A DNA stretch of 64,000 bases from the NCBI GenBank assembly GCA_017454675.1, contig JAFTCN010000053.1, positions 4,853 through 68,852 on the forward strand, given 5' to 3'. The notes beneath the pieces are model-generated. The model did no database searches, was not told where the DNA came from, and saw nothing but the letters and a program-made list of their open reading frames with translations. The DNA comes from Clostridia bacterium. Lineage in GTDB: Bacteria; Bacillota; Clostridia; Oscillospirales; CAG-272. Below, piece after piece: positions 1 to 64,000 of the stretch; positions within the stretch are counted from its first letter, which is position 1, and each line of letters starts with the position of its first letter. Made by a program: the position numbers and the translations under genes.

Positions 1-123
1 TATCGCTCTGAAAAAACAGTATGACCGGACAGTAAAGCACTTCTCAAGCAGAAAGCATCCGCGCCGGGATTCGCCTTATGTTCTTCCGGACCCTAAAAAC
101 CCCCCGCAACCGTAACAAAAGCC

Positions 124-152
124 TTGAAAAATCCGGCTGAATACACTATAAT
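124..152 (+). promoter_or_regulatory. sigma-A-type promoter for rhaA
   Basis: TTGAAA (124-129), 17-bp spacer, TATAAT (147-152). Confidence 0.7.
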
Positions 153-230
153 ATGAATCGTAATCAATAAAAGATCCGCGCATGTCCGGCAAGCCGGAAA
201 GCGGACGCAACGAAAGGCGGTATACAGGTC

Positions 231-1487
231 ATGGTCTCAGAGATCTACGGATACGCGAGAGAATACTACGCGAGATACGGCATCGATACAGAAGCGGCTC
301 TCGATAAGCTTCTGACCGTACCGGTCTCGCTCCACTGCTGGCAGGGCGACGACGTCCGGGGATTCGACGGCTCCGTTTCCCTCGACGGAGGCATACAGAC
401 GACCGGCAACTACCCGGGAGCCGCGAGGACTCCCGAAGAACTGATGTCGGACCTCGACTTCTCACTGAAGCTGATGCCCGGTACAAAGCGAATCAATCTC
501 CACGCTTCATACGCCATAGCCGCGACGGGCGAGAAGATCAGCCGCGACCGCATAGAGCCGCGTCATTTCGAACCCTGGGTACGGTTCGCGAAGGAGCACG
601 GCGTCGCACTCGATTTCAACCCCACCTTCTTCTCGCATCCCATGGTGGCGGACAATCTGACGCTTTCGAGCCCCGACCCCGAGGTCAGGAACTACTGGAT
701 AAGACACGGGATCTGCTGCCTCCGCATCGCCGAATACTTTGCGCGGGAGCTCGGCTCGCAGTCGCTCGTCAATTTCTGGATGCCCGACGGATACAAGGAG
801 ACCCCGGCTGACAGATATTCGCCGCGGAAGCGGATGGCCGACTCGCTCGACAGGATCCTCGATGCGGGATACGACAGAGATCTCGTTGCGGTATCGCTCG
901 AATCAAAGGTGTTCGGCATCGGACTCGAATCGTATACCGTAGGTTCGGCCGAATTCTGCACCGGATACTCGCTGAAGAACCGGCTGGTACCGCTGATGGA
1001 CAACGGGCACTATCACCCCACCGAATCGGTGGCGGACAAGATCCCGTCGATGCTCCTCTTCTCCGATAAAGTGGCTCTGCACGTCACGAGGGGAGTCAGA
1101 TGGGACAGCGATCACGTCGTAAGGACCGACGACACCGTGAACGACATCGCTCTCGAGGCGGTGAGAGGAGGTCTCGACCGCTTCTTCCTTGCCCTCGACT
1201 ATTTCGACGCCGCAATAAACCGCGTCGCGGCGTGGGTGACCGGCTACCGGGCCTTTGAGAAATCGCTTCTCACCGCCCTGCTCTGGCCTCACAAAATGGG
1301 GCGCGAATATCAGGACGCAGCCGATTTCACCGATATGTTCGTCATCTCCGAGGAAATCAAGACCGCTCCGTTCGGAGCGGTATGGGACGAATACTGCCGC
1401 AGGGCGGGAGTACCGGCCGAGGGCGAATGGATGCCCCTGGTCAGAAAATACGAAAAAGAAGTCCTTTTCAAAAGAGAGAAGGCGTGA
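231..1487 (+). CDS. rhaA: L-rhamnose isomerase
   Basis: 418 aa; motifs SLHCWQGDDV, TGNYPG, DFNPTFFSHP, ESKVFGIGLESYTVGS, GHYHPTE, RGVRWDSDHV, LDYFDAAINR. Confidence 0.95.
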   Translation: MVSEIYGYAREYYARYGIDTEAALDKLLTVPVSLHCWQGDDVRGFDGSVSLDGGIQTTGNYPGAARTPEELMSDLDFSLKLMPGTKRINLHASYAIAATGEKISRDRIEPRHFEPWVRFAKEHGVALDFNPTFFSHPMVADNLTLSSPDPEVRNYWIRHGICCLRIAEYFARELGSQSLVNFWMPDGYKETPADRYSPRKRMADSLDRILDAGYDRDLVAVSLESKVFGIGLESYTVGSAEFCTGYSLKNRLVPLMDNGHYHPTESVADKIPSMLLFSDKVALHVTRGVRWDSDHVVRTDDTVNDIALEAVRGGLDRFFLALDYFDAAINRVAAWVTGYRAFEKSLLTALLWPHKMGREYQDAADFTDMFVISEEIKTAPFGAVWDEYCRRAGVPAEGEWMPLVRKYEKEVLFKREKA

Positions 1488-1502
1488 TTGAGAGGTCGAA
1501 AG

Positions 1503-4500
1503 ATGCTTTACAGGAAAAACTCCGCGAAGGAGCTCGACCGCGGGCTCTTTGAAAATCCGACGTCGGAATACCGCGGCGCGCCTTTCTGGGCGTGGAACTG
1601 CAGGCTCGACGGAAAAGAACTGGAACGCCAGATCGAGATACTGAAGGAAATGGGCTTCGGCGGGTTCCACATGCACGTGAGGTCGGGCCTCGAGACCGAA
1701 TATCTCGGCGACGAATTCATGGACCTGGTGAAGGAGTGCACCGACAAGGCCGAAAAAGAAAAGATGCTCGCCTGGCTCTACGACGAGGACAGGTGGCCTT
1801 CGGGCTTTGCCGGAGGGCTCGTCACGAAAGAGGAAAAATACCGCATAAGGTACCTGCTCTTCACCCGCAGGCCGTATGACGGTAACGAGAGCGGCGGGGC
1901 GATCCATCATAACGAGCAGAACGTCGCCTCACGCAGCAACAACTGCAGCAGGCTCATAGCGAGATTCTCGGTGAAGCTCACTCCCGACGGCTTTCTCGCG
2001 GACTACAGGATGCTGGGCGAAGGAGACAGCGGCGACGGCGACATCTGGTACGCCTACATCGAGTCGCCGAAGAACAATCCCAGATACAACGGGTATACAT
2101 ACGCGAACCTCATGGACAAGGCGACGATCGACCGCTTCATCGAGGTGACACACGAGAAATACTACAAGGCGGTCGGAGACAGGTTCGGGACCGTCGTGCC
2201 CTCGATCTTCACCGACGAGCCTCAGATGACCTTCAAGAACACGCTTCCCTACCCCGACTCTGACAAGGACATCACTCTGCCCTGGACCGACGACATCGAA
2301 GAAAGCTTCAGCGCCGCTTACGGGACATCGCTCACCGGAGCGATCCCCGAGCTCATCTGGGAGCTTCCGTCGGGCGTCTCGCAGACCCGCTACCGCTTTC
2401 ACGACCACGTTTGCCGGCGGTTTGCCGACGCCTTCGCACTCAACATCGGCTCCTGGTGCGACAGCCACGGCATAAAGCTCACGGGACATATGATGCGCGA
2501 GCCCAGCCTTACGTCGCAGACCACTGCGGTGGGCGAGGTCATGAGATCACTCTCGGCCTTCTCACTTCCGGGTATCGACATGCTGGCCGACCGGAGGGAG
2601 TTCACGACGGCCAAGCAGGCTGCGTCGGTAGCCCACCAGTACGGGCGCGAGGGCGTCATGAGCGAGCTGTACGGCGTAACCGACTGGAACTTCGACTTCC
2701 GCGGACACAAACTGCAGGGCGACTGGCAGGCCGCTCTCGGTGTGACTGTCAGGGTCCCCCACCTCGCCTGGGTGTCGATGAAGGGCGAGGCAAAGCGCGA
2801 CTATCCCGCCAGCATCAACTATCAGTCGTCGTGGTACAAAAAATACTCGTACGTCGAGGACCATTTCGCAAGGCTCAACACCGCCCTGACCAGGGGCAGG
2901 CCGCTCATCCGCGTCGGCGTCATACACCCCGTGGAATCGCTCTGGATCCACTGGGGGCCTTCGCTCCAGACCGAGGCCGCCAGAGCCCGTCTCGACGGCA
3001 ACTTCGAGAACGTAACGAACTGGCTCATCTTCGGCGGCATCGACTTCGACTATATCTCCGAATCGCTGCTGCCGTCGCAGTGCGGCAAGGCCGGCTGTCC
3101 GCTGAAAGTCGGCAGCATGAGCTACGACGCCGTCATCGTGCCGGGCTGCGAGACGCTGAGAAAGACGACGGTCGAGCGTCTGTCCGACTTCAGAGCGGCA
3201 GGAGGAAAGCTCATATTCATGGGCGACGCCCCCGAATACATGGATGCCGCGAAATCGGACGCTCCGTCGAAGCTGGCCTCCGCCTCGGAAAAGATAGAGT
3301 TCAGCAGATCGGCGCTGCTCGAAGCCCTTGAAGACGTCCGCGATATCTCTATCCGCAATTCGAACGGAACTCTCACAACGAACCTTCTCACCCAGCTGCG
3401 CTCCGACGGCGGCTGCCGCTGGCTCTTCATCTGCCAGGGCACGAAACCGTACAGCGACGACATATCCTCCCGCCAGCAGATCGACATCGTTCTCCGCGGG
3501 CTGTGGCGTCCCGAACTCTGGAACACGCTCGACGGAAGCGTCTCGGCGACAGGTTTCAGGTGCGAGGGCGGGCGGACTTACATAGGCGCCGTACTTTACA
3601 ACCACGACAGCCTGCTGCTGAAGCTCCTCCCCGCAGCAGAGGGCGATTCGTACACGGCCGCGTCATCGAAGCCCGAACGCGTCAAGGAGCACAGCGGGCT
3701 TCAGATAAGACACGCAGAATATACCGTCGACGAGCCCAACGCCCTGCTGCTTGACATATGCAGATACCGGCTCGACGGAGCCGGGATTCAGGGCCCTGAG
3801 GAGGTACTGCGCGCCGACACGGCGATCAGGCGCGCCCTCGGATGGGGACCGTGGGGCGGCGGAGCAAACCAGCCGTGGTGCATGCCCGACATACCCGCAG
3901 AGCATACCGTCGAAATGAGCTTCGACATCGTGTGCCGTCGGAGCCTGTCCGGCGTAAAACTCGCTCTGGAGAACGCCGGGATCACAAAGATCGTGCTCAA
4001 CGGCACACCGGTGACGGCCGCGGCCGACGGATGGTATACCGACAGATCGATCGAGACCGTGCCGCTTCCGGAACTGCCGGCCGGAAAGTCGGAGCTTGTT
4101 CTCACCTTCCCGTACGGCGAGCGCACCGCGGCGGAGCGCGTATATCTGCTGGGCGACTTCGGAGTTGAACTCAAAGGAAGCGAGGCCGCGATCACGGAGA
4201 GACCTGCTGACGTCGGCTTCGGCGATCTTTCGGAAATGGGCTTCCCGTTCTACGGCGGCGCGTTCACATACAGATTCGAATTCGATACCGAAGAAAAGAA
4301 TGTGGAGATCAGGATCCCGCAATACCGCGCGGCGGTATACGAGGTATCGCTCGACGGCGGAGAGCCGGCGACTGTGGCATACGCTCCGTACAGCACCGTC
4401 TTCCGCGACATCAGACCGGGCAGGCACTTCGCCGAGGTGAAGATCTACCTGTCGAGGTACAACGGATTCGGCAGGATACACTGCGCCGACACGAAAGTCG

Positions 4501-4613
4501 CATATCCCTCCCCGGGATACTGGAGGACATCCGGCGACTCCTGGTGCTACGAGTACAGGCTCACCGAGCAGGGGATCCTTTCATCCCCCGTCATCAGAGA
4601 ATTCTCCGATTGA
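1503..4613 (+). CDS. GH106-like alpha-L-rhamnosidase / large glycoside hydrolase
   Basis: PFWAWN, GFGGFHMH, WLYDEDRWPSGFAGG, IFTDEP, PGIDML, MSELYG motifs; ATG at 1503 preceded by GAGGT; directly follows rhaA. Confidence 0.8.
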   Translation: MLYRKNSAKELDRGLFENPTSEYRGAPFWAWNCRLDGKELERQIEILKEMGFGGFHMHVRSGLETEYLGDEFMDLVKECTDKAEKEKMLAWLYDEDRWPSGFAGGLVTKEEKYRIRYLLFTRRPYDGNESGGAIHHNEQNVASRSNNCSRLIARFSVKLTPDGFLADYRMLGEGDSGDGDIWYAYIESPKNNPRYNGYTYANLMDKATIDRFIEVTHEKYYKAVGDRFGTVVPSIFTDEPQMTFKNTLPYPDSDKDITLPWTDDIEESFSAAYGTSLTGAIPELIWELPSGVSQTRYRFHDHVCRRFADAFALNIGSWCDSHGIKLTGHMMREPSLTSQTTAVGEVMRSLSAFSLPGIDMLADRREFTTAKQAASVAHQYGREGVMSELYGVTDWNFDFRGHKLQGDWQAALGVTVRVPHLAWVSMKGEAKRDYPASINYQSSWYKKYSYVEDHFARLNTALTRGRPLIRVGVIHPVESLWIHWGPSLQTEAARARLDGNFENVTNWLIFGGIDFDYISESLLPSQCGKAGCPLKVGSMSYDAVIVPGCETLRKTTVERLSDFRAAGGKLIFMGDAPEYMDAAKSDAPSKLASASEKIEFSRSALLEALEDVRDISIRNSNGTLTTNLLTQLRSDGGCRWLFICQGTKPYSDDISSRQQIDIVLRGLWRPELWNTLDGSVSATGFRCEGGRTYIGAVLYNHDSLLLKLLPAAEGDSYTAASSKPERVKEHSGLQIRHAEYTVDEPNALLLDICRYRLDGAGIQGPEEVLRADTAIRRALGWGPWGGGANQPWCMPDIPAEHTVEMSFDIVCRRSLSGVKLALENAGITKIVLNGTPVTAAADGWYTDRSIETVPLPELPAGKSELVLTFPYGERTAAERVYLLGDFGVELKGSEAAITERPADVGFGDLSEMGFPFYGGAFTYRFEFDTEEKNVEIRIPQYRAAVYEVSLDGGEPATVAYAPYSTVFRDIRPGRHFAEVKIYLSRYNGFGRIHCADTKVAYPSPGYWRTSGDSWCYEYRLTEQGILSSPVIREFSD

Positions 4614-4654
4614 GACCCGTCGAGAAAAAATTTCGATTCTTTTTCGAAAAAGGC

Positions 4655-4683
4655 TTGCATTTATTCCGCGGTTGTGATATAAT
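4655..4683 (+). promoter_or_regulatory. promoter of tRNA-Val
   Basis: TTGCAT (4655-4660), 17 bp, extended -10 TGnTATAAT (TATAAT 4678-4683). Confidence 0.75.
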
Positions 4684-4695
4684 ATTGCTCGTTTC

Positions 4696-4769
4696 GGAGG
4701 CATAGCTCAGCTGGTTAGAGCGCTACGTTGACATCGTAGAGGTCATTGGTTCAATTCCAATTGTCTCCA
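4696..4769 (+). tRNA. tRNA-Val (anticodon GAC)
   Basis: Acceptor stem GGAGGCA/TGTCTCC, D-arm GCTC..GAGC, anticodon arm CTACG-TTGACAT-CGTAG, T-arm ATTGG-TTCAATT-CCAAT; discriminator A followed by CCG, so CCA is not fully encoded. Confidence 0.96.
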
Positions 4770-4780
4770 CCGCGGAAGGC

Positions 4781-4820
4781 GGCGGCCGGATCCAAGTGAT
4801 CCGACCGCCACTGTTTTATT
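4781..4820 (+). terminator. intrinsic terminator after tRNA-Val
   Basis: GGCGGCCGGATC-caagt-GATCCGACCGCC (one mismatch) followed by a T-rich tract. Confidence 0.65.
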
Positions 4821-4828
4821 ATTTGTAT

Positions 4829-4857
4829 TTGACATAGTCTCTTCTTTATGATAAAAT
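4829..4857 (+). promoter_or_regulatory. promoter of the lipoprotein-OYE-SDR-flavoprotein operon
   Basis: TTGACA (4829-4834), 17 bp, TGnTAAAAT (4852-4857). Confidence 0.75.
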
Positions 4858-4902
4858 TATTATTTGAATAATTATTCGTGTAAAAGGCAGGTGCTTATCA
4901 TA

Positions 4903-7083
4903 ATGACAAATGCTCGCTACAGAGCAAAAAACCGTGCTCTGATCCTTCTGGCAGTCCTTATCGCGGTCATGCCGGTCACAGGATGCGTCGGAGGAGGCCC
5001 CGGCGGCGTCACGACGGCGGTCTCTCCTGACACGTCAGACTCCCCGGAAGATATCATATCCGATACCGGCAGTGTCACGTCCCTGTCTCCCGGGACATCG
5101 CTTGAGCCGGCCGTCACGACTTCCCCCGCCGCGACTACAGTCGAAGTCACGACCGACAGTCCCGACGCGCTCAGAGCCGGCAGCGACGTCATAGGATTCA
5201 TACCTTTTTCCGCCAGGGTAACCGACGGCGAATCGGTCTCTGTCAGGATAGACAGCGATACAGCCGTTATAAATCCGCTGAAGGCGGGCTCGGCGGTGAT
5301 CGAATTCCGCAATATATACGGAGAGACTGCCGGAGCAGATGTCACCGTCTCGACGGATCTCAAAGCGACTGCAGTCTATATCCCGTTCGACGCTCCCAAG
5401 GTCAGCTTCAACCTGGCCGATCTCGGGGTCAAACCCACCGCCAACGCCGATATAACGACGCAGCTCCAGGGCCTTGTCAACAAGGCGAGCGAAGCCGGAG
5501 GCGGAACCGTATACGTACCTTCGGGCAATTACAGGATAAGCTCTATCACGATGAAGCCGGGAGTCGATCTGAAGTTCGCCGGTTTCGTCCCCGACGCGAC
5601 CGTCGGATATACGACCGAGGTGAAGCGATATGTCAGCAGCGGAAAGCCTGCAGTCATAACCGCGGGATCCGCCCCGCGCAACAATATCTTCTTCTACAAC
5701 ACTCCCCTGCCTCAGGCATACTGCACCGACGGAATGTCCGACTTCTCGATATCCGGCGGTGTGTTCAACTGCCAGGCAAAGATGAAGCTGCTTGCCTTCG
5801 CATGCGGCAGCAACATCAGAGTATCTGATATGATCGTCAAGGATCTGCCGGACAACCACGCTCTCCAGATCGACGGCTGCACCGGCCTAACAGTAGACAA
5901 CGTCATGTTCGCGGGATACTATTATCCGGCGAACAACCCCGTTCTCACCCGCGAGACGATCCAGCTCGAGCCCACCACACCGGGATCGATCACCAGCGAC
6001 TACGCGGGTTCGCCGATCCTCGCGACCGCCGGCGACTATCACACAAACAGCGACATATCCGTCCTGAACTGCTATTTCGGCAAGAGCGACTTCTACGGCC
6101 CGCAGCTGGTGGCTGTCGGTCATCACAGCACGGCTGGCTCGATCTCATGCGACGGGTTCCGCTTCATAGGAAACGTCGTAGACAACCCGCTGTACTGCGG
6201 ACTGCACCTTCCCAATGTATCGAACGCCGAGATACGGGACAATACATTCATTTCGGCCGATAAACTGACATCCGGCCGTCTGGCGGACGACTCCGCTCTT
6301 ATCTCGCTCTACTCGTTCAACAGCGATACAAAACTCACCATAGACGGTAAAAATGTAGTATACGCCTTCTCGTATGAGCATTTCGGCGACCGGAACTACA
6401 TAATCGAGAACAACAGCTTCGTCCTGGGCGGCAAGACTTATCTGCGGGCTCTGTATTTCACCGGCGCTTCGGCCGACAACACCCAGAACGCAGCCTATGT
6501 GTCGTCGTCAGCCTACAGATACGAGACGTTCGGCGGAGAGCTGTTCCAGATAAAAGGCTACCTGATAAAGAACAACTGCTGCGCCGGCATCACCGTCAGA
6601 AACAATTCTATCGAATACACATCGGCGGCCTCGTACAAGGATTGTTTCTGCTATGCCAACAACGTCAACGGCTTTTTCTTCGAAAACAACGAGATTAAAC
6701 TTGCCGACGGAGTCAGTTTCTCCCGCAAATACGGCGACATCAAGGGTATCAGCACAAGCGGCACCGTATCGTCCGACAGGGCCGAGGTCGCCACGAGGCG
6801 GATAAATCTCATATCTACGACAGAGGTCCCGGTGACCGTTAACGCGGGCGGCACGAGCTTCACGCTGAAGAAGTCCGACGTAAACATGACTCTGACACTC
6901 ACGCCGACTGATGGCGGCAGGATCGTGCTCAACGCCGACAGAAGAGGAAACCTCACTGTCGACATAATACCCGACGAAGGATACGTTTTCTCTGGATTCA
7001 CCGACGAGAACGGGAACCCGGCCGACCTTGCGAACATCGTTTTCAAACGCAGCACCAGGATAGGAGCCGTATTTAAAAAGTGA
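4903..7083 (+). CDS. surface lipoprotein with right-handed beta-helix (pectate lyase-like) domain; putative polysaccharide-active enzyme
   Basis: Signal peptide with lipobox VTG-C; S/T/P-rich linker; GGGTVYVPSGNYRISSITMKPGVDL cap motif; repeated I-x-N-N beta-helix coils; C-terminal PDEGYVFSGF repeat-like module; ATG at 4903 after AGGTG. Confidence 0.7.
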   Translation: MTNARYRAKNRALILLAVLIAVMPVTGCVGGGPGGVTTAVSPDTSDSPEDIISDTGSVTSLSPGTSLEPAVTTSPAATTVEVTTDSPDALRAGSDVIGFIPFSARVTDGESVSVRIDSDTAVINPLKAGSAVIEFRNIYGETAGADVTVSTDLKATAVYIPFDAPKVSFNLADLGVKPTANADITTQLQGLVNKASEAGGGTVYVPSGNYRISSITMKPGVDLKFAGFVPDATVGYTTEVKRYVSSGKPAVITAGSAPRNNIFFYNTPLPQAYCTDGMSDFSISGGVFNCQAKMKLLAFACGSNIRVSDMIVKDLPDNHALQIDGCTGLTVDNVMFAGYYYPANNPVLTRETIQLEPTTPGSITSDYAGSPILATAGDYHTNSDISVLNCYFGKSDFYGPQLVAVGHHSTAGSISCDGFRFIGNVVDNPLYCGLHLPNVSNAEIRDNTFISADKLTSGRLADDSALISLYSFNSDTKLTIDGKNVVYAFSYEHFGDRNYIIENNSFVLGGKTYLRALYFTGASADNTQNAAYVSSSAYRYETFGGELFQIKGYLIKNNCCAGITVRNNSIEYTSAASYKDCFCYANNVNGFFFENNEIKLADGVSFSRKYGDIKGISTSGTVSSDRAEVATRRINLISTTEVPVTVNAGGTSFTLKKSDVNMTLTLTPTDGGRIVLNADRRGNLTVDIIPDEGYVFSGFTDENGNPADLANIVFKRSTRIGAVFKK

Positions 7084-7084
7084 C

Positions 7085-8458
7085 ATGAAAAAAGAAATTC
7101 GGAAAGAAAACGGCGGGACACGTGACGGTATCCCGCGCGGCGTGCCGAAGAGCATCGCCGAATTCGACCGGATAAACGAACTGACCGGAGCCGGGCTTCC
7201 CCGCACCGGCGATCTTTCCATACTTTCCTCCGCTTACAGGATCGGGCAGTTCACCGTGCCCAACAGGCTCGTCTGCCAGCCTATGGAGGGATGCGACGGC
7301 TGCCCCGACGGCTCACCCGGCGAGCTCACAGTAAGACGCGCGCGCAAGCTCGCGTCATCGGGCGCCGGGATCATATGGTTCGAAGCGACGGCCTGCCTTC
7401 CCGAGGCGAGAGCCAATCCGCGGCAGCTCATGCTGACCGAGGACAACATCTCCTCCTTCGCCCGGCTCGCCGACGAGATGCGCGAGATCTCCGTGCGCGA
7501 GAACGGTTTCGCCCCGCTCATCATGCTTCAGCTCACTCACAGCGGCCGGTACAGCCGTCCTCACGGCGCTCCTGCGCCGATCAGGGCATACAGCTGGCCC
7601 GAGGCCGAACGGGGCTCAGAAACGCTTCCTGCCCTCATCACGGACGATGAGCTCGACGAAGTGCGGGAGGCGCTCTTAAGATCATCGGCTCTCACCGAAA
7701 AGGCCGGCTTCGACGGAGCCGACATCAAATGCTGCCACAGATATCTGAGTTCCGAGCTGCTGTCGGCATACACAAGAGAAAACAGCCGCTACGGCGGGGA
7801 CTTCGATGGAAGGACAAGGCTCATTCGCGAAACGCTGGCAGGGGCTGTCGCGAACTCGTCTCACGGATTCATCGTCGGGACGAGGATAAACATATACGAC
7901 GGCATCGCCTACCCATACGGTTTCGGCTGCAGGACCGACGGGACACTTGAACCCGACATGAGCGAGCCGGTAAAACTCATCCGCATGCTGTACGGCGCCG
8001 GGGCGTCGCTCATCGATATAACGGCGGGCAATCCGTATTTCAACCCGCACGTCAACCGCCCGTTCGCCGCGGGGCCCTACATGCCTGAAGAGCACCCCGC
8101 CGCCGGAGTCGCTCGCTTGCTGGAGCTAACTGCCGAAGTAAAGCGCGAACTTCCGGAAGACCTGCCGGTGATTTCGTCGGGCCTGTCCTGGCTTGGAGCC
8201 GCATCGCCGGGAGTCGCCGCCGCATACATAGGAAAAGGCGGCTTCGACTTCGCGGGATTCGGAAGACTGACGCTTGCCTGCCCCGGATTCGCGAAAAAGA
8301 TACTCGGCGGAGAAGGTCTCCGTCCCTCGGACCTCTGCGCCGCATGTTCGGGCTGCACATCGCTCATGCGGCTTCCGGGCGGCACGCCGGGATGCATACT
8401 GAAAGACAGGCTGTACACCGATATCTACAGAAAAATGAGATCAGCGGAGGCAAAATGA
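7085..8458 (+). CDS. NADH:flavin oxidoreductase (Old Yellow Enzyme family) with C-terminal Cys cluster
   Basis: PNRLVCQPMEG, GIIWFEAT, QLTHSGR, GFDGADIKCCHRYL, YGGDFDGRTR, FAGFGR; C-terminal CAACSGC-x12-C. Confidence 0.85.
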   Translation: MKKEIRKENGGTRDGIPRGVPKSIAEFDRINELTGAGLPRTGDLSILSSAYRIGQFTVPNRLVCQPMEGCDGCPDGSPGELTVRRARKLASSGAGIIWFEATACLPEARANPRQLMLTEDNISSFARLADEMREISVRENGFAPLIMLQLTHSGRYSRPHGAPAPIRAYSWPEAERGSETLPALITDDELDEVREALLRSSALTEKAGFDGADIKCCHRYLSSELLSAYTRENSRYGGDFDGRTRLIRETLAGAVANSSHGFIVGTRINIYDGIAYPYGFGCRTDGTLEPDMSEPVKLIRMLYGAGASLIDITAGNPYFNPHVNRPFAAGPYMPEEHPAAGVARLLELTAEVKRELPEDLPVISSGLSWLGAASPGVAAAYIGKGGFDFAGFGRLTLACPGFAKKILGGEGLRPSDLCAACSGCTSLMRLPGGTPGCILKDRLYTDIYRKMRSAEAK

Positions 8459-8459
8459 T

Positions 8460-9221
8460 ATGTCACGAAAGACCGCAATGATAACCGGCTGCCACGGCGG
8501 GATAGGCATGGCGGCGGTAAAGAGATTCCTCTCCGATGGCTGGAACGTCTGCGGACTCGACATGGCACCTCTACCCGAAGGGAGCGGACTTGCGGAATGC
8601 GGAAGCTATATCTTCGTCCGGGGCAGCATCTCGGACGGTAAAGACAGGAAGGATTTCCTGCAGAGCGCCCTGTCGTTCACCGGCCGTATCGATGCGCTCG
8701 TCAACGTCGCGGGCGTCGCGCCGAAGGTGCGGAACGACATCCTCGAGATGACCGAGGAGAGTTACGACAGAGTCATGGATATCAACACGAAGGGGACATT
8801 CTTCCTCACACAGCTCGTCGCAAACCTGATGAAGGACAACGGGCCCGAGGGCGAAGACATGATTCGCGGGTACATATGCAATATATCGTCGATGTCGGCG
8901 TACACGAGCTCGACTTCTCGAGGCGAATACTGCATATCCAAAGCGGGAGTCTCGATGATAACGAAGCTCTTCGCCGACCGCATGGCGGAATTCGGCATAC
9001 CTGTTAACGAGATCAGACCCGGCATCATCCGCACCGGCATGACGGCGGCTGTAAAGGAAAAATACGACAGACTGATAGGCGGAGGCCTGCTGCCGATAGC
9101 CAGATGGGGGAGGCCGGAGGACGTCGCCGAGGTCATATATTCTCTGTGCTCGGGCAGGCTCCCCTACGTTACCGGGCAGTCGATCGACGTCGACGGCGGC
9201 TTCCACATCCGGCGTCTCTGA
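8460..9221 (+). CDS. short-chain dehydrogenase/reductase (SDR)
   Basis: TGCHGGIG, VNVAG, NISS, catalytic YCISK, RPGIIRTGMT, YVTGQSIDVDGG. Confidence 0.92.
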   Translation: MSRKTAMITGCHGGIGMAAVKRFLSDGWNVCGLDMAPLPEGSGLAECGSYIFVRGSISDGKDRKDFLQSALSFTGRIDALVNVAGVAPKVRNDILEMTEESYDRVMDINTKGTFFLTQLVANLMKDNGPEGEDMIRGYICNISSMSAYTSSTSRGEYCISKAGVSMITKLFADRMAEFGIPVNEIRPGIIRTGMTAAVKEKYDRLIGGGLLPIARWGRPEDVAEVIYSLCSGRLPYVTGQSIDVDGGFHIRRL

Positions 9222-9225
9222 TAAA

Positions 9226-11148
9226 ATGAAGACGGAATACATAAAGCTCAACACATGCGTCGTAGGCTCCGGCGCTGCCGGATTTGCCGCGGCGGTAAGA
9301 CTCCGGCAGGCTGGATGCCGGGACGTCGCGATCCTCACCGAAAACGTGTGTTCGGGGACATCCAGGAACACGGGATCCGACAAGCAGACATACTACAAGC
9401 TCGGAATGTGCGGCGATGTCCCCGACAGCGTTGCCGCGATGGCCCGCGACCTTTTCTCGTGCGGCTGCACCGACGGAGACAGCGCGCTATGCGAAGCCGC
9501 CCTGTCGGCCAGATGCTTCTTCTTCCTGTGCGACCTCGGCGTCCCCTTCCCGTGCGACGCGAACGGCCAGTATGCCGGATACAAGACCGACCACGACACC
9601 GCCGGAAGGGCATCCTCGTGCGGCCCGCTGACGTCGAAGAAGATGACTGAATGCCTCGAGCAGCGCGCCGCGGAGCTGGGCATCAGAGTCTTCTCAGGGC
9701 GGACAGCCGTCGACATACTGAAAAAAGACGGCGGAGGGGAGATCTGCGGACTTGTCGCGGTATCCCGCGACGGAAGCGGAGGCCCGGACAGCTATACCGT
9801 CACGATCGTCAACTGCAAAAACATAATCTGGGCGACCGGAGGCCCCGCGGGGATCTATTCCGACTCGGTCTATCCCGTGAGCCAGACCGGCTCCAGCGGC
9901 GTGCTGCTCGCGGCCGGTGCAAAGGCTCAGAACCTCACAGAATGGCAGTACGGACTCGCGTCGATAAAACCGCGGTGGAACGTTTCGGGCAGCTACATGC
10001 AGGTGCTGCCGAGTTTCATATCGGTAGGAGACGACGGCTCGGAACACGAATTTCTGACAAGTCACTACGGGGATATTTCAGACGTTTGCTCTTCGGTATT
10101 CCTCAAGGGATACGAGTGGCCGTTCAACTGCGGGAAACTGGGGCCCCGGGGCTCGTCGCTCATCGATCTTCTCGTATACAGGGAGAAGAACATATACGGG
10201 AGACGTGTCTATCTCGATTTCAGGAACAATCCGGGCGGCAGGGACGTTGATTTCTCCTCCCTAATTCCCGAGGCCCGCGAATATCTCGGGCGTGCCGGCA
10301 TCTGCTTCGGCCGGCCGGTCGACAGGCTGCGGAAGATGAATCGCCCGGCATACGAGCTCTATCTGTCGAAAGGCGTCGACCTTGAAAAAGAGCCGCTCGA
10401 GATCTCTCTGTGCGCTCAGCACTGCAACGGTGGCATCGCCGTCGACAGATGGTGGCAGACCGGTATCGCCGGTCTGTTCGTATGCGGAGAGGCGGCAGGG
10501 ACACACGGAATCCGCCGCCCCGGCGGCTCCGCCCTCAATTCGGGGCAGGTGGGTGCACTTCGTTCAGCGACATATGCCGCGGTGAAGCGCTCAGGAGAGC
10601 CCATGGACGACGGAGACTTTCTGAAGCTCGCGATGCCGGAAGTCAGACGTCATATGGAATTCATAAACAACGCCGCGTGCGTCCCCGGAAACGTGAAGGA
10701 GATCATAGCGGAGCGCGCCTCCGGGATGAGCAGAATCGCGGCCGCGGTCCGGAACACGTCGGAGCTCGGTCCTTTCTGCGAGAGCGCCCGCGGACTTCTG
10801 CGCTCGCTCGGCGGACTTCACGGTGAGCCGCTCGACCTCTACCGCCTGCGCGACATGCTGATCACTCAGATCACCGTCGCGGGGGCGATGGCGGACTACG
10901 CAGGATACGCCGGATGCAGCCGGGGCTCGGCGGTCTATCTCGACAGAGAAGGCATCGTGCCCGAAGGTTTCGACGGAAGCTTTTCTTATCTCGCTCCCGG
11001 CGACGGCATGCCGGATCTGATACAGGAAGCCGAATACCGCGACGGATACGGCGTATATGAAAAAAGGCCGGTCCGTCCGATACCTGACGGCGACCTTTTC
11101 TTCGAGAATGTCTGGAACAGATTCATGGAGACCGGCGGAGTCTTCTGA
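9226..11148 (+). CDS. FAD-binding protein, succinate dehydrogenase/fumarate reductase flavoprotein-like
   Basis: VVGSGAAG, IIWATGG, AQHCNGGI, GLFVCGEAAGTHGIRRPGGSAL; SdhA-like C-terminal SRGS. Confidence 0.8.
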   Translation: MKTEYIKLNTCVVGSGAAGFAAAVRLRQAGCRDVAILTENVCSGTSRNTGSDKQTYYKLGMCGDVPDSVAAMARDLFSCGCTDGDSALCEAALSARCFFFLCDLGVPFPCDANGQYAGYKTDHDTAGRASSCGPLTSKKMTECLEQRAAELGIRVFSGRTAVDILKKDGGGEICGLVAVSRDGSGGPDSYTVTIVNCKNIIWATGGPAGIYSDSVYPVSQTGSSGVLLAAGAKAQNLTEWQYGLASIKPRWNVSGSYMQVLPSFISVGDDGSEHEFLTSHYGDISDVCSSVFLKGYEWPFNCGKLGPRGSSLIDLLVYREKNIYGRRVYLDFRNNPGGRDVDFSSLIPEAREYLGRAGICFGRPVDRLRKMNRPAYELYLSKGVDLEKEPLEISLCAQHCNGGIAVDRWWQTGIAGLFVCGEAAGTHGIRRPGGSALNSGQVGALRSATYAAVKRSGEPMDDGDFLKLAMPEVRRHMEFINNAACVPGNVKEIIAERASGMSRIAAAVRNTSELGPFCESARGLLRSLGGLHGEPLDLYRLRDMLITQITVAGAMADYAGYAGCSRGSAVYLDREGIVPEGFDGSFSYLAPGDGMPDLIQEAEYRDGYGVYEKRPVRPIPDGDLFFENVWNRFMETGGVF

Positions 11149-11161
11149 AACGATATGCATC

Positions 11162-11205
11162 ATGACAGCAAAAAACGGCCGATTTGGGCCGTTTTTTGCT
11201 GTCAT
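11162..11205. terminator. bidirectional intrinsic terminator
   Basis: Perfect 19-bp inverted repeat ATGACAGCAAAAAACGGCC-gatttg-GGCCGTTTTTTGCTGTCAT between convergent genes. Confidence 0.9.
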
Positions 11206-11213
11206 TCGGTCGA

Positions 11214-12194
11214 TCATCCGAACTTTACATGAGTGAGCGGCTCTCCGTCGGTGCCGACGATGTCAGTGTCATAAACGGTATTTCCTTCGCTGTCGGAAGT
11301 CCCGTAGAACTGACGCCTTCCCTCCGACATTGAGGAAAGATACCATATGCCCTGAGCCACCGTCGATCCGCTGACCTTTACCGCCGCCTGTTCGCCGTAG
11401 ATATCGACCTTCGCGCGGCTGTCGATCATAAGGACGCTCCCGCTCGATTCCGCATTCAGCAGTATCCCGTATTCGTATTCGCCGTCGGGATCGCTGACCG
11501 TTAGCTGCCCTCTTCCGGTTATCAGCATGCTTCCGCCGTAATGGAAGCCCCAAACCGTTATTGATCTCAGCGTGTTTTTCCCGACGAGCTTCAGCTTGAA
11601 ACCGTTGCCCATAAGGTTTACGTCGAGGTGTCCTCCGTCGACATTGTTGAGGGTAAGCGTGTTGGTGTCCCGGTCGTATGAGACTCCCTCGGGTACCGTG
11701 CCCTGTCTGTCTCCGGGATCACGCGAGGGGTTCATATAGACGACAGCATGTCCGTTCTCGCCGTCAAGCAGAATATATTCCTCGTCTACCGCGCCGTATT
11801 CCTCTACGGTCCCGTTCGGATCCTGGTTGTCAAGCTCCGGGAAAGCTCCGTCGGGATAGTCCCGGTCAGGGTCGAAATGATGGTCGTGCGGCTCTTCGAA
11901 AAAGATCGGACTTCCCTCTTCGCTGAAAAGATCGAAGCCCAGAAGATCGAAACCGAAAGACGAATAAACGAGATTTGCTACGACCGCAACGGCGACAAAG
12001 GCGGCAATACTGCTCCGTTTGAGCATACTGATGAATCCGCCTTTTTTCTTCTGTTTCTTTATTTCCCAGTGGTCGCCGTTCATCTCGTCCGTAGTTCTGA
12101 ATTCATCTGTCGGACGGATGTATTCGGGGGTCACGATGCCGCCGAATTCCTCGGGAACGCCGAACTCCGGGTCACGTTTGTACGTACTGCCCAA
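11214..12194 (-). CDS. single-pass membrane protein with extracellular beta-helix-like (Cthe_2159-like) domain
   Basis: TTG start after GAAAGGAGG; basic KKQKKK then a hydrophobic helix; GVSYDRDTNTLTLNNV, LKLVGKNTL, LITGRGQLTV beta-solenoid motifs. Confidence 0.6.
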   Translation of the reverse strand: MGSTYKRDPEFGVPEEFGGIVTPEYIRPTDEFRTTDEMNGDHWEIKKQKKKGGFISMLKRSSIAAFVAVAVVANLVYSSFGFDLLGFDLFSEEGSPIFFEEPHDHHFDPDRDYPDGAFPELDNQDPNGTVEEYGAVDEEYILLDGENGHAVVYMNPSRDPGDRQGTVPEGVSYDRDTNTLTLNNVDGGHLDVNLMGNGFKLKLVGKNTLRSITVWGFHYGGSMLITGRGQLTVSDPDGEYEYGILLNAESSGSVLMIDSRAKVDIYGEQAAVKVSGSTVAQGIWYLSSMSEGRRQFYGTSDSEGNTVYDTDIVGTDGEPLTHVKFG

Positions 12195-12251
12195 CGGTCT
12201 GCCTCCTTTCTCTTCTCTGTATATGACCGCAAAAACGAAAGAAGAACGGTA

Positions 12252-13142
12252 TCAGCCGATATTGTGAACGTCGAGCTGCGGGAAGGGGCATTCGACTCCG
12301 AGTTTGCGGAAGCCGAGAAGCAGGTCGTGATTGAGCACGCGTGAGCCTGAATAGATGTCTTTTTCGTCGACATCGACAACGAAGCGCAGCACGACGGAAC
12401 TGTCGGCAAGCGACTGTACTCCGAGATACCGCGGAGCGCTCTTGAAGATGTCTGTTCTCACAGCGTATATCTCCTCCATGAGCTGCGGGATCCCGGCCTC
12501 GAGGGCGGCAAGATCGGTCGCATAGGGGATCGCGATATCGCTGAGGCTGCGCGAGATCCTGTCGGATCTGTTGAGTATGTTCTTCATGTCAGAGTTGTTG
12601 ACGATCTTGACGTTGTCGCCGGTGTCTGTGATGCTGGTCGTGCGGATCCCGATATTGGTGACCGTTCCTCTGAATCCGTCGACTTCCACGATATCGCCCA
12701 CGTTATACTGGTTCTCGAAGAGCATGAAAGCTCCCGTCACAACGTCGCTGATGAGGCTCTCGGCGCTGAAACCGACGACAAGAGCTACGATCCCGACGCT
12801 CGCGACGATAGTCGAGACGTTGACTCCGATGATCGACAGGCCCCAGCAGATTATCACTATGATGGCGACGTACTTGAGCAGGCTCGAGATGATAGACAGG
12901 ATCGAGCGGGCTCTGTGATTGGTCGGCCTGGGGATCTGAAGGATCAGATAAAGGCCGGTCTGGATACCGATGACAAGGGCCGCCATGACGATGAGTTTGA
13001 GTATATTCGACAGGTTGATCGTCACATTCTGGAACGACTGGGCGCTGAATACGCTTGTTAGAAAGCCGACCGGGATCAGCACCGTGAGCAGACCTGCGCA
13101 CACGATCAGCCTGATCAGCATGTTTTTCCTGTTCTTGTTCAT
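12252..13142 (-). CDS. mscS: small-conductance mechanosensitive channel (MscS family)
   Basis: TM helices, GIVALVVGFSAESLISDVVTG, YNVGDIVEV, GTVTNIGIRTT, C-terminal PFPQLDVH. Confidence 0.9.
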   Translation of the reverse strand: MNKNRKNMLIRLIVCAGLLTVLIPVGFLTSVFSAQSFQNVTINLSNILKLIVMAALVIGIQTGLYLILQIPRPTNHRARSILSIISSLLKYVAIIVIICWGLSIIGVNVSTIVASVGIVALVVGFSAESLISDVVTGAFMLFENQYNVGDIVEVDGFRGTVTNIGIRTTSITDTGDNVKIVNNSDMKNILNRSDRISRSLSDIAIPYATDLAALEAGIPQLMEEIYAVRTDIFKSAPRYLGVQSLADSSVVLRFVVDVDEKDIYSGSRVLNHDLLLGFRKLGVECPFPQLDVHNIG

Positions 13143-13211
13143 TTTTCTCTCCGTGATATAAAAATTTTTATAATTCTCATCATGATCATGACGTCGGCGC
13201 CGGCTCCTGTG

Positions 13212-14393
13212 TCAGGGCCTGTATTCGCAGCCGTCGGAAGGGATGCAGGAGACCGAATCCCCGTCGAGATATACGAGTCCCGCCTCACCGTCCCCGCCGA
13301 ATTCCCGGCATCTGTCGGACATATAGAGCGGGAGAAGTCTGAGCAGAAGATCAGAGCAGCCGAGCCGGGTCGAAAAAGCCGTTGCAGGACCGGAGGCGTC
13401 GTGAGGCAGCAGATCAGAGACGCCGATATACCGGGAGACCACGGTGCCGTCTCTGTATGTGTAGCAGAAGTTCTCCTCGAATCCGTCGAGAGCGAACCGG
13501 CGCAGCGAGCAGAAGGCAACTCCGCCTCCGTATACGAGGCCTCCGGCGGATACCGTCTTTCCGTCCTTTTCGATATAGAACCCGGACACGTAACGCGTGT
13601 CCGACGAATCGAAATTGCGGGCAAAACCGTCCTTCGAGGCGATCGCGCCGTGTCTGTATCCGAGCGATACGAGACCGTCGGCAAGCAGGTCGACGATATA
13701 CGCGTTCTTCATCCAGCAGAAATCGACGAAAGCTTCGATCCCCCGCTCTTCCGCGAAGGCGAGATATTCGTCGCTGACACGGAGAACGACCTTGCCGTCG
13801 CCCCTGAACTCAAGGCTCACATGTTCGTCGGAGCGGACGAAGGGGATGAGAGCGTCGTAGAAGGAACGCATCTGCGTGTTTCTGGCAGGGTCCCAGGTAG
13901 CGGCGTCCTCGTCGTACGATGACGACCACAGGGTCTCATAATAGGCAAAAGCCGGAGCAAGAAAAATATTTCGCCCCGGATCGGATGCCGCTTTTTCAAG
14001 AGACGAGCAGAGTTCCGCGGGAAGTACGATCTCGGTGTTCGGAGAAGAATTCAGCGAAGCGAGATTTACGGTATCCGAAAAAGAAAGAGTCGGATGGAAA
14101 AGCCGGTAGTAATATGTGGTTTTTTCGGTATAAATGTTTCGAAGCGCTTTGTATTCGGCTGTGGAGGACATGCCAGACACTCCAAGCTCGTATGTGAATA
14201 CGAGCTCAGGTGCGCAACCGACAGCCCCGTCATGTGCCTCGACCGTCTTAACGCCCTTGCCGGTCGTGAGCAGACCGCCGATGCCGATCGCGATGCCCGA
14301 GGCCCCGACGGCCGCCAGCACTATGACCGCGATCAGCCGCAGGACCGTTTTTTTGTCCCGAAAAAGCTTTTTATCTTCTTTTTTATCTTCCAT
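13212..14393 (-). CDS. ApbE-like (FAD:protein FMN transferase fold) membrane-anchored protein, motif-degenerate
   Basis: N-terminal TM; NLASLN..P...EL..L segment, VDFCWMKNAYIVDLLADGL (in place of LDLGGIAKGY..D); overall ApbE-like layout. Confidence 0.55.
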   Translation of the reverse strand: MEDKKEDKKLFRDKKTVLRLIAVIVLAAVGASGIAIGIGGLLTTGKGVKTVEAHDGAVGCAPELVFTYELGVSGMSSTAEYKALRNIYTEKTTYYYRLFHPTLSFSDTVNLASLNSSPNTEIVLPAELCSSLEKAASDPGRNIFLAPAFAYYETLWSSSYDEDAATWDPARNTQMRSFYDALIPFVRSDEHVSLEFRGDGKVVLRVSDEYLAFAEERGIEAFVDFCWMKNAYIVDLLADGLVSLGYRHGAIASKDGFARNFDSSDTRYVSGFYIEKDGKTVSAGGLVYGGGVAFCSLRRFALDGFEENFCYTYRDGTVVSRYIGVSDLLPHDASGPATAFSTRLGCSDLLLRLLPLYMSDRCREFGGDGEAGLVYLDGDSVSCIPSDGCEYRP

Positions 14394-14425
14394 TTTAAAG
14401 CCTGCCCCCCTGTCTGACGCCGTCT

Positions 14426-14449
14426 GCGGAACGGGAGTACCCGTTCCGC
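14426..14449 (-). other. GC-rich intergenic stem-loop between oppF and the apbE-like gene (possible mRNA stabiliser)
   Basis: GCGGAACGGG-agta-CCCGTTCCGC, 10-bp perfect stem, no U tract. Confidence 0.5.
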
Positions 14450-14490
14450 GGATAGCGTGTCCGGTACGTCGGAGGCCCTTTACGGTATCG

Positions 14491-15819
14491 TCAGATGACC
14501 GCGAGGAGCAGCAGGATCAGGAAAATGACCAGCAGCGCTCCCCTGAACGCCAGGCCTATGAACGAGCCCTTGCGGCAGGATCTGCGGTTGCGCATATAAT
14601 TGTGCTTGCGGAAGACCGCGGCGGCGATGAGCCCGAGTATCGGGAAAAGGAAGGCAAGGACTCCGAGCCAGGCATTGCCGGTGTCGTGGAGAGGAGTGTC
14701 GAGGATCGGTTCGTTCGAAACGTTGTAATCCGCGTCATCCTTCTCCTTTTCCTGACCGTCGGCGGGAGCGTTGACGTCCTTGATAGTGACCGGCTTGAGC
14801 GGGATGCCCGCTTCGCGGATCTTCTTGTATTCCTCTATCTCGGAGAGACTTCCGAATACATAGTGATCGTGCCCGATCGGACGGAGCTCCGGAGTCTCGC
14901 TGCTGTAGTCATGTATCGAGGGATCATAGGTAAAGAGCACCTTGTTCTTCTCAAGCAGCGGATCGGGAATCGGTATGGCCGAGATTAGCGATCTCGTGTA
15001 GGGATGGAGCGGGAAATTGAAGAGTTCCTCGGACGACGCGACCTCGACGATGTCGCCCTTGTAAATGACGCCTATCCTGTCGGAGATGAATCTGACGATC
15101 GAAAGGTCGTGGGCGATGAAGAGGTAGGTGGTACCGCGTTCCTCCTGGAACTTCTTCATCAGATTGAGCACCTGTGCTCTGATCGAAATGTCGAGCGCGG
15201 AGATCGGCTCGTCGGCGATGACGAGCTCCGGCTCCATTACCATGGCTCTCGCAAGACCGATCCTCTGGCGCTGGCCGCCCGAAAACTCGTGTGGATAGCG
15301 CGTCAGGTGCTCGGGGAGCAGGCCGACCTCGTCGATGATCTTCTCGACCTTCGCGACTCTCTCGGCCTCGTTCTTGAAGAGATGGAAGTTGTATAGTCCT
15401 TCGGAGATGATGTAATCCACCGTCGCGCGCTCGTTGAGCGAGGCGGCGGGATCCTGGAAGACCATCTGGATGTTCCTGATGACTTCCCTGTCGACCGACT
15501 TCGGGATCTTTCCCGAGATCCGTACGCCCTTGTAGTCGATCTCGCCGGCGGCGCAGGGGTTGACTCTGATTACGGCTCTGCCTATCGTGGTCTTCCCGGA
15601 GCCCGACTCTCCGACGAGCGAGAAGGTCTCGCCCCTGTAGATGTCGAACGAGGCGTTCTTTACGGCCTTGACGGCCCTGTCGCCCTTTCCGAATGTGATG
15701 TCGACATTCTTCAGCGACAGAAGTATCTCGCGGCCGTTTTCGTCGAACGGACCGTTTGCGGGGAGATGTTTGGCTTTTGAAAGATCGGCGGCGCCGTTGT
15801 GATTAAGCTGTTCGTTCAT
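14491..15819 (-). CDS. oppF: oligopeptide ABC ATP-binding protein OppF with C-terminal two-helix membrane extension
   Basis: Walker [13 protein letters not shown], signature FSGGQRQR, Walker [20 protein letters not shown]; hydrophobic C-terminal tail. Confidence 0.9.
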
Positions 15820-15834
15820 AAAGCTGCCCCCCTG

Positions 15835-17634
15835 TCAGATATTGAAAGCTTCGATAAGCTTTTCATGGATGTTCCTGATCGCTTCGGGCTTTTCGATCTT
15901 CGGTGATCTGGGATCGAGCAGCCAGGTCTTGGCATAGTGGGTGTCGGTGATCCGGAACATCGGAGGATCGAGAAGAGTGTCGATCTTCAGGCAGTAGGGA
16001 TTTCTCGGAGCGAACGGGTCGCCAACGATAGTGTTGTAGAGGCTCGGAGGAGTACCGGTGATCGAATAGAGTTTGGTATTCCTCTTGGCAAGCTGCGGCA
16101 GCGACGAAAGCAGCGCCCAGGTGTAGGGATGACGCGGATCGAAGAAAATCTCGTTTACGTGTCCGACCTCGACGATCTGTCCGGCGTAAAGCACCGCGAC
16201 TCTGTCCGCTATGTTGGCCACGACTCCCAGATCGTGCGTGATGAATACGATGGTGTAGTTGAATTCTCTCTGAAGATCCTTGAGCAGCTTGAGTATCTGA
16301 GCCTGGATCGTGACGTCGAGAGCTGTGGTGGGCTCGTCGCAGATAAGGATCTTGGGCTGGCAGGACAGCGCGATGGCAATGACTATCCTCTGCCTCATTC
16401 CGCCGGAATACTGGAAGGGGTAATCGTCGAACCTCTTCTCCGCCTCGGGGATGCCGACCTTCTTCATAAGGATGAGAGCGCGCTCCCTGGCTTCGAATTC
16501 AGAGCACTTCTGGTGCTTCAGAATGACCGACGTGATCTGCTTTCCTATCGTGATGATGGGGTTGAGCGAGGTCATCGGGTCCTGGAAAACGGTGGCGATC
16601 TTCTTTCCTCTGATCTGGGTCCAGTCGGTCTGTTCCTTGATCTTGGCGAGGTTGAGGATGCATTCGCCGTGCAGCGTTTCTTCGGTCTCGTCGATGTACC
16701 TTACCCTGAATATTACCCTGTCGAACACCTTGTTGCGCTCGGACATATCGGACAGGTCGATGCCCGTCTTCATGGCCTCAGTGCAGCATTTTACGAGCCT
16801 GCGTCGCATGTTCGCACCGCGGAGGCCTCCGATGCGGCCGGTCGAGAGCAGTATCTCCTTCGCGAGGATGAGATTGCGCTCAGAGATGCTCTCGGGGACG
16901 GTGACATTCGCCATCTCGATGTATTTCTTACCGAGCTCGAGTCTTTTCTTCTCATACTCGGTGTTGTACGAAACGTCGCCGGCGGCCTTTGCCTTTTTCT
17001 CGGCAGCCTTTATCTTTTTCTGCGCCTCGATCTTCTTTATCTCTTCGGAGAACTTCGCGATCCTGGCGTCGGCCTCTTTAATGGCCTCTTTTTCTTTAGA
17101 GGAGTCGAGAGTGAGTTTGTGGTTGTAGACTTCGGTCTTCTGGAACAGCAGTTCCTTCAGCTGGACGTCGAACTCGGCGGATTCCTCGGGAGTGAGCTTC
17201 GCGCGGCTCTCCTTCTCTTTTTTGAGCCTGTCGAGCTCGACCCAGACCGGAGAGGCGAACTCACGGCCGTAGTTCCGGTCGAGTTCTTTTCGAATGGATT
17301 CGACGGTCTTGCGATGCTTCCTGCTGTTTGAGACGTTCGTCGTGACGAGTTCTTCGTCGTTGTAGATGATGTCGCCGCTGTCGATGAAACCGTTGCTGTC
17401 GAGCATCCCGGCGAAGGTCTTGGTGAAGACGGATTTGCCCGAGCCTGACTCGCCGACTATGGCGATCGACTCGTTCTCCATGACGTCGAGCGAGATGCCG
17501 CGTATAGCGGTCAGCACTCTGCCTCTGACGTGGAATTTGACTACAAGATCCCTGACCGAAAGGAGCACCTTCTCCTTTTTGTCAACAGTGTTTTCAGTGA
17601 CGGCGTTCATGCCTGCGTCTTTGTATTCAGCCAT
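15835..17634 (-). CDS. oppD: oligopeptide ABC ATP-binding protein OppD with large charged insertion
   Basis: GESGSGKS, FQDPMTSLNP, YPFQYSGGMRQR, ICDEPTTALD, PRHPYTWALL; ATG at 17634 after GAGGTG. Confidence 0.9.
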   Translation of the reverse strand: MAEYKDAGMNAVTENTVDKKEKVLLSVRDLVVKFHVRGRVLTAIRGISLDVMENESIAIVGESGSGKSVFTKTFAGMLDSNGFIDSGDIIYNDEELVTTNVSNSRKHRKTVESIRKELDRNYGREFASPVWVELDRLKKEKESRAKLTPEESAEFDVQLKELLFQKTEVYNHKLTLDSSKEKEAIKEADARIAKFSEEIKKIEAQKKIKAAEKKAKAAGDVSYNTEYEKKRLELGKKYIEMANVTVPESISERNLILAKEILLSTGRIGGLRGANMRRRLVKCCTEAMKTGIDLSDMSERNKVFDRVIFRVRYIDETEETLHGECILNLAKIKEQTDWTQIRGKKIATVFQDPMTSLNPIITIGKQITSVILKHQKCSEFEARERALILMKKVGIPEAEKRFDDYPFQYSGGMRQRIVIAIALSCQPKILICDEPTTALDVTIQAQILKLLKDLQREFNYTIVFITHDLGVVANIADRVAVLYAGQIVEVGHVNEIFFDPRHPYTWALLSSLPQLAKRNTKLYSITGTPPSLYNTIVGDPFAPRNPYCLKIDTLLDPPMFRITDTHYAKTWLLDPRSPKIEKPEAIRNIHEKLIEAFNI

Positions 17635-17642
17635 GCCGCACC

Positions 17643-18644
17643 TCACATATGTGTTCTCGGGTCGGAGGCGTCACCGAGGTTCTGTCCCACGACGTAGAGA
17701 ACTATCGTAATGATCGAAGCGATCGCGACCGGAGCCCAGAATTCGAGCTGCATACCGGGCGTGAACATAGAGGGCTGCGCGGTACCGATGAGTTTGCCGA
17801 GCGAAATATCGGACATCGTAAGTCCGATGTAGCTGAGGAATACTTCATATGAAATATATGAAGGGATCTCTGTGGCGGCGAGAGTTACGATGACCGACAC
17901 CATGAAGGGCAGTATGTTCTTCATGGCTATACGGAAGATCGATGTCCCGAGGCAGCGCGATGCCAGATTGTACTCACGGTCGCGGATTATTACGACCTGG
18001 GTCCTGATAAAATACGCGATGCCGAGCCAGCCGGTGACAGTCAGAGCGAAGACCAGCGACCAGAAACTGGCCGAGAGCAGCATGACTATGACCGAGATGA
18101 GGAGTATGTACGGCACATTGCCGATGATATTGTAGACCTCCTGCATGATGAGGTCGAACCGCTTGGAGAATCCCCAGACCGCGCCGAGCACGACGCCGAT
18201 GGCCATATTGATTATGGCACAGATGAAGGCGAGCGAAAGCGAGATCCGGGAACCGGTCCAGATGGCGTCAAACGTGGATTCGCCGACGCCGCCCGAGCCG
18301 AGTATCCAGTGGATCTTCGCGTCGTCCGGATGGAGCTCCATCGCCTTTTCGGGAGTGAGATGCTTTCCGCCCTCGGTCAGGACGCTCGAGAAGCGGTCGT
18401 AATTTGAGAACATGGGATAAATGTAGGCAAATACCACGATAACAGCAAGCAGGCCGAGTATAACGATATTGATCTTCTTTCTGAAGAAGACTCTGAACAC
18501 AGAATGCCAGTAGCTGTATCTGGGTGCCGTGATCTTTTCTGCCGCGAGTTTGTCGCTTTCGACTCTGCTGAAGAGTTCCTCTTCGGGAATTCCGAGAGAC
18601 GAGAGGTCCTGAAGTTTTTCAGTTTCGGTCGTATTTCCGTTCAT
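17643..18644 (-). CDS. oppC: oligopeptide ABC permease OppC (AmiD-like)
   Basis: YSYWHSVFRVF N-terminus, multiple TM helices, EAA loop REYNLASRCLG, GQNLGDASDPRTH. Confidence 0.9.
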   Translation of the reverse strand: MNGNTTETEKLQDLSSLGIPEEELFSRVESDKLAAEKITAPRYSYWHSVFRVFFRKKINIVILGLLAVIVVFAYIYPMFSNYDRFSSVLTEGGKHLTPEKAMELHPDDAKIHWILGSGGVGESTFDAIWTGSRISLSLAFICAIINMAIGVVLGAVWGFSKRFDLIMQEVYNIIGNVPYILLISVIVMLLSASFWSLVFALTVTGWLGIAYFIRTQVVIIRDREYNLASRCLGTSIFRIAMKNILPFMVSVIVTLAATEIPSYISYEVFLSYIGLTMSDISLGKLIGTAQPSMFTPGMQLEFWAPVAIASIITIVLYVVGQNLGDASDPRTHM

Positions 18645-18650
18645 TTCAGG

Positions 18651-20291
18651 TCACCTCGCTTTGCTTGTGAATGAGATACGCGGATCGACGGCTCCCATGA
18701 GAATGTCGCCGAGGATAAGCGAAACGATCGAGAGCAGCGAATAGAACAGTGTAAGTCCGACGATGACTCCGTTGTCGTTTGCGTTGATGGCGTTGGTCAG
18801 CAGGTTCCCCGTGCCGGGAACCAGGTACACACGCTCGGTGATGATGCCTCCGACGAGAGATCCGAGAACGCTGCCGGGAATGCCGTGTATGATCGGGATC
18901 GCGGCGTTTTTAAGGATATGCTTCGTGAAGATCTCACCTTCTGAAAGACCGCCCGACCTCGCGAACCTTACGTAATCGGAGTTCATCTGGTCTATCATGT
19001 ATCTGCGCAGCCATTTCATAAGTCCTGCGATCGACGGCAGAGACAGCGAAACGATCGGAAGGACATACATCTTCCAGCTCTCGTTGTTGACGTCGAGCGT
19101 GCTCGGCAGTCCGATGCTCCGCCCTATCGCCTGAAACATGAAGATATATGCCAGAGACGGCACGGCTATGATGAATATCACGTAGATAGTGCCGAGATTG
19201 TCGATCACCGTATCCTTTTTCTTTGCTATCAGTATCCCGAGCGGAACGCCGAGAAAATAAGATATGACGGTGGATATGATGCCTATGACGAACGAGAATC
19301 CTATCTTGGATTTGCTCGAGAGCCGGAGGTCGGTATTGGTGTAATCGTCGGTATAGCGTTCAATGGCGATCGGGTTCAGCTCCCTGGAGTTCTCCTGATA
19401 GGTGGCTGAGTGGAGGTCGTCGGCGCTGATCTCGGAGAAACCGGTCGGATAGTATGTGAACGCTTTGACCTGAGCGCCCTGCGAGACCGTCATAGTCTTG
19501 AAGACGTCGACGTCCTTGTTGACCGAATAGGAGGTACCCATACGGATGTTCAGGAGATTCTGATGGATGAACGGGAATCTGTTGTCGCAATAGACCAGAT
19601 ACTTGTGAAGAGTTCCGTTTCCGGTGATGGCGGGAGAGAATTTCACTTTCCCGTCGGGACCGGTATATGCAGGATCGTGAAGAGTAAACGAAAGCTTCCT
19701 CTCCCCGATATCAATTTCGGAGTTTACATAGTGGATGTTGTCCACCCAGAAGATGCGCGTGAAATATTTGAACATGCGGCTGATCAGAGGCACGTCTTTA
19801 TAGGCAAACAGTACCTGCTTGCCTCCGTTTGCCAGCTGCTGTGTTTTTGCCGAGTAGTAGTCGGCGTTAAGGCGCACGATCGTATATCCCTTCGACTGAT
19901 AGGCGTCAGCGAATTTACGGATGTATTCGGAAGCCTTCGGACTGTCGTCGGGAGCGAAGATATCGACAAATCTCTCTCCGTTTTTAACGGTCACCTTTGC
20001 TGTCGGAGCGATCTCGACGGCGGAAGCGCGTTCCTCCTCTGTGATCTCACCCGATCTTGTCAGCGACGCAAGGTAATCGTTGTATGTGACGTAATCGAGA
20101 TAGCCGTATTTTTCCCACTGTTCGTATTTGTAGGTCGTCCTGACGTTGCTGGATTTTTTGCTGAAAAGCGGGTCGCTGCCGAAGATCTTTTCTCTGTCTG
20201 TCAGCGAATATATCAGCAGCATGACGATGGCGACGACTATTATCACCGAGATCAGGCCGTGCAGCAGACGTCTTAGCAAATACTTTGTCAT
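18651..20291 (-). CDS. oppB: oligopeptide ABC permease OppB (AmiC-like, large extracellular domain)
   Basis: MTKYLLRRL, WLRRYMIDQMNSDYVRFARSGGLSE, ITERVY..PG.G, VDPRI. Confidence 0.9.
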   Translation of the reverse strand: MTKYLLRRLLHGLISVIIVVAIVMLLIYSLTDREKIFGSDPLFSKKSSNVRTTYKYEQWEKYGYLDYVTYNDYLASLTRSGEITEEERASAVEIAPTAKVTVKNGERFVDIFAPDDSPKASEYIRKFADAYQSKGYTIVRLNADYYSAKTQQLANGGKQVLFAYKDVPLISRMFKYFTRIFWVDNIHYVNSEIDIGERKLSFTLHDPAYTGPDGKVKFSPAITGNGTLHKYLVYCDNRFPFIHQNLLNIRMGTSYSVNKDVDVFKTMTVSQGAQVKAFTYYPTGFSEISADDLHSATYQENSRELNPIAIERYTDDYTNTDLRLSSKSKIGFSFVIGIISTVISYFLGVPLGILIAKKKDTVIDNLGTIYVIFIIAVPSLAYIFMFQAIGRSIGLPSTLDVNNESWKMYVLPIVSLSLPSIAGLMKWLRRYMIDQMNSDYVRFARSGGLSEGEIFTKHILKNAAIPIIHGIPGSVLGSLVGGIITERVYLVPGTGNLLTNAINANDNGVIVGLTLFYSLLSIVSLILGDILMGAVDPRISFTSKAR

Positions 20292-20314
20292 AATAAAAAT
20301 CTTCCCGAAAAATC

Positions 20315-20419
20315 ACACAGTAAGAGGACTCGGCGGAGACTACAGGTCTCACTCTTCATCCCCTTACTGTGTTGCATTATTTAATCAGTATGTTATTTCC
20401 CGGCAGGACCGGGAGATAA
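20315..20419 (-). other. structured intergenic region after oppA (stabilising or attenuating stem-loops)
   Basis: ACACAGTAAG (20315-20324) pairs with CTTACTGTGT (20363-20372) around an inner GAGAC/GTCTC hairpin; second hairpin TTATTTCCCGG-cagga-CCGGGAGATAA. Confidence 0.55.
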
Positions 20420-20428
20420 GCTCACCGA

Positions 20429-22597
20429 TCAATACAGACCGATGTTCTTGGCCATGCCGCCGGCCTGCGGAAGCATGGTGTCGAGGTAGGTCTGGGGATC
20501 GCCGAAGTCAGGGCCCCAGCCGCAGACGTCGACGATGTTGTAGTTCATGGTGTCACCGGTCTCCGGATAGTAGCCGGCGTTATACCAGTTGAGAGCGTTC
20601 GAACCGCCGGTCTTTACGAGAACGACCTCGACGAGTTTGCCGAGAGAGGTCTCGATCGACTGCTTGAGAGCGTTGGCTCTGGCGGTGTAGATCTCGTTGA
20701 TGTCATAGTACGGAATCTCAAGCTTTATCGGGGTCTTCTCGGTGACGGTGATGCCCTGCTCCGCAAGCTCTTCGACAGCCTTGGCCATGTAAGCCTTCGC
20801 GTTCTCGGCATTGTACCATCCGTCAAATCCGGCAGAGGAGCCTGCGCCCTCTTCCTTGGTGGGATCCCAGACCTTGATCTTGATGCCGTCGGCATCGATC
20901 TGGTCCTGCATGATCTGTCCGTAGTAGGTTCCGGCGGCGTAGGTCTTGTCGGTGCCGTTGATCTTTACGGTCGCGGCCTCGGGAAGAGATACGAAGTTGC
21001 CGGGAGTGTAGGAGTTAACGAGCGACGTGAGCTTGAGTTCGTCGCCGGTCGTCGTGGCGTTGTAGGCGCCGCGGTCGAGAGCGGTGCAGACGGCAAGCCT
21101 GAAGTTCTGGTTGCCCATCGCGATGTTGGTACGGTTCTTCTGGTTGTCAGAGAGAGTCGTCGGAGCGATCGTGGGATCGTCGTAGTTGCCGTACTGAGCG
21201 CGGTAGAGGTTGAGGAACATCGGGTAGGAAGTCGCATCGGTGGCGGAGACGTAGGCGTACTCGTCAAAGAGTCCGTCGGCCTTGCACTTCGCGAGAGCCT
21301 GGGTGTTGAGGCCGGCGCCGGCGAATTTGCCTTCCTTGAACTTGTCGTAGCCGAATGTCGGGTTGGAACCGTCGGAGAATGTCCAGGTGATCTTCTTGAG
21401 CGTGACGGCGTCCTTGGCGTAGAACTTGTCATTGAGCTCGAAGACGATGCTGTTCTTCTCGGTGGCGGAAGTTACGAGATAAGCGCCGCAGTAAGCGATA
21501 TCGTTCGGGGTCTTGCCGTAGGTGTAAGCGTCGCTCTTGGCCTTTTCGGCAAATTCGTCAACGCCGAACACACCGCCCTTGGCAGCAAACTGGACCTCGC
21601 TCAGAGGAGCGAAGATGTTGTAGCCGAACATGGTGAGGAAGTAGGTGCAGGGGGCCTCGAGAGTATACTCAAGAGTATAATCGTCAACAGCCTTTACGCC
21701 GACCTGCGAGAAGTCGGTGATCTCCTTGCTCATGTAGGCGTCGGCATTCTTGATGATGCCGCTGACGAGGTACTCAAGTCCGCCCTGGGCGTCGAGCATG
21801 TGGTGCATGGCGGCCACGAAGGACTTGGCGGTAACGGGCTCAAGAACTCTGCCCTGAGAGTCGACCCAGTCGACGCCCTGGCGGATCTTGAAGGTGTAGG
21901 TAAGACCGTCGGCGGAAACGGTGGGCATCTCGGCGGCGAGAGCGGGCTTCAGCTCATTCTCAACATCATACTCGAGAAGTCCGGTATAGGTGTTGATGAT
22001 GGCTTCGGAGTCAGCCGAACGGTAGGTGTTGAAGGCGTCCCAGGTCTGAGGGTCAGAGGTGTAGCCGTACTCGTAGGTATCCTGGAAGGTGTAGCCCTTT
22101 CCGGTGAGGTACTTCTTGGCTTCCTCATAGTAGGTGCCGGTGCCCTTCTTGGCGTTCCAGAGAGCTTTGAGTTCGTTTCTCTCGGCAGCCTTGATCGGCT
22201 TGTCGCCCGCAACGATCAGGAGCCTGTAGTATCTGTAGGAGTCATTGCCCCACAGAACAGGCGTCGCGGTATAGGGAGCGACTTTGGAGATGGCGTAGTT
22301 GCCGCCCTTGGAAGTGGACGGGAGCATAACGCCGGATTCGAGAAGCTTTGCCTCGGCGATGGCCATGAGGGCAAATCTTTCGGCAACGGTCTTGGCTTCC
22401 TTTGCAGCCTTGTAAGCGGTATCGAACTCGCCGAGAACCTTCTCGTAGATTTCGTCGGAGATCTCAGCATGGGTCTTTCCCGCGTAAGGATCGGAAACAA
22501 TACCGCCTGCCTTCTCGGGATCGCTGCAGGCCGCGAATGACGCCGCAAGCATCACAAGCACGAGAGCGACCGAGATCAGTTTCATGAGTTTCTTCAT
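20429..22597 (-). CDS. oppA: oligopeptide-binding lipoprotein (AmiA/AliA-like), apparently circularly permuted
   Basis: Lipobox FAA-C24; GLLEYD, PALA, VSADGLTYTFKIRQG, VGVKAVDDYTLEYTL, NQNFRLA, WGPDFGDPQTYLD; strongly biased codon usage. Confidence 0.9.
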   Translation of the reverse strand: MKKLMKLISVALVLVMLAASFAACSDPEKAGGIVSDPYAGKTHAEISDEIYEKVLGEFDTAYKAAKEAKTVAERFALMAIAEAKLLESGVMLPSTSKGGNYAISKVAPYTATPVLWGNDSYRYYRLLIVAGDKPIKAAERNELKALWNAKKGTGTYYEEAKKYLTGKGYTFQDTYEYGYTSDPQTWDAFNTYRSADSEAIINTYTGLLEYDVENELKPALAAEMPTVSADGLTYTFKIRQGVDWVDSQGRVLEPVTAKSFVAAMHHMLDAQGGLEYLVSGIIKNADAYMSKEITDFSQVGVKAVDDYTLEYTLEAPCTYFLTMFGYNIFAPLSEVQFAAKGGVFGVDEFAEKAKSDAYTYGKTPNDIAYCGAYLVTSATEKNSIVFELNDKFYAKDAVTLKKITWTFSDGSNPTFGYDKFKEGKFAGAGLNTQALAKCKADGLFDEYAYVSATDATSYPMFLNLYRAQYGNYDDPTIAPTTLSDNQKNRTNIAMGNQNFRLAVCTALDRGAYNATTTGDELKLTSLVNSYTPGNFVSLPEAATVKINGTDKTYAAGTYYGQIMQDQIDADGIKIKVWDPTKEEGAGSSAGFDGWYNAENAKAYMAKAVEELAEQGITVTEKTPIKLEIPYYDINEIYTARANALKQSIETSLGKLVEVVLVKTGGSNALNWYNAGYYPETGDTMNYNIVDVCGWGPDFGDPQTYLDTMLPQAGGMAKNIGLY

Positions 22598-22640
22598 GAT
22601 TGGGTTTATTCCTCCTGAGAATAATATTGGTTTTCGAAGT

Positions 22641-22669
22641 ATTATACCTCAAACGCAACAGAATGTCAA
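22641..22669 (-). promoter_or_regulatory. promoter of the opp operon
   Basis: Minus strand TTGACA (22669-22664), 17 bp, TATAAT (22646-22641): perfect consensus. Confidence 0.85.
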
Positions 22670-22875
22670 GAATAAAATGATAAAAATGAAAGTACGGTAC
22701 TAAAATTATTCACCGGGAGACTCTTTTTTTGACTGAAACGGGGCAAATACCCGGTTTTCGCTGCCGCCTGCGGATAATCAGCCGCCCGTCCTGGTCTTTC
22801 TCCGGCCTGCGGCAGGTCCCGCACACCGGCGACTCACCGTCCGTTCGGACACCGTATGAAATAAAGCAAAAACAG

Positions 22876-22904
22876 TTGACAAATAACCGGAAAAAGTATA
22901 TACT
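22876..22904 (+). promoter_or_regulatory. promoter of valS
   Basis: TTGACA (22876-22881), 17 bp, TATACT (22899-22904). Confidence 0.75.
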
Positions 22905-23043
22905 ATAATCAGAAAAAAATTTATAAACGAAGCCGCCGTGTGTTTCAGGGATCCTTCCCTAACCAGGAACATGCCGGAGCGGTCCGCAGGTGCGGATCCG
23001 TGACGGTCCGCACCGAAGACGCGCGGCTGCGAAAGGAACCCGT

Positions 23044-25719
23044 ATGAACGATTCAGCACACGAGCTGCCGAAGACCTACGACCCCGCGGGATTCGAAGAC
23101 CGCATTTACGCGATGTGGATGGAAAAGGGCTACTTCACGCCCGATCCCGCCGACACGAGACCTCCCTTCTGCGTCGTCATCCCGCCTCCCAACGTGACGG
23201 GACAGCTCCACATGGGCCACGCCCTCGACGAGACCCTTCAGGACATACTCGTAAGATACAAAAGAATGAAAGGTTTCGACACCCTCTGGGTGCCGGGGAC
23301 CGACCACGCCGGCATCGCCACCCAGATCAAGGTTGAAGAACGCCTGAGAGTCGAAGAGGGACTTTCACGCTTCGACCTGGGACGCGAGGAATTCCTCCGC
23401 AGAGTCTGGGACTGGAAGGCGAAATACGGCACGAGGATCATAAGCCAGCTCCAGAAGCTCGGATCGTCGTGCGACTTCACCAGAGAAGCCTTCACGATGT
23501 CCGACAGACTTTCCGCCGCCGTAAAAAAGGTATTCGTAAAGCTTTATAACGACGGCCTTATCTACAGAGGACTCCGCATAACAAACCTCTGCCCGCACTG
23601 CAACACCGTCATTTCCGACGCCGAGGTCGACTACCGCGAGATAGAAGGCGCCTTCTGGCATATCAGATATCCCGTCAAGGGAGAGCCCGGACATTATGTG
23701 ACCGTCGCGACGACGAGGCCCGAGACTATGCTCGGCGACACCGCCGTGGCCGTCGCTCCCGGGGACGCCCGCTTCTCGGATCTCGTCGGAAAGACGCTCA
23801 TACTCCCGCTCGTAGGGCGCGAGATACCCGTCATCGAGGACGAGAACGTCGATCCCGGATTCGGCACCGGCTGCGTCAAGATCACGCCCGCCCACGACCC
23901 GAACGACTATGAGACCGGGCTCCGCCACGGACTCGAGAACATCATCGTCATAGACAACACCGCACACATCAACGAGAACGGCGGAAAATACGCCGGCCTC
24001 GACAGATTTGAGGCGAGGAAGAAGATCGTCGCAGATCTCGAGGCGGAGGGACTGCTCGTCAAGGTCGAGAAGTGCATGCACAGCGTCGGCCACTGCTACA
24101 GATGCGGCACGGTCCTCGAACCCGTCGCGTCCCGTCAGTGGTTCGTGAAGATGAAGCCGCTCGCCGAACCGGCGATCGAGTGCGTGCGCCGCGGCGATAC
24201 CTCATTTATCCCGGAGAGATTCTCGAAGAACTACTTCAACTGGATGGAGAACATCAAGGACTGGTGCATCTCAAGGCAGCTCTGGTGGGGCCACCGCATT
24301 CCCGCTTACTACTGCGGACACTGCGGCGAGGTCACGGTCTCCGAAGACGACGTCACGGTCTGCCCGAAGTGCGGCGGACACGATATCAGACAGGACGACG
24401 ACGTGCTCGACACCTGGTTCTCCTCCGCTCTGTGGCCTTTCACGACGCTCGGATGGCCCGATTCCGATGCCGACCTGAAAAAATACTATCCCACTTCCGT
24501 CCTCGTCACCGGATACGACATCATAACCTTCTGGGTCTCGAAAATGATCTTCATGGGACTGAAGTTCATGGGCGAGAAGCCGTTCTCGCACGTCTTCATC
24601 CACGGTCTTGTCCGCGACGCCGAAGGCAGAAAAATGTCAAAATCGCTCGGCAACGGCATAGACCCGCTCGAGATCATCGACAAGTACGGCGCCGACGCCC
24701 TGCGCTTCGCGCTTGCCACCGGAAACAGCCCCGGAAACGACATGCGCTTCTCCAACGAGAAGATCGAAGCGGCGAGGAATTTCGCGAACAAGCTCTGGAA
24801 CGCGTCGAGATTCGTTCGAATGAACCTGAAGGGTGACGAGGAAGGTCTTCCCTCCCCCGGCGCGATGTCGGCCGAGGACAGATGGATACTCGACCGCTTC
24901 GAACGCCTGACCGCATCGGTGACGTCGAACCTCGACAGATACGAGATAGGCATAGCCCTGTCGTCGGTATACGATTTCACCTGGGACATCTTCTGCGACT
25001 GGTACATCGAACTGTCGAAATCAAGACTCACCGGCAGGACCGGCACCGAAGCCGACAGGGACGCCGCCGCGAGAGTGCTGCTCTTCGTGCTCCGCGGGAT
25101 CCTCAAGCTGCTGCATCCGTTCATGCCGTTCATCACCGAAGAGATCTACATGTCGCTGCCGAGGCCGGCTTCCGAGCCCGAGAGCATCATGATCTCCTCT
25201 TTCCCCGAATTCGACGAAAAGCTCCTCTTCCCTGAGGATTCCGGCGACATCGAGAGGATCATAGCCGTCATCAAGGCAGTCAGGGCCCGCAGAAAAGAGA
25301 TGAACGTGCCGGCGTCGAAGAAAACGCGCATGTTCATAAAGAGCACCTTCCCCTGCTTCGGACGCCGCTCGTATCCCTTCTTCGAGCGTCTGGCTTCGGT
25401 CTCCGAGGCGGCGGACGCCGGGAGTGCGGATGAGATCGGCGGGGACGGCTTCGTCCAGATCGTCACCGATTCGGCGACCGTTTTCCTCCCGCTCGACGAG
25501 CTCGTCGACACCGAAAAGGAAAAGGCAAGGCTCACGGCCGAGACCGAGCGTCTGAAGGGAGAGATCGCGAGGGCCGAGGCAAAGCTCGCGAATCCCGGAT
25601 TCACATCGAAAGCCCCCGAAAAAGTCGTCGAGAACGAACGCGGCAAGCTTCTCAGGCTCAAAGAAACATACGCCGCGTCACTGGACGCCCTGTCAAAACT
25701 CGGACACCCAAATCACTAA
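23044..25719 (+). CDS. valS: valine--tRNA ligase
   Basis: PPPNVTGQLHMGHA (HIGH), GTDHAGIATQ, ATTRPETMLGD, WCISRQLWWGH, KMSKS, C-terminal coiled coil; ATG at 23044 after GAAAGGA. Confidence 0.98.
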   Translation: MNDSAHELPKTYDPAGFEDRIYAMWMEKGYFTPDPADTRPPFCVVIPPPNVTGQLHMGHALDETLQDILVRYKRMKGFDTLWVPGTDHAGIATQIKVEERLRVEEGLSRFDLGREEFLRRVWDWKAKYGTRIISQLQKLGSSCDFTREAFTMSDRLSAAVKKVFVKLYNDGLIYRGLRITNLCPHCNTVISDAEVDYREIEGAFWHIRYPVKGEPGHYVTVATTRPETMLGDTAVAVAPGDARFSDLVGKTLILPLVGREIPVIEDENVDPGFGTGCVKITPAHDPNDYETGLRHGLENIIVIDNTAHINENGGKYAGLDRFEARKKIVADLEAEGLLVKVEKCMHSVGHCYRCGTVLEPVASRQWFVKMKPLAEPAIECVRRGDTSFIPERFSKNYFNWMENIKDWCISRQLWWGHRIPAYYCGHCGEVTVSEDDVTVCPKCGGHDIRQDDDVLDTWFSSALWPFTTLGWPDSDADLKKYYPTSVLVTGYDIITFWVSKMIFMGLKFMGEKPFSHVFIHGLVRDAEGRKMSKSLGNGIDPLEIIDKYGADALRFALATGNSPGNDMRFSNEKIEAARNFANKLWNASRFVRMNLKGDEEGLPSPGAMSAEDRWILDRFERLTASVTSNLDRYEIGIALSSVYDFTWDIFCDWYIELSKSRLTGRTGTEADRDAAARVLLFVLRGILKLLHPFMPFITEEIYMSLPRPASEPESIMISSFPEFDEKLLFPEDSGDIERIIAVIKAVRARRKEMNVPASKKTRMFIKSTFPCFGRRSYPFFERLASVSEAADAGSADEIGGDGFVQIVTDSATVFLPLDELVDTEKEKARLTAETERLKGEIARAEAKLANPGFTSKAPEKVVENERGKLLRLKETYAASLDALSKLGHPNH

Positions 25720-25746
25720 TATACAGTTAAAAAGGAGAACGCTCTG

Positions 25747-26748
25747 ATGAAAAAAGCACTTTCTTCGATCCTGGCCGTCATAATGCTCGTCGCGCTCCTC
25801 ATTCCTGCCGCCGCGACCGAGACTTCCCCCGAGATCGACCTCTACACCCCCGCCGCCGACGGCGACCTGCTCTACACCGTCAACTTCACGGGCGACAGCA
25901 TGTACGAGCCCGGAAGATCCGTCTTCGCGGACGCCGACGTCGAGGTGACTCTTGACCAGCTCGACACCGGCAAAGTCACACTCAAGGGCCTGACTGACAA
26001 AGCTCAGGGCCGCTGGGGCGCCGAAGTCAAGGGACTCCCGCTCAACGAGAAGACAGCCTACACGCTCTACTACACCGTCACCAGATCGAGCACGATCAAC
26101 GAGAAGGATCCCGCGCTCGGGATCGCCGTCGACGACGTCTTCGGATTCTACGGCTATTCATACAACACGAGATTCCTTGAGAAAGGCAAGACGCTCGCCG
26201 GCCACAGCACCATCAAGTACGTCGACTCCGGCATCGCCGCCGAAGGCGATACCTACTCCACCGGCGAGAGCGTTCAGCACTACGCCCTCGAAGTAAACGG
26301 CCAGAAGGTCACGATGAAACTCTTCGTCATGGACAACACCGGAGCCTGGGTCCTCGCCGACGAGACGAAGGAAGGCGAAGTCCTTGTGTTCTACACAGAT
26401 AACATCGGCGTATTCTTCTACGTTTATTACATCAACATGGCCGTGACGATCAGCGACGTCACCATCCACAAGGGCATGAACATCTCGAAGGAGAAACTCC
26501 TCGATGTCGTCGAAACCGATCCGCCCGCGACAACAAAGACTCCGAAGACCGAAGCTCCGGTCACCACATCCGCCCCCGGGACCGATGCGCCGACCGAAGC
26601 AGGCGACGTCACCACTGCCGCTCCTGTCGTCACCACTGCAGCACCCGCCAGGGAAGAGGGCGGCTGCAAGTCGTTCGCCGCTCCCTCGGCCATCGTATTT
26701 GCGATAGCCGCCGGCGCGATCATGATCGGCAAAAAGAAACGCCGCTGA
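25747..26748 (+). CDS. secreted/surface protein with Thr/Pro/Ala linker and C-terminal GGC-TM-basic tail
   Basis: Signal peptide ending IPAAA; beta-rich domain; TTAAP-rich linker; EEGGCKSF, hydrophobic helix, KKKRR; RBS AAGGAG. Confidence 0.8.
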   Translation: MKKALSSILAVIMLVALLIPAAATETSPEIDLYTPAADGDLLYTVNFTGDSMYEPGRSVFADADVEVTLDQLDTGKVTLKGLTDKAQGRWGAEVKGLPLNEKTAYTLYYTVTRSSTINEKDPALGIAVDDVFGFYGYSYNTRFLEKGKTLAGHSTIKYVDSGIAAEGDTYSTGESVQHYALEVNGQKVTMKLFVMDNTGAWVLADETKEGEVLVFYTDNIGVFFYVYYINMAVTISDVTIHKGMNISKEKLLDVVETDPPATTKTPKTEAPVTTSAPGTDAPTEAGDVTTAAPVVTTAAPAREEGGCKSFAAPSAIVFAIAAGAIMIGKKKRR

Positions 26749-26767
26749 CCGAAGCGCCGCATAGCTG

Positions 26768-26807
26768 AAACATCCCCGCCTGATGATCCGGCGGGGATGT
26801 TTATTTT
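26768..26807. terminator. intrinsic terminator between convergent genes
   Basis: AAACATCCCCGCC-loop-GGCGGGGATGTTT followed by ATTTT. Confidence 0.85.
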
Positions 26808-26820
26808 AAGAGGAAGTGAT

Positions 26821-28329
26821 TCAAACGGTGTGGACACCGAGCGCGGGGTCTGAGTGGCTGCCGTCGAGCGCATATCTGCGGGCCTTGCGGTATTCAAAGA
26901 ACTCCTTTGCGGTATTCTCGAACAGCGCGTATGTCAGCACGTCCTCCTCCTGCTCGTACCAGGGCTCTATCTCCCCGCGCAGCCTGTCGAGCTCGGACAG
27001 AGGCGAGTCGGCCTGACTCTCTGTCTTCACCGCCTCATTTTCCGTCATGACCGCGTCGTCTCCCACTACGGCAAAGAGCACATCGCTCTTAATCCTTGCG
27101 GGAGTCCTTCCGTATTCTCCGCGAAGCAGAGCCTTGAATTCCTTGGTCACGACCTTGTATCTCGACCCGGAGATCACGTTGAGCACAGCCTGGGTACCCA
27201 CGATCTGCGACGAAGGAGTGACGAGCGGCGGATATCCGGCGTCGGCCCGCACCCTCGGCACCTCGTCGAGGACGGCCGGCAGGAGGTCAGACTTGCCCTG
27301 CGACGCCAGCTGTGACACCAGGTTCGACAGCATGCCTCCCGGCACCTGATAGCGCAGAGCGTTGACGTCGACTCCGAGCACCTTGTCGCTGATAAGGCCT
27401 TCCGCGATATACTTCTTCCGCAGTCCGGCGAAATACTCGGCCACCGGCCCGAGCTTCGAGAGCGAGAGCCCGGTGTCGTATGGGGTGCCGGCGAGTGCCG
27501 CGACGAGCGATTCGGTCGACGGATGCGAAGTCCCCTGCGAGAGCGGGGATATCGCGCAGTCGACGACGTCGGCGCCGGCTTCGATGGCCTTCAGCTGGGT
27601 CATCGAGGCAAGACCTGCCGTCGCGTGCGTGTGAACGGTCACATCGAGAGACACCGCCTTCTTTATCTCTGTCACGAGCTCGTAAGCATCGTACGGCCGG
27701 AGCAGACCAGCCATGTCCTTTATGCATATCGAATCGGCGCCCATTTCCTGCAGGACCTTCGCGTAGGCGGCAAAAGACCCGTTGCTGTGCACCGGACTCG
27801 TGGTATAGCTTATGGCGGCCTGGCAGTGTCCGCCGTATTTTTTTATCGCCTTTATCGAAGTCTCAAGATTGCGCGGGTCGTTGAGCGCGTCGAAGATCCT
27901 GATGATGTCGATCCCGTTGTCGATCGACTTTGCCGCGAAGGCCTCGACGACCTCGTCGGGATAGTGACGGTATCCCAGGATGTTCTGCCCGCGGAAGAGC
28001 ATCTGCAGCTTCGTGTTTTTCACATGAGTCCTGATGGTCCGCAGACGCTCCCAGGGGTCTTCGTGAAGAAAACGCAGGCAGGCGTCGAAGGTGGCTCCTC
28101 CCCAGCATTCGAGCGAATAAAATCCCGCTTCGTCGAGCATCTCGAGCACAGGCAGCATGTCGGCCGTGCTCATTCTCGTCGCCAGCAGCGACTGATGGGC
28201 GTCGCGCAGGGCGGTCTCGGTTATCCTGATCCTTTTTCCGGCAGCCGGGGAAACGGTTCCTCCGTCCCGGCCGGCATCACGGGCTTCGGTCAGTTTTTCG
28301 TCGGATCCGGTGATATCTGGTATTTCCAT
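26821..28329 (-). CDS. oadA: oxaloacetate decarboxylase alpha / pyruvate carboxyltransferase subunit (no fused biotin domain)
   Basis: LRDAHQSL, ECWGGATFD, EDPWERL, CIKDMAG, HTHAT, QVPGGMLSNL, YPPLVTPSSQIVG. Confidence 0.9.
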   Translation of the reverse strand: MEIPDITGSDEKLTEARDAGRDGGTVSPAAGKRIRITETALRDAHQSLLATRMSTADMLPVLEMLDEAGFYSLECWGGATFDACLRFLHEDPWERLRTIRTHVKNTKLQMLFRGQNILGYRHYPDEVVEAFAAKSIDNGIDIIRIFDALNDPRNLETSIKAIKKYGGHCQAAISYTTSPVHSNGSFAAYAKVLQEMGADSICIKDMAGLLRPYDAYELVTEIKKAVSLDVTVHTHATAGLASMTQLKAIEAGADVVDCAISPLSQGTSHPSTESLVAALAGTPYDTGLSLSKLGPVAEYFAGLRKKYIAEGLISDKVLGVDVNALRYQVPGGMLSNLVSQLASQGKSDLLPAVLDEVPRVRADAGYPPLVTPSSQIVGTQAVLNVISGSRYKVVTKEFKALLRGEYGRTPARIKSDVLFAVVGDDAVMTENEAVKTESQADSPLSELDRLRGEIEPWYEQEEDVLTYALFENTAKEFFEYRKARRYALDGSHSDPALGVHTV

Positions 28330-28405
28330 GGTAAATGATTCCTTTCGGAGCTGCGAGGCCGGGATGATCCCGGTCGGTATTCAGGTGATGACGCGTTTCC
28401 GCCGG

Positions 28406-29596
28406 TCAGCCGAAGAATGTGATGAACACGCCGGCGGCTACCGCCGAGCCGATGACTCCGGCGACGTTCGGTCCCATCGCGTGCATCAGAAGGAAGTTCG
28501 TCGGGTCCTCCCTCTGCCCTTCCGACTGCACGACCCTCGCCGCCATCGGGACCGCCGAGACTCCGGCGGCTCCTATGATGGGATTGATCCTGCCGCGGGT
28601 GACGACGCACATGAGCTTGGCAAAGAGGATACCGCCGGCAGTCGCGACCATGAACGACAGGCTGCCGAGGCCGACAATGAGCAGTGTCTTGAGGTTCAGG
28701 AAGTTCTCAGCCGAAGCAGTAGCGCCGACCGAAACGCCAAGGAACACGGTGATCGTGTTCATCAGGCCGTTCTTTGCTGTCGTCGAAAGCCTGTCGGTGA
28801 CACCGCTGACGCTGAGCAGATTCCCGAACATCATAAAACCCACGAGCGGAGCGGATTCCGGTACTATCAGGCAGACGATCAGCGCGACGAGTATCGGGAA
28901 AAGGATCTTCTCCAGCTTCGACACCTGCCTCGGGGTCTCCATGCGGATGCGGCGCTCCTTTTTCGTGGTGAGTAGCCTGATTATCGGAGGCTGGATCATC
29001 GGTATGAGGGCCATGTAGATGTAAGCCGCGATGGCCACCGCCGACAGGAGCGTCGGCGCGAGGATCTTGGTCGCGTGGATGGCAGTCGGGCCGTCGGCTC
29101 CGGCGATCGTTCCTATCGATGCGGCTTCGTTGATCGTAAAGACACCCGATGAATAGGCTCCGAAGAAAGCGGCGAAAACTCCGAACTGGGCGGCGCCGCC
29201 GATCAGGACCGTCTTCGGGTTGGCGATGAGCGGCGTGAAGTCCGTCATCGCGCCGAGCCCCATGAAGATCAGCGACGGATACAGGCCGAGCTTGATCCCG
29301 ATGTAAAGGTAATCGAGAAGTCCTCCCTTGGCGAAGACCTCGCCGATATTGAGTTCGCCCTCGCCGATGAACAGGTCGATGTGGAACAGATCGGCGCCGG
29401 GGAGGTTGGCCATCAGCATGCCGATGGCGATCGGGAGCAGCAGCAGGGGCTCGTATTTCTTTACCACGGCGCAGTATATCAGAGCGCCGACGATTATATA
29501 CATGACCAGCGTCTTGAGCGGCATGAGCGGGTCGTCAGACCCGAAGAGCTTTGCTATGCCGGTCGTCTCAAAGACCTGTATGAGTTTGTCTATCAT
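28406..29596 (-). CDS. oadB: Na+-translocating decarboxylase beta subunit
   Basis: YEPLLLLPI, GAMTDF, AGADGPTAI, GVSAVPMAARV, HAMGPNVAGVIGSA. Confidence 0.95.
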   Translation of the reverse strand: MIDKLIQVFETTGIAKLFGSDDPLMPLKTLVMYIIVGALIYCAVVKKYEPLLLLPIAIGMLMANLPGADLFHIDLFIGEGELNIGEVFAKGGLLDYLYIGIKLGLYPSLIFMGLGAMTDFTPLIANPKTVLIGGAAQFGVFAAFFGAYSSGVFTINEAASIGTIAGADGPTAIHATKILAPTLLSAVAIAAYIYMALIPMIQPPIIRLLTTKKERRIRMETPRQVSKLEKILFPILVALIVCLIVPESAPLVGFMMFGNLLSVSGVTDRLSTTAKNGLMNTITVFLGVSVGATASAENFLNLKTLLIVGLGSLSFMVATAGGILFAKLMCVVTRGRINPIIGAAGVSAVPMAARVVQSEGQREDPTNFLLMHAMGPNVAGVIGSAVAAGVFITFFG

Positions 29597-29618
29597 GATT
29601 TCAGATGCCGGCGGAGGA

Positions 29619-29990
29619 TCAGACCGTCGGGTCGATCGTAAAGAGGACCTTCCCCTCTTCTGCCGTCTCGCCCTTTGTGACCGACGCGGTCACGACGGTC
29701 CCGTCAGCGGGCGACATGACGTCGTATTCCATCTTCATGGCCTCAAGGACGCAGAGTTTGCTTCCCTTCGAGACCTTATCGCCTGCCGAGGCAGAGATGC
29801 CGACTATCCTGCCCTGTATCGGAGATCTCACCTCTACAGAGCCTTTCCCTGCGGCCGGAGAGGCCGCAGCGGGCGCCGAAGGTGCCGCCGTGACGGCAGC
29901 GGCGGGAGCTGCATTCGCGGCCGCTCCGGTGTCCTCTTCTATCTCGACGACATATTCCCTGCCGTTTACCTTTACGTTGAATCTTCGCAT
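29619..29990 (-). CDS. biotin carboxyl carrier protein
   Basis: VKVNGREYVVEIEE, Ala/Pro linker, biotinylation motif EAMKM. Confidence 0.92.
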   Translation of the reverse strand: MRRFNVKVNGREYVVEIEEDTGAAANAAPAAAVTAAPSAPAAASPAAGKGSVEVRSPIQGRIVGISASAGDKVSKGSKLCVLEAMKMEYDVMSPADGTVVTASVTKGETAEEGKVLFTIDPTV

Positions 29991-30087
29991 GTTTTGCTCC
30001 TTTTATTCAAAAGCTGTATTGCCTTAATTCCGGCCCGCCGGAAGCGGGCAGCGCCGGGAAACGTGATCAGCGGAAGTCAGATGCCGT

Positions 30088-30480
30088 TTATCTGACGAAC
30101 CGGTCCGAACGCCTGAAATTGACGACACGGAAGCCCGTCCCGCAATCCGGTCTGTCCGACGACCGCCGCTCCTCCTCAAGCAGCAGCGCGACCGCCGCAG
30201 TGACCGCTGCGATCTCCTCCTCATCCGTATTCCCGTCAGCAGCCTGTCCCGTGCCGGGGTCGTCAGCGCCGGGGACATTCTTTCTTTTCTTCCGCTTTGC
30301 AAGCAGACCGTCGACGCCGAAAAAGAGATGCACTATCTCGAGAACTCCCCAGATAAACGCGAGAACCAGAAAAACGACAGCGATGCCAAGCCCGGCATAA
30401 AGTCCGGCCTCACCCGCCCTGCCGGCGAATAGCGCGGCAGCCGTCATCCGCCCGGCGGCGGAAACAAGTACATTGATCAT
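30088..30480 (-). CDS. oadG: Na+-translocating decarboxylase gamma/delta subunit (OadG family)
   Basis: TM GLGIAVVFLVL, EEIAAVTAAVA, FRVVNFRR; operon context. Confidence 0.8.
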   Translation of the reverse strand: MINVLVSAAGRMTAAALFAGRAGEAGLYAGLGIAVVFLVLAFIWGVLEIVHLFFGVDGLLAKRKKRKNVPGADDPGTGQAADGNTDEEEIAAVTAAVALLLEEERRSSDRPDCGTGFRVVNFRRSDRFVR

Positions 30481-30506
30481 CGGCTTTTCCTCTCAATCAC
30501 CGCGGG

Positions 30507-32009
30507 TCATCTATTCCGGCGGCTCTTTTCGCCGCGGTCTCTTCCGAGAAGCATATACAGCGCGGAGACGATCTTCGGGCGCGCGCCGGCGGGACTCACG
30601 ATATCGTCGATATCGCCGGAGAGAGCCGCCTCGGCGGGCGAATGTTCCTCTTTCCACTCCCTCTCGAGCATCTCCCGGGACGAATCCAGATCGCCCGCCT
30701 TTATCTTTTCGTTCCAGACGAAGGCGACGGACGACTCGGGGGACAGCGCGCTGATGCAGGCGTCGGGCAGCGCGTATACGATGTCCGCGCCGAGAGCCTT
30801 CGATCCCAGGAGGATATAACCCGCGCCGTAGGCGCGACCGGTATAGAGCGTAACGACGGGCGCGGAGAAAGCCGCGGAGGCCGCCGAGAGCGCCGAGAGC
30901 GAGGCAAGGTATGCGGCGCCTGTACCGGTCGCAGCCGGGTCGCCGTCACCGGTATATACACCTGAGCCGGGTATGCCGGTCGAGTCGGTGAGATATACCG
31001 CCGGGATACCGAACCTGTCAGCAAACCCCAGTGCCTTGACAAGTGAGTCGCAGCCGCTTCCTGTCAGTGCTCCGCCTCCCGTAGATCTGTCACCAGCGAC
31101 GATGAGGCAGGAAACGCCTCCAACTCTGGCCAGAGCCAGCGCCAGGCCGTCGGAGAAGCCCCGGTAAAGCGGGAAAGAAGCGCCGGCGTCTGCTATCTCT
31201 CCTATTAGCGGGAAGCCGTAAAGGCCGGTTATATCGGGAGCTCTGCTCTCCTCCGCTTCATCGTGAGGAGCGGCGGCTGGTATATCGCGGGACGATGACG
31301 GAATCAGCGAGATCAGCCTGCAGGCGGCGGAAGCGAGTTCCGCCTCCGATGCGGCACGGAAGCACGACAGTCCTTCTGCCGCGGGATCGATGCTCTTCCC
31401 GGTGAGGAACGGCGACACGGCGAAAAGGTCGGTCCCGGTGCCGTCTGGCCTTGACAGCGTTAGCATGAAGTCGAACGACGCGGCAAGCGCCGCCTCGATG
31501 CCCCCGCATACTCCGGGAACCAGCGCGATCCGCGGGATAACTCCCCCGGCTTCGGAAAGTGCGCTCATCACACCGCCCATGGACGAGAGCGCCTGCGCTC
31601 CCTCGAATACCGAGAAACCGTCGGAATCGAATATGCCGACGAGCGGCGAGAGATTGTCGACGGCTGCGCGGATGAGCAGGGCGATCTTCCTTCCCGTCGA
31701 TGCGTCGAAGGCGCCCTTCATGCGCGAGCGGTCGAAGGCGAACGCAAAGCAGAGTCTGCCGTCCACCGAACCGTAGCCCGTGATCACTCCGGTCGCACCG
31801 TCGGGATCCGAGCTGCGCTGCATGAAACGCCCGGTCTCGGAGAAGGTCCCCCTGTCAAACAGTGCCGTCAGGCGCGCTCTTGCAGTATATTCTCCTTCTT
31901 TTACTGCTCCGGCGGCCGACACATCGATCTCCTTGAGCATCTCGGAGAGTCTTTCGGACGTCAGCCGGCTGAGAAGGCTCTTTTTCTTTTTTACCGTTTC
32001 GTTTGGCAT
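30507..32009 (-). CDS. acyl-CoA carboxyl transferase (methylmalonyl-CoA decarboxylase alpha-like), divergent
   Basis: ARARLTALFD..F.E, GVITGYGSVDGR, GVIPRIALVPG.CGG, FADRFGIP, GRAYGAGY, GDIDDIV.P..R. Confidence 0.8.
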   Translation of the reverse strand: MPNETVKKKKSLLSRLTSERLSEMLKEIDVSAAGAVKEGEYTARARLTALFDRGTFSETGRFMQRSSDPDGATGVITGYGSVDGRLCFAFAFDRSRMKGAFDASTGRKIALLIRAAVDNLSPLVGIFDSDGFSVFEGAQALSSMGGVMSALSEAGGVIPRIALVPGVCGGIEAALAASFDFMLTLSRPDGTGTDLFAVSPFLTGKSIDPAAEGLSCFRAASEAELASAACRLISLIPSSSRDIPAAAPHDEAEESRAPDITGLYGFPLIGEIADAGASFPLYRGFSDGLALALARVGGVSCLIVAGDRSTGGGALTGSGCDSLVKALGFADRFGIPAVYLTDSTGIPGSGVYTGDGDPAATGTGAAYLASLSALSAASAAFSAPVVTLYTGRAYGAGYILLGSKALGADIVYALPDACISALSPESSVAFVWNEKIKAGDLDSSREMLEREWKEEHSPAEAALSGDIDDIVSPAGARPKIVSALYMLLGRDRGEKSRRNR

Positions 32010-32043
32010 TTTTACAAGCCCTTTCGAGCTCTTGCGGTCGGGA

Positions 32044-34596
32044 TCAGAAGTAAAGGCTGCTCCCTCTCTCCATGTCGACCGTGAGTTTGACGGGCAGGTC
32101 GATCGCGCCCACCATGCATTCCTTCAGGAGCTCCGCCGCCCTGTCGGCGCATTCGGGCGCCGAATCGAGCACGAGTTCGTCGTGTATCTGAAGGACGAGA
32201 CGCGCGTCAAGCCCCTCATAGGCAAGACGTCTGCCTATCCTGATCATGGCTATCTTGATGATGTCGGCGGCGCTGCCCTGAATCGGGCTGTTCCGCGCGA
32301 CCCTCTCGCCGAACCTTCGTATGTTGGCGTTCGAGGCGGAGAGCTCGGGAATATATCTGCGCCTGCCGCAGAGAGTCTCGGTGTATCCCTTTTCCTTCGC
32401 GTCGCGCACGACGCCGGTCAGGTATTCGCCTACGCCCGGATAGGCGGCAAGGTAGCTCTTTATGTAGTCGCCGGCCTGCTTCACCGTTATTCCCAGGTCC
32501 TGGGAGAGCGAATACTCGCCTATTCCGTAAACTATCCCGAAGTTTACCGCCTTCGCGCGCTTCCGGAGTTCGGGAGTGACCTCGTCCGGGCTCACGCCGA
32601 ACACGGCGGACGCGGTGGATGTGTGTATGTCGACGCCCGACGCGAAAGCCCCGGTCATTGCCCTGTCGCCCGATATGGCGGCGAGCAGCCGCAGCTCGAT
32701 CTGAGAATAGTCGGCGTCGATGAGCACGTGCCCCTCGCGCGGCAGGAAGTAGCGGCGCAGCTCGCGCCCTTCGTCGGTCCTGATCGGTATGTTCTGAAGA
32801 TTCGGCTCGGCCGACGACAGCCTGCCAGTCGCGGTGCCTGTCTGTCTGAAGCAGGTGTGGACGAATCCGTTTGCGTCGGCGACCTTGAGAAGCCCCTCGA
32901 CGTAGGTCCCGACGAGCTTGGTCAGCTTGCGGTATTCGAGTATGTCGCTGACGATAGGATAGAACGGAGCCAGTTTTTCGAGTATCTCGGCGGAAGTGGA
33001 AAAGCCGTTTGAGTTCTTCTTGCCCGAAGGGATCCCCATCCTGACGAAAAGGACCTCTCCGAGCTGCTTTGGCGAGTTCAGGTTGAACTCGTATCCGGCG
33101 GCCTCGAAGACCTCGCGCTTTTTCTTCTCCGCCTCTGCCGAGATCGCCTCGCCGTAGCGCCGGAGTCCTTCGGTATCGATGCGGAATCCCTCTTCCTCCA
33201 TGTCGGTGAGGATATCGGACAGCGGCATCTCGATGTCGCGGAAGAGCGCTTCCGACGATCTTTTCTTCAGTTCGGCGGACAGCTTCCGGTAGAGTCTCAT
33301 GACATATACCGCCTCGGGAATACCGGGCGACATTATGTCGTCGAGAAAATAATTGACGAGTTCGAACAGGCCGGGCTTGAGCTGCGGATCGATGACATAT
33401 GCCGCGAGCATGACATCGAATCCCGGCTCCCTGATCCTGACGCCGGCGGCATCCGACGAACGGAAGAACGACTTCGCGTCGTGGAAGACGAGCTTCCGGT
33501 GCTTCTCCGCCAGCATGTTCAGCGTGCCGGAGTCGAACGGAAGGCTCGCTGTCTTTTCTCCGTCTTCCGCGCACAGCCATACCGCCGCGCCGTCATATGA
33601 CACGGCGATCATGCCTTCTTCGGTAAGCGGATCGAATGTGCCTGATGCGGCTGCGCCTTCGCTCTTTTCGTTATCGGCCGCTGTCGCGTCTTCCGGGTTG
33701 AAAGACCGGCTCTCGGCCCTGTCCAGGCCGAATTTCTTTATGTATCCCGAGAATTCAAGCTCGGTAAAGAGCTTTCTTGCGGCGCCCCTGTCGATACTCG
33801 CCTCGCCAAGCGAAGAAAGTTTCGGGATATCCGGGACCGAGCGGCAGATGGTCGCGAGCTCTCGCGAGAGAAATGCGGAGTCGTATCCGGCCTCGAGCTT
33901 TGATATCATAGCGGGTTTGAGTCCCGCCCCGGGCGCACGGTAGGCGCCGTCTCTGTATATCGCGTCAAGGCTGCCGAATTTTGAGATGAGCATCACGGCG
34001 CCCTTCTCGCCGATCCCGGGAACTCCGGGGATGTTGTCGGAAGAGTCGCCCATGACGGCCTTTAGGTCGACGTACTGCCCGGGCTCGACTCCGAATCTCG
34101 CCATGAAGGCGGCGGGGTCGTAGTCGGTGTACTCGCCTCCTGACGGATAGCGCACGTATGTGCTGCCGCTGATCAGCTGGAACGAGTCGCGGTCTCCGGT
34201 GAGAAGGCAGGTCCTGTATCCGCCGTCGGCGTCGGCCTCGGCGGAATAGGTGCCGAGGATGTCGTCGGCCTCGTAGCCTTCCTTCTCGACGACAGTCATG
34301 CCGAGCACTTCGGCAGCCCTTACGATATACGGCATCTGTCTGCACAGCGCCTCGTCCATCGGTTTTCGCGTGCCCTTGTAGCCTTCGAACATCCGGTGTC
34401 TGAAGGTGGGCGCGTGGACATCGAAGGCCGCGACGGCAACGCAGGGCGCGAGCCGTTCGAGCTCGCGTGACACGATGCCGATAAAACCGAACACAGCCGC
34501 TGTGGGGAGTCCGGCACGTGTGGAAAGGTTGGACTTCAGTCCGTAGTACGCGCGGTTCGCTATGCTGTTGCCGTCGATGACGAGAAGATTCTTCAT
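32044..34596 (-). CDS. polA: DNA polymerase I
   Basis: LLVIDGNS, YEADDILGT, GDSSDNIPGVPGIGEK, TATGRLSS.EPNLQNIP, DYSQIELR, KAVNFGIVYG, QIHDEL; ATG at 34596. Confidence 0.97.
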   Translation of the reverse strand: MKNLLVIDGNSIANRAYYGLKSNLSTRAGLPTAAVFGFIGIVSRELERLAPCVAVAAFDVHAPTFRHRMFEGYKGTRKPMDEALCRQMPYIVRAAEVLGMTVVEKEGYEADDILGTYSAEADADGGYRTCLLTGDRDSFQLISGSTYVRYPSGGEYTDYDPAAFMARFGVEPGQYVDLKAVMGDSSDNIPGVPGIGEKGAVMLISKFGSLDAIYRDGAYRAPGAGLKPAMISKLEAGYDSAFLSRELATICRSVPDIPKLSSLGEASIDRGAARKLFTELEFSGYIKKFGLDRAESRSFNPEDATAADNEKSEGAAASGTFDPLTEEGMIAVSYDGAAVWLCAEDGEKTASLPFDSGTLNMLAEKHRKLVFHDAKSFFRSSDAAGVRIREPGFDVMLAAYVIDPQLKPGLFELVNYFLDDIMSPGIPEAVYVMRLYRKLSAELKKRSSEALFRDIEMPLSDILTDMEEEGFRIDTEGLRRYGEAISAEAEKKKREVFEAAGYEFNLNSPKQLGEVLFVRMGIPSGKKNSNGFSTSAEILEKLAPFYPIVSDILEYRKLTKLVGTYVEGLLKVADANGFVHTCFRQTGTATGRLSSAEPNLQNIPIRTDEGRELRRYFLPREGHVLIDADYSQIELRLLAAISGDRAMTGAFASGVDIHTSTASAVFGVSPDEVTPELRKRAKAVNFGIVYGIGEYSLSQDLGITVKQAGDYIKSYLAAYPGVGEYLTGVVRDAKEKGYTETLCGRRRYIPELSASNANIRRFGERVARNSPIQGSAADIIKIAMIRIGRRLAYEGLDARLVLQIHDELVLDSAPECADRAAELLKECMVGAIDLPVKLTVDMERGSSLYF

Positions 34597-34609
34597 GTGT
34601 GCCCGTGTA

Positions 34610-35590
34610 TTACAGAAGATGCGCGACGGCATCCTCGCGTTCGCCGGGAAGCAGCTTCACCGGCGGTATGTCGAAAGCGGTGACGCAGCCGGTCTTCCCT
34701 TCGGCGCGCAGTCTGCATACCGCTCTGGCGAAGGCGGTGAGCACGCTTCCGGTGAATCCGGGATTCGAATCGAGCTTCAGCGAGAATTCCATGCGCTGGG
34801 ACTCCGTCCCGCCGCGCGTGGAGCCGGTCCTTATGACCGAACCTCCGTGAGGCAGTCCGCCGTGATCTCTCTTCATCTCTTCCGCGGAGATGAAGTGAAC
34901 GGTAGTTCTGTAATCGGCGAAATAAGCCGGCATGTTCACTATCTCTTCACGTATGCGGTCGGTGTCGGCCCCCTCTTCCGCGACGACATAGCATTCCCTC
35001 GTATGCTTCTCACCGGCAGAGAGCACCGGACGCTCGCCGTTCCTCACACGCGCGACCGCCTCCTCCACCGGGACCGTGTACTGCCTCGCGTCTGCGACGC
35101 CTTCGATCCTGCGGACCGCGTCCGAATGGCCCTGGCTCACTCCGCGGCCCCAGAAGGTATAGTCGCTGCCCTCGGGCAGGACAGCGTTCATATACAGTCT
35201 CGCCAGCGAGAAGAGTCCCGGATCCCATCCGACCGAGACGAGGGCTAGGTTGCCGCCTTCTTCGGCGGCTCTTCCCATCGCCGCCAGATGTTCGGGAATA
35301 TGCGAATGGTTGTCGAAGCTGTCGACGACGTTGAAGAACGCCGCGATCTCTGGCGTCGTCACCGGCAGGTCGGTAGCGCTTCCGCCGCAGTTGACGACCA
35401 CGTCGAAGCAGCCCCTGAACCGGGGCAGATCGGCGTATGAATAGACCTTTACTCCGTCGCGGACCGGCTTTACGGTCTCCGGGCCGCGGCGGGTGAATAT
35501 CGCCGTGAGCTGTATGTCACGGCTTTCGTTCATCGCGGCCTCGACTCCCTTTCCGAGGTTGCCGTAGCCGCATATAGCTGCTTTAATCAT
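34610..35590 (-). CDS. ddh: meso-diaminopimelate D-dehydrogenase
   Basis: GYGNLG, CGGSATDLP, VDSFD.H, GWDPGLFS, TFWGRGVSQGHSDAVRR, LDSNPGFT; true start MIKAAI at 35590. Confidence 0.95.
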   Translation of the reverse strand: MIKAAICGYGNLGKGVEAAMNESRDIQLTAIFTRRGPETVKPVRDGVKVYSYADLPRFRGCFDVVVNCGGSATDLPVTTPEIAAFFNVVDSFDNHSHIPEHLAAMGRAAEEGGNLALVSVGWDPGLFSLARLYMNAVLPEGSDYTFWGRGVSQGHSDAVRRIEGVADARQYTVPVEEAVARVRNGERPVLSAGEKHTRECYVVAEEGADTDRIREEIVNMPAYFADYRTTVHFISAEEMKRDHGGLPHGGSVIRTGSTRGGTESQRMEFSLKLDSNPGFTGSVLTAFARAVCRLRAEGKTGCVTAFDIPPVKLLPGEREDAVAHLL

Positions 35591-35652
35591 CTTTCCGTTC
35601 TCTGCTCTTTCTTCCCTGATCGATAATCCTGTCCGCGCTCTCCGACGGGGTC

Positions 35653-36408
35653 TCAGTCGGGATCCGCCGCCACGGCGAGGTCGCTCATGCCGTAGAGCCC
35701 GGGGCCCTTCCCTGCGATGAACCGGGCGGCCGATATCGCGCCCTCTGCGAAAAGCGTCCTTGAGTGCGCCTCGTGCTTCAGCGTCAGCGTCTGGCTGTCG
35801 GTGGAGATCAGTATCTCGTGGATGCCGGTGATTCCGCCCCGCCTCACCGAGCTGATCCCGATCTCGTTCCTGTCGCGAAGGCCGCGCGTCCCCGATTCGG
35901 CGCAAATATGAGAGCCGGGACGTGCGCGAGAGATCGCTTCTGCCAGCATCAGGGCGGTGCCGCTGGGAGCGTCCTTCTTGCGGTTGTGATGGGTCTCGAC
36001 GATCTCTATGTCGGCTTCGGGAAATGCCGACGCGGCGGTGACGGCGAGCTTCGCGAGCACGGCGACGCCGAGCGACATGTTGGCCGAAAAGAACACGGGA
36101 ATCTTCTCCGACGCTTCTCTTATAAGTTCTTTCTCCTCTGCCGTGTGGCCGGTCGTCGCTATGACGGCAGGGATGTTCCGCGAGACGGCGCACGACAGGA
36201 CGTCATGCACGGCGCTGTGGTGCGAAAAATCGATTATCACGTCGGCGGCAGTCGATGCCGGGATATCGGCAAGGGATCGGAAGCAGGAAACTCCGTCGCC
36301 CGAAATGTCGGAGAGCGCCGCGACCATTATTCCGTCGTCGCCCGCCGCGATCTTCTCGACCTCGACTCCCATCCTTCCGTTCGCGCCGTTGACTATGATC
36401 CTGATCAT
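35653..36408 (-). CDS. dapB: 4-hydroxy-tetrahydrodipicolinate reductase
   Basis: GANGRMG, IDFS, ATTG, NMSLG, ETHHNRKKDAPSGTA. Confidence 0.96.
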   Translation of the reverse strand: MIRIIVNGANGRMGVEVEKIAAGDDGIMVAALSDISGDGVSCFRSLADIPASTAADVIIDFSHHSAVHDVLSCAVSRNIPAVIATTGHTAEEKELIREASEKIPVFFSANMSLGVAVLAKLAVTAASAFPEADIEIVETHHNRKKDAPSGTALMLAEAISRARPGSHICAESGTRGLRDRNEIGISSVRRGGITGIHEILISTDSQTLTLKHEAHSRTLFAEGAISAARFIAGKGPGLYGMSDLAVAADPD

Positions 36409-37301
36409 TTTATCAGCCCCTCGGCGCGCATCAGGCCGTAAAGATGCTCTCTGTGAGCATCCTCCATCTCGGTGAGCGGAAGGCGTACGTAATTCCTGCA
36501 GAAGCCCATTGCTGCCATGGCTGCCTTGACCGGTATCGGGTTGACCTCGCAGAAGAGGGCCGATATGAGAGGCATGTATTTCAGCTGGAGCCTTCTCGCG
36601 CCGGCCGAGTCTCCGTCCAGATACATATGGCAGAGCGCGGACGTCTCGGCCGGGAGCAGATTCGAGAGCACGGAAATGACTCCCTTGCCGCCGAGAGACA
36701 TGATGGGAACGATCTGGTCGTCGTTGCCCGAATAAATGTCGAGCCTGCCCTCAACGAGTGAGGCGGTCTCGGCGATCTTCGATATGTTGCCTCCGGCCTC
36801 CTTGATCCCGCTTATCATCGGGTGATCGGCCAGGGCGGCGTAGGTGGAAGGCTCGATGTTCACACCGGTCCTCGACGGTACATTGTACAGGATGCAGGGC
36901 TTCGTGCTGGCGTCCGCGACGGTCGTGAACGACTTTATGAGCCCTTTCTGTGTCGCCTTGTTGTAGTAAGGGGTAACGAGGAGCATGCCGTCGTATCCGA
37001 CGCCGCACGCGTATCTCGTGAGATCGACGGCGTAGGCAACGTCGTTCGATCCCGTGCCGGCAATCATCGGAACTCTTCCGGCAGCCCTGCGCACGGCGAA
37101 ATCGAGCACCGCGCGGTGCTCCTCATCGCTGAGGGTGGAGCCTTCGCCCGTGGTACCGCAGATGACCAGAGCGTCGATGCCCCGTTCGATCTGCCAGTCA
37201 ATCAGGCGCCCGAACTGTACAAAATCCACGCCCTTTTCGTCGAGCGGCGTGATGAGAGCCGTGGCGGCCCCTATGAAAACACTCTGCTTTTCCATTTGCA
37301 C
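36405..37301 (-). CDS. dapA: 4-hydroxy-tetrahydrodipicolinate synthase
   Basis: ALITP, GTTGE, TPYYNK, YNVPSRT, GIKEA, YSGNDD, NPIPVK. Confidence 0.96.
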   Translation of the reverse strand: MQMEKQSVFIGAATALITPLDEKGVDFVQFGRLIDWQIERGIDALVICGTTGEGSTLSDEEHRAVLDFAVRRAAGRVPMIAGTGSNDVAYAVDLTRYACGVGYDGMLLVTPYYNKATQKGLIKSFTTVADASTKPCILYNVPSRTGVNIEPSTYAALADHPMISGIKEAGGNISKIAETASLVEGRLDIYSGNDDQIVPIMSLGGKGVISVLSNLLPAETSALCHMYLDGDSAGARRLQLKYMPLISALFCEVNPIPVKAAMAAMGFCRNYVRLPLTEMEDAHREHLYGLMRAEGLIK

Positions 37302-37347
37302 TACCGTACCTTTCCTGAATCGAACATATTGCTTTAATTTAATAAAG

Positions 37348-38523
37348 TCAGTGTTTTCCCGCGCAGACCGAAAGGATGACTTCCGCTCCTTCGCGGAGCA
37401 GGTCCGACGGGATGTTGAGAGCCGGCAGGAGCCTTATCCTGTCCTTTGCCGTCAGGCATAACACGCCGCGGTCGATGCATTCCCTGACGCACTCGGCGGC
37501 GGGGCGCTCGCACGCGATCCCCAGCATGAGTCCCATTCCGCTGATACCGGACACGCCGGGAGCGCCTTCCATGATCTTTCGCAGCATCTCTCCCTTTTCC
37601 CTCACTCCGGCGAGCAGTTCGTCGTCGATCCGGTCTATGATACTTACCGCGCCGGCGCAGCATACCGGATTCCCGCCGAAGGTCGAGCCGTGGTCGCCGG
37701 GCGAAAACACGCCGGCGCACTTCTCTCCGAGGAGCGTCGCTCCGATCGGAAGGCCTCCCCCGAGTCCCTTGGCCGTCGTGACTATATCGGGCATTATGCC
37801 GAAATTCATATATGAATAGAGGGCTCCGGTGCGGCCGTTTCCGGTCTGTACCTCGTCGACCGCGAGGAGAACGTCGTTCTTTGCGCACCAGGCGGAAAGG
37901 GCGCGGAGATATCCGCCGTCGAGCGGGATGACTCCGCCCTCGCCCTGTATGCACTCGACCATCACGGCGGCGGGAAGACCGTCCTCTGAGATTTTCTCCA
38001 GCGCTTCGAGGTCACCGGCAGCGACACTGGCAAAGCCGGGTGTGAGCGGACGGAACAGGGTGTGGAACCTGTCCTGACCGGTGGCAGCGAGAGTAGTCAG
38101 CGTCCGGCCGTGGAAGCTGTTCTTCAGCGTCACGATGAGATGCCTCTGCTCGCCGTATCTGTCGGCGGCGTACTTCCTCGCGGCTTTGATAGCGCACTCG
38201 TTCGCTTCGGCGCCGGAATTCGAGAAGAACACCTTCTTCATCCCGGTGCGTTCGCACAGGCGTTCCGCGAGGGCGACGCAGGGATCGGTATAGTAAAGGT
38301 TCGACATATGCTGCACGGCATAGAGCTGGCGGACGACGGCGTCGCGCCAGACGGGATCGGAGATGCCGAATGATGTCACCCCGATACCCGATCCGAGGTC
38401 GATATATCTCTTTCCGTCGGGGCCGTACGCGAGAGAGCCCTCGCCGCGGACGATCTCGACGGGAAAGCGTCCGTATGTGCCCGCAATATAGCGGCTGTCG
38501 CGCTCAAAGATCGAATTATCCAT
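37348..38523 (-). CDS. argD: acetylornithine aminotransferase
   Basis: FFSNSGAEANE, SFHGRT, QGEGG, DEVQTG.GRTG, TTAKGLGGGLPIG, HGSTFGGNP. Confidence 0.93.
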   Translation of the reverse strand: MDNSIFERDSRYIAGTYGRFPVEIVRGEGSLAYGPDGKRYIDLGSGIGVTSFGISDPVWRDAVVRQLYAVQHMSNLYYTDPCVALAERLCERTGMKKVFFSNSGAEANECAIKAARKYAADRYGEQRHLIVTLKNSFHGRTLTTLAATGQDRFHTLFRPLTPGFASVAAGDLEALEKISEDGLPAAVMVECIQGEGGVIPLDGGYLRALSAWCAKNDVLLAVDEVQTGNGRTGALYSYMNFGIMPDIVTTAKGLGGGLPIGATLLGEKCAGVFSPGDHGSTFGGNPVCCAGAVSIIDRIDDELLAGVREKGEMLRKIMEGAPGVSGISGMGLMLGIACERPAAECVRECIDRGVLCLTAKDRIRLLPALNIPSDLLREGAEVILSVCAGKH

Positions 38524-38587
38524 ATTTCACCTGTTTTTCCGGTTTTATAGGAAATGACTGTTTGCCGGTCGCAGCTCCGGCACGGTC

Positions 38588-39457
38588 TCACAATGGATCG
38601 GAGGTGACGAGCGTGCCGGCGCCCTCGTCGGTGAGCAGCTCCATGAGTATCGAATGCGGGACCCTGCCGTCCATAATGACGGCGTTCTTCACGCCCGCGA
38701 CGATTGCCTCGATGCAGCAGTCGACCTTGGGGACCATGCCTCCGGAGATGATCCCGTCGCTGTAAAGCCGGCGTGCCTCCGACACCGTTATCTCCGGGAT
38801 GAGCGACGACTTGTCGTCCCTGTCCCTCATGATCCCGGCAACATCGGTCATGAGTATCAGCCTCTCTGCTCCGAGCGCTCCGGCGATCTTGGCGGCGGCG
38901 GTGTCGCCGTTGATGTTGTATGTGTTGCCTGCCCTGTCGCAGCCGAGCGTGGATATGACCGGGATATAGCCGCCCGAGAGCACGTTGTCGACCGGCTTCG
39001 TGTCGATCCCGGTGATCCTGCCGACGTATCCGAGGCGCTCGTCGAGCTTTTCGGCCAGTATCATCCGGCCGTCGATGCCCGAAAGCCCGACAGCCTTGCC
39101 GCCCTTCATTCCGAGCATGCCGACGAGCGTCTTGTTGATCTTTCCGGCGAGCACCATCTGGGCTATGTCGACGGTCTCGCGGTCGGTCACACGCAGGCCG
39201 TCGATGAACATCGGCTTCTTGCCGAGCCTCGACATCATGTCGCTGATCTCGGGTCCTCCGCCGTGCACCAGCACGACGCGTACTCCGACGAGCCAGAGCA
39301 GCACGATGTCCTCCATCACCTGCTCCTTGAGGGCGTCGTCGGTCATGGCGTTCCCGCCGTATTTCACGACGACGGTCTTGCCTCTGTATCTTCTGATGTA
39401 AGGGAGCGCCTGGGTCAGGACCTCTGCGCGCTCCATGTTTGAGAGCTGTTCTGTCAT
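38588..39457 (-). CDS. argB: acetylglutamate kinase
   Basis: VVKYGGNAM, VHGGGPEI, GLRVTD, NINGD, GGMVPKV. Confidence 0.96.
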   Translation of the reverse strand: MTEQLSNMERAEVLTQALPYIRRYRGKTVVVKYGGNAMTDDALKEQVMEDIVLLWLVGVRVVLVHGGGPEISDMMSRLGKKPMFIDGLRVTDRETVDIAQMVLAGKINKTLVGMLGMKGGKAVGLSGIDGRMILAEKLDERLGYVGRITGIDTKPVDNVLSGGYIPVISTLGCDRAGNTYNINGDTAAAKIAGALGAERLILMTDVAGIMRDRDDKSSLIPEITVSEARRLYSDGIISGGMVPKVDCCIEAIVAGVKNAVIMDGRVPHSILMELLTDEGAGTLVTSDPL

Positions 39458-39521
39458 CTTCTCATGCCGGTCCGCGGCGTATGTGTGCCCGGAAACGCTC
39501 CGGATATTACCCGGCGTCCGC

Positions 39522-40745
39522 TCAGGTGCGGTAGTCGCCGTTGATCTTTACGTAGTCGTATGTCAGGTCGCAGCCGAGCGCACGGGCGCTGTATTTTCCG
39601 TTGCCGAGTCCGACTTCGATCGTTATTTCGCTGCCGGAGAGTATCTTTTTAGCCTCTTCTTCGGAAAAATCGACTCCGCATCCTCCTCGGCAGACTTCTA
39701 TCCTGCCCGCTTCTCCCGAGAAGAAGACCGAACACTCCGACGGATCGAACGACGCGCCGCTGTAGCCTGCCGCGCACAGCACCCTGCCCCAGTTGGCGTC
39801 GGCGCCGAACATCGCCGCCTTGAGAAGGTTCGAGCTGATCACGCTCCTCGCGGCGAGCCGCGCGTCCTTCAGCGTCGCGGCGCCCGACACCTCGCATACG
39901 AGGAGCCTCGACGCGCCTTCGCCGTCGGCCGCGATCATGCGGCACAGGTCGTCCGTGACACGCGAGAGCGCCTCGCGGAAGGCGTCAAATCCCGGGCCTT
40001 CGGCATCGATGAGGGCATTTCCGGCGGCTCCGTTCGCCATCACCGAGACCATATCGTTCGTCGATGTGTCGCCGTCGATGCTGATCATGTTGAAACTGCC
40101 GTCGATATCGTCTGAGAGCGCCCGCTCCAGCATGGCGGGAGAGACCGCCGCGTCTGTCGTGATGAACACGAGCATGGTCGCCATGTTCGGGTGTATCATT
40201 CCGCTGCCTTTGGCGCAGCCGCCTATGCGGCAGACGGTATCACCGACGGAAAACTCGTAGGCTGTCTCCTTTCGGCGGGTATCGGTAGTCATGATCGCCT
40301 CGGCGGCGAGCGGTCCGCCGTCGGGGCTGAGGCCGGATACGAGCTCCGGGATCGCCCGCACGATGACACCGGGGTCGAGCGGCTGACCTATGACGCCGGT
40401 CGAAGCGACGATCACCCTGTCTTCAGGGATGCCGAGCGCGCCGGCCAGGGCGCGGCACTCGGTGTCGGCCGCGAGGACTCCGCCCTCGCAGCAGGTGTTC
40501 GCGATGCCGCTGTTGCATATGGCGGCCCTCGCCGTTCCGCCGGTTCCGTCGAGATGCCTTTTCGTCACCGTCAGGGGCGCGCCCTTTACGAGATTCGTCG
40601 TATAGACCGCGGCCGCGGCCGCGTCCCGGTCGCTGAGTATGAGCGCCAGGTCTTTTTTCGTTTTGTTCTTTCTTATGCCGCAGCGCATTCCGAAGGCCGA
40701 AAAACCGGCCGCGGCGCACACGCCGCCTTCCGTCTTTTTTATCAT
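39522..40745 (-). CDS. argJ: ornithine acetyltransferase
   Basis: STGVIG, AIMTTDT, KGSGMIHPNMATML, DGDTSTND, DGEGA, GCDLTYDYVKIN. Confidence 0.96.
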   Translation of the reverse strand: MIKKTEGGVCAAAGFSAFGMRCGIRKNKTKKDLALILSDRDAAAAAVYTTNLVKGAPLTVTKRHLDGTGGTARAAICNSGIANTCCEGGVLAADTECRALAGALGIPEDRVIVASTGVIGQPLDPGVIVRAIPELVSGLSPDGGPLAAEAIMTTDTRRKETAYEFSVGDTVCRIGGCAKGSGMIHPNMATMLVFITTDAAVSPAMLERALSDDIDGSFNMISIDGDTSTNDMVSVMANGAAGNALIDAEGPGFDAFREALSRVTDDLCRMIAADGEGASRLLVCEVSGAATLKDARLAARSVISSNLLKAAMFGADANWGRVLCAAGYSGASFDPSECSVFFSGEAGRIEVCRGGCGVDFSEEEAKKILSGSEITIEVGLGNGKYSARALGCDLTYDYVKINGDYRT

Positions 40746-40764
40746 GGCAGAGACCTCCCTTCAA

Positions 40765-41751
40765 TCAGATGACAAGTCCTTCTTTTTCGTCGAGACCGAG
40801 CGCGATGTTCATGTTCTGTATCGCCGCGCCCGAAGCGCCCTTGCCGAGGTTGTCGAACCTCGACACGAGGAGTATGCGGTCCTTTCCGTCCGCGGCCGAC
40901 ACCTCCATGGTGTCCTTCCCGCGCATCGACGCCGCCGAGAGCGTTCCGTCACCGTCTCCGGTGACGCCGGTGTCGACCGCCCGGACCATGCCGTCTTTAC
41001 CGTAATACTCCGCGTAGGCTGCCGAAATGTCGGCGCCGCACGCCTTCGTCTCATCCTTCGGGATCTGGACTATGACCTCCATTCCCGAATAAAATGACGA
41101 AACCACCGGCAGGAAGAGAGGCTCGCGGGATAGGCCGCACACCTTCGTCATCTCGGGAAGGTGCTTGTGCCCTCCGCCGAGGCCGTAAAGCCTCGGGGCC
41201 TGCAGCCTGCCGAAGCTCTCGCCGCGCGGCGCGCCGCCGTCCGCGGAGCGTGCGGCGTTCATGTTGTCATACGCGTCGGAATAATCGGCTATCATTTTCT
41301 TTCCGCCTCCCGAATATCCGGTGAGCGAAGTACACTGGAGCCTTATATCCTCAGAGATCAGGCCGTAAAAAACAAGAGGGCGGACGAGCGCGATAAACCC
41401 GCCGGCGTGACAGCCGGGATTCGCTATCCTCTTCGAAGACGCGATCCGCTCCCGCTGTCCGTCAAGCTCGGGAAAACCGTATGTCCAGCCCTCTTTTGTC
41501 CTGTGGACCGTTGATGTGTCGATGATGACCGAAGCGCAGTCTCGTGCAGCCTCCGCGATCTCGGCCGCTGCTGCGTCGGGAAGGCACAGAAAAGCGACGT
41601 CGGCGCGCGATATCGCCTCCGCCCTCGCGGAGACGTCGTGCCTCTTCTCTTCACTGAGCTGCAACAGTCTTATGTCCTGTCTTCCGGACAGCCTTTCGCG
41701 TATGCGAAGCCCCGTCGTGCCTGAGCTGCCGTCGATGAATACGTCTGCCAT
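40765..41751 (-). CDS. argC: N-acetyl-gamma-glutamyl-phosphate reductase (short type)
   Basis: VFIDGSSGTTGL, FLCLPD, YGFPEL, IANPGC, GYSGGGK, HKHLPEM, DNLGKGASGAA. Confidence 0.95.
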   Translation of the reverse strand: MADVFIDGSSGTTGLRIRERLSGRQDIRLLQLSEEKRHDVSARAEAISRADVAFLCLPDAAAAEIAEAARDCASVIIDTSTVHRTKEGWTYGFPELDGQRERIASSKRIANPGCHAGGFIALVRPLVFYGLISEDIRLQCTSLTGYSGGGKKMIADYSDAYDNMNAARSADGGAPRGESFGRLQAPRLYGLGGGHKHLPEMTKVCGLSREPLFLPVVSSFYSGMEVIVQIPKDETKACGADISAAYAEYYGKDGMVRAVDTGVTGDGDGTLSAASMRGKDTMEVSAADGKDRILLVSRFDNLGKGASGAAIQNMNIALGLDEKEGLVI

Positions 41752-41789
41752 TCCTCTGACCCCCGGCCGAATAAAAATGAGTTTAGTAT

Positions 41790-41818
41790 ATTATATCACA
41801 TAAATAATATCACGTCAA
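41790..41818 (-). promoter_or_regulatory. promoter of the argC operon
   Basis: Minus strand TTGACG, 17 bp, TGnTATAAT. Confidence 0.8.
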
Positions 41819-41883
41819 CTGTTTTTTCGGTCCCGGGAAGACCGGAGCCGCCGGTAAGGCTATACGCGAGAGACGTACGTCAG

Positions 41884-43176
41884 TCAGCGCTGCCCGCCCG
41901 CTTCGGTGTTCTCCGGCAGACGTCTTGCCGTCTTGCCCTCGGGCTTTGTTTCTATATCGCCCGCCCTTGTGAGCGCGAAGCGGGTGAGCGACGGACCGAC
42001 GATCTCGTATATCAGCACTCCGAAGAGCACTATGTTGCGGATCAGTCCGCCCTCTTCGCCCAGCGCTCCGACGCTGTTCGCCATACCGAGCGCGACTCCA
42101 GCCTGAGGCAGAAGGGTGAGGCCGAGATTCCGCTTCACCGCCGGATCGCACTTCATGAAGCCGGCGCTGATGCCGGCGCCGAAATACTTGCCGAGCGAAC
42201 GGAAGATGATGTAGACAAGTCCGATGAGGACGACGGTCAGATCGGCGAAGACCGAGAGGTCGAGCTCCGAGCCGCTTATAACGAAGAAGAGTATGAACAG
42301 CGGGTAGGTCCATCTGTCGGTCCTCTCCATAATCTCGGGCGAGAAATCGCAAATATTGCAGAAGACGGTTGCCAGCATCATGCATACAAGGAGCGTCGAG
42401 AAGCCGAACCTGACCCTCCCCGCGGTGAATTCGAGCTGAGACAGAGCGACGGTCAGGATCACCGCCGTGACGGCCAGCGACAGACGCTTGCTGCGCGACT
42501 GGAAAAACCGCTCGAAGAACGAGAACAGGAAGCCCATCACCGCGCCGAGCACCAGCGACAGCACGATCTCGATGATGGGGTTCACCGCCACCGAGACGAT
42601 GTCGATGCTCGACGAGCTCATGGCCTTCGCGATGCCTATCGACACCGAGAAGATGACGAGCCCGACAGCGTCGTCGAGAGCGACGATCGGCAGGAGCAGA
42701 TCGGTGAGCTTTCCCTTCGCCTTGTACTGGCGCACGACCATGAGCGTCGCGGCGGGGGCCGTCGCCGACGCGATGGCTCCGAGAGTCAGAGCGAGCGGGA
42801 CCGTCACCTTGCCGCCGGCGATCACGTGGAGGAGCAGGAGCGCGGCATCGACGAGCACCGTCGCGGCCACCGACTGAAATACTCCGATGACCAGGGCCTG
42901 GCGTCCGATCTTTTTGATCTCGGAGAGCCGGAACTCGTTGCCTATCGCGAAGGCTATGAAGCCGAGCGCGACATCGCTTATGAGCTTCAGTGAACCGACC
43001 TCTTCAAATGATGTGAAGCCGAGTCCGGATATCCCGAGCCTTCCCAGGCAGAAGGGGCCGATCAGTATACCCGCGACAAGGTATGACGTGACAGCCGGAA
43101 GGCCTATAAGTTTGGCGGGTCTTGACAGAGCAAGTCCCGCCGCAAGAGCTACCGCAATGCTGAGAAGAACAGTCAT
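41884..43176 (-). CDS. cation:proton antiporter (CPA2 / Kef-like, no fused regulatory domain)
   Basis: Very hydrophobic; LPAVTSYLVAGILIGP, ATAPAAT, VALDD, LLPQAGVALG. Confidence 0.88.
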   Translation of the reverse strand: MTVLLSIAVALAAGLALSRPAKLIGLPAVTSYLVAGILIGPFCLGRLGISGLGFTSFEEVGSLKLISDVALGFIAFAIGNEFRLSEIKKIGRQALVIGVFQSVAATVLVDAALLLLHVIAGGKVTVPLALTLGAIASATAPAATLMVVRQYKAKGKLTDLLLPIVALDDAVGLVIFSVSIGIAKAMSSSSIDIVSVAVNPIIEIVLSLVLGAVMGFLFSFFERFFQSRSKRLSLAVTAVILTVALSQLEFTAGRVRFGFSTLLVCMMLATVFCNICDFSPEIMERTDRWTYPLFILFFVISGSELDLSVFADLTVVLIGLVYIIFRSLGKYFGAGISAGFMKCDPAVKRNLGLTLLPQAGVALGMANSVGALGEEGGLIRNIVLFGVLIYEIVGPSLTRFALTRAGDIETKPEGKTARRLPENTEAGGQR

Positions 43177-43311
43177 CGGTAATATAACATCTCACTTTCA
43201 TGAACGGGAATAGGTTAAACGTTCGATTCGGGGATCCCGTTCTCACAGAGCGCTCCGCGGCCCTGCCGCGCCGCGGTCCGGTCGAAACCGTTTCCCCGAA
43301 AAACGGATAAT

Positions 43312-43340
43312 ATAATAGCACTAAATCGTTTTTTTGTCAA
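43312..43340 (-). promoter_or_regulatory. promoter of the antiporter gene
   Basis: Minus strand TTGACA, 17 bp, TGnTATTAT. Confidence 0.65.
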
Positions 43341-43433
43341 CCTGAAAACAGCAGTTTAAACAAATTTAGCCGCAAAAAACTGTTCAATCCGACGAACGTG
43401 GACAGACCGCTGCCGTTTTTTTGAGGAAAAAGC

Positions 43434-43462
43434 TTGACATGGGCCGGAGTCTGTGGTATAAT
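43434..43462 (+). promoter_or_regulatory. promoter of ylxM-ffh-rpsP-khpA
   Basis: TTGACA (43434-43439), 17 bp, TGnTATAAT (43457-43462). Confidence 0.85.
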
Positions 43463-43529
43463 GTGTAAACCAAAACACTTTACACCGTTCCGCGGACAGC
43501 CGGAGCGGCCGCGGGAGGCCTGACGCAAA

Positions 43530-43862
43530 GTGATCGAAAAGAACATCGAAGCCGGATATCTCCTCGACTTTTACGGAGGTCTCCTCTCGGAGCGCCGGAA
43601 GAACGTCACCGACATGTACTACAACAGCGACATGTCGCTCTCCGAGATCGCGGAGGAACTGGGGATTTCGAGGCAGGCGGTCCGGGAGATCATAGTAAGG
43701 GCCTCGGCCGAGCTCGCCATGTACGAGGAAAAGCTGGGCATGGCAGAAAAGTTCAGGACAGTAAAGGAAAAAGCCGGGATGGCGGCGTCACTCGCGAGAG
43801 AGATCGGAAACGAGGAAATTGCCATGCTCGCCGAAGGGATATCCGAAGCGATAGAGCGCTGA
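43530..43862 (+). CDS. ylxM: YlxM/p13 family HTH protein (SRP-associated)
   Basis: LLDFYGGLLSE, YYNSDMSLSEIAEELGISRQAV, YEEKLG; directly upstream of ffh. Confidence 0.93.
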   Translation: MIEKNIEAGYLLDFYGGLLSERRKNVTDMYYNSDMSLSEIAEELGISRQAVREIIVRASAELAMYEEKLGMAEKFRTVKEKAGMAASLAREIGNEEIAMLAEGISEAIER

Positions 43863-43931
43863 TTCGGGTTCCCGACCGGCAACGCACCCGCACAGCCGTA
43901 CCGAATAATTCAAAGAGAAAAGAAACGAACA

Positions 43932-45275
43932 ATGTTCCAGTCACTAACAGACAAGCTCTCAGCCGCTTTCAGAAAGTTCCGCGGCAAGGGCAAACTCACC
44001 GAGGCCGACGTCAGGTCCGGGATGCGTGAGATCAAGCTCGCGCTGCTCGAGGCCGACGTCTCCTTCAGGGTGGTGAAGGAATTTATAAACCGTGTGAGCG
44101 AGCGGGCCGTCGGTTCCGAAGTCCTCGAATCGCTCCTTCCCGCCCAGCAGATAGTCAAGATCGTAAACGAGGAACTGACGGAGATCATGGGCAGCAGTCA
44201 GTCGAAACTGACCGTCTCCCCCTCCCCGCCCACAGTCATAATGATGTGCGGCCTTCAGGGCGCCGGCAAGACCACTCACGCCGCCAAGCTCGCGGCGATG
44301 TACAAAAAGCAGGGCAAGCGCCCGATGCTCGCCGCCTGCGACGTCTACCGTCCCGCCGCGGTAAAGCAGCTCGAGGTCCTCGGCGAACAGATCGGCGTCC
44401 CTGTCTTCTCGATGGGCACCGGCGTCTCTCCCGTCGAGATCGCGAAGCGCAGCCTCGAAGCCGCGAAGGACAGTTTCTGCGACATGCTGTTCATCGATAC
44501 CGCGGGACGGCTGCACATCGACGAGGCCCTCATGGAAGAGCTTCGTCAGATCAAGGCCGTGACGGATCCCGACGAGATACTGCTCACCGTCGACGCCATG
44601 ATAGGACAGGACGCGGTGAACGTCGCCGAGAAGTTCAACGAGCTGCTCGATATCACGGGAGTGATACTCACGAAGCTCGACGGCGACACGAGAGGCGGTG
44701 CCGCGCTGTCGGTCAGATACATCACAGGCAAGCCGATAAAGTTCATCGGGACCGGCGAGAAGATCGAGAATATTGAGCCGTTCTACCCCGACCGCATGGC
44801 ATCGAGAATACTCGGGATGGGCGACATCCTGACTCTCATTGAGAAGGCGGAGCAGGCCTACGACGAAAAGCAGGCCGCCGAGCTCGAACGCAAGGTGAGA
44901 GAGGCAAGTTTCACGCTCGACGACTACCTCGAACAGTTCGGGCAGCTGAAGAACATGGGCGACCTCGACCAGCTCCTCGGACTTATGCCGGGGATCGACC
45001 GCTCGGCGCTGAAGGGAGCTCACGTCGACGAAAAGGCCGTAGCGAGGACCGAGGCCATAATCAAGTCCATGACGCCCGCCGAACGGGCAAGGCCCGACAT
45101 CCTCAACTACTCGAGGAAGCAGCGTGTCGCGAAAGGAAGCGGCACCTCCATACAGGAGGTGAACCGCCTTCTCAAGCAGTTCGAACAGACACAGAAGCTC
45201 ATGAAGCAGTTAGGGTCTGGCGGACGCGGATTCGGAAAAAACAAAAAACGCGGTATGCCGCGCTTCCCGTTCTGA
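43932..45275 (+). CDS. ffh: signal recognition particle protein
   Basis: LLEADV, GLQGAGKTT, DVYRPAA, DTAGR, TKLDGDTRGG, M-domain IIKSMT..ER. Confidence 0.98.
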   Translation: MFQSLTDKLSAAFRKFRGKGKLTEADVRSGMREIKLALLEADVSFRVVKEFINRVSERAVGSEVLESLLPAQQIVKIVNEELTEIMGSSQSKLTVSPSPPTVIMMCGLQGAGKTTHAAKLAAMYKKQGKRPMLAACDVYRPAAVKQLEVLGEQIGVPVFSMGTGVSPVEIAKRSLEAAKDSFCDMLFIDTAGRLHIDEALMEELRQIKAVTDPDEILLTVDAMIGQDAVNVAEKFNELLDITGVILTKLDGDTRGGAALSVRYITGKPIKFIGTGEKIENIEPFYPDRMASRILGMGDILTLIEKAEQAYDEKQAAELERKVREASFTLDDYLEQFGQLKNMGDLDQLLGLMPGIDRSALKGAHVDEKAVARTEAIIKSMTPAERARPDILNYSRKQRVAKGSGTSIQEVNRLLKQFEQTQKLMKQLGSGGRGFGKNKKRGMPRFPF

Positions 45276-45363
45276 CGGCCATCCTGCCGCGGAACACGTC
45301 CGGACCCGAGCCGGGCGGATATTTCACAGTAATCAAATTTTTACTTCAAAAGGAGAATAAACC

Positions 45364-45603
45364 ATGGTCAGAATCAGACTTTCGCGTTTCGGCGCGAAGA
45401 AACAGCCGTGCTACCGCATCGTCGTAGCCGATCAGCGCACACCCAGAGGCGGCAACTTCATCGATGAGATCGGGACCTACAATCCGCTCAAAGAGGGCGA
45501 CCTGAAGATCGACGCCGAAAAGGCTTCCGACTGGCTGAAGAAGGGCGCGCAGCCGACTGAACAGGTAATGGCGCTGCTCAAGAAGGCCGGAGTCACAGAG
45601 TGA
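45364..45603 (+). CDS. rpsP: 30S ribosomal protein S16
   Basis: [37 protein letters not shown]. Confidence 0.97.
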
Positions 45604-45616
45604 ACCGTCAGCCGCG

Positions 45617-45850
45617 ATGGATATCGAAAAGATACTGTTCGACATCGTCTGCGCAATAGTCGACTCACCCGATCAGGTCTCCATAACCCGCAGCGATTCG
45701 GATGACGAGGTGAGATTCGTCCTCACCGTCGCCCCCGAGGAGATGGGAATGGTCATCGGCAGACACGGCAAGATCGCCAAAGCGATACGCACTCTCGTCA
45801 AAGCGGCGGCCACGGGATCCGGCAAAAAGGTTACCGTAGACATACGCTGA
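45617..45850 (+). CDS. khpA: KH-domain RNA-binding protein KhpA
   Basis: MGMVIGRHGKIAKAIRT KH motif; follows rpsP. Confidence 0.92.
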   Translation: MDIEKILFDIVCAIVDSPDQVSITRSDSDDEVRFVLTVAPEEMGMVIGRHGKIAKAIRTLVKAAATGSGKKVTVDIR

Positions 45851-45859
45851 GACAGCTCA

Positions 45860-45901
45860 AGGCAGACAAAAAACCCGCTTTTGCGGGTTTTTTGTCTGCC
45901 T
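45860..45901. terminator. bidirectional intrinsic terminator
   Basis: Perfect 19-bp inverted repeat AGGCAGACAAAAAACCCGC-tttt-GCGGGTTTTTTGTCTGCCT. Confidence 0.92.
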
Positions 45902-45906
45902 GAAAG

Positions 45907-46977
45907 TCAGAGAGTGATCTCCTTCTTCTGTTCGGCCGAGCGGTACAGATAATCCAGCAGCTTCGCGCTCTCGAGTATGTTCACTATGTTAGAGCGGTTC
46001 GGGATCCCCGAGCGGCAGGATTCGAGGAAGGCGCGGTCCTCCCTCGCGTACATGTTCGGAATGTCGTATTCGGGCGATATCTCGACGAATTCGCCGTCCT
46101 TTTCGGTAAAAAGTGTGTATCCGGCGCAGTATTTCATCCTGACTCCGCCTCTGTCTCCGAGAAAGTCGATGAACATCTCGTCTCTGTCGATGTTCTGCGC
46201 CCAGGCTCCGTTGAAGGAGATGCTCGCGGCGTCGGTCCTGACGTATCCGCTGACGAAGTCCTCGACGTCGTTTGTTCCGGACAGGTCGGCGGTGTCGCGC
46301 GCCCACATCGAGCGGTATCTGTACGCGCTCATGTCCTTCGCCATCTCGGAGTATGTGTCGCATGTGACCGTCCGGAGCTTCGGTCCGCCGAGGATATAGA
46401 GTATCAGGTCAAGGAAATGTATGCCCCAGTCGATGAGCACTCCGCCGCCCGACATCGCCTTCGTCGTGAAAGCGCCTCCGAGTCCGGGGATCGAGCGGAA
46501 GCTCCGGAACGAGCAGTATACGTGGTAGATCTTTCCGAATTCGCCGCGGCGGTTCATCTCTTCGAGGATCTCCACGGTCTTATGGTATCTGTTGCAGACC
46601 CCTATGTTGAGGATCTTCCCGCATTTTTCAGCCTGTTCGGCCATTTCGAGCGAGAGAGGGTAGTTGACGGTGATAGGCTTCTCGCAGAAGACGTTCTTCC
46701 CCGCAGCCAGCGCGTCCATCGTCACGGTGTAGTGAACGTAGTTCGGGGTGAGGACGAACACAGACTCGACCTCCGGGTCGGCGAGGACCTCCCTGTAGTC
46801 AGTCACCGCGCGTTCGGCTCCGAATTTTTCCACCATACCCGCGGCTTTTTCGGGGATGAGGTCGCACGCGTATTTGATCCTCACATCTTCCATTTTCGAG
46901 AGTGCGGGAAAATGCTGCCCGCGAGCTATCCTGCCGCAGCCGACGACGGCCACGGTGTATCTTCCGCTTTCAATCAT
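45907..46977 (-). CDS. Gfo/Idh/MocA family NAD(P)-dependent sugar oxidoreductase
   Basis: VVGCGRIA, VLTPNYVH, FCEKP, SGGGVLIDWGIH; ATG at 46977 after GGAGG. Confidence 0.92.
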   Translation of the reverse strand: MIESGRYTVAVVGCGRIARGQHFPALSKMEDVRIKYACDLIPEKAAGMVEKFGAERAVTDYREVLADPEVESVFVLTPNYVHYTVTMDALAAGKNVFCEKPITVNYPLSLEMAEQAEKCGKILNIGVCNRYHKTVEILEEMNRRGEFGKIYHVYCSFRSFRSIPGLGGAFTTKAMSGGGVLIDWGIHFLDLILYILGGPKLRTVTCDTYSEMAKDMSAYRYRSMWARDTADLSGTNDVEDFVSGYVRTDAASISFNGAWAQNIDRDEMFIDFLGDRGGVRMKYCAGYTLFTEKDGEFVEISPEYDIPNMYAREDRAFLESCRSGIPNRSNIVNILESAKLLDYLYRSAEQKKEITL

Positions 46978-47031
46978 TAAAACCGGTCCTCCGAAAGAGC
47001 AAATCCGGAACGCCTGGGCGCCCGTGCCACC

Positions 47032-47060
47032 ATTATACACTCAGGAGGCGGACTTGTCAA
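47032..47060 (-). promoter_or_regulatory. promoter of the Gfo/Idh/MocA gene
   Basis: Minus strand TTGACA, 17 bp, TATAAT. Confidence 0.85.
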
Positions 47061-47100
47061 CAGCCGCCGCGCCGTAAGCGCCGTTTTTTTGCACTCAAGG

Positions 47101-47129
47101 TTGATTTATCGCCGTACGTGTGATATAAT
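47101..47129 (+). promoter_or_regulatory. divergent promoter of the isomerase-glpK-yhhN operon
   Basis: TTGATT, 17 bp, TGnTATAAT. Confidence 0.75.
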
Positions 47130-47186
47130 TGTTTTGCATTATTTTTCGACACGCGGCGCGGTCAGCGCGGCGGCAGGAGGAAAGAC

Positions 47187-48038
47187 ATGTACTCTTTCAG
47201 GATCGGGGCCATGCTCGAGTCATTCAGGCTTCCCGTCCCCGAGGCGATTAAAAAAGCTGCGGAGCTCGGCGTCGACGGACTTCAGATGTTCGCGACGACC
47301 GGAGACTACGCCCCCGAGAACATCACGTCGGACAGAAAGAAGGAACTGCTGTCGCTGACGGACGGCTGCGGTCTCTCCTTCTCCGCCCTGTGCGGGGATC
47401 TCGGCATGAGCTTCGACGTCCCGGAGCGGAATCCCTCGCTTATAGAAAAATCAGAGAGGATCCTCGACCTCGCGAACGAACTCGGCACGAATATCGTAAC
47501 GACTCACATAGGTCTCATTCCGGAGGACACGGGCGACCGCAGATACAGGATCATGCAGGACGCCTGCTACGAGCTCTGCCGATACGCCGACTCGACAGGC
47601 TCTCACTTCGCTATCGAGACGGGTCCCGAGAAGGCGGAGACGCTGCGGGACTTCCTCGATCCCTTCGGATCGACAGGAATGGCGGTCAATCTCGATCCGG
47701 CGAATTTCGTCATGGTCACCGGGACCGATCCCGTCGAATCGGTGAGGATACTCTCGAAATACATCGTTCACACGCACGCGAAGGACGGAAGGAAGCTGAA
47801 CGACGCGACGCCGGCGCAGATATTCGGCCTTGTCCCGAAGACAGAGGAGCAGAAAAAGGGCCGGGCGTTCGAGGAGCTCCCGCTCGGACAGGGCGACGTC
47901 GATTTCGAAACCTATCTGCGCGTGCTTGACGGAACAGGCTACCATGGCTATCTTACGATAGAGCGCGAATGCGGCAGCGACCCCGTGCACGACATCGCGC
48001 TCGCCGTGAACTTTCTCAGAGAGGCTGTCTCCCGCTGA
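47187..48038 (+). CDS. sugar phosphate isomerase/epimerase (xylose isomerase-like TIM barrel)
   Basis: Metal-ligand motifs AIETGPE, NLDPAN, HTHAKD, LTIERE; PLGQGDVDF. Confidence 0.88.
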   Translation: MYSFRIGAMLESFRLPVPEAIKKAAELGVDGLQMFATTGDYAPENITSDRKKELLSLTDGCGLSFSALCGDLGMSFDVPERNPSLIEKSERILDLANELGTNIVTTHIGLIPEDTGDRRYRIMQDACYELCRYADSTGSHFAIETGPEKAETLRDFLDPFGSTGMAVNLDPANFVMVTGTDPVESVRILSKYIVHTHAKDGRKLNDATPAQIFGLVPKTEEQKKGRAFEELPLGQGDVDFETYLRVLDGTGYHGYLTIERECGSDPVHDIALAVNFLREAVSR

Positions 48039-48116
48039 CGGTCCGGACTCGGGCAGACGGGGCAGCGACAGTTACCTGAACAGATTCAAACAAACAGTCT
48101 TAAGAAGGACAGCAAA

Positions 48117-49613
48117 ATGAAAGAAAAGAAGTACCTACTTGCACTCGACCAGGGAACGACGTCGTCCCGCGCGATCGTCTTCACGACCGACGGCAGGCCC
48201 GTCGCGACCTCGCAAAAGGAATTCAGGCAGTACTTCCCTCACGAGGGATGGGTCGAACACGACGCCCTTGAGATCAGGGACACGCAGTTCGAAGTCGCCC
48301 GCGAAGCGCTCGCGGCGGCAGGCTCGGACGCCGGCGAGATATACGGCATCGGCATCACTAACCAGCGCGAGACGACCGTCGTCTGGGACAGAAAGACAGG
48401 TGTCCCGATCTGCCCCGCCATAGTCTGGCAGTGCCGCAGGACTGCCGAATACTGCGACTATCTCAGATCCGAAGGTCTCACCGAGTTCATCCGCAGAAAG
48501 ACGGGACTCATTCCCGATCCCTACTTCTCCGGCACGAAGCTTCGCTGGATACTTGAGAACGTTCCGGGAGCGAGAGCGCGCGCCGAAGCCGGCGAACTCT
48601 GCTTCGGGACCGTCGACTGCTGGCTGATTTACTGCCTGACCGGCGGGCGCACTCACGCGACTGACGTCTCGAACGCATCGCGCACGATGCTGTACAACAT
48701 AAACACGATGGACTGGGACGGCGAGCTGCTCGAACTCCTCGGCATCCCGGAGAGCATCCTTCCGAAAGTCATGCCGTCGTCGGGACTCTTCGGCATGACC
48801 GACCCCGCCGTGTTCGGCGAGACGATCCCGGTCGCGGGAGTCGCCGGCGACCAGCAGGCCGCCCTCTTCGGCCAGTGCTGCTACGAGCGCGGGAGCGTCA
48901 AAAACACCTACGGGACCGGCGGATTCCTGCTCATGAACACGGGCGACCGTCCGGTGCTCTCGAAGAACGGACTGCTCTCGACCGTCGCGTGGCAGATCGG
49001 CGGAAAGACGACATACGCGCTGGAAGGTTCGGTATTCATCTGCGGCGCCGCGATCCAGTGGCTCCGCGACGGACTGGGACTTGTAGGATACGCCGGAGAA
49101 AGCGAAAAGATCGCCTCTTCCGTCGAGAACACCGGCGGAGTCTATTTCGTTCCCGCTTTCGTCGGACTCGGAGCCCCCTACTGGAACCCTCACGTCCGCG
49201 GCGCCGCGTTCGGAATCACCAGAGGCACGACGCGCGCGCATCTGGTCCGCGCCGTGCTCGAATCGATGGCATTCCAGACCGCCGACCTCATCGGCGTGAT
49301 GCAGAGCGACTCCGGCACGTTCATCCCCTCTCTGGCGGTCGACGGCGGAGCCTCGGCAAACGATCTGCTGCTCCGGATGCAGGCCGACCTGCTCGGGAAA
49401 AAGATCATAAGGCCGGGATGCGTCGAAACGACGGCCATGGGCGCCGCTTTCCTCGCGGGACTTGCCACGGGAGCCATAAGCTCTGCCGCCGACATCGTCA
49501 GGGAGCGGCATATCGCTGCCGAATTCTCGCCGCAGATCTCGCCGGCCGAACGCCAGGACAGGCTCGACAGCTGGCACAGGGCGGTAAAGGCGGCGGCTGT
49601 ATTCAGCGAATAG
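48117..49613 (+). CDS. glpK: glycerol kinase
   Basis: ALDQGTTSSR, GITNQRETT, VWQCRRT, YFSGTK, TDVSNASRT, GDQQAALFGQ, KNTYGTG. Confidence 0.97.
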   Translation: MKEKKYLLALDQGTTSSRAIVFTTDGRPVATSQKEFRQYFPHEGWVEHDALEIRDTQFEVAREALAAAGSDAGEIYGIGITNQRETTVVWDRKTGVPICPAIVWQCRRTAEYCDYLRSEGLTEFIRRKTGLIPDPYFSGTKLRWILENVPGARARAEAGELCFGTVDCWLIYCLTGGRTHATDVSNASRTMLYNINTMDWDGELLELLGIPESILPKVMPSSGLFGMTDPAVFGETIPVAGVAGDQQAALFGQCCYERGSVKNTYGTGGFLLMNTGDRPVLSKNGLLSTVAWQIGGKTTYALEGSVFICGAAIQWLRDGLGLVGYAGESEKIASSVENTGGVYFVPAFVGLGAPYWNPHVRGAAFGITRGTTRAHLVRAVLESMAFQTADLIGVMQSDSGTFIPSLAVDGGASANDLLLRMQADLLGKKIIRPGCVETTAMGAAFLAGLATGAISSAADIVRERHIAAEFSPQISPAERQDRLDSWHRAVKAAAVFSE

Positions 49614-49650
49614 ACCTCTTCTGCCGATCCGGAGACGAAAGGAGCCGCTC

Positions 49651-50313
49651 ATGGAAAAGAAGAACACGGCCCCCGGCAAAGGCGGGAAATATCCGCGTTT
49701 ACCTGCGAAAAAAAAGTCGCATCTCATTATTACACTCTCGCTCTCGCTTTACGGAATACTCCTCGCGGCCTTTGCGCCGCACCCGGCGCCCGACAGATAT
49801 CTATGTGCCGCCGCCATGCTGCTATCCTCGCTGGGAGACATCGTGCTCATGAACTTCCGGCCGGTCACCGACAGGCTCCGCCTTCACGGGTTCGTCGCCG
49901 GAGGAGCGGTCTTCGGCATCTCGCATATCATTTACGCCGCGGGATTCGCCGTCCTGAATCTCGTCCGCGGCGGAAGTTTTTCAAATGCCGGGCTCCTCGC
50001 GGCAGTGGCGGTGTGGGCTGCGCTCATAACTTTCGGAGCGTTCAGATACAGGGATGCCGGCGGATCGAAGCCGCTGTTCCTGCCTGTCGCGGGTTATCTC
50101 ACGCTGATATGCGCCGACTGCGCGTCGGTCTGGGCGGCCGCCGTATCGCTCGGCGGGCTGAGGTGGATCTCCGCCGCGGGAATATTCCTCTTTCTCGCAT
50201 CTGACCTGTTCATCTTCTTCGACAAGCTGCTCGGCGTCAGGACGAAAAACAACGACCTCGCGATCTGGATACTCTATCCCGCGGGCCAGTTCCTGCTCCT
50301 CGCCGGAGGATGA
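49651..50313 (+). CDS. YhhN family membrane protein (lysoplasmalogenase-like)
   Basis: Multi-TM; SSLGDIVL, F..G...F.ISHIIY, FLASD, W.LY..GQ. Confidence 0.8.
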   Translation: MEKKNTAPGKGGKYPRLPAKKKSHLIITLSLSLYGILLAAFAPHPAPDRYLCAAAMLLSSLGDIVLMNFRPVTDRLRLHGFVAGGAVFGISHIIYAAGFAVLNLVRGGSFSNAGLLAAVAVWAALITFGAFRYRDAGGSKPLFLPVAGYLTLICADCASVWAAAVSLGGLRWISAAGIFLFLASDLFIFFDKLLGVRTKNNDLAIWILYPAGQFLLLAGG

Positions 50314-50350
50314 CGGCGGAACGGGCCGTGATACCGGCAGGTATAAGCAT

Positions 50351-50391
50351 CATAAAAACGCCGCGGATGACGCATCCGGGGCGTTTTTATG
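50351..50391. terminator. bidirectional intrinsic terminator
   Basis: CATAAAAACGCCGCGGATG-acg-CATCCGGGGCGTTTTTATG (one mismatch). Confidence 0.88.
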
Positions 50392-50425
50392 TTACGTTCG
50401 GTTTTTTCGGGCGATCCGCGGGGGC

Positions 50426-52327
50426 TCACCTGTCTCTGGAGACGAGTGGCATGATCTTCCGAAGGATGCTGTCGACGTCGACTCCGGCAGCTCTGGCGGC
50501 GGTCATGCCGCTCTTCGGCACCGCGAAGGTGTCGTCGGTCCCGATCACTGCAAAGGAGAACCTCTCTCTGTCCGCCGCGTCGCGGACGGCGTCGGACAGA
50601 TTCATACCGAAGCCGCCCTGCTTTATCTCCTCCTCGATGAATATGATCCGGCGGACCGTCGCGGGAAGCCTTCTCACGATCAGTTCTGCCGGGACCGAAT
50701 ACGGCTTTATCAGCTCGCAGAGCGCGAGACCGCATCCGATGCCGGCGGCCTTCAGTCTGTCGGCGGCCTCGACAGCCACCGAGGCCATCCTGCCGTGACA
50801 TACGATGACTGTAACCGCCCCGTCGAGGCGCGAAAAGCGCACACCCGTGAGCGACCGGAAACCGTCGGGATAAAACTCTGACACGACGCGCGGGTCTTCG
50901 CTTCCGTTCGGATACCTCACGGCTGCGGTCGTTCCCGATGCCAGCGCCGCGCGAAGAGATGCCCTGAGCGAGTCGTATGTCGCCGGAGCGAATATCTCGA
51001 CACCCGGTATCGACGAAAGGAAAGCCACGTCGAAGATCCCGTGGTGCGTCGCGCCGTCGGTCTCGTTCAGGCCCGCCCGGTCGATGCAGAGCGTGAGTGG
51101 AAGCCCCTGGAGAGCGGCGTCGTGAAGTATGCTGTCGTATGCCCTCTGGAGAAAAGTGGAATAGATCGCGCATACCGGCTTCATGCCGTCGGAGGCAAGT
51201 CCGGCGGCAAACGTCACGGCGTGAGCCTCGGCTATTCCGACATCGAAAAAGCGCTCGGGGAACATGCGGTGGAACTTGTCGAGAGAAGTGCCCTTCTCCA
51301 TAGCGGCGGTAACGGCGCAGACGGTGCTGTCGACCGTCGCGGCCCTGCACAGCGCTTCGCCGAACTCGGCCGAAAAGCCGTTCGTACCGGAAAAGCCGGA
51401 GGCCGGGACCGAATGCCAGTCGTCCGGATTCTCCTCGGCGGGCGGATAGCCCTTTCCCTTCACCGTTTTTATGTGTATGACCGCGCTCTCTCCGTGCTTC
51501 ACCGCCTCGCGGAAGGCGGTCTCGAGCTTGCGCCTGTCGTGGCCGTCGACCGGCCCGACGTAGTAAAGGCCAAGGTCCTCGAACAGATTAGAGCCGTAAA
51601 GGCCGTCCTTGAGTTTCTTCTTGAAAGCGGTGAGAAAACGCAGTACCGGCTTTCCGATCAGCGGGATAGCCGACAGGATCTTTCTCGTCACGAGTTTGGT
51701 CCTGAAGTATCCTGGCGTCGTGCGTATGTTCGACAGACTGCGCGCGAAACTGCCGATGTTCTTCGAGATCGACATCTCGTTCTCGTTTATGACTATGAGC
51801 AGCTTAAGGTCGCCAGCCTGCGGGCAGTTGTTGAGCGCCTCGTGCACCATGCCTCCGGTGAAGGCGCCGTCGCCGATCACCGCGACCGTCCAGTTGCCGC
51901 TGCCCGACAGCTTTTCCGCCTCGGCGATGCCGAGCGCCGCTGACAGCGCCGTTGAACTGTGTCCTGCGCCGAACGGGTCGTACACGCTCTCGGAGCGTTT
52001 GGTGAAGCCGGAGATCCCGCCCGGTCTGCGAAGTGTGTCAAAGCTGTCGAACCTGCCGGTGAGCAGTTTGTGGACGTAGCTCTGATGACCGACGTCAAAT
52101 ATTATCCTGTCGTCCGGCGCGTCAAAGACGCGGTGCAGCGCGAGAGTCAGCTCTACGACCCCCAGGTTCGAAGCCAGGTGACCGCCGTTCTCGCTCACTC
52201 GCTCGACGAGGCACTCCCTTATCTCGTCGGCAAGGCTGTCCGTGTCTTCGTCGCTCAGCAGCTTGAGGTCTGCCGGCGACGAGATCCCCGAAAGAATGGG
52301 GTATTTTTTTCTTTGAATCTTATCCAT
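50426..52327 (-). CDS. dxs: 1-deoxy-D-xylulose-5-phosphate synthase
   Basis: GGHLASNLGVVELT, DVGHQSYVHK, GHSST, GDGA..GGMVHEALN, DVGIAEAHA, YSTFLQRAYD. Confidence 0.97.
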   Translation of the reverse strand: MDKIQRKKYPILSGISSPADLKLLSDEDTDSLADEIRECLVERVSENGGHLASNLGVVELTLALHRVFDAPDDRIIFDVGHQSYVHKLLTGRFDSFDTLRRPGGISGFTKRSESVYDPFGAGHSSTALSAALGIAEAEKLSGSGNWTVAVIGDGAFTGGMVHEALNNCPQAGDLKLLIVINENEMSISKNIGSFARSLSNIRTTPGYFRTKLVTRKILSAIPLIGKPVLRFLTAFKKKLKDGLYGSNLFEDLGLYYVGPVDGHDRRKLETAFREAVKHGESAVIHIKTVKGKGYPPAEENPDDWHSVPASGFSGTNGFSAEFGEALCRAATVDSTVCAVTAAMEKGTSLDKFHRMFPERFFDVGIAEAHAVTFAAGLASDGMKPVCAIYSTFLQRAYDSILHDAALQGLPLTLCIDRAGLNETDGATHHGIFDVAFLSSIPGVEIFAPATYDSLRASLRAALASGTTAAVRYPNGSEDPRVVSEFYPDGFRSLTGVRFSRLDGAVTVIVCHGRMASVAVEAADRLKAAGIGCGLALCELIKPYSVPAELIVRRLPATVRRIIFIEEEIKQGGFGMNLSDAVRDAADRERFSFAVIGTDDTFAVPKSGMTAARAAGVDVDSILRKIMPLVSRDR

Positions 52328-52357
52328 AAGCCGGTTCTTTCCGGGCCGTACGCCCGC

Positions 52358-54844
52358 TCATTCCTGTCTGTTTTCCGGTCCGTGCACGTCGGCGCTGCCG
52401 TATACCTCCGCCGCGTATCTCACGGTCGACATCGCGTCGGGGGAATACCTGTCGGCGCCTATCATCTTTGCGTATTCTGCCGTGAGCACGGCGCCTCCGA
52501 CGACAGTCTTTACACCGGGGCAGCGCTCATTCAGCATACGCACGGTACGCTCCATCGACGGAACGGTAGTCGTCATGAGAGCCGAGAGCCCGACGAGCTT
52601 CGCGCCGCTCTCCTCCGCCGCGAGGCATACTCTCTCCGGAGGTACGTTCTTTCCGAGATCGATGACCTCGTAACCGTAGCTGCGAAGCATCACCCCGACG
52701 ATATTCTTTCCGATGTCGTGTATATCGCCCTCGACGGTCGCGAGGACCACCTTTCCGGCGCTCTCACGCTTCTGCCCGCCGGAGCGACTCTCCATGCAGT
52801 CGGTGATCACGCCGAGCGCGGCGATCGCCGCGTCGGCAGCGGCGAGCAGGCCCGGCAGAAAGATGAGCGATCTCTCAAAGTCCGATCCAACCCTGTCGAG
52901 CGCCGGTATGACCTCGTCTGTTATTACGCTCTGAGGGTCGCGGACGGAGCACAGTTTCTCCGCTTCCGCGCGTGCGGCGGACGGCATGCCGCATATCACG
53001 GCCTCCTTCAGCGTCAGAGTCCCGGGACCCGCCTGCGCCGAGGTCTGATCCCTGTTTTCTCCAGTCGCCGTAACGGCAAATGCCTCCTCGTCGGCGGCTG
53101 CGCTTCCGGGGTCCTTGGCGAAACGCATCATCGGAGCGCAGGAGGGGTTCATGATGGCGGCGTCGAGTCCCGCCGCGGCCGCGGAGCGCAGAAAACCGTA
53201 GTTGACTCTTTCCCTGTCGGGAAGACCGAAGGATATGTTCGACACGCCGAGAGAAGTCAGCACTCCGAGTTCGGACTTTATCAGCCTCAGGGCCGCGAGC
53301 GTCTTCTCGGCGGCTAGGCTGTCAGCGCCGAGAGTCAGGGCGAGCGGATCGACGATGATCCTCTCCCTGCCTATACCGTATTCCGCCGCCCGGCAGACGA
53401 TCCTCCGGGCGATCTCCAGCCTTCCCTCGGGCGAGTCGGGTATACCTTCGCCGTCGAGCGTCAGCGCGATGACGGTACCGCCGTATTTCGCGGCGAGCGG
53501 AAGGATCGCGGACATCGATTTTTCGCTGCCGTTAACTGAATTGATGAGAGGCAGGCCGTCGTATATTCTCAGCGCCGCCTCCATGGCCGCGGGAGACGAG
53601 GTATCGATCTGCAGCGGGAGCTGACAGACGCGCTGGATGTCCTCCACTGTCTTACACAGGACGGCCGGTTCGTCGATGCCGGGTATTCCGACGTTGACGT
53701 CGAGTATGTCGGCACCGAGAGATGCCTGCGAGAGCGCCTCGGACACCGCGTAGTCGCCGTCTCCGGCGAGCAGCGCCTCCCTGAACCGCTTCTTTCCCGT
53801 CGGGTTTATCCTCTCGCCTATGACGGCGACACCGGCAGAACAGCGCGCGGCATATCCGGGGCCTGAACCTGTGTCGCCCCCGTCTCCGAAGACGAATATC
53901 TCCGAACGGCTGGTTATCCTGCACCTGGCGTGCTTTTCCCGCACCGCGGGTCTTATACCGGAGAGCGCCGAACGGAGCGCCCTTATGTGCTCCGGCGTCG
54001 TGCCGCAGCACCCGCCGAGCAGTACGGCGCCCCGCCTTGCGATCTCCTTCATCGTTCCGGAAAATTCTTCGGGGCCGCAGTCGTATACCGCCCTGCCGCT
54101 CCGGCCGGCGGAAGGAAGTCCCGCGTTGGGGTTCACGCAGACCGGTATGTTCACCGAATCGAGCACCGACGGCAGGATGTCGAGCATCGAATCCGGCCCG
54201 AACGAACAGTTCATGCCGACCGCGTCGGCTCCGAGCCCCTCAAGAGCCGCCGACATGACCGATGCCGGAGTACCGGTGAAGCTCCGCCCGTCCTTCCCGT
54301 ATGCGCAGGTGACGACCGCGGGAAGATCGCAGTTCTCCTTCACGGCGAGGAGCGCGGCCCTGATCTCGGAAAGATCGCCGAAGGTCTCGAGCAGTATGAG
54401 GTCGTATCCGCCTGCAGCGACGGCTGCCCTCACGGACTCCGCGAAGACCTCGCAGGCGCGATCGAAGGTGATGTCGCTCCCGATCAGCCTGCCGCAGGGA
54501 CCTATGTCGTACGCCGCGTATACTTCCCTTCCTGCAAGCTCTGACGCACGCCTGATGTTACGCAGTCCGGCCGAGGCGAGGCGGGCGACAGTGATCCCTC
54601 CGCCGTCCGGGTAGTTCAGGCTGTTCGCCCCGAAGGTGTTCGACTTGATGATATCGGCTCCGGCCTCGATGTAGCTCCGGTGTATGTCGCAGACGGCGTC
54701 GGGACGTGTGAGCCCCCACACCTCCGGTGCGACGCCCGCGGGAAGTCCGCGGCTGTGAAGAAGGGTACCCGTCGCGCCGTCGAAGAGCAGAAAGCCCCCT
54801 CCCCTTCCCCCGCACCCGGTGAGCGCTGTCCTGAAGTCTTTCAC
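52358..54844 (-). CDS. metH: cobalamin-dependent methionine synthase core (Hcy, pterin and B12 domains; no AdoMet reactivation domain)
   Basis: DGATGT, GMNCS, NPNAGLP, GGCCGTTP, IGERINPTGK, GDIHDIGKNIV, GLSALMTTT, GGAV; GTG start overlaps the metF stop. Confidence 0.9.
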   Translation of the reverse strand: MKDFRTALTGCGGRGGGFLLFDGATGTLLHSRGLPAGVAPEVWGLTRPDAVCDIHRSYIEAGADIIKSNTFGANSLNYPDGGGITVARLASAGLRNIRRASELAGREVYAAYDIGPCGRLIGSDITFDRACEVFAESVRAAVAAGGYDLILLETFGDLSEIRAALLAVKENCDLPAVVTCAYGKDGRSFTGTPASVMSAALEGLGADAVGMNCSFGPDSMLDILPSVLDSVNIPVCVNPNAGLPSAGRSGRAVYDCGPEEFSGTMKEIARRGAVLLGGCCGTTPEHIRALRSALSGIRPAVREKHARCRITSRSEIFVFGDGGDTGSGPGYAARCSAGVAVIGERINPTGKKRFREALLAGDGDYAVSEALSQASLGADILDVNVGIPGIDEPAVLCKTVEDIQRVCQLPLQIDTSSPAAMEAALRIYDGLPLINSVNGSEKSMSAILPLAAKYGGTVIALTLDGEGIPDSPEGRLEIARRIVCRAAEYGIGRERIIVDPLALTLGADSLAAEKTLAALRLIKSELGVLTSLGVSNISFGLPDRERVNYGFLRSAAAAGLDAAIMNPSCAPMMRFAKDPGSAAADEEAFAVTATGENRDQTSAQAGPGTLTLKEAVICGMPSAARAEAEKLCSVRDPQSVITDEVIPALDRVGSDFERSLIFLPGLLAAADAAIAALGVITDCMESRSGGQKRESAGKVVLATVEGDIHDIGKNIVGVMLRSYGYEVIDLGKNVPPERVCLAAEESGAKLVGLSALMTTTVPSMERTVRMLNERCPGVKTVVGGAVLTAEYAKMIGADRYSPDAMSTVRYAAEVYGSADVHGPENRQE

Positions 54845-55749
54845 GGCAGCTCTCGCTTTCCGTCGGATCCGGGGCCGGAGACGGCCGCCGGGATCATCGA
54901 CATGAACGCGTCATGGATCCTGCCCGCGACGTACGCGCTGTTCATCGTATAGAGGTGTATCCGCTTCACTCCGGCCGACAGCAGTCCCCGTATCTGTCCG
55001 ACGGCAAAATCGATGCCCGCTTCGCGCATCGATCCGGGGTCGCCGCCGTATTTATCGGCGATAGCCGCAAGGCTTTCCGGCACGAAGGAGTTCGAGAGCG
55101 AGACTATCCTGTTTATCTGGCCGGGCGTCGTCACCGGCATGATGCCGGCAGTTATCGGGATAGTGATCCCCGCCGCGGCCGCCCTTTCAGCGAAATCAAG
55201 ATAAAACGAGTTGTCGAAGAAAAGCTGCGTAGTGAGGAAATCACAGCCGGCGTCGGCCTTGCGCTTCAGATTGAGCAGATCCTCTTCGGGCGATGCCGCC
55301 TCGGGATGGACCTCGGGATAGCATGCGCCTCCGACGCAGAAGTCGCCGCGGCTTTTGATGTGCGAGACCAGGGCGTCTGCGTGCATGAAGGCCCACTCCG
55401 ATGGGTCAGAACCTTCGGGGATGTCGCCCCGCAGCGCGAGAACGTTCTCGACGCCCACCATTCTCATGAAGACGAGGCGTTCGTCTATGTTCTCGGCAGT
55501 CGATCCGACGCATGTCAGATGGTGGATCACAGGGACGCCGTATTTCTGCTCGATGTTTGCCGCGATCGGGAGGGTGTACCTCGCTCCGCTTCCGCCCGCG
55601 CCGAAGGTGACGCTCATGTAGGCGGGATGCAGTCCGGCTATCTTTTCGGTCGCGTCCCTCGTCGAGTCGAACCGGTCGTACGTCTTCGGAGGAAACACCT
55701 CGAAGGAGAGTGTGTATTCGTTATTCTCAAATATATCAGTGATCTTCAT
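54841..55749 (-). CDS. metF: 5,10-methylenetetrahydrofolate reductase
   Basis: SFEVFPPK, SVTFGAGG, HLTC, LALRGD, ACYPEVH, TQLFFD, HLYTMN; start MKITD at 55749. Confidence 0.95.
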   Translation of the reverse strand: MKITDIFENNEYTLSFEVFPPKTYDRFDSTRDATEKIAGLHPAYMSVTFGAGGSGARYTLPIAANIEQKYGVPVIHHLTCVGSTAENIDERLVFMRMVGVENVLALRGDIPEGSDPSEWAFMHADALVSHIKSRGDFCVGGACYPEVHPEAASPEEDLLNLKRKADAGCDFLTTQLFFDNSFYLDFAERAAAAGITIPITAGIMPVTTPGQINRIVSLSNSFVPESLAAIADKYGGDPGSMREAGIDFAVGQIRGLLSAGVKRIHLYTMNSAYVAGRIHDAFMSMIPAAVSGPGSDGKRELP

Positions 55750-55829
55750 CCTGGATTCTCTTTTCCTGTGATGCGCTTTCCGCTTCATTACGCGCGGGCG
55801 GTCAGACCGCAGTTCCTCCGGCACTTTAT

Positions 55830-55858
55830 ATTATATAATATTTGCTCCTGTTTGTAAA
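55830..55858 (-). promoter_or_regulatory. promoter of metF-metH-dxs
   Basis: Minus strand TTTACA, 17 bp, TATAAT. Confidence 0.7.
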
Positions 55859-55897
55859 GTTTTGTTTTTCGGGACGCGCAGGCATCGCAAAACGCAC

Positions 55898-55926
55898 TTG
55901 AATTTTTCTGCCGAGTGTGATATACT
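55898..55926 (+). promoter_or_regulatory. promoter of the HAD-sulfatase-HAD operon
   Basis: TTGAAT, 17 bp, TGnTATACT. Confidence 0.7.
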
Positions 55927-55997
55927 TTTTTTATCCGCGACGAAGTCCCGCCAGAGCGCGGACAGGACAATGCCGGCGGGGAGACAACGGAGATAAT

Positions 55998-56666
55998 ATG
56001 GACCGAAAGATAAAGCTTTGTGTATTCGACCTCGACGGCACCACCGCGGACACGCTGCCAAGCATCATATATCACCTCAACGGAGTGCTTGTGTCGCACG
56101 GCTACCCCGAAGTGCCCGTCGAGTCTCACAAGTCACTTCCGGGAGGCGGTGCCCGCAGCCTCTTCGTAAAGGTATCGGCTATGGATGGCTACGCGGGCAT
56201 CGATATAGACGGAATGACGGCCGAGTGGATAAGCCGCTATTCCGCCGACCCCGTATACCTCACCTCTCCGTTCGACGGCATTGCCGACATGCTCCGCGAA
56301 CTCCGGGAGGCGGGTATCCGCACCGCGGTGCTGACGAACAAGAACGAACTTCTGGCAAGGTCCGTGGTCTCCGCACTGTACGGAGACCTCATAGAAAAGA
56401 CCGTCGGAGACGCTCCGGGTCGCGCCCTCAAACCCGATCCCGGAGAGCTGCTCGCCCTGTGTTCCGGATTCGGAGCGGATCCGTCGGAGTGCATCCACAG
56501 CGGCGATCATATGATCGATATACGCACCGCCAAAGCCGCCGGGACACTCTCCTGCGGCGTATCGTGGGGATTCAATCCGCCGGAGACGCTGGCCGCCGAA
56601 GGAGCGTCATTCATAGCTGAAAAGCCGGCAGACATATCGGCGGCCGCGCTCGGCGGAGCAGTATAA
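55998..56666 (+). CDS. HAD family phosphatase (phosphoglycolate phosphatase-like)
   Basis: FDLDGT, VLTNK, KPDP, GD..IDI..A, VSWGF; ATG at 55998 after GGAG. Confidence 0.9.
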   Translation: MDRKIKLCVFDLDGTTADTLPSIIYHLNGVLVSHGYPEVPVESHKSLPGGGARSLFVKVSAMDGYAGIDIDGMTAEWISRYSADPVYLTSPFDGIADMLRELREAGIRTAVLTNKNELLARSVVSALYGDLIEKTVGDAPGRALKPDPGELLALCSGFGADPSECIHSGDHMIDIRTAKAAGTLSCGVSWGFNPPETLAAEGASFIAEKPADISAAALGGAV

Positions 56667-56814
56667 AACAGCGCAGACGATACCGGACTTCCTCCGCGCC
56701 GGAACGTACCGGCAGGAAGGCGGCGTCAGCAGATAACAGGTAATTGTTCCGGACGCGGACCCGCCGTGACCGTGCGGATCCGGACTGAGAGAACATTCAC
56801 CGGAAGGAGCACAA

Positions 56815-58314
56815 ATGGCAGAAAACGACCGCAGAGCCCGCGGCGCGGGGAACGGAGCGGAACGTCCGAACGTCCTATTCATCTTCACCGATCAGCAGAG
56901 GCGCGACACGATATCCGCGCTCGGCAATCCCTGTATCGTGACTCCGGCACTCGACTCGATCGCGACCGCCCCGGATACATCCGTCTTCGACAGATGCTAC
57001 ACTCCGTCTCCGGTCTGCGTGCCGGCGAGGCTCGCGCTGTTCGCCGGGCAGTACTGCTCGAGGACCGGCAACAACAATAACAACGCCGTGAGCGTATACG
57101 AAGGTGAAGGCTTCTTCAAAAGGTTCACCGATGCCGGATACGACACCTGCTGCATCGGAAAGATGCACTACAAAAAGGACCCATACGGCCCCATGGGCTT
57201 CAGACGCCGAATAGTCCAGGAGGAGATGGCGGACCCGCGCGACGACTATATGAAATGGCTCCGCGGAACTCCATACCGGAACGTCTTCGACTACAACGGA
57301 CAGCGCACCGAGCTCTATTACATCCCGCAGGTGTCGCAGCTCCCTGCCGAGGCGCATCCGACGCAGTGGATCGGCGACCGGGCAGTCGAGTTCATAAACG
57401 GGGCAGGCAGGTCCGGCGAGCCATTCTTCCTTTTCGCCTCGTTCATACACCCGCACCCGCCATTTGCCCCGCCTTCACCGTGGAACAAGCTGTACCGTTC
57501 CCGCGTGAGACCGGCATTCGTACCGGAGGACGAGGACTCCTACCGGGATCTGCTCAGAAACAGATACACGCTCGACGCCCTGGCGATCTCGCCGCGCCGC
57601 CGCGAACTGCTCGTGCAGCACTATTACGCCTGCGTCTCATTCGTCGATTACCAGATCGGCAGGATCGTCGCTGCGCTGAAGGAGCGCGGACTGTATGATA
57701 ATACGATAATCGTCTTTTCGTCTGACCACGGCGAACTGCTCGGAGACTACCGATCGATGGGCAAGCGCACGATGCTCGACGCTGCGTCGAACATCCCGCT
57801 GCTCATTCGAGTTCCCGGATGCACGGGAGGCATAAGACACGATCCCGCGTCGCTCGTCGACATGGCCCCGACGCTCCTGTCCGCTTGCGGCATCGGCTAC
57901 CCCGGCGGCGAGTTCGACGGCGTCGATCTCATGAGCGACAGACACGACTTCGTATTCTCGCAGTACGAAAGCGGCCCGGCAGAGACATGTATGGCCGCAT
58001 CCGGGACCGACAAGCTCGTATGGTCCGCGATCGGCGGACGGTATTTCTATTTCGATTCCTTCCCCGACGGGAAGGACAGATTCGACCTCTCTCTACCCCG
58101 CGTAAGGGAACTGAAGGAGCGCCTCGACGCCTACATGTCATCAGACAGATGCCCTGCCCCGACTGAAGGTCCGGCGCGCACGAGCCCGCTGCTCCAGGAA
58201 TACGGCTCCTTCTATGCGCCCCTCGACGACCACTGCAGCACGATGGACGAGGAGCGGGCGAGGATGCCGGAGGGATACCCGATCACGCTCGGCTGCAAAC
58301 ATACCGATTACTGA
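56815..58314 (+). CDS. Cys-type (formylglycine-dependent) sulfatase
   Basis: RPNVLFIFTDQQR, signature CVPAR, IGKMH, HPHPP, SSDHGE. Confidence 0.93.
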   Translation: MAENDRRARGAGNGAERPNVLFIFTDQQRRDTISALGNPCIVTPALDSIATAPDTSVFDRCYTPSPVCVPARLALFAGQYCSRTGNNNNNAVSVYEGEGFFKRFTDAGYDTCCIGKMHYKKDPYGPMGFRRRIVQEEMADPRDDYMKWLRGTPYRNVFDYNGQRTELYYIPQVSQLPAEAHPTQWIGDRAVEFINGAGRSGEPFFLFASFIHPHPPFAPPSPWNKLYRSRVRPAFVPEDEDSYRDLLRNRYTLDALAISPRRRELLVQHYYACVSFVDYQIGRIVAALKERGLYDNTIIVFSSDHGELLGDYRSMGKRTMLDAASNIPLLIRVPGCTGGIRHDPASLVDMAPTLLSACGIGYPGGEFDGVDLMSDRHDFVFSQYESGPAETCMAASGTDKLVWSAIGGRYFYFDSFPDGKDRFDLSLPRVRELKERLDAYMSSDRCPAPTEGPARTSPLLQEYGSFYAPLDDHCSTMDEERARMPEGYPITLGCKHTDY

Positions 58315-58341
58315 CACGGACCAAGAAAGGATACAGACGAT

Positions 58342-59046
58342 ATGAAAAAGCTGATAGGCTTCGACCTCGACGGCACGCTGTCACAGCACCGTTCACCTCT
58401 CCCCGCCGAAAACCGCGAACTGCTCGACCGTCTGGGAAAAAAATACAGCCTGGTCATGGTCGCAGCCGGCAACTGTCCGCGCGTATACGGACAGATGGAT
58501 CACTATCCGATCGACATAATAGGCAACTACGGGATGCAGGAGAGCACGGTAAAAGACGGGAGGTTCGAGATCATACGCACCGACTTTACCGAGCCGGACA
58601 GAGAATGCTTCCTCGCGGTCACGTCATACCTTCGGAAAAAATACGGGTATACCGAATACGCCGGCGACCCGGTGGAGTTCCACCAGTCGGGCATGGTGAC
58701 CTTCCCGCTGCTCGGCACCGCCGCGAAGATCGAAGACAAGCTCGTCTTCGACCCAGACAGGTCGAAGAGGCGCCGCATGTACGGCGAAGTCCTGGCGCTC
58801 TTCCCCAACTACTCGGTATACATAGGCGGGTCGTCTTCCTTCGATTTTTCGGCAAAGCGGTACAACAAATACGATTCGCTGATGAGATACGCCGCCGAAC
58901 ACGGATTCACGAAGGACGAGATCCTGTACGTCGGAGACGATTTCGGCGACGGAGGCGGCGACAGCCATATCCGGCTCTTCGGAATGGATTACGTCAGGGT
59001 CGACGACTACCGCAGAACGCCCGACCTTCTGCGTTTCCTGCTCTGA
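58342..59046 (+). CDS. HAD-IIB hydrolase, phosphomannomutase (PMM)-like
   Basis: FDLDGTL, GMVTF, IGGSSSFD, YNK, YVGDDFGDGGGD. Confidence 0.75.
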   Translation: MKKLIGFDLDGTLSQHRSPLPAENRELLDRLGKKYSLVMVAAGNCPRVYGQMDHYPIDIIGNYGMQESTVKDGRFEIIRTDFTEPDRECFLAVTSYLRKKYGYTEYAGDPVEFHQSGMVTFPLLGTAAKIEDKLVFDPDRSKRRRMYGEVLALFPNYSVYIGGSSSFDFSAKRYNKYDSLMRYAAEHGFTKDEILYVGDDFGDGGGDSHIRLFGMDYVRVDDYRRTPDLLRFLL

Positions 59047-59104
59047 ACCGGCAAGCGCGCATGGCTCGATGAGCAGTGCCGCTCATGCCTGGCGCAACGT
59101 CATA

Positions 59105-59149
59105 ATGTCACAGACCCCGGAAGATCCGATCTCCCGGGGTCTGTGACAT
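59105..59149. terminator. long hairpin between convergent operons (probable terminator)
   Basis: 16-bp perfect inverted repeat ATGTCACAGACCCCGG / CCGGGGTCTGTGACAT; U tracts weak. Confidence 0.6.
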
Positions 59150-59177
59150 ATTATCTTTGCAGAAAACCGGCTCACGC

Positions 59178-59918
59178 TCAGGAGCCGAGGTAGCGCGAGA
59201 GGAATTCCCTCGTTCGCTGCTGCTCAGGGGCACCGAAGATCTGCTCCGGACTTCCCTGCTCGGCGATGACCCCCGCGTCCATGAAGATCACCCTGTCGGA
59301 GACCTCCCTCGCGAAAGCCATCTCGTGCGTCACGACGAGCATCGTAAAGCCGGCGCCGGCGAGCCTTCTCATGACGTTCAGCACCTCGCCGACCATCTCC
59401 GGGTCGAGAGCAGAGGTCGGTTCGTCGAAGAGTATGACCTCGGGTCCCATCGAGAGCGTCCTCGCTATCGCGACACGCTGCTTCTGTCCGCCCGACAGCT
59501 GTCGCGGCCTCGCGTTGATGAACTGCTCCATCCCGACCTTCGACAGGTATTCCAGCGCGGTCTTCTCGGCATCGGCCCGGGTCTTTCCCAGGACCTTCAT
59601 CTGACCTGCGGTGCAGTTGCCGAGCGCTGTCATGTTGTCGAACAGGTTGAAAGACTGGAAGACCATCCCGACTTTCGCCCTGTACCGGCGGATGTTGAAG
59701 CTCTTTGATGATATATCCGTGCCGTGAAAGAGTATCTTTCCGTCGGTCGGCGTCTCGAGCAGATTTATGCATCTGAGCATGGTGCTCTTGCCCGAGCCGG
59801 AAGAGCCGATGATGCTCACGACCTCGCCCTTCTTCACTCCGAAGTTTATGTCGGACAGGACGGTGTTCTCGCCGAATTTCTTTTTCAGATGCCGAAGCTC
59901 GATCACAAAGTCATCCAT
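59178..59918 (-). CDS. polar amino acid ABC transporter ATP-binding protein (probably lysine)
   Basis: [44 protein letters not shown]. Confidence 0.93.
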
Positions 59919-60687
59919 GACGCTCCTCCTGCGGAACTCTTATCTCCGCCTCGGGATCCGACTGTGAACCGCATATGACGTAGTTTTCGGAGCCGCTAAG
60001 CTTCTTCTCCGCGAGACGGAGGAGTCTCGTCACGGTAAACGTCAGGATGAAGTAGATCACGCACACGACGAGATAGGTCTGGAAGCTCTGGAAATTCTGC
60101 CGCTTGATTATGCCGGCGAAATAGTAGAGTTCGGTGACGCCTATTACGTTCAGGACCGAGGTGTCCTTGATGTTGATGACGAACTCGTTGCTGACCGACG
60201 GCAGAATGTTCCGCATCACCTGCGGGATGATCACGTGCAGCATCGTCTGCGGATGGCTCATGCCGATCGAAAGCGCGCCTTCTGTCTGGCCGCGGTCGAT
60301 GGAGATGATACCGCCCCTTACGATCTCGGCCATATAAGCGCCGGTGTTGATGGAAACGATGAACATGCCCGACGGTATGAGAGGAAGCGTCGCGCCGCCG
60401 CTCGCGAAGGCGTATCCCCAGTATATGACCATCGCCTGGACCATCATCGGCGTTCCGCGGAAGACTTCCACGTAAGCCGCGATTATCCCCTTTACGGCCC
60501 TGTGAAGTCCGCGGAGAAAGCCGTTCCGCGACTCCGGAGCCGTCCTGATAACGCCGGTGAGCAAACCGATCACGAGACCCGCGACCGTGCCGACCAGCGA
60601 TATGAGCATCGTATAACCGACGCCTTTGAGCAGATAACCGTGATAGTCCGCGATTATAGCCGCGACGTCTGAAAAGAACTGTGCCAT
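59911..60687 (-). CDS. polar amino acid ABC transporter permease (probably lysine)
   Basis: [41 protein letters not shown]. Confidence 0.93.
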
Positions 60688-60719
60688 AGATCACACCACG
60701 CGGGAGAATCAGCCCGCTT

Positions 60720-61616
60720 TTATTTCTTGATAATCACAACGAGGTTAGACGAATAGTAAACGCTGCTGAAGTCGATCTCCTTCGCACGTTCTGCGGTGGG
60801 GCTCATCCCGGCGACAATGGCGTCGACGGTCCCGGCCTGGACGGCGGGGATGAGCGAATCCCACTCAAGCGCGTAGATCTCGAGCTTCATTCCGAGGCTG
60901 GCGGCGATGTACCGGGCGATCTGTACGTCGTAGCCGTTGGCATACCTTCCGGCGGCGGGCTGCCCGTTCGGTTCGTAGATCGCGACTGCTCCGGCGGAGG
61001 GAGTGCCGAGGTCGGTCCAGTTAAAGGGCTCGTACGCGCATTCCATCGCGACCTTCAGCGTCCCGACGGGGTTCTCGGGCTCGGCGGCGGAAACGGCGAG
61101 CTCGCCGATCTCCTTGCCGGCAGAGAGCTTAACCATCTGCTCCATGAGGGCGGCCCTCTGTTCGGTCGTGACCTTAGCCAGTGCCTCGTTGATCCTTGCA
61201 GTGAGCTCGGAGCCCTTTTTCAGGCCGACGGCGATGCCGGTATCGGCGTCGGTGGCCTCGAATCCGGTGTCGTTGTTGACGAAGTGCAGATAGTCGAGCG
61301 ATTCCTCACTGAGACATATGGCCAGGGCCGTCGGTTCCTCGGCGATGTAGCCGTCTATGGCTCCGCTCTTGAGTGCGATGAGCAGATCGGCGAATTCGGG
61401 GTAGGTCGAGCCCTGGACTTTGCTTATCTGATTCAGCGCGTCGGCGTGGAATGTGCCTGCCTGCGCGGCTATCTTGGCACCGGCGAGGTCGGCTATCGAC
61501 TTTGCTGCCGAGATGTTCTTCGCGCCGCCTCCTCCGCAGGATACGAGCGCGAGCATGAGGATCGCGAGCACCGCGCAGAGCGCGGCAGTGAGTGTACGTC
61601 TTCTTGTTGATCTCAT
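60720..61616 (-). CDS. family 3 substrate-binding lipoprotein (probably lysine), apparently circularly permuted
   Basis: Lipobox LVS-C27; LKVAMECAYEPFNW, GYDVQIA, WDSLIPA, AGMSPTAER, IDFS..YY all in the C-terminal half; downstream of a lysine riboswitch. Confidence 0.88.
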   Translation of the reverse strand: MRSTRRRTLTAALCAVLAILMLALVSCGGGGAKNISAAKSIADLAGAKIAAQAGTFHADALNQISKVQGSTYPEFADLLIALKSGAIDGYIAEEPTALAICLSEESLDYLHFVNNDTGFEATDADTGIAVGLKKGSELTARINEALAKVTTEQRAALMEQMVKLSAGKEIGELAVSAAEPENPVGTLKVAMECAYEPFNWTDLGTPSAGAVAIYEPNGQPAAGRYANGYDVQIARYIAASLGMKLEIYALEWDSLIPAVQAGTVDAIVAGMSPTAERAKEIDFSSVYYSSNLVVIIKK

Positions 61617-61665
61617 TTGTTTCTTCCCTCCGTGTATGTTTGAATTTTATGAATTCTCCGCCGGT

Positions 61666-61703
61666 AAAAAAGGGCCGGCCCGGATGAAGAACATCCGGAC
61701 CGG
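61666..61703 (-). terminator. riboswitch expression-platform terminator
   Basis: Minus strand CCGGTCCGGATG-ttctt-CATCCGGGCCGG-ccc-TTTTTT between aptamer and RBS. Confidence 0.75.
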
Positions 61704-61720
61704 AAATAATACCGGGTAAA

Positions 61721-61882
61721 GATAGCTCTCCACATAAAGTGACAGTTCGCGACATCTTCTGCCGCGCCCCAACCTCCCGCAGTGCAAAGATACGGGAGAT
61801 TTCGGCGAAAGATCCTTTCCCGGGGCATCACCGGCATCTGCCTGCCTCCGCTCCGGTAGTCATATCTTCCGCGACCTCTATC
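61721..61882 (-). ncRNA. lysine riboswitch (L-box) aptamer
   Basis: Minus strand GATAGAGGTCGCG...GAAAGG...GCCGAA...TGGG...ACTGTCAC-TTTAT-GTGGAGAGCTATC; P1 GATAG/CTATC, P2 GCGGAAGAT/ATCTTTCGC, P3 TCTCCCG/CGGGAGG. Confidence 0.9.
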
Positions 61883-61896
61883 GTTTTATTGCGGAT

Positions 61897-61925
61897 ATTA
61901 TAACGCGTAAGCCGCTGTTTGTCAA
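61897..61925 (-). promoter_or_regulatory. promoter of the riboswitch-controlled ABC operon
   Basis: Minus strand TTGACA, 17 bp, TATAAT. Confidence 0.85.
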
Positions 61926-61973
61926 CATTTTTTCTGTTTTTCTCACGTATCAACCCGCAAAACGAGACTTTTC

Positions 61974-62002
61974 TTGCATTTATCTTTAGAATATGATATA
62001 AT
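61974..62002 (+). promoter_or_regulatory. promoter of coaE
   Basis: TTGCAT, 17 bp, TGnTATAAT. Confidence 0.75.
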
Positions 62003-62037
62003 TATGATGTATTTTTGTGTCCAGGATGGTGGGGTTG

Positions 62038-62694
62038 ATGCAGATGACAGTTATCGGAGTGACCGGGCCCAGCGGAGCGGGAAAGTCTTTGTTCTGCTCA
62101 CGCTTCGCAGAAGCCGGCTACAGGGTGATCGACTGCGACGCCGTATACCATGAGATGATCTCCAGGCCTTCCCGCTGCGTCGCCGAGCTCTCCCGGGAGG
62201 AGAACTTCGGGCGCGGCATACTGCTCCCCGACGGATCGGTCGACAGACGGGCGCTGTCGCGCGAGGTCTTCGCAGGCACACCGGAAGCCGGGAAAAAGCT
62301 CGGCCTGCTCAACGCGATCACTCACAGACACGTGAGAACGAGCATTAAAAGGCGGCTGTCGCACCCGGGCAACAACCGGCGAGGATTCGTCATCGACGCT
62401 CCACTCCTCTTCCAGGCCGGTGTCGAAGCCGACTGCTGCCTCACGGTGGCCGTCCTTGCATCCGGGAAGATCCGGCTCGAGCGGCTGCGCGGGCGTGACG
62501 GCCTGCCCGACTCCGACCTGATGGCAAGACTCGGAGCCGCGCCGTCAGACGAATGGTATTCAGGTCTTGCCGACGTCACCGTTGTGAACGACGGCTCGCG
62601 TGGGAGGCTCTTCTCAGCCGCCGACGCGATAATGAAAATGATCGATGAAGGCAGGTCACCGGAAGAGATAAAGAAGGCGGCGGTGTCGGGATGA
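62038..62694 (+). CDS. coaE: dephospho-CoA kinase
   Basis: IGVTGPSGAGKS, IDCD, VDRRAL, LNAITH, IDAPLL, RL..RD; exact start uncertain (62038 or 62044). Confidence 0.9.
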   Translation: MQMTVIGVTGPSGAGKSLFCSRFAEAGYRVIDCDAVYHEMISRPSRCVAELSREENFGRGILLPDGSVDRRALSREVFAGTPEAGKKLGLLNAITHRHVRTSIKRRLSHPGNNRRGFVIDAPLLFQAGVEADCCLTVAVLASGKIRLERLRGRDGLPDSDLMARLGAAPSDEWYSGLADVTVVNDGSRGRLFSAADAIMKMIDEGRSPEEIKKAAVSG

Positions 62695-63269
62695 GCAGCA
62701 AAACGAGCGTGAGGAACAGCATAGCCGTCCTCGTCATAGTGCTGCTGTCGATAGCGGGCGGATTCATCTTCGACCGCGTCGCGAAAGAGGTAAAGAAAGA
62801 CAGATATCCGCGGGAGTTCGAAACGGAGGTCAGATCGAGCGCCGAGGCAAACGGACTCCCGGAGAACACCGCGTTCGCCTGTATAAAGCTCCGCTCCGAC
62901 TTCTCACCCGCCCTGCTCACGGAAGGCGACAGGGGCGACATGATAGGTCTCTTCCAGCTGACCGAATCCGACTATGTCAGGTATTTCGGGGGCGAACCGG
63001 GTTCGTCGGGACTGCTTTACGAGCCGGCGACGAACATCGAGACCGGCTGCAGGCTCGTGTCTGCGCTGTTCGAGAAGTACGCCGGCTGGGACGAGGTCTG
63101 GGCAGCGATGTACGCGGGAGAGAGCACGGTCGACGCCTGGCTGTCGTCGGGGCTCTATTCCGACGCCTCGGGAAGGCTGAAGACGGTACCCGACAGCAAA
63201 ACTGCTGACTATGTGAAGCGGATGAACGAGACAATTGAGAAATACGAGGAGCTCTACCCTTCGAAATAA
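62691..63269 (+). CDS. SLT-type lytic transglycosylase homologue lacking the catalytic Glu
   Basis: N-terminal TM; YP..F...V, IKLRSDF, GLFQL, L.EP.TNI..G, ending T.DYVKR; the coaE-slt pairing is common in Clostridia. Confidence 0.75.
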   Translation: MSSKTSVRNSIAVLVIVLLSIAGGFIFDRVAKEVKKDRYPREFETEVRSSAEANGLPENTAFACIKLRSDFSPALLTEGDRGDMIGLFQLTESDYVRYFGGEPGSSGLLYEPATNIETGCRLVSALFEKYAGWDEVWAAMYAGESTVDAWLSSGLYSDASGRLKTVPDSKTADYVKRMNETIEKYEELYPSK

Positions 63270-63328
63270 CCGCCGGAACGGAACGGTTACAGGATTCAAA
63301 TCTCATAAAGACAGAAAGCGAGAAAAAG

Positions 63329-64000
63329 ATGACACCTGAAGAGATCCGCGGACTGACATACACAAAAAAGTCCGCATACGAGCGCAAGCGCGGTGAAAGC
63401 TATCTTTCCGACATCGGGACATACGCCGAAGGATACATGAAGTTCCTCGATGAAGCCAAGACAGAGCGTGAGGCAGTCAGAGAAGCTGTACGGCTGGCCG
63501 AGGCCGCCGGCTGGAAAAAATTCTCCTTCGGAGACAGGATCGAGACCGGAGGAAAATACTACTACAACAACCGCGGGAAGAACCTCTTCCTCTTTGCGGT
63601 CGGAAGCCGTCCGCTGACCGAAGGCATCAGGATATCGGCAGCTCACATCGACTCCCCCCGAGTCGACCTCAAGCCGGTCCCGCTGTACGAGGACGGCGGC
63701 ATGTGCTTCCTTAAGACTCACTATTACGGCGGCATCAGAAAATATCAGTGGACGGCGACGCCGCTCGCCCTCCGCGGCAGGATCGTCCGGAAGGACGGGA
63801 CATCCGTCGACATCCGAATCGGCGAAGACGGAAGCGGAGACCCTGTCTTCTACATCAACGATCTGCTCCCTCACCTCTCCCACAAGGACGACTCGAGACC
63901 TCTCGCCGAGGCTGTGCCGGGGGAAAAGCTCAATCTGCTGGCGGGATCAAGACCGGTCCCCGGCGAGTCCGACGGCATAAAGCTCAACGTGCTCGGCATA
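63329..64000 (+). CDS. M18 family aminopeptidase (5' part, runs off the window)
   Basis: Not in the ORF track; manual translation from ATG 63329: MTPEEIRG...FLDEAKTEREAV...NNRGK...AAHIDSPRVDLKP...THYYGGIRKYQW...INDLLPHL. Confidence 0.9.
   Translation, partial: MTPEEIRGLTYTKKSAYERKRGESYLSDIGTYAEGYMKFLDEAKTEREAVREAVRLAEAAGWKKFSFGDRIETGGKYYYNNRGKNLFLFAVGSRPLTEGIRISAAHIDSPRVDLKPVPLYEDGGMCFLKTHYYGGIRKYQWTATPLALRGRIVRKDGTSVDIRIGEDGSGDPVFYINDLLPHLSHKDDSRPLAEAVPGEKLNLLAGSRPVPGESDGIKLNVLGI

Follow-up and report, generated by a model that had tools for sequence, protein, structure and literature searches.

A six-gene Opp/Ami-type importer locus with a permuted receptor and a likely ApbE-fold accessory gene, conserved in Clostridia

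The Ami permease of S. pneumoniae (AmiA/AliA-D, AmiC, AmiD, AmiE, AmiF) resembles the locus described here in two respects: its receptors are the best solved relatives of the OppA protein encoded in the locus, and in its first permease TM1 and TM2 are separated by a large outer domain. In the portions of PMC11192437 used here, AmiC is 498 aa long and its ECD1/ECD2 span residues 31–278, and a published model predicts that these ectodomains clamp the receptor. Unlike Ami, the locus has a permuted receptor, an OppD with an insertion of about 255 aa, an OppF with a membrane tail, and a sixth gene with an ApbE fold, no such component being named for Ami in the same portions of that paper.

Among the NCBIfam models, those of the Opp system of the Mollicutes (MMSYN1_0165 to MMSYN1_0169, JCVI minimal cell) match all five Opp proteins best, although all five scores are under the equivalog cut-offs. 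The OppD match covers the model from end to end, insertion included (NF043079, Mollicutes OppD: 706.6 bits, model positions 1–557 of 561, cut-off 740), and the OppD of one Mollicutes genome aligns over residues 28–590 at 45% identity. OppC scores 315.8 bits with NF043080, under the cut-off of 370. Two Mollicutes loci were read with code 4: the genes are arranged as oppB-C-D-F-A, the OppA core begins about 40 residues from the N-terminus and hence there is no relocated segment, OppB has about 405 aa, and OppF has its own insertion of about 335 aa and no membrane tail. Further, the sixth gene was found in none of 46 Mollicutes genomes.

The FAD:protein FMN transferases ApbE/Ftp/FmnB (Pfam PF02424) share with this gene, below called gene 6, the fold, the position at the outer face, the membrane anchor, and some pocket motif positions. 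However, gene 6 is only 10–16% identical to them in structural matches and does not conserve the catalytic Ser and His; it has no flavinylation target nearby and lies in an operon of an ABC importer, not beside redox proteins.

The window, that is, the whole stretch of 64,000 nucleotides analysed, contains eight co-oriented genes, all on the minus strand. The original prediction placed them between one consensus promoter and a bidirectional terminator, and both signals are confirmed. The features are, in the direction of transcription:

22641..22669, minus strand: sigma-70-type promoter TTGACA-17-TATAAT, 12 of 12 consensus positions, oppA start codon 44 nt downstream
20429..22597, minus strand: oppA, lipoprotein oligopeptide-binding protein, 722 aa, SBP_bac_5 (119 bits, residues 215–712)
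20308..20372, minus strand: long hairpin followed by a U-run in the oppA–oppB spacer, candidate internal (partial) terminator
18651..20291, minus strand: oppB, permease, 546 aa, BPD_transp_1 on residues 348–540 only
17643..18644, minus strand: oppC, permease, 333 aa, OppC_N and BPD_transp_1
15835..17646, minus strand: oppD, ATPase, 603 aa, ABC_tran and oligo_HPY
16624..17391, minus strand: OppD insertion, all-helical, residues 86–341, between the strands after Walker A and the Q-loop
14491..15819, minus strand: oppF, ATPase, 442 aa, ABC_tran and oligo_HPY
14494..14682, minus strand: C-terminal membrane tail of OppF, composed of an HDTG motif, hydrophobic helix 1, a basic loop, and hydrophobic helix 2
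13212..14393, minus strand: gene 6, 393 aa, N-terminal membrane anchor and outward-facing ApbE-fold domain, as predicted by AlphaFold2 and Foldseek
12252..13142, minus strand: mscS-type mechanosensitive channel, 296 aa, MS_channel_1st and MS_channel_2nd
11214..12194, minus strand: gene 8, membrane-anchored, 326 aa, no Pfam or NCBIfam family
11164..11203, no strand assigned: bidirectional intrinsic terminator, formed by a perfect 17-bp palindrome (loop of 6 nt) between an A-run and a T-run

A perfect promoter is expected by chance about 0.005 times per 13 kb on two strands (16–18 nt spacer, equal base frequencies assumed). At that, promoter-like sites in total are not enriched (7 versus 6.4 ± 2.9 in shuffles). 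The terminator lies between the convergent stops 11148 and 11214 and is common to the row and the convergent neighbour, a FAD_binding_2 gene.

The extent of the conserved unit was assessed in 80 related Clostridia loci. They are the best matches to the window OppD, a choice that itself entails the presence of the OppD insertion. In 72 of the 80, oppA-B-C-D-F and gene 6 follow one another in the same order and on the same strand, gene 6 being directly downstream in all 72 loci where this could be assessed; in the remaining eight, the contig ends at oppF or shortly behind it. Part sizes are kept across these loci. No further neighbours are conserved: an open reading frame family is common to at most 6 of 60 loci downstream of gene 6 and to at most 5 of 48 upstream. 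The conserved unit is thus formed by six genes, oppA, oppB, oppC, oppD, oppF, and gene 6, and importers of this architecture occur widely in Clostridia of the gut and rumen.

The original prediction took all eight genes for a co-evolved larger membrane complex whose cargo may differ from plain peptides, or in which uptake may be linked to flavin binding or turgor control. The promoter and the terminator do bracket the row, a terminator scan of the last three spacers (oppF–gene 6, gene 6–mscS, mscS–gene 8) called none, and gene 6 has the fold of flavin transferases. Moreover, mscS also follows gene 6 in G409, although only in this near-identical genome (98% identity). However, mscS and gene 8 follow gene 6 in none of the 80 loci, and gene 8 is absent from all of them; in G412, from the same genus, the MscS (61%) and gene 8 (47%) counterparts adjoin on a contig apart from the cassette. 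This largely refutes the eight-gene unit. The turgor coupling has the non-syntenic mscS gene as its sole basis. Given also the loss of catalytic residues in gene 6 and the separate occurrence of the traits in other lineages (both considered below), we regard the eight-gene complex as most improbable. The mscS gene and gene 8 appear to be passengers unrelated to the importer, although transcription from the opp promoter may extend into them, since no terminator separates them from gene 6. The beta-helix fold ascribed to gene 8 was not confirmed: its atlas clusters are "hypothetical", the sole lead being a protein-atlas row for Cthe_2159 clusters with a score of 0.84.

Within the six genes, the structural changes originally proposed, namely a permuted OppA, a large insertion in OppD, a membrane tail of OppF, and a degenerate ApbE, are all borne out. 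The claim of an undescribed architecture stands in part. The OppD insertion is already catalogued in NF043079, and a large permease ectodomain is known from AmiC, whereas for the permuted OppA, the OppF tail, and the gene 6 family (about 1,000 clusters, all "hypothetical") we found no description.

The N-terminus of OppA, as read from the sequence, is a lipoprotein-type signal ending in Cys. The best solved relatives are AmiA, AliB, AliC, and AliD (E 1e-57 to 1e-61). OppA residues 174–710 align to residues 15–499 of S. pneumoniae AmiA, and residues 50–162 align to AmiA 519–631 (i-E 0.03; the value for AliB is 0.0022). The two segments are swapped relative to AmiA/AliB, which shows OppA to be a lipoprotein peptide receptor of this type with the C-terminal part of about 110 residues relocated to the N-terminus. 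Relatives with the canonical segment order occur in the same phylum (four open reading frames in three genomes).

SBP_bac_5 proteins bind many ligand classes. The NCBIfam systems of this type include carriers of nickel, opine–metal complexes, glutathione, and microcin, and the permuted receptor and additional parts might point to a novel ligand, for instance oligosaccharides, metals, or opines. Nevertheless, the four best solved relatives of OppA are all oligopeptide receptors, the next match dropping to E 9e-24. The oligo_HPY domain has only two matches in the genome (94.87% complete), the window OppD and OppF, and the window locus is the only Opp-type system found there. PMC10127287, in the part referred to here, annotates the related system of the Mollicutes as the minimal cell's oligopeptide importer. 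A non-peptide substrate is therefore rather unlikely, and by analogy with the relatives the importer very probably transports oligopeptides. On the whole, we consider it likely that the locus encodes an oligopeptide ABC importer of the Opp/Ami class, the only one found in this genome, organised as a six-gene unit with gene 6 as an accessory.

The boundaries of the OppD insertion are set by the alignment to M. tuberculosis OppD, where residues 28–84 correspond to 4–60 and residues 342–572 to 83–315. The insertion has 253–258 aa in all 81 compared sequences. The AlphaFold2 model (pLDDT 93.0) features eight helices, the longest of 38 residues, and Foldseek yields no PDB match at E ≤ 0.001 (best E 0.41). 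Hence the insertion is shown to be a fixed-length, confidently folded helical domain in the ATPase core, also present in Mollicutes OppD.

The tail of OppF has no Pfam family match. A hydropathy scan finds two C-terminal hydrophobic helices, and the helix–loop–helix arrangement is seen in 72 of 73 tails. The loop is strongly basic, with a conserved Cys, and its net charge is +4 to +8 in 70 of the 72 helix–loop–helix tails. The loop would be on the cytoplasmic side; in this case helix 1 would dip into the membrane, and only helix 2 would cross it.

OppB has an extracytoplasmic domain of about 300 aa (residues ~30–335) between TM1 and TM2, and the inserted part has no Pfam family match. The length of complete homologues is 522–548 aa, and the FSPAIxGNGTxHKY motif is invariant or nearly so. 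A large ectodomain of this kind is already known from pneumococcal AmiC, to whose ECD1/ECD2, as given in the cited portions of that paper, the OppB domain corresponds by position, homology not being implied.

Gene 6 belongs to no Pfam or NCBIfam family, with no Pfam match even at E 10, and its family is compact (1,151 representatives at E ≤ 0.001, 1,021 at E ≤ 1e-10), the source annotations being an unnamed "hypothetical protein". The AlphaFold2 model has pLDDT 94.2, and all 39 Foldseek PDB matches at E ≤ 0.001 are ApbE/Ftp/FmnB chains, the best with E 2e-9 and TM 0.67 (target-normalised). The profile match to the ApbE protein TM1553 has E 0.01. A hydrophobic N-terminal helix is present in all 72 copies of gene 6. 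The catalytic triad of ApbE is Ser241/His257/Asp285 in the portion of the review PMC12052999 relied on here, and the ApbE Ser and His-His align to variable, non-matching residues of gene 6 (G304 and S320/R321 in the window protein). As modelled, gene 6 is thus shown to be a membrane-anchored ApbE fold outside the cell, in which the catalytic Ser and His typical of flavin transferases are lost, and it probably has no transferase activity. The flavinylation motif D-x-x-[S/T]-G-A-[S/T] occurs in none of the eight proteins of the row, and so the proposed flavin coupling finds no support.

An alternative is that gene 6 is an ApbE/Ftp-type enzyme with other catalytic residues, or a ligand carrier for extracellular FAD or nucleotides, perhaps feeding the importer. 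Indeed, the fold is intact, and several residues at the ApbE nucleotide-pocket motifs are kept (D224, K229, S253, D255, G256), the "D..KG" and "GG(D/N)" positions being invariant or nearly so, which leaves room for a ligand-binding or catalytic role. An acidic residue, D348 (consensus E), is seen at the ApbE Asp position, although in a weak alignment, and ApbE-family pockets bind FAD, AMP, ADP, and ATP according to the same portion of PMC12052999. On the other hand, the lack of a Pfam ApbE match, the variable Ser and His positions, the lack of a substrate motif in the operon, and the canonical ApbE encoded elsewhere in the genome (211 bits) make this very unlikely. We favour gene 6 as an outer-face accessory rather than an enzyme, which would dock on the OppB ectodomain and/or the permuted OppA.

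The co-occurrence of the traits, expected from the original prediction, holds for the 72 loci where the Opp parts and gene 6 form one cassette, but it is not all-or-none across lineages. The Mollicutes have the OppD insertion only, without the permuted OppA, the OppF tail, or gene 6. In three genomes of the Bacilli phylum (G564, G649, G656), gene 6 is present and the OppF tail is absent. G330 has the permuted OppA, a 527-aa OppB, the OppD insertion, and the OppF tail, yet this genome (listed as 100% complete; 2,070 bases outside the search) yields no match to gene 6 at E ≤ 1, and the gene after oppF is convergent. Gene 6 thus seems to be frequent but dispensable in some lineages.

One could therefore suggest that gene 6 is independent of the transporter, being a separate outer-face binding protein or enzyme that shares the operon. 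The same remodelled Opp without gene 6 in G330 agrees with this, as does the location of gene 6 in G649, 1.7 kb from oppF, and in G656, on the opposite strand at a distance of 10 kb from the opp genes. However, gene 6 keeps its place in the assessable Clostridia loci while all other neighbours vary. Moreover, among 299 scored genomes of the Bacilli phylum it was found only alongside insertion-type OppD (four of four carriers), and a search of 24 genomes belonging to other families of the order did not find it. Independence is thus unlikely, and a functional tie between gene 6 and the transporter is probable.

Direct binding of gene 6 to OppB is somewhat less certain than an even chance. The complex prediction has a score of 0.54 (runs 0.61, 0.54, 0.53), the best of three controls being 0.16; at least 56% of contacts agree between the runs, and the partner pLDDT is at least 78. 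Of 80 solved complexes, 58 attain the score mark, as do 2 of 110 mismatched pairs; with a score of 0.60 or under, only 7 of the 80 solved complexes attain it, together with both passing mismatches. The observed score thus falls in the weak band, which also fits an independent gene 6, and the prediction yields no interface. The modelling weakly suggests an association with OppB, and OppA is an equally possible partner.

Contigs from RNA libraries of three studies, where DNA carry-over is possible, cover parts of all eight genes. Among the listed contigs, one spans the oppD/oppF junction, and none bridges oppF–gene 6, gene 6–mscS, or mscS–gene 8. Finally, the oppA–oppB spacer (156 nt) has a folding energy of −59.1 kcal/mol (z −5.44), and none of 200 shuffles is as stable. 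A similar hairpin with a T-rich tail is seen in 17 of 65 related loci by a crude ad hoc rule; it is possible that it acts as an internal, partial terminator.

The locus encodes a variant form of a known class of peptide importer. Eight open reading frames follow one another on the minus strand from 22597 to 11214, in the order oppA, oppB, oppC, oppD, oppF, gene 6, mscS and gene 8. The original prediction of eight co-oriented genes between one promoter and a bidirectional terminator is borne out. The region has the following features.

22669–22641, minus strand: promoter TTGACA-17-TATAAT, 12 of 12 consensus positions
14393–13212, minus strand: gene 6 (393 aa)
13142–12252, minus strand: mscS
12194–11214, minus strand: gene 8 (326 aa)
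11164–11203, between the convergent stops: terminator, a palindrome of 17 bp flanked by an A-run and a T-run
22990–25719, divergent, upstream of the opp row: valyl-tRNA synthetase gene, a housekeeping flank
downstream of the row, convergent: gene of a FAD_binding_2 protein, a housekeeping flank
26821–29596, minus strand: genes of a carboxylase (HMGL-like and PYC_OADA) and of the beta subunit of a Na+-transporting oxaloacetate decarboxylase
4864–7083, plus strand: gene of a 739-aa protein with a pectate-lyase-like beta-helix domain

A second, divergent promoter (TTGACA-17-TATACT, 22876–22904, plus strand, 11 of 12 positions) faces the valyl-tRNA synthetase gene.

OppA is a family-5 extracellular solute-binding protein (SBP_bac_5, 119.5 bits with the cut-off of 32.4). 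OppB and OppC both match BPD_transp_1 (111.7 and 72 bits, respectively), and OppC also matches OppC_N (34.5 bits), as do the permeases of Opp/Dpp-type (peptide/nickel) importers. OppD and OppF each match ABC_tran and oligo_HPY in Pfam, the latter, C-terminal domain scoring 50.1 bits in OppD and 31.0 bits in OppF (cut-off 27.1). MscS has both the TM2/3 helices and the beta domain (MS_channel_1st, 27.3 bits; MS_channel_2nd, 49.5 bits). Neither Pfam nor NCBIfam yields a family for gene 6 or gene 8. The host genome (2.2 Mb, 94.87% complete, GC about 57%) contains just two oligo_HPY matches, the window OppD and OppF, thus this locus is the sole Opp-type system found there. Peptide import has a central part in nitrogen nutrition, and in Gram-positive bacteria the Opp systems also transport peptide signals. 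The best solved relatives of OppA are the pneumococcal AmiA, AliB, AliC and AliD (E from 1e-57 to 1e-61), and this likeness suggests oligopeptides as the substrate.

Residues 174–710 of OppA align with residues 15–499 of AmiA, and residues 50–162 align with AmiA 519–631 (i-E 0.03; for AliB, 0.0022). Since the segments are in swapped order, OppA is circularly permuted relative to AmiA, as had been proposed. A 221-residue probe over the new junction has an end-to-end match in two of 401 phylum genomes (G000 and G330), and the canonical order of both halves is seen in four open reading frames from three other genomes.

In OppD, residues 28–84 and 342–572 align with residues 4–60 and 83–315 of the Mycobacterium tuberculosis OppD. 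The predicted large insertion is present, its length being 253–258 aa in 81 of 81 sequences, although its presence in all 80 compared loci is by construction, as the loci were picked through OppD. The insertion is modelled as eight helices (pLDDT 93.0); a Foldseek search of it against PDB yields no look-alike, only generic coiled-coil rows (best E 0.41, TM below 0.3).

The membrane tail of OppF (14494–14682, minus strand) was also recovered. Behind an HDTG motif, two hydrophobic helices enclose a basic loop; this helix-loop-helix layout is recognised in 72 of 73 tails, and the loop charge is between +4 and +8 in 70 of these 72. The 40 residues preceding the tail are acidic, with the mean net charge of –4.6. 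By the positive-inside rule, the basic loop should be cytoplasmic, and the second helix alone would span the membrane. Across the sequences printed, the loop between the helices reads FKxxxYxRNxKACxKG with a conserved Cys, and its conservation is far above the need of a plain membrane anchor. A likeness of the tail to two-helix membrane domains with a basic loop was considered as well; this name was dropped, as no Pfam match supports it.

OppB carries about 300 extra residues between TM1 and TM2, a trait that the original prediction did not list. AmiC of Streptococcus pneumoniae bears ECD1/ECD2 at the same position, and a published AlphaFold model predicts that they clamp the receptor (PMC11192437). 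The OppB outer domain contains the motif FSPAIxGNGTxHKY (residues 218–231; 19599–19640, minus strand), invariant or nearly so in 63 sequences. It was rejected as a flavinylation site, as it does not fit the FMN-transfer target motif D-x-x-[S/T]-G-A-[S/T] described in a review (PMC12052999). None of the eight proteins of the row has the latter motif, and the suggested coupling of uptake to flavin finds no evidence here.

Pfam at E≤10 contains nothing credible for the OppA N-terminal segment, the OppB outer domain, the OppD insertion, the OppF tail, gene 6 or gene 8; in particular, gene 6 does not match the ApbE family profile, PF02424. The gene 6 protein nevertheless has the ApbE fold. Its model, based on an alignment of 73 homologues, reaches pLDDT 94.2 and pTM 0.89, and every one of the 39 Foldseek hits at E≤0.001 is a chain of ApbE, Ftp or FmnB, with identities of 10–16%. 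The profile comparison with ApbE TM1553 gives E of 0.01, and in the protein atlas ApbE first comes at row 28 with the score 0.86. The host genome encodes a canonical ApbE at another place; its hhalign probability with gene 6 is 35%.

The conserved catalytic residues of ApbE are Ser241, His257 and Asp285 in the Vibrio cholerae numbering, as listed in the same review (PMC12052999). In two weak alignments, the ApbE Ser and His-His fall on G304 and S320/R321 of gene 6, in columns that are variable among the 73 sequences. Because the alignments are weak, the loss of the catalytic Ser and His is likely, not certain. Asp285 aligns with D348 in the window protein and with E in the consensus, in a weakly aligned, 5-bit stretch. 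Gene 6, described earlier as a degenerate ApbE, is probably not a transferase. Its family is compact: out of 1.84 billion searched, 1,151 representatives have E≤0.001, 1,021 have E≤1e-10 and 764 have E≤1e-30. When clustered at 50% identity, the family counts about 1,000 clusters, none of them named, and the members, where the source names them, are "hypothetical protein".

Many Clostridia of the gut and rumen carry the cassette: the OppD search yielded at least 537 relatives among 600 candidate stretches. The best 80 of these relatives, at 63–72% identity, define the loci compared here, from MAGs or isolates titled Clostridia, Oscillospiraceae, Lachnospiraceae, Roseburia, Acetatifactor, Faecousia and Fusicatenibacter; one carrier, a Fusicatenibacter strain, is in culture. 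In 72 loci, the six genes from oppA to gene 6 lie colinear on a single strand; the remaining eight loci stop within oppF or no more than about 0.7 kb past it. MscS and gene 8 are present in none of the 80. Beyond the six genes, an ORF family is shared by at most six of 60 loci downstream of gene 6 and by at most five of 48 upstream of oppA. Elsewhere, mscS follows gene 6 only in a near-identical genome (97–98% identity), where the contig ends at this point. A same-genus genome, G412, has the cassette with different neighbours, and its MscS (61%) and gene 8 (47%) are co-oriented neighbours on another contig (G412:C185:2789-4491). Thus, by synteny, the conserved unit comprises six genes, not eight, and mscS and gene 8 are a small conserved pair outside the cassette. 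The claim that the last three genes all belong to the unit does not hold for this pair, and the proposed link to turgor control has no evidence, as MscS does not follow the cassette in any of the 80 loci.

The spacer between gene 6 and mscS (13143–13211, minus strand) contains an AT-rich stretch (…GAATTATAAAAATTTTTATATCAC…) that closely precedes the ribosome-binding site of mscS, while the genome has GC of about 57%. A separate promoter may thus serve mscS and gene 8, although the promoter scan called none in this spacer.

The Mollicutes Opp systems are among the closest described relatives. All five Opp proteins of the window score under the curated cut-offs of the Mollicutes equivalogs NF043077–NF043081: 706.6 with the cut-off of 740 for OppD, 315.8 with 370 for OppC, 193.8 with 350 for OppB, 440.5 with 800 for OppF, and 93.9 with 650 for OppA. 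At that, the window OppD covers positions 1–557 of 561 in the Mollicutes model, and the long insertion after Walker A is common to both. In contrast, the two Mollicutes loci read (code 4) have the order oppB-C-D-F-A and OppB of about 405 aa; the alignment of their OppD continues across the insertion, their OppF lacks the tail and holds a separate insertion, and the OppA core begins about 40 residues from the N-terminus. One Mollicutes genome has two or more neighbouring opp gene sets within 20 kb (G511:C1:826000-845900), where three OppD matches above the cut-off lie within about 18 kb.

OppD exceeds the NF043079 cut-off in 46 of 299 scored genomes of the Bacilli-type phylum; together with in-frame TGA codons, this makes these genomes Mollicutes-like. 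Gene 6 was found in four of the 299 (G458, G564, G649, G656) and in none of the 46.

Distribution of the cassette traits across lineages
Window and 80 loci: OppD insertion, yes; permuted OppA, yes; OppF tail, yes; gene 6, yes, adjacent
Mollicutes-type (46 by score, two loci read): OppD insertion, yes; permuted OppA, no; OppF tail, no, own insertion of about 335 aa; gene 6, 0 of 46
Genome G564: OppD insertion, yes; permuted OppA, yes; OppF tail, no; gene 6, yes, adjacent
Genome G649: OppD insertion, yes; permuted OppA, yes; OppF tail, no; gene 6, yes, 1.7 kb after oppF
Genome G656: OppD insertion, yes (OppD of 693 aa); OppF tail, no; gene 6, yes, 10 kb away on the opposite strand
Genome G330: OppD insertion, yes; permuted OppA, yes; OppF tail, yes; gene 6, unmatched in the genome

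Two of these genomes show size variants: the 693-aa OppD of G656 (G656:C27) aligns to the window OppD only past the insertion, and OppB of G649 (G649:C25) has 670 aa. In G330, listed as 100% complete, OppA (755 aa) is permuted, OppB has 527 aa, OppD (588 aa) has the insertion, OppF (433 aa) has the tail, and a convergent gene follows oppF; gene 6 has no match there at E≤1, with all but 2,070 bases searched.

These combinations form a nested pattern, with a broad clade defined by the OppD insertion, a non-Mollicutes group with permuted OppA inside it, and gene 6 and the OppF tail as frequent, independently variable additions within the latter. Gene 6 would then be a common but dispensable partner. 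A pairing of the OppF tail with gene 6 as the reason for both traits is weakened, as each occurs without the other. The predicted co-occurrence of the four traits thus holds for the compared loci with the six colinear genes, but not beyond them, since the traits are separable in the Mollicutes, G564, G649, G656 and G330. Overall, the observation behind the original prediction is confirmed and its interpretation is partly supported.

The distribution of the cassette is patchy. Gene 6 was detected in five of 36 further same-genus genomes and in none of the 24 drawn from the order's other families, and in the 401-genome phylum sample G000 alone gave a strong match. The same-genus copies diverge as much as those from other families, for instance, gene 6 has 32–34% identity. 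The GC content is 52–56% across 12001–22000, that is, the cassette, and 57–62% over most other parts of the window. Low GC and the patchy distribution within the genus are compatible with horizontal acquisition.

A complex of OppB with gene 6 was predicted from two 63-row alignments paired in the same order. The score is 0.54 (0.61, 0.54 and 0.53 in the runs), the best of three controls has 0.16, and the runs have contact agreement of at least 56% and partner pLDDT of at least 78. Of 80 solved complexes, 58 attain the mark applied to such scores, and so do two of 110 mismatched pairs; of these, just seven solved complexes and both mismatched pairs attain it at 0.60 or lower. The prediction gives weak support and defines no interface. 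Taken together with synteny, it makes a functional tie between gene 6 and the transporter probable, while direct binding of gene 6 to OppB is plausible at somewhat less than even chances. Still more tentatively, the locus might encode a six-component type I importer, in which the membrane-anchored ApbE-fold pseudoenzyme would be an outer subunit docked on the enlarged OppB ectodomain and handling the permuted receptor, and the coiled helical domain of OppD and the OppF module would remodel the inner face. If so, the importer would have gained an outer subunit that is not a receptor, an architecture that no solved ABC importer is known to have.

The literature searched has no account of the cassette, of a permuted OppA or of an Opp-linked ApbE-like protein. 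The parts undescribed in it are the permuted receptor, the OppF membrane module and the widespread unnamed ApbE-fold partner. The OppD insertion, which has no solved look-alike, is shared with the oligopeptide importer of a minimal Mollicutes cell, and hence knowledge of its role would also bear on the biology of minimal cells. What is gained in practice is modest yet tangible: six genes defined as a unit, a matrix of traits by lineage, and G330 as a natural case lacking gene 6.

Contigs from RNA libraries (four runs from three studies, at least 95% likeness) cover parts of all eight genes, with several bins uncovered. One of them bridges the oppD/oppF overlap, and none of those listed bridges oppF–gene 6, gene 6–mscS or mscS–gene 8. 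Loose contig ends at about 14367–14390 come from relatives diverging at the gene 6 start. As these are contigs only, and the libraries may contain DNA, they settle neither co-transcription nor expression levels.

The spacer between oppA and oppB (20292–20428) has a fold z-score of –5.44 and holds a 15-bp hairpin followed by AUUUUU at 20308–20372 (minus strand). By a crude rule of our own, a hairpin with a T-rich tail follows oppA in 17 of 65 related loci, and an internal terminator after oppA was rejected as a general feature at this count; the same rule finds a terminator-like hairpin in 13 of 72 oppF–gene 6 spacers. In the window itself, the hairpin could act as an internal partial terminator that lets the receptor outnumber the translocator, an arrangement described for cellulolytic Clostridia (PMC9045158).

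Follow-up and report, generated by a model that had tools for sequence, protein, structure and literature searches.

The two-lobed binding proteins of ABC importers are textbook receptors that also serve widely as biosensor scaffolds, and the order of their chain is commonly taken as fixed inside a cluster. A well-studied subgroup is that of the pneumococcal proteins AmiA, AliA, AliB, AliC and AliD (PDB 8A42, 8QLJ, 8QLH, 8QLC; Alcorlo et al. 2024, PMC11192437). As the domain description of AliD has it, domain I (residues 29-63, 191-296 and 583-617) and domain II (64-190) together make up lobe 1, and domain III (297-582) is lobe 2. According to the same description, the C-terminal helix alpha19 (622-652) packs against lobe 1, I603 and N608 in the final domain I segment line the cavity, and W498 and D501 hold the N-terminus of the bound peptide (PMC11192437).

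Circular permutation in a binding lipoprotein of an ABC transporter has its nearest precedent found in Tp0684 of Treponema pallidum (TpMglB-2, proposed 'cluster Bc'), where it is likewise natural and conserved (PMC4990184). As characterized there, tethered proteins with this permutation occur in spirochaetes as well as in Gram-positive bacteria of the gut, and the authors suggest tethering as a possible reason, as is also considered below (Brautigam et al. 2016, PMC4990184). By the same description, TpMglB-2 differs from the protein treated here in being a type I / cluster B sugar binder, with another break point and a single topology instead of a series (PMC4990184). In the open full-text literature, no report of a permuted OppA, family-5 or cluster C protein was found; MALISAM (PMC2238938), in the passage concerned, names OppA and permutation in an unrelated sense.

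The window, i.e. the whole stretch of 64,000 nucleotides that was analyzed, contains an intact open reading frame of 722 codons at 20429-22597 on the minus strand, with its ATG at 22597 and its stop at 20429-20431. Pfam SBP_bac_5 (PF00496) matches residues 215-712 of the product with 119.5 bits against a cut-off of 32.4, which places it in family 5 / cluster C. The protein is very probably a circularly permuted homologue of AmiA, AliA and AliB serving an oligopeptide ABC importer, from an AmiA-like family whose layout has changed several times. Its gene heads an oppABCDF-type operon, with two BPD_transp_1 permeases and two ABC_tran/oligo_HPY ATPases directly downstream. The features are as follows.

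22641..22669, minus strand: promoter-like TTGACA-17 nt-TATAAT upstream of the gene, agreeing at 12 of 12 consensus positions (a consensus match alone)
22611..22616, minus strand: putative ribosome-binding site AGGAGG, 13 nt ahead of the ATG, as read from the sequence
22526..22597, minus strand: predicted signal peptide and lipobox (residues 1-24, ...ASFAAC, Cys24), a hydrophobic leader by motif reading
22493..22525, minus strand: short flexible tether (residues 25-35), with pLDDT below 50 at residues 24-29
22199..22492, minus strand: module part M1 (residues 36-133), whose homologue in AmiA/AliD is the end of domain III together with the last domain I segment
22079..22198, minus strand: module part M2 and junction (residues 134-173), query 131-162 aligning with AmiA chain index 600-631
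20432..22078, minus strand: core (residues 174-722), with the SBP_bac_5 match, aligned by VIA-align to AmiA 8a42_A residues 33-533
20507..20518, minus strand: W694-G-P-D697, aligned with the WGPDY motif of AmiA, AliB and AliC
18651..20291, minus strand: OppB/AmiC-like permease, 546 aa, with BPD_transp_1 at residues 348-540 (111.7 bits) after a long preceding region
17643..18644, minus strand: OppC/AmiD-like permease, 333 aa, with OppC_N and BPD_transp_1
15835..17646, minus strand: OppD-like ATPase, 603 aa, with ABC_tran in two stretches and oligo_HPY
14491..15819, minus strand: OppF-like ATPase, 442 aa, with ABC_tran and oligo_HPY

Cys24 is kept in at least 90% of 70 aligned homologues, and the product is probably a lipoprotein; the length of the tether differs from homologue to homologue. 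The OppD-like ATPase has a large insertion within its nucleotide-binding domain, with query residues 28-84 corresponding to 4-60 of Rv1281c and 342-572 to 83-315. A protein 100% identical to the 722-residue product is present in a second genome, related copies were found in 5 out of 24 genomes of the same genus, and its protein cluster has 11 member sequences.

By employing phmmer against all PDB sequences, 37 distinct sequences were matched at E <= 0.01, the best four being AmiA, AliB, AliC and AliD (E 1e-57 to 1e-62). The Streptococcus pneumoniae AmiA/Ali proteins are thus the closest matches in sequence, as they are in structure. In AmiA (8a42_A), query residues 174-710 correspond to chain index 15-499 (i-E 3.9e-57), while a second stretch, residues 50-162, corresponds to chain index 519-631 (i-E 0.03, marginal alone). 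The same arrangement is seen in AliB (8qlj_A), with 170-721 equal to 4-501 and 63-149 equal to 523-608 (i-E 0.0022 for this second stretch, again marginal alone), and the second stretch in AliC, 63-111 against 529-577, is not significant by itself (i-E 2.1). Two matches in swapped order against AmiA/AliA were what the first-pass annotation, made from the sequence alone, had proposed as a test of permutation, with a failure to align with the AmiA C-terminus or a collinear alignment as the outcomes that would speak against it. Neither outcome occurred, as residues 50-162 do align there and the order is non-collinear.

An HMM of the module, built on residues 36-168 from 70 permuted homologues, scored strongly in canonical relatives, namely 87 bits in P0193, 79 in P0197, 66 in P0192 and 62 in P0174. 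These matches are always C-terminal, after the core, and in the 722-residue protein the module comes before it; the swapped order is therefore real and far beyond chance. The canonical C-termini share with M1 the pattern ...ER(F/Y)A..A.AEA.L...V..P......GG.YA.(S/T)R..P. The only other SBP_bac_5 gene of the same genome, encoding 618 aa in canonical order, is too distant for such a comparison (phmmer 1.8 and 2.9 bits), the order being swapped as expected, with query 31-104 equal to paralogue 509-576. Two homologous segments have accordingly changed places, the old termini are joined at a junction and the new termini lie at a former internal loop, as in a natural circular permutant, and the chain order is not that of canonical cluster C proteins.

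These comparisons confirm the annotation made from the sequence, to which the family-wide spread of the layout, its repeated origin and the existence of a third layout, described below, are additions. The protein does end in ...WGPDFGDPQTYLDTMLPQAGGMAKNIGLY on the intact frame, and the usual N-terminal motif TYEYGYTSDPQTWD begins at residue 174, as noted. The segment said to have moved (nt ~22435-22148) was right within a few residues, the module being placed at residues 36-173 (nt 22079-22492), and the shift of the C-terminal end to the front, put at the last ~100 residues, is supported by the swapped matches and the module HMM, with a moved length of ~135 residues.

The AlphaFold model of the full chain has a pLDDT of 89.8 and a pTM of 0.84, with the module at pLDDT 84-95. 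VIA-align superposes residues 171-722 of the model on 33-533 of AmiA (493 residues aligned with a Z of 29.6 and an rmsd of 1.7 A), and the core has the same three-domain, two-lobed fold; the model chain stops at AmiA residue 533, where AmiA runs ~120 residues further. The Ali-group structures align with Z 27.8-30.1 and 31-35% identity over ~490 residues. Among the other listed cluster C structures, alignment starts only at model residues ~131-174. These include OppA of E. coli/Salmonella (1OLA and 3TCF), DppA (1DPP), B. subtilis OppA (8ARE) and L. monocytogenes OppA (5KZT), which share the core fold (Z 20-26). Such canonical OppA/DppA proteins are collinear from their N-terminus with the model from there onward and have their last helices and strand at the C-terminus; they are shorter and lack an Ali-type helix.

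The core runs from the canonical beginning of domain I through domain II and the remainder of domain I into domain III, most of which it includes; the chain now ends in a surface loop of domain III, right after the conserved ...IGLY and ~25 residues past WGPD. Within this motif, W694 and P696 are invariant and D697 is at least 90% conserved among the 70 homologues, and W694/D697 probably correspond to the Trp/Asp pair with which Ali proteins clamp the peptide N-terminus. M1 is predicted to form helices at 43-66 and 71-87, a beta-hairpin at 95-104 and a loop (all at pLDDT 84-95), and the M2 helices of the model, 137-150 and 156-166, are the likely equivalent of the Ali-specific C-terminal helix alpha19. 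The former C-terminus is coupled to the former N-terminus by the link ...YLTGKGYTFQD, of which GTG...KGYT is conserved in 10 relatives. The module probably occupies the site of the AmiA C-terminal part, to judge from homology and from its high pLDDT when the whole chain is modelled. Folded alone (residues 36-173, with 9 relatives), it was predicted poorly (pLDDT 71.5, pTM 0.49), and this poor model found nothing above Z 4.7 among 47 Foldseek-ranked chains in VIA-align; AliC (Z 3.4, 68-120 equal to residues 591-643) and AliD (Z 2.6) were both at noise level.

Shared with AmiA/Ali are the three-domain bilobed fold, the WGPD clamp, a large size and the character of a lipoprotein. M2 is the probable counterpart of the extra alpha19 helix, and the partner permease, of 498 aa in AmiC and 546 aa here, has a long extracellular portion in both cases. 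The difference is that the module follows the core there and precedes it here, and this would also affect the membrane anchor. By the AmiA/Ali alignment offsets, query ~43-97 maps to the end of domain III (lobe 2), ~98-133 to the last domain I segment and ~137-166 to alpha19; the alpha19-like stretch, helical in the model, is internal here and not terminal. Since residues ~43-97 map to the end of domain III, the chain past the lipidated Cys24 would enter lobe 2, whereas in canonical AmiA it enters domain I (lobe 1), and both termini would here lie on domain III. That the lipid anchor is now on the other lobe, as proposed from the sequence, is in line with this homology mapping onto the AliD domain limits.

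Relatives were gathered with permuted queries, which biases the set towards the permuted layout, and the following counts are therefore not prevalences. Out of 475 near-complete proteins, 414 are permuted, 48 canonical and 8 of a third layout, M2-core-M1, while 3 consist of the core only and 2 are fragments. All 121 relatives at 57-100% identity have the order M1-M2-core. Among the 150 representatives listed, 97 are near-complete, i.e. 65 permuted, 29 canonical, 1 of the third layout, 1 core only and 1 N-truncated fragment. M2 is short and often undetected, with 41 permuted proteins scoring as M1-core only, and its HMM scored none of the canonical proteins among the 475. The M1-M2-core layout is the usual one in a large clade, mostly from metagenome genomes of Clostridia and Bacilli/Mollicutes, and is retained across this clade down to ~31-35% identity.

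The third layout appears in two lineages nested among permuted proteins. It is no artefact, because the P0187 cluster has 6 members, all of 694 aa and from several sources, P0424 (9 members) has the same layout as P0366, and the gene at locus L009 is a single open frame heading the same operon type. A scan of the genome collection for third-layout genes gave two loci, the other of which, L010, is irrelevant (26% identity over 145 residues). All three layouts head one opp operon type, and the binding domain occurs with lipid, TM-helix, SLH and other anchors at either end. Long relatives (871-4648 aa) have one binding domain each, fused to other domains, and are not tandem binding proteins. A route by duplication and trimming is unsupported: M1 on both sides of the core was found in none of the 475 near-complete proteins, and the third-layout gene at L009 has no other SBP gene next to it.

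Closely related proteins may differ in layout. P0165 (M1-M2-core) and P0366 (M2-core-M1) are 69% identical in the core (over 537 residues) and 70% in M1 (over 89), permuted P0233 and canonical P0238 56% and 61%, and permuted P0173 and canonical P0174 57% and 52%, respectively. Because core and M1 are about equally similar in all three pairs, neither core nor module was swapped in from elsewhere. Core trees, made with FastTree or by quick searches, require five layout changes (FastTree, 103 rows) or six (IQ-TREE LG+G4 quick, 50 rows), of which their starred branches force at least four, and in the 50-row tree the changes run in more than one direction. AU tests, on groups set by layout but tested after the first tree had been seen, reject a grouping of all 16 canonical rows on a single side of one branch (delta lnL 312, p 3.9e-5) and a common clade for the two rows with the third layout (delta lnL 81.5, p 8e-5). 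A single origin is rejected by the core trees together with the AU tests; layout changes have occurred several times in the AmiA-like family, and at least one more full permutation arose independently within the canonical clade. One ancient permutation, with the repeated changes as tree artefacts or recombination between permuted and canonical paralogues, could draw on the weak deep branches among the permuted groups (57% SH-aLRT at the split in the 50-row tree) and on 12 rows of unusual composition in the 103-row set. We nevertheless hold it to be improbable, given not only the AU tests, which reject single-split trees, and the near-equal similarity of core and module in the mixed pairs, but also the 96-100% SH-aLRT support of the mixed-layout groups in the 50-row tree and the different junction sequence, without YLTGKGYT, of the independent permuted lineage P0233/P0244.

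The other alternatives concern the protein itself. Its N-terminal 135 residues might be an unrelated added domain on a family-5 protein that has lost its C-terminal part, as the weak second stretches against PDB sequences and the lack of a clear structural match for the module folded alone would allow. This is very improbable in view of the 62-87 bits of the module HMM on canonical C-termini, the M1 pattern conserved there and a full model in which the module is placed with pLDDT 84-95. Moreover, a protein without the final domain I segment would miss part of the fold, because I603 and N608 of AliD, which line the cavity, are located there. An assembly or gene-calling artefact, in which neighboring genes or contig ends were joined, is scarcely credible even for a draft genome of 87 contigs: the gene is one open frame with a consensus promoter match, ribosome-binding site and lipobox, lies ~20 kb or more from either window end, has an identical counterpart in a second genome and 11 cluster members, and shares its order with 414 relatives. 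More evenly balanced is the possibility that the permutation is real but neutral, with adjacent old termini, a break in a surface loop and a tether position devoid of functional meaning, to which we give about an even chance. It fits the single operon type headed by all three layouts, the various anchors on either end of the domain and the changes in more than one direction. The stable retention of the permuted layout down to ~31-35% identity and the conserved junction might be held against neutrality, but are compatible with it too.

In the permuted AmiA/Ali homologue, the C-terminal ~135 residues of the ancestral chain now sit immediately behind the lipidated cysteine, bringing with them the end of domain III, the final cavity-lining domain I segment and the Ali-type terminal helix, and the short conserved YLTGKGYT link bridges the old C-terminus and the old N-terminus. 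The protein appears to keep its fold, both hinge crossings and the W694/D697 clamp for the peptide N-terminus, and would for this reason be expected to bind peptides between its lobes and pass them to OppBC like AmiA. What has changed is the chain connectivity and, by the homology mapping, the membrane tether, which would lead into lobe 2 and no longer into lobe 1. The family most likely tolerates permutation because the Ali-type terminal helix puts the C-terminus beside the N-terminus on lobe 1. With three layouts and at least four rearrangements serving one kind of Opp importer, the tether point (lobe 1, lobe 2 or terminal helix) might also be under selection, since it would determine how the permease meets the loaded receptor; we offer this as a tentative and rather unlikely reading. 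If true, surface-anchored ABC receptors would have in their chain topology a functional parameter that can be tuned.

AmiA/Ali relatives thereby offer both a conserved natural permutation and sister proteins of differing layout, up to 69-70% identical. Such mixed-layout pairs are rare natural material on how permutations arise in secreted proteins that keep their signal peptide, and bear on whether folding order or tether position alters receptor dynamics and docking. They could also help to tell where such scaffolds accept new termini, knowledge that sensor design can use.

Lastly, there is a consequence for annotation. Because Pfam and NCBIfam span the core alone, the N-terminal 135 residues seem to be an unknown extension and the proteins seem C-terminally truncated. 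PF27766.1 is annotated on some homologues in a precomputed table.

The gene under study (window 20429-22597, minus strand) is a single uninterrupted frame of 722 codons, whose product (the query) carries an SBP_bac_5 domain (Pfam) at residues 215-712, with 119.5 bits against a cut-off of 32.4. Four genes lie directly 3' of it on the same strand, two for permeases and two for ABC ATPases. The features of this region are:

22669-22641, minus strand: promoter-like site TTGACA-17-TATAAT, a perfect consensus match, 5' of the study gene
13 nt 5' of the ATG of the study gene, minus strand: AGGAGG, seen in the sequence
start of the query: hydrophobic leader ending in ASFAAC (Cys24), the usual lipoprotein mark
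18651-20291, minus strand: OppB-like permease, 546 aa, with about 300 residues preceding BPD_transp_1
3' of the study gene, same strand: OppC-like permease, 333 aa, OppC_N and BPD_transp_1
3' of the study gene, same strand: two ABC ATPases, 603 and 442 aa, with an oligo_HPY tail in both

The Pfam domain, the leader and the downstream genes together mark the query as the predicted binding protein of an ABC importer of the oligopeptide type. As a transporter this system is ordinary; what is of interest is the evolution and topology of the protein rather than any new function.

The closest characterised relatives of the query are the pneumococcal Ali proteins (AmiA and AliA to AliD), whose order is canonical, whereas that of the query is permuted. 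By employing phmmer on all PDB sequences, we found AmiA, AliB, AliC and AliD as top matches (E 1e-62 to 4e-57). AmiA was matched in two stretches in swapped order, with residues 174-710 of the query corresponding to chain index 15-499 and residues 50-162 to 519-631 (i-E 0.03). The second stretch was recovered in AliB (63-149 to 523-608, i-E 0.0022), and in AliC it was not significant on its own (i-E 2.1). As these second stretches were weak, 70 aligned homologues were used to build one HMM of residues 36-168, the N-terminal module, and one of the core (174-722), and both were run on 150 representatives that came from searching 1.84 billion cluster representatives. Relatives in canonical order gave module matches of 62-87 bits, located C-terminal to the core (P0193 87, P0197 79, P0192 66, P0174 62), and on this sequence evidence the homology of the moved segment with the canonical C-terminal part is not in doubt. 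The first-pass annotation had read the protein as circularly permuted, with its order swapped relative to AmiA; the swap is borne out by both searches and the permutation is real.

The AlphaFold2 model of the query (70-sequence alignment; pLDDT 89.8, pTM 0.84) ranks the Ali proteins first among its structural matches (Foldseek, VIA-align). Residues 171-722 overlay AmiA residues 33-533 with Z 29.6 and an rmsd of 1.7 A over 493 aligned residues, and the first core strand spans 174-179. Past residue 533 AmiA has about 120 more residues, absent from that end of the model chain. In all other cluster C structures listed the alignment begins only at model residue 131-174 or thereabouts. In the full-length model the module has a pLDDT of 84-95, with helices at 43-66, 71-87, 137-150 and 156-166 and a hairpin at 95-104, and by homology it would occupy the spatial place of the AmiA C-terminal part. 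Folded alone, it gave a poor model (pLDDT 71.5) with structural matches at noise level only, one of which, to AliC (model 68-120 on residues 591-643, Z 3.4), is in the expected register.

Excerpts of the AliD study (Alcorlo et al. 2024, PMC11192437) place domain I at 29-63, 191-296 and 583-617 and domain II at 64-190, together forming lobe 1, and domain III, or lobe 2, at 297-582. The same excerpts describe alpha19 (622-652) as a hallmark 30-residue C-terminal helix packed on lobe 1, and have the peptide N-terminus held by W498 and D501, with pockets lined by I603 and N608. Using offsets from the PDB sequence alignments and the VIA-align overlay, we mapped query residues 43-97 or so to the end of domain III, about 98-133 to the last domain I segment with its cavity-lining hairpin, and about 137-166 to alpha19. 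The peptide clamp is conserved, and hairpin residues G98, G99, I103 and S104 are invariant in the 70 aligned homologues. A short conserved link, GTG...YLTGKGYT, leads from the alpha19 counterpart directly to the canonical first strand, and the new C-terminus lies 25 residues past W694-G-P-D697. On this mapping both hinge crossings would be kept, both termini would lie on domain III, and the lipid tether would now enter lobe 2. The earlier proposal that the anchor had moved to the other lobe is thereby supported, as far as the AliD domain limits given in the excerpts carry it.

The permuted layout (M1-M2-core, where M1 is residues 36-133 and M2 with the junction 134-173) is family-wide. It was found in 121 of 121 proteins, namely the query and the 120 homologues that ranked best in a set of 5.8 billion clusters. 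These homologues show 57-100% identity, have lengths of 712-855 aa and span 95-100% of the query. The sources, where named, are Clostridia bacterium, Candidatus Avispirillum, Oscillospiraceae, Lachnospiraceae, Ruminococcaceae, Erysipelotrichaceae, Bacilli bacterium and one Treponemataceae. Of the 150 representatives, 97 had a near-complete core: 65 permuted, down to about 31-35% identity, 29 canonical, one M2-core-M1, one core only and one N-truncated fragment. Altogether 475 near-complete proteins were examined (414 permuted, 48 canonical, eight of the third layout, three core only and two fragments), and these layout counts, from sets gathered with permuted queries, are not prevalences. Pfam family PF27766.1 is assigned in a precomputed table to some permuted homologues (P0022, P0025, P0030, P0079, P0093, P0118 and others); if it models the N-terminal module, the moved segment is already catalogued as a domain. 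NF043077 (NCBIfam; OppA of the minimal mycoplasma, MMSYN1_0169) partially matches query residues 300-565 (window 20432-22597, minus strand) at profile positions 259-515, with 93.9 bits, far under its cut-off of 650, and the offset leaves about 130 profile positions ahead of the core.

Across genomes the study gene is patchy. Colinear matches occur in five of 24 other same-genus genomes, one of them 100% identical and the remaining copies 48-57%, and a sixth has only a partial match (35% identical) where a contig ends. Outside the family but within the order, 16 genomes gave no match. When the class was sampled evenly, 12 of the 399 genomes, that of the window included, had a match at E <= 1e-30; six of these are colinear and permuted, and six start at query 169-202 and are canonical or core-only by HMM. 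The genome of the window has one other family-5 gene only, a canonical one. The identical copy of the 722-aa protein (G009:C92:3305-5470, locus L004), in another species-level genome of the genus, may be due to a recent transfer, to contamination between bins or to strains that are nearly identical.

More than one rearrangement has most likely occurred in the AmiA-like family. Core-only trees, made by quick searches under a site-homogeneous model, require five layout changes (FastTree, 103 rows) and six (IQ-TREE LG+G4, 50 rows), and the starred branches force at least four. Three groups mix layouts: P0165 (M1-M2-core) with P0366 (M2-core-M1; 100% SH-aLRT), P0173 (permuted) with the canonical P0174 and P0197 (99%), and, within the canonical AmiA-like clade, the permuted P0233 and P0244 with the canonical P0238 (96%). 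The YLTGKGYT link of the main clade is absent from the P0233/P0244 junction. Core and module are about equally similar within the three mixed pairs (69/70% identity for P0165 and P0366, 56/61% for P0233 and P0238, and 57/52% for P0173 and P0174); these proteins are thus akin along their whole length and differ through rearrangement, not through a module gained from elsewhere. AU tests, run once a first tree had been seen and with groups set by layout, outside the aligned columns, rejected a tree in which all 16 canonical rows form one group (delta lnL 312, p 3.9e-5) and one with the two third-layout rows as a clade (delta lnL 81.5, p 8e-5). No duplicated intermediates were present among the 475 near-complete proteins, and no tandem genes at locus L009, whose contig bears the title of an uncultured Mollicutes MAG.

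In the third layout, P0187 (694 aa) and P0366 (740 aa) have a lipobox followed by M2 with a YLT.KGY link, the core, and M1 at the end. Both retain the permuted-specific link and have permuted proteins as their neighbours in the tree, so a second rotation of the permuted form is their most likely origin. An artefact is excluded: the 90% cluster of P0187 has six members from NCBI, ENA, Logan and JGI, each of 694 aa and on contigs of up to 132 kb, P0424 (722 aa, nine members), which shares 72% identity with P0366, is ordered in the same way, and at L009 the gene is a single uninterrupted frame at the head of the same operon type, followed by:

OppB, 528 aa
OppC, 329 aa
OppD, 614 aa
OppF, 324 aa

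The query would be lipidated at Cys24 and hang from the membrane on a short tether joined to lobe 2, closing on oligopeptides in the manner of the Ali proteins and docking on OppBC. Set side by side on lobe 1 by the Ali-type terminal helix, the old C- and N-termini would need only some seven residues to join them, and this adjacency is a likely reason why the family tolerates rotation. The operon type is the same whichever of the three layouts the binding protein has, and the permuted domain is also found behind TM helices, SLH domains, LRR/Ig arrays, a Ser/Thr kinase and a TIR domain, which is at least compatible with a neutral tether position.

A permuted binding domain forms the outer part of several larger proteins (P0139, P0182, P0199, P0142, P0162, P0166, P0150, P0153, P0167, P0175, P0194 and P0207). 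P0139 (1260 aa) consists of a Ser/Thr kinase, a TM helix, a PT-rich linker and the SBP, P0182 of TIR, TM and SBP, and P0199 of a zinc ribbon, TM and SBP, while in other large relatives the binding domain is preceded or followed by SLH, BspA-type LRR, Ig, PKD or dockerin domains. Such fusions look like receptor-type or wall-anchored uses of the OppA-like domain.

In the literature searched, the only ABC binding protein described as naturally permuted was TpMglB-2 of Treponema pallidum, a cluster B sugar binder for which, in excerpts of PMC4990184, the authors proposed a 'cluster Bc' and speculated on tethering. No report of a permuted family-5 or OppA-type protein was found in the full-text literature searched, outside which most subscription journals fall. 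To the published case found there, the present analysis adds the AmiA/Ali clade with its own break point and a series of three layouts.

Lastly, some neighbors of the study gene have features of their own. The OppB-like permease resembles AmiC through the long region before BPD_transp_1; excerpts of PMC11192437 propose that extracellular AmiC domains clamp the binding protein. The 603-aa OppD-like ATPase (window 15835-17646, minus strand) has an insertion of about 255 residues within its nucleotide-binding domain, with residues 28-84 aligning to Rv1281c 4-60 and 342-572 to 83-315; ABC_tran (Pfam) falls in two stretches, and no Pfam family matches the insertion. In the third-layout operon, OppD (L009 12693-14534) has its ABC domain split in the same way. 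On the other strand, a divergent promoter-like site, TTGACA-17-TATACT (22876-22904, plus strand; 11 of 12 consensus positions), faces a 909-aa ORF (22990-25719, plus strand).

Follow-up and report, generated by a model that had tools for sequence, protein, structure and literature searches.

Structures 8a42, 8qlj, 8qlh and 8qlc represent the pneumococcal Ami lipoproteins AmiA, AliA, AliB, AliC and AliD, in which a Trp and an Asp on a lobe-2 strand bind the N-terminus of the peptide, and domain III of AliD (residues 297-582) constitutes lobe 2 (Alcorlo et al. 2024, PMC11192437). GlnPQ-type importers are described as carrying tandem substrate-binding domains fused to the permease (PMC8025302). 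Circular permutation is on record for Bacillus subtilis OpuAC (2b4l, 2b4m), a glycine-betaine binder that was reported to be circularly permuted relative to ProX-type proteins (Lo & Lyu 2008, PMC2395249), and for TpMglB-2 (Tp0684), a permuted binding lipoprotein of treponemes and Gram-positive gut bacteria designated 'Type Ic / Cluster Bc', for which the authors discuss adaptation to tethering as a possible reason (Brautigam et al. 2016, PMC4990184). According to our literature search, natural permutation of substrate-binding proteins (SBPs) is in print for this one sugar binder and, by structure comparison, for betaine binders; this search yielded no publication about OppA-type or GlnH-type permutants.

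We analysed a window of 64 kb from the genome of a ruminant-gut member of the Clostridia, in which two ABC SBPs of unrelated families, here P1 and P2, had been predicted to have swapped segment order and an intact lipoprotein signal. We confirm this: canonical relatives match both proteins in swapped order (E down to 1e-39), and canonical-order profile HMMs align end to end only when the sequences are doubled. With Pfam, no third binding protein was detected among the remaining 36 large ORFs of the window. P1 and P2 are natural circular permutants and very probably complete and working SBPs that belong to separate families, each with a fixed cut point, and whose joint presence is coincidental. 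In P1, a tail of ~120 residues from the end of the canonical chain stands ahead of the canonical N-terminus; P2 begins with the small lobe and ends with the canonical first half; and in both a short linker joins the old termini. Judging from conservation and context, P1 would work with an oligopeptide importer of the Ami/Opp type and P2 with an importer of polar amino acids. P1 is composed as follows:

20429..22597, minus strand: P1, circularly permuted Ami/Opp-type (family 5, cluster C) oligopeptide-binding lipoprotein, 722 aa
22526..22597, minus strand: P1 signal peptide and lipobox, residues 1-24 with Cys24 (from sequence)
22103..22492, minus strand: segment T of P1, the tail in its new place, residues 36-165 (AmiA chain 519-631, canonical HMM 556-661)
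20432..22102, minus strand: P1 core, residues 166-722, from the canonical N-terminus to the WxxD strand that binds the peptide (canonical HMM 32-546)

A single copy of P1 gave two matches in swapped order to a canonical-order HMM of 666 positions, the tail (hmm 556-661) at mature residues 21-127 with 68.8 bits and the core (hmm 32-546) at mature residues 143-697 with 475 bits, and doubled P1 gave one alignment over hmm 33-661 of 666 with 554.9 bits. Similarly, P1 170-721 corresponds to chain positions 4-506 and P1 50-162 to positions 519-631 of the solved AmiA, AliB, AliC and AliD, and a canonical relative from the same genus (L015) matches with its residues 39-314 to P1 158-433 and with its residues 548-652 to P1 44-152 (E 1.7e-6). 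Segment T comprises the stretch in which domain III ends, the final part of domain I and a putative counterpart of alpha19, the additional helix of ~30 residues that packs on lobe 1 in the Ami/Ali subgroup; specifically, P1 ~133-162 aligns to AmiA chain ~603-631, and the model has helices at 137-150 and 156-166. Every part of the three-domain chain of family 5/cluster C is thus present exactly once, but not in the canonical order with the N-terminus in domain I and the tail last, because in P1 the tail precedes the core. Pfam SBP_bac_5 (PF00496; gathering cut-off 32.4 bits) matches P1 with 119.5 bits over residues 215-712, corresponding to profile positions 1-364 of 368. In an alignment of 26 homologues (A2), Cys24 is nearly invariant (at least 90%), and W694 and D697, which are aligned to the AmiA motif, are invariant; in a region where the model is of low confidence, these two residues match the Trp and Asp with which Ami proteins bind the peptide N-terminus. 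The AlphaFold model of P1 aligns over 171-722 to AliD 29-526 and is weak at the new C-terminus (residues 677-722, pLDDT 41-49, including the WxxD strand). Among the best 813 solved chains in Foldseek, none aligned across the whole P1 model, and no listed alignment began ahead of model residue 155. Because the chain ends at AliD residue ~526, within domain III and, therefore, in lobe 2, the new N-terminus also begins in lobe 2.

The far lower score of the tail against canonical tails than of the core against cores would also be expected if the N-terminal segment of P1 had been captured from a neighbouring paralogous SBP gene by fusion and trimming, making P1 a mosaic, and Brautigam et al. (PMC4990184) raise the same possibility for TpMglB-2. 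We regard this origin as unlikely: all relatives have short and variable tails, that of P1 can be aligned to the canonical tail residue by residue, the canonical C-terminal copy is absent, and no two-gene intermediate was found among 150 representatives. Importantly for the assignment of P1, either origin of the tail yields a circular permutant.

P2 is composed as follows:

60720..61616, minus strand: P2, circularly permuted family-3 (cluster F) amino-acid-binding lipoprotein, 298 aa
61536..61616, minus strand: P2 signal peptide and lipobox, residues 1-27 with Cys27 (from the ORF sequence)
61107..61529, minus strand: segment B of P2, residues 30-170, small lobe and C-terminal helices, second in the canonical chain but first here
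60723..61106, minus strand: P2 segment A, residues 171-298, a joining linker of ~18 residues followed by the canonical N-terminal half

Six natural canonical relatives each match P2 twice, strongly and in swapped order; for example, residues 41-148 of one of them (L001) correspond to P2 185-298 (E 2.7e-39) and its residues 151-282 to P2 34-165 (E 4.9e-35). The E-values of the swapped matches exclude chance. Doubled mature P2 aligned to positions 10-257 of the 262 positions of the canonical HMM (320 bits, starting at offset 155), and an end-to-end alignment was obtained only with the doubled sequence. With reference to AncQR (4zv1), P2 204-298 corresponds to residues 10-104 and P2 36-149 to residues 107-217. 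Both lobes of a family-3/cluster F protein are, therefore, complete in P2, but the canonical order with the large-lobe half first is not kept, the halves being swapped. Pfam SBP_bac_3 (PF00497; gathering cut-off 26.4 bits) registers only residues 225-298 (83.3 bits, profile 20-92 of 132). The AF2 model (pLDDT 91.2, pTM 0.82) superposes with residues 34-120 on domain 2 and with residues 182-293 on domain 1 of TmArgBP, and the lobes of P2 superpose on solved lobes within 1.0-1.9 A. In an alignment of 26 family members (A1; mean column identity 71%), all rows end at one common strand, Cys27 is invariant in 26/26 rows, and the motifs GMSPTxER, YANGYD and GTFH are invariant. GMSPTAER and DGYIAEEP of P2 align to the corresponding stretches of AncQR, and S272, R277, E93 and E94 within them are invariant; family-3 proteins hold the amino-acid backbone with an Arg and a Ser/Thr of the stretch G-x-S/T-x-T-x-E-R and with an acidic residue of the small lobe, and we take R277, S272 and E93/E94 to be these positions. 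Because binding residues and docking partners are kept, P1 and P2 should, as judged from their sequences, capture and deliver ligands like their canonical relatives. In both proteins, the new termini are located in a surface loop on the lobe that does not normally carry the anchor. The lipid tether accordingly leaves from lobe 2, as the original prediction had proposed and as the TmArgBP superposition of P2 and the position of the P1 C-terminus indicate.

Segment A runs up to the strand leading over to the small lobe. The P2 gene stops exactly at this crossover between the lobes, 33 bases upstream of the permease gene, which would be expected of a tandem domain that has been truncated. We considered whether the swapped orders reflect misassembly, a tandem-gene fragment or a pseudogene. 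Both frames, however, are intact with signal peptides, the canonical parts are each present once, full-length conserved homologues of the permutants number in the hundreds, and the fold of P2 is confidently predicted. Moreover, the P2 gene is also present on DNA contigs of two other studies with 1 and 4 mismatches, and these independent contigs exclude an assembly artefact. Conservation and independent assemblies thus refute an artefact, to which we assign practically no probability. Separately, contigs from RNA libraries of one study hint at transcription of P2; these libraries may contain DNA.

Both genes are followed by the remaining genes of an importer:

14491..20291, minus strand: transporter genes of the P1 operon (Pfam, NCBIfam)
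18651-20291, minus strand: OppB-like permease of 546 aa with a large extracellular region (Pfam BPD_transp_1 at 348-540)
17643-18644, minus strand: OppC of the P1 operon (Pfam, NCBIfam)
15835-17646, minus strand: OppD of the P1 operon with an insertion of ~230 aa (Pfam, NCBIfam)
14491-15819, minus strand: OppF of the P1 operon (Pfam, NCBIfam)
59178..60687, minus strand: P2 transporter, with permease (59911-60687) and ATPase (59178-59918) (Pfam)

An AmiC-like permease with a large extracellular region together with OppC, OppD and OppF, a trait of the Ami/Ali system, is present beside P1 and other P1-type loci; in three other genomes (L011, L012, L014), the P1-type gene is followed by an OppB of 523-546 aa, OppC and OppD, and L010 carries a fragment. 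The order SBP-permease-ATPase is common to P2-type genes and their canonical relatives, and the permeases and ATPases are similar. Identity to the permease of the P1/P2 genome (G000) is 68-77% for permeases next to P2-type genes, 66% for the permease next to the closest canonical relative (G728) and only 50% for permeases that neighbour canonical genes in congeners; ATPases are 73-75% identical to that of G000 in congeners of either SBP type. That permease but not ATPase similarity follows the SBP type would be expected if the permuted order had been selected for a new property, i.e. a lobe-2 tether that alters the contact with the translocator or an N-terminus that carries modules, rather than being near-neutral. 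The co-variation is equally explained by a single module that was inherited or exchanged, and we consider selection conceivable but doubtful.

The original prediction went further and suggested that this lineage may repeatedly re-anchor SBPs through the opposite lobe, perhaps because of envelope geometry; the reading considered here also covers any other lineage-specific pressure. Two unrelated families are indeed permuted in one 64-kb window with the tether moved to lobe 2 in both, and the tethering adaptation raised for TpMglB-2 (Brautigam et al. 2016, PMC4990184) is a similar idea. However, none of the ~40 other binding proteins examined in the genome has a swapped order. Specifically, the other family-3 (n=2) and family-5 (n=1) proteins are canonical, as are the MetQ, ZnuA and Bmp proteins; 31 paralogous binding lipoproteins of ~500 aa are mutually colinear; and family-1 and family-8 Pfam matches (10 and 6 places, respectively) are in profile order, although several of them are partial matches. 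Within the genus, canonical relatives are likewise lipoproteins.

The distribution of the two types points in the same direction. Among the best 120 protein clusters, P2-type proteins are 63-97% identical with 88-100% coverage, and all of the genome loci kept (80/80) are colinear. For P1, the best 120 clusters are 57-100% identical, and the best 150 representatives (at 50% identity) include 69 full-length tail-first and 24 canonical proteins. P2-type genes were found in 18/36 congeners, 25/150 genomes of the family and 2/300 other genomes of the class (G407, G634, both outside the family), and P1-type genes in 5/36, 12/150 and 4/299, respectively, those outside the family being G413, G621, G330 and G592. 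Each family has one fixed cut point and a patchy occurrence among Clostridia of gut and rumen (Oscillospirales-type genomes). Co-occurrence of the two types was seen in 2/150 family genomes (2.0 expected) and 2/36 congeners (2.5 expected; Fisher p = 1.0), figures that are descriptive only because kin genomes are not independent. Because the two permutants are members of separate, widespread families and co-occurrence is at chance level, the pairing in one window is a coincidence, a possibility that the prediction had itself allowed for. Given that the other SBPs of the genome are unswapped, that the two types occur independently with separate, patchy distributions that reach other families of the class, and that a single cut point per type fits an inherited family rather than repeated local events, neither a habit of this lineage nor a cause in envelope geometry is supported, and we rate the habit as very improbable; this is the pattern that the prediction had itself named as contradicting it. 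Genomes of the genus and family carry both types more often than those of the class sample, so that a weak effect of lineage is conceivable and may reflect shared descent or local gene exchange.

How did the permuted orders arise? Among 120 longer relatives of P2, the arrangements were A-B-TMD (86), B2-A-B1-TMD (22), B-A-TMD (8), B-A-B-A-TMD (2), A-B-A-B-TMD (1) and one other. The suggested history of tandem SBPs is, therefore, borne out for family 3 in that tandem and fused forms (A-B-A-B-TMD, B-A-B-A-TMD, B-A-TMD) exist, but not in that these would be ancestral: the tandem forms found are recent duplications whose units are each other's sisters and not ancestors of P2, and for P1 no tandem or two-gene intermediate was present among the 150 representatives. 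Nevertheless, tandem forms and fusions to the permease, which exist in either register, resemble living raw material for re-cuts, and the most likely origin would be duplication or fusion of a binding domain followed by trimming of both ends; for P1, lacking an intermediate in this sample, we infer this route only by analogy. At least three independent re-cuts are found in family 3, i.e. the P2 type, the L009 type, which was cut independently at the P2-type loop in a classic GlnH/ArtJ background, and the B2-A-B1 type, which is cut inside the small lobe. The tree of the Ami-like family requires at least four order changes, among them a third arrangement, in which helix alpha19 alone has moved to the front (P0426). 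We tentatively suggest that family-3 and Ami-like family-5 binders of gut Clostridia might be hot spots of recurrent circular permutation. With respect to selection, the independent cut of the same loop in another family-3 subfamily (L009) and the presence of the P1-type unit as a C-terminal module behind protein kinase, TIR, SLH, LRR, Ig and dockerin modules speak for it, and the fusion of canonical SBDs to permeases (86/120) speaks against it; selection may have acted on the new position of the tether or on an N-terminus that is free for fusion to kinase, TIR or cell-wall modules.

The finding extends natural permutation to peptide and polar amino-acid SBP families that are large and conserved in gut and rumen Clostridia. 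Because Pfam and annotation pipelines register only part of a domain (for P2, profile 20-92 of 132), permutants may be mis-scored as fragments. Canonical, tandem, fused and re-cut relatives in one operon type provide a natural series for the constraints on chain order, tether and docking, and designers of biosensors gain naturally validated cut sites in these scaffolds.

Compared with the Ami proteins, P1 places the equivalent of AmiA 519-631, with the putative alpha19, first and ends at ~AliD 526, and its lipid anchor starts in lobe 2 while theirs starts in domain I. Compared with AncQR (4zv1), GlnBP (1ggg), LAO, TmArgBP and GlnPQ SBD1/SBD2 (6h30), P2 keeps both lobes and the permease and ATPase operon, and it shares the arginine and serine of the GMSPTxER motif with canonical family-3 proteins; it differs from these in the swapped halves, with the cut at ~4zv1 104-107 and a linker of ~18 residues between the old termini. 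An insertion before YANGYD is common to P2 and its own canonical kin, unlike canonical cluster F proteins. As in GlnPQ (PMC8025302), some relatives of P2 have one or two binding domains N-terminal on the same kind of permease; unlike in GlnPQ, the register is permuted in 8 + 2 of the 120 long relatives and cut at a second site in 22, and P2 itself is a free lipoprotein. P2 is only 12-13% identical to OpuAC, which belongs to another Pfam family and binds another ligand class; P1 and P2 match PF00496 and PF00497 only and not the OpuAC family (PF04069). Because the sequence relatives of P2 are GlnH/ArtJ-like, the order that it shares with OpuAC is convergent. TpMglB-2 is a cluster B sugar binder (Peripla_BP_4, PF13407, with 0 matches in the P1/P2 genome), which P1 and P2 resemble in kind but not in family.

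Two genes in the window lie at the ends of the original prediction, in which both appear to encode permuted ABC transporter substrate-binding proteins (SBPs) that keep their lipoprotein signals:

Window 20429-22597, minus strand: P1, a family 5 (Ami/Opp-type) peptide-binding protein of 722 aa that starts with a signal peptide and has Cys24 as its lipobox cysteine.
Window 60720-61616, minus strand: P2, a family 3 amino-acid-binding protein of 298 aa whose lipobox cysteine is Cys27.

The lipoprotein signals are present, and the permutation of both proteins is borne out, well beyond chance, by swapped-order matches and by HMM alignments of the doubled sequences. When the window's 36 other large ORFs were scanned with Pfam, no third binding protein was detected. 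The 40 kb between P1 and P2 contain housekeeping genes (valS, polA, arginine and lysine synthesis, ffh, dxs, and metH) and, therefore, this region is chromosome core. The host genome is a 2.21 Mb draft with 59% G+C and 94.9% completeness, the closest named relative of which is a rumen 'Ruminococcus sp.' MAG. Among the remaining ORFs, the longest ORF at 34610-36193 (minus strand, 527 aa) is spanned by a diaminopimelate dehydrogenase model only over residues 201-527, and either its true start lies downstream or it has an unexplained N-terminal extension of ~200 residues; a 1041-aa ORF adjoining rhaA (1488-4613, plus strand) has no Pfam match and a weak alpha-L-rhamnosidase match (39.8 bits); and a 530-aa ORF (48135-49727, minus strand) has neither a Pfam nor an NCBIfam match.

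In P1, the canonical C-terminal tail has moved to the N-terminus. Pfam SBP_bac_5 is colinear with residues 215-712, the chain stops a few residues later, and ~170 residues lie ahead of the usual start. Compared with the solved structures of pneumococcal AmiA, AliB, AliC, and AliD, P1 170-721 corresponds to positions 4-506 of these chains and P1 50-162 to positions 519-631. A canonical relative from a congener (L015) shows the same swap, with its residues 39-314 matching P1 158-433 and its residues 548-652 matching P1 44-152 (E 1.7e-6), as does a second canonical relative (L013). Against a family 5 HMM of 666 positions built from 20 canonical-order relatives, single P1 gave two matches whose order is swapped, one of mature residues 21-127 with hmm 556-661 (68.8 bits) and one of mature residues 143-697 with hmm 32-546 (475 bits), while P1 joined to itself gave one alignment over hmm 33-661 (554.9 bits); therefore, each canonical part is present once and the cut lies between hmm 546 and 556.

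In AliD, lobe 1 is made up of domain I (29-63, 191-296, and 583-617) and domain II (64-190), lobe 2 is domain III (297-582), and helix alpha19 covers 622-652 (Alcorlo et al. 2024, PMC11192437). These limits together with the P1 alignment place the C-terminus of P1 inside domain III. By this alignment, the relocated segment would consist of the rest of domain III, the final piece of domain I, and alpha19, followed by the old N-terminus. Because the relocated part is not superposable by sequential structure aligners, it is from the alignment that we infer that the lipid anchor of P1 would exit from lobe 2 rather than lobe 1. The P1 structure model is poor at residues 677-722 (pLDDT 41-49).

In P2, the canonical second half (B) precedes the first half (A). 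Pfam covers just positions 20-92 of a 132-position profile, at P2 residues 225-298; P2 204-298 corresponds to residues 10-104 of AncQR (4zv1) and P2 36-149 to residues 107-217. Six natural canonical relatives each gave two strong matches to P2 in swapped order, the best being L001, of which residues 41-148 match P2 185-298 (2.7e-39) and residues 151-282 match P2 34-165 (4.9e-35). Across 401 sampled genomes of the phylum, the two pieces of P2 are adjacent in canonical order in 27, and colinearity with P2 is limited to the host genome and G082, a distant case. Doubled mature P2 aligned with positions 10-257 of a canonical family 3 HMM (262 positions, 30 sequences) from offset 155 with 320 bits. 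The P2 structure model is confident (pLDDT 91.2, pTM 0.82), and residues 166-184 form a coil that connects the former C-terminal helices with the former first strand. Because Foldseek and VIA-align are sequential, permutant and canonical chains were compared by lobe-wise ranges.

The two permutants represent separate families. For P2-type proteins, i.e. those colinear with P2, the best 120 protein clusters have 63-97% identity at 88-100% coverage, and all 80 genome loci kept are colinear (53-98% identity). Among 36 congeners, 18 have such a protein, as do 25 of 150 family genomes and 2 of 300 other genomes of the class; none was found in 24 other families of the order. Loci labeled Escherichia coli, Collinsella, Bacteroidaceae, or Acidiphilium ('cleanbin'/MAG records) were left out as evidence of range; these are probably binning labels. 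The P2 operon is present in animal-gut metagenomes from 13 studies, and the ESM Atlas entry for P2 has generic names only and no structure model. A P1-type protein (57-100% identity in the best 120 clusters) is encoded by 5 of the 36 congeners, by 12 of 150 family genomes, with two more carrying it in part, and by 4 of 299 other genomes of the class. The best 150 of 5317 P1 relatives representing 50%-identity clusters comprise 69 full-length tail-first proteins, 24 canonical proteins, 7 without a detected tail, and 50 fragments. PF27766, which is absent from the Pfam copy used, is annotated on six P1 homologues (P0141, P0144, P0149, P0198, P0212, and P0237).

The original prediction also suggested that this lineage repeatedly re-anchors SBPs through the opposite lobe. 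The first part stands, in that the tether would move to the other lobe, but a lineage habit of permuting SBPs is not supported. The other two family 3 proteins and the other family 5 protein of the host genome are colinear with their profiles, family 1/8 matches (10 and 6 places) are in profile order with several spanning only part of the profile, and MetQ, ZnuA, and Bmp are canonical. No order swap was found among 31 paralogous binding lipoproteins of ~500 aa in an all-against-all comparison of 127 lipoprotein candidates. Searches of the host genome for a permuted sugar binder of the TpMglB-2 type (PF13407) and for PF01497 gave no matches. The same-genus canonical relatives of both P1 and P2 are lipoproteins too. 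P1-type and P2-type proteins occur together in 2 of 150 family genomes (expected 2.0) and in 2 of 36 congeners (expected 2.5); since kinship makes genomes non-independent, these counts are purely descriptive. The pattern named in advance as speaking against a lineage habit, canonical order in other SBPs of the lineage together with unrelated, wide distributions of the two permutants, is the one found among the SBPs and genomes examined.

The trees used for both families are quick ones without bootstraps. In the P1-family tree (FastTree; 65 re-cut permuted and 25 canonical representatives), 61 permuted forms fall in one clade (0.98), P0412 sits with canonical P0413 and P0436 (0.999), and P0472 and P0483 are nested in a canonical clade (0.99). 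The tree calls for at least four order changes in total. The cut at hmm ~547-556 is common to all permuted forms. A third chain order is seen in P0426, which is nested among the permuted P1-type forms: its residues 29-584 match P1 132-721 and its residues 597-677 match P1 37-117, i.e. alpha19 alone is in front and the remaining tail is last. The permuted unit is also a module of long proteins (P0378, P0421, P0381, P0401, P0433, P0389, P0392, P0414, and P0446), in which it follows a Ser/Thr protein kinase domain in P0378, a TIR domain in P0421, or elsewhere LRR_5, SLH, dockerin, Ig, and PKD modules, and precedes SLH repeats in P0414 and LRR repeats in P0446.

Of the tandem-SBP intermediates originally raised as a possible cause, an involvement of tandem domains survives for family 3. 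For P1, neither a tandem nor a tail-core-tail form was detected; because only the best 150 of 5317 representatives were covered, this absence is weak evidence. Mapping of segments A and B onto 120 longer P2 relatives gave the following architectures, with TMD standing for the permease:

Architectures of 120 longer P2 relatives
A-B-TMD: 86
B2-A-B1-TMD: 22
B-A-TMD: 8
B-A-B-A-TMD: 2
A-B-A-B-TMD: 1
Other architecture: 1

The B2-A-B1 form represents a second, different cut site in the family 3 subfamily of P2, inside the small lobe, and all 22 such proteins (P0257, P0259, P0262, P0290, and 18 others) are fused to the permease. In P0262, residues 104-301 match canonical L016 33-231 (50% identity) and residues 39-81 match L016 225-267; the offset in the canonical HMM is ~84 for this form versus ~155 for P2-type proteins. 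In a quick maximum-likelihood tree of all forms re-cut to canonical order (SH-aLRT support only), P2-type forms, whether free, fused, or tandem, are all in one group (42 rows, support 93), the second-cut forms are a clade of their own (11 rows, support 99), and canonical forms are a separate clade (29 rows, support 98). The units within each tandem protein are sisters and, therefore, those duplications are recent. G082 encodes a lipoprotein of 267 aa (L009:1458-2261, plus strand) that belongs to the classic GlnH/ArtJ subfamily and is cut at the same loop as P2. It is far closer to AncQR, which it matches with halves swapped at E 1.6e-57, than to P2 (E 2.5e-28), and it is without the insertion common to P2 and its canonical kin; therefore, it represents an independent permutation at this loop.

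In its operon, the P2 gene is followed by genes for a permease and an ATPase. Permeases beside P2-type genes have 68-77% identity to that of the host genome, the one beside the closest canonical relative (G728) 66%, and those beside other canonical genes 50-55%; the ATPases of congeners have 73-75% identity whichever the SBP type. Because permease identity tracks SBP type, receptor and permease travel together. Besides the host genome, coaE lies beside the P2 operon only in a near-identical genome (L017), and in congener G720 (L003) a canonical operon adjoins coaE as the P2 operon does in the host; these loci are too few to decide between change in place and cassette replacement.

P1 and P2 both look functional, judging from conservation and gene context. 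P2 and 25 homologues have 71% mean column identity, all finish at the same strand, and the lipobox cysteine, GMSPTxER, YANGYD, and GTFH are invariant. Invariant in the P1 family are a Trp and an Asp matching the pair that holds the peptide N-terminus in Ami proteins (PMC11192437). The P2 gene is also on DNA contigs of two other studies (1 and 4 mismatches), and parts of it are covered by contigs that a single study obtained from two RNA libraries, in which DNA may be present; these give only a hint of transcription, and uncovered parts are uninformative. Downstream of P1 are genes for OppB (546 aa, including a large extracellular region), OppC, OppD, and OppF. This OppD (15835-17646, minus strand, 603 aa) has a ~230-residue insertion within the ATPase domain that splits Pfam ABC_tran in two; the insertion is common to the P1-type operon of G621 and absent beside a canonical relative in G598. 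OppF (14491-15819, minus strand) matches a Mycoplasma OppF model (440 bits). Because OppD matches the Mycoplasma-type model NF043079 end to end (706.6 bits, below the cut-off of 740), we examined whether Mycoplasma-type OppA is permuted like P1; this was rejected, as its profile starts with the canonical N-terminus (P1 179-269 matching profile 44-136).

A literature search with little coverage of subscription journals did not turn up a permuted protein of the OppA/Ami type or the GlnH type (family 3), and natural permutation in these two clusters seems not yet to be in print. P1 and P2 are natural circular permutants of transporter binding proteins, a kind already known. TpMglB-2 is a circularly permuted sugar-binding lipoprotein with relatives in treponemes and Gram-positive gut bacteria, for which a class 'Type Ic / Cluster Bc' was proposed and tethering was raised as a possible driver of the permutation (Brautigam et al. 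2016, PMC4990184). In GlnPQ, tandem binding domains are fused to the permease (PMC8025302). Circular-permutation relationships were described for glycine-betaine-binding proteins, including OpuAC (2B4L), and the chain order of P2 is that of OpuAC, in agreement with that description (Lo & Lyu 2008, PMC2395249).
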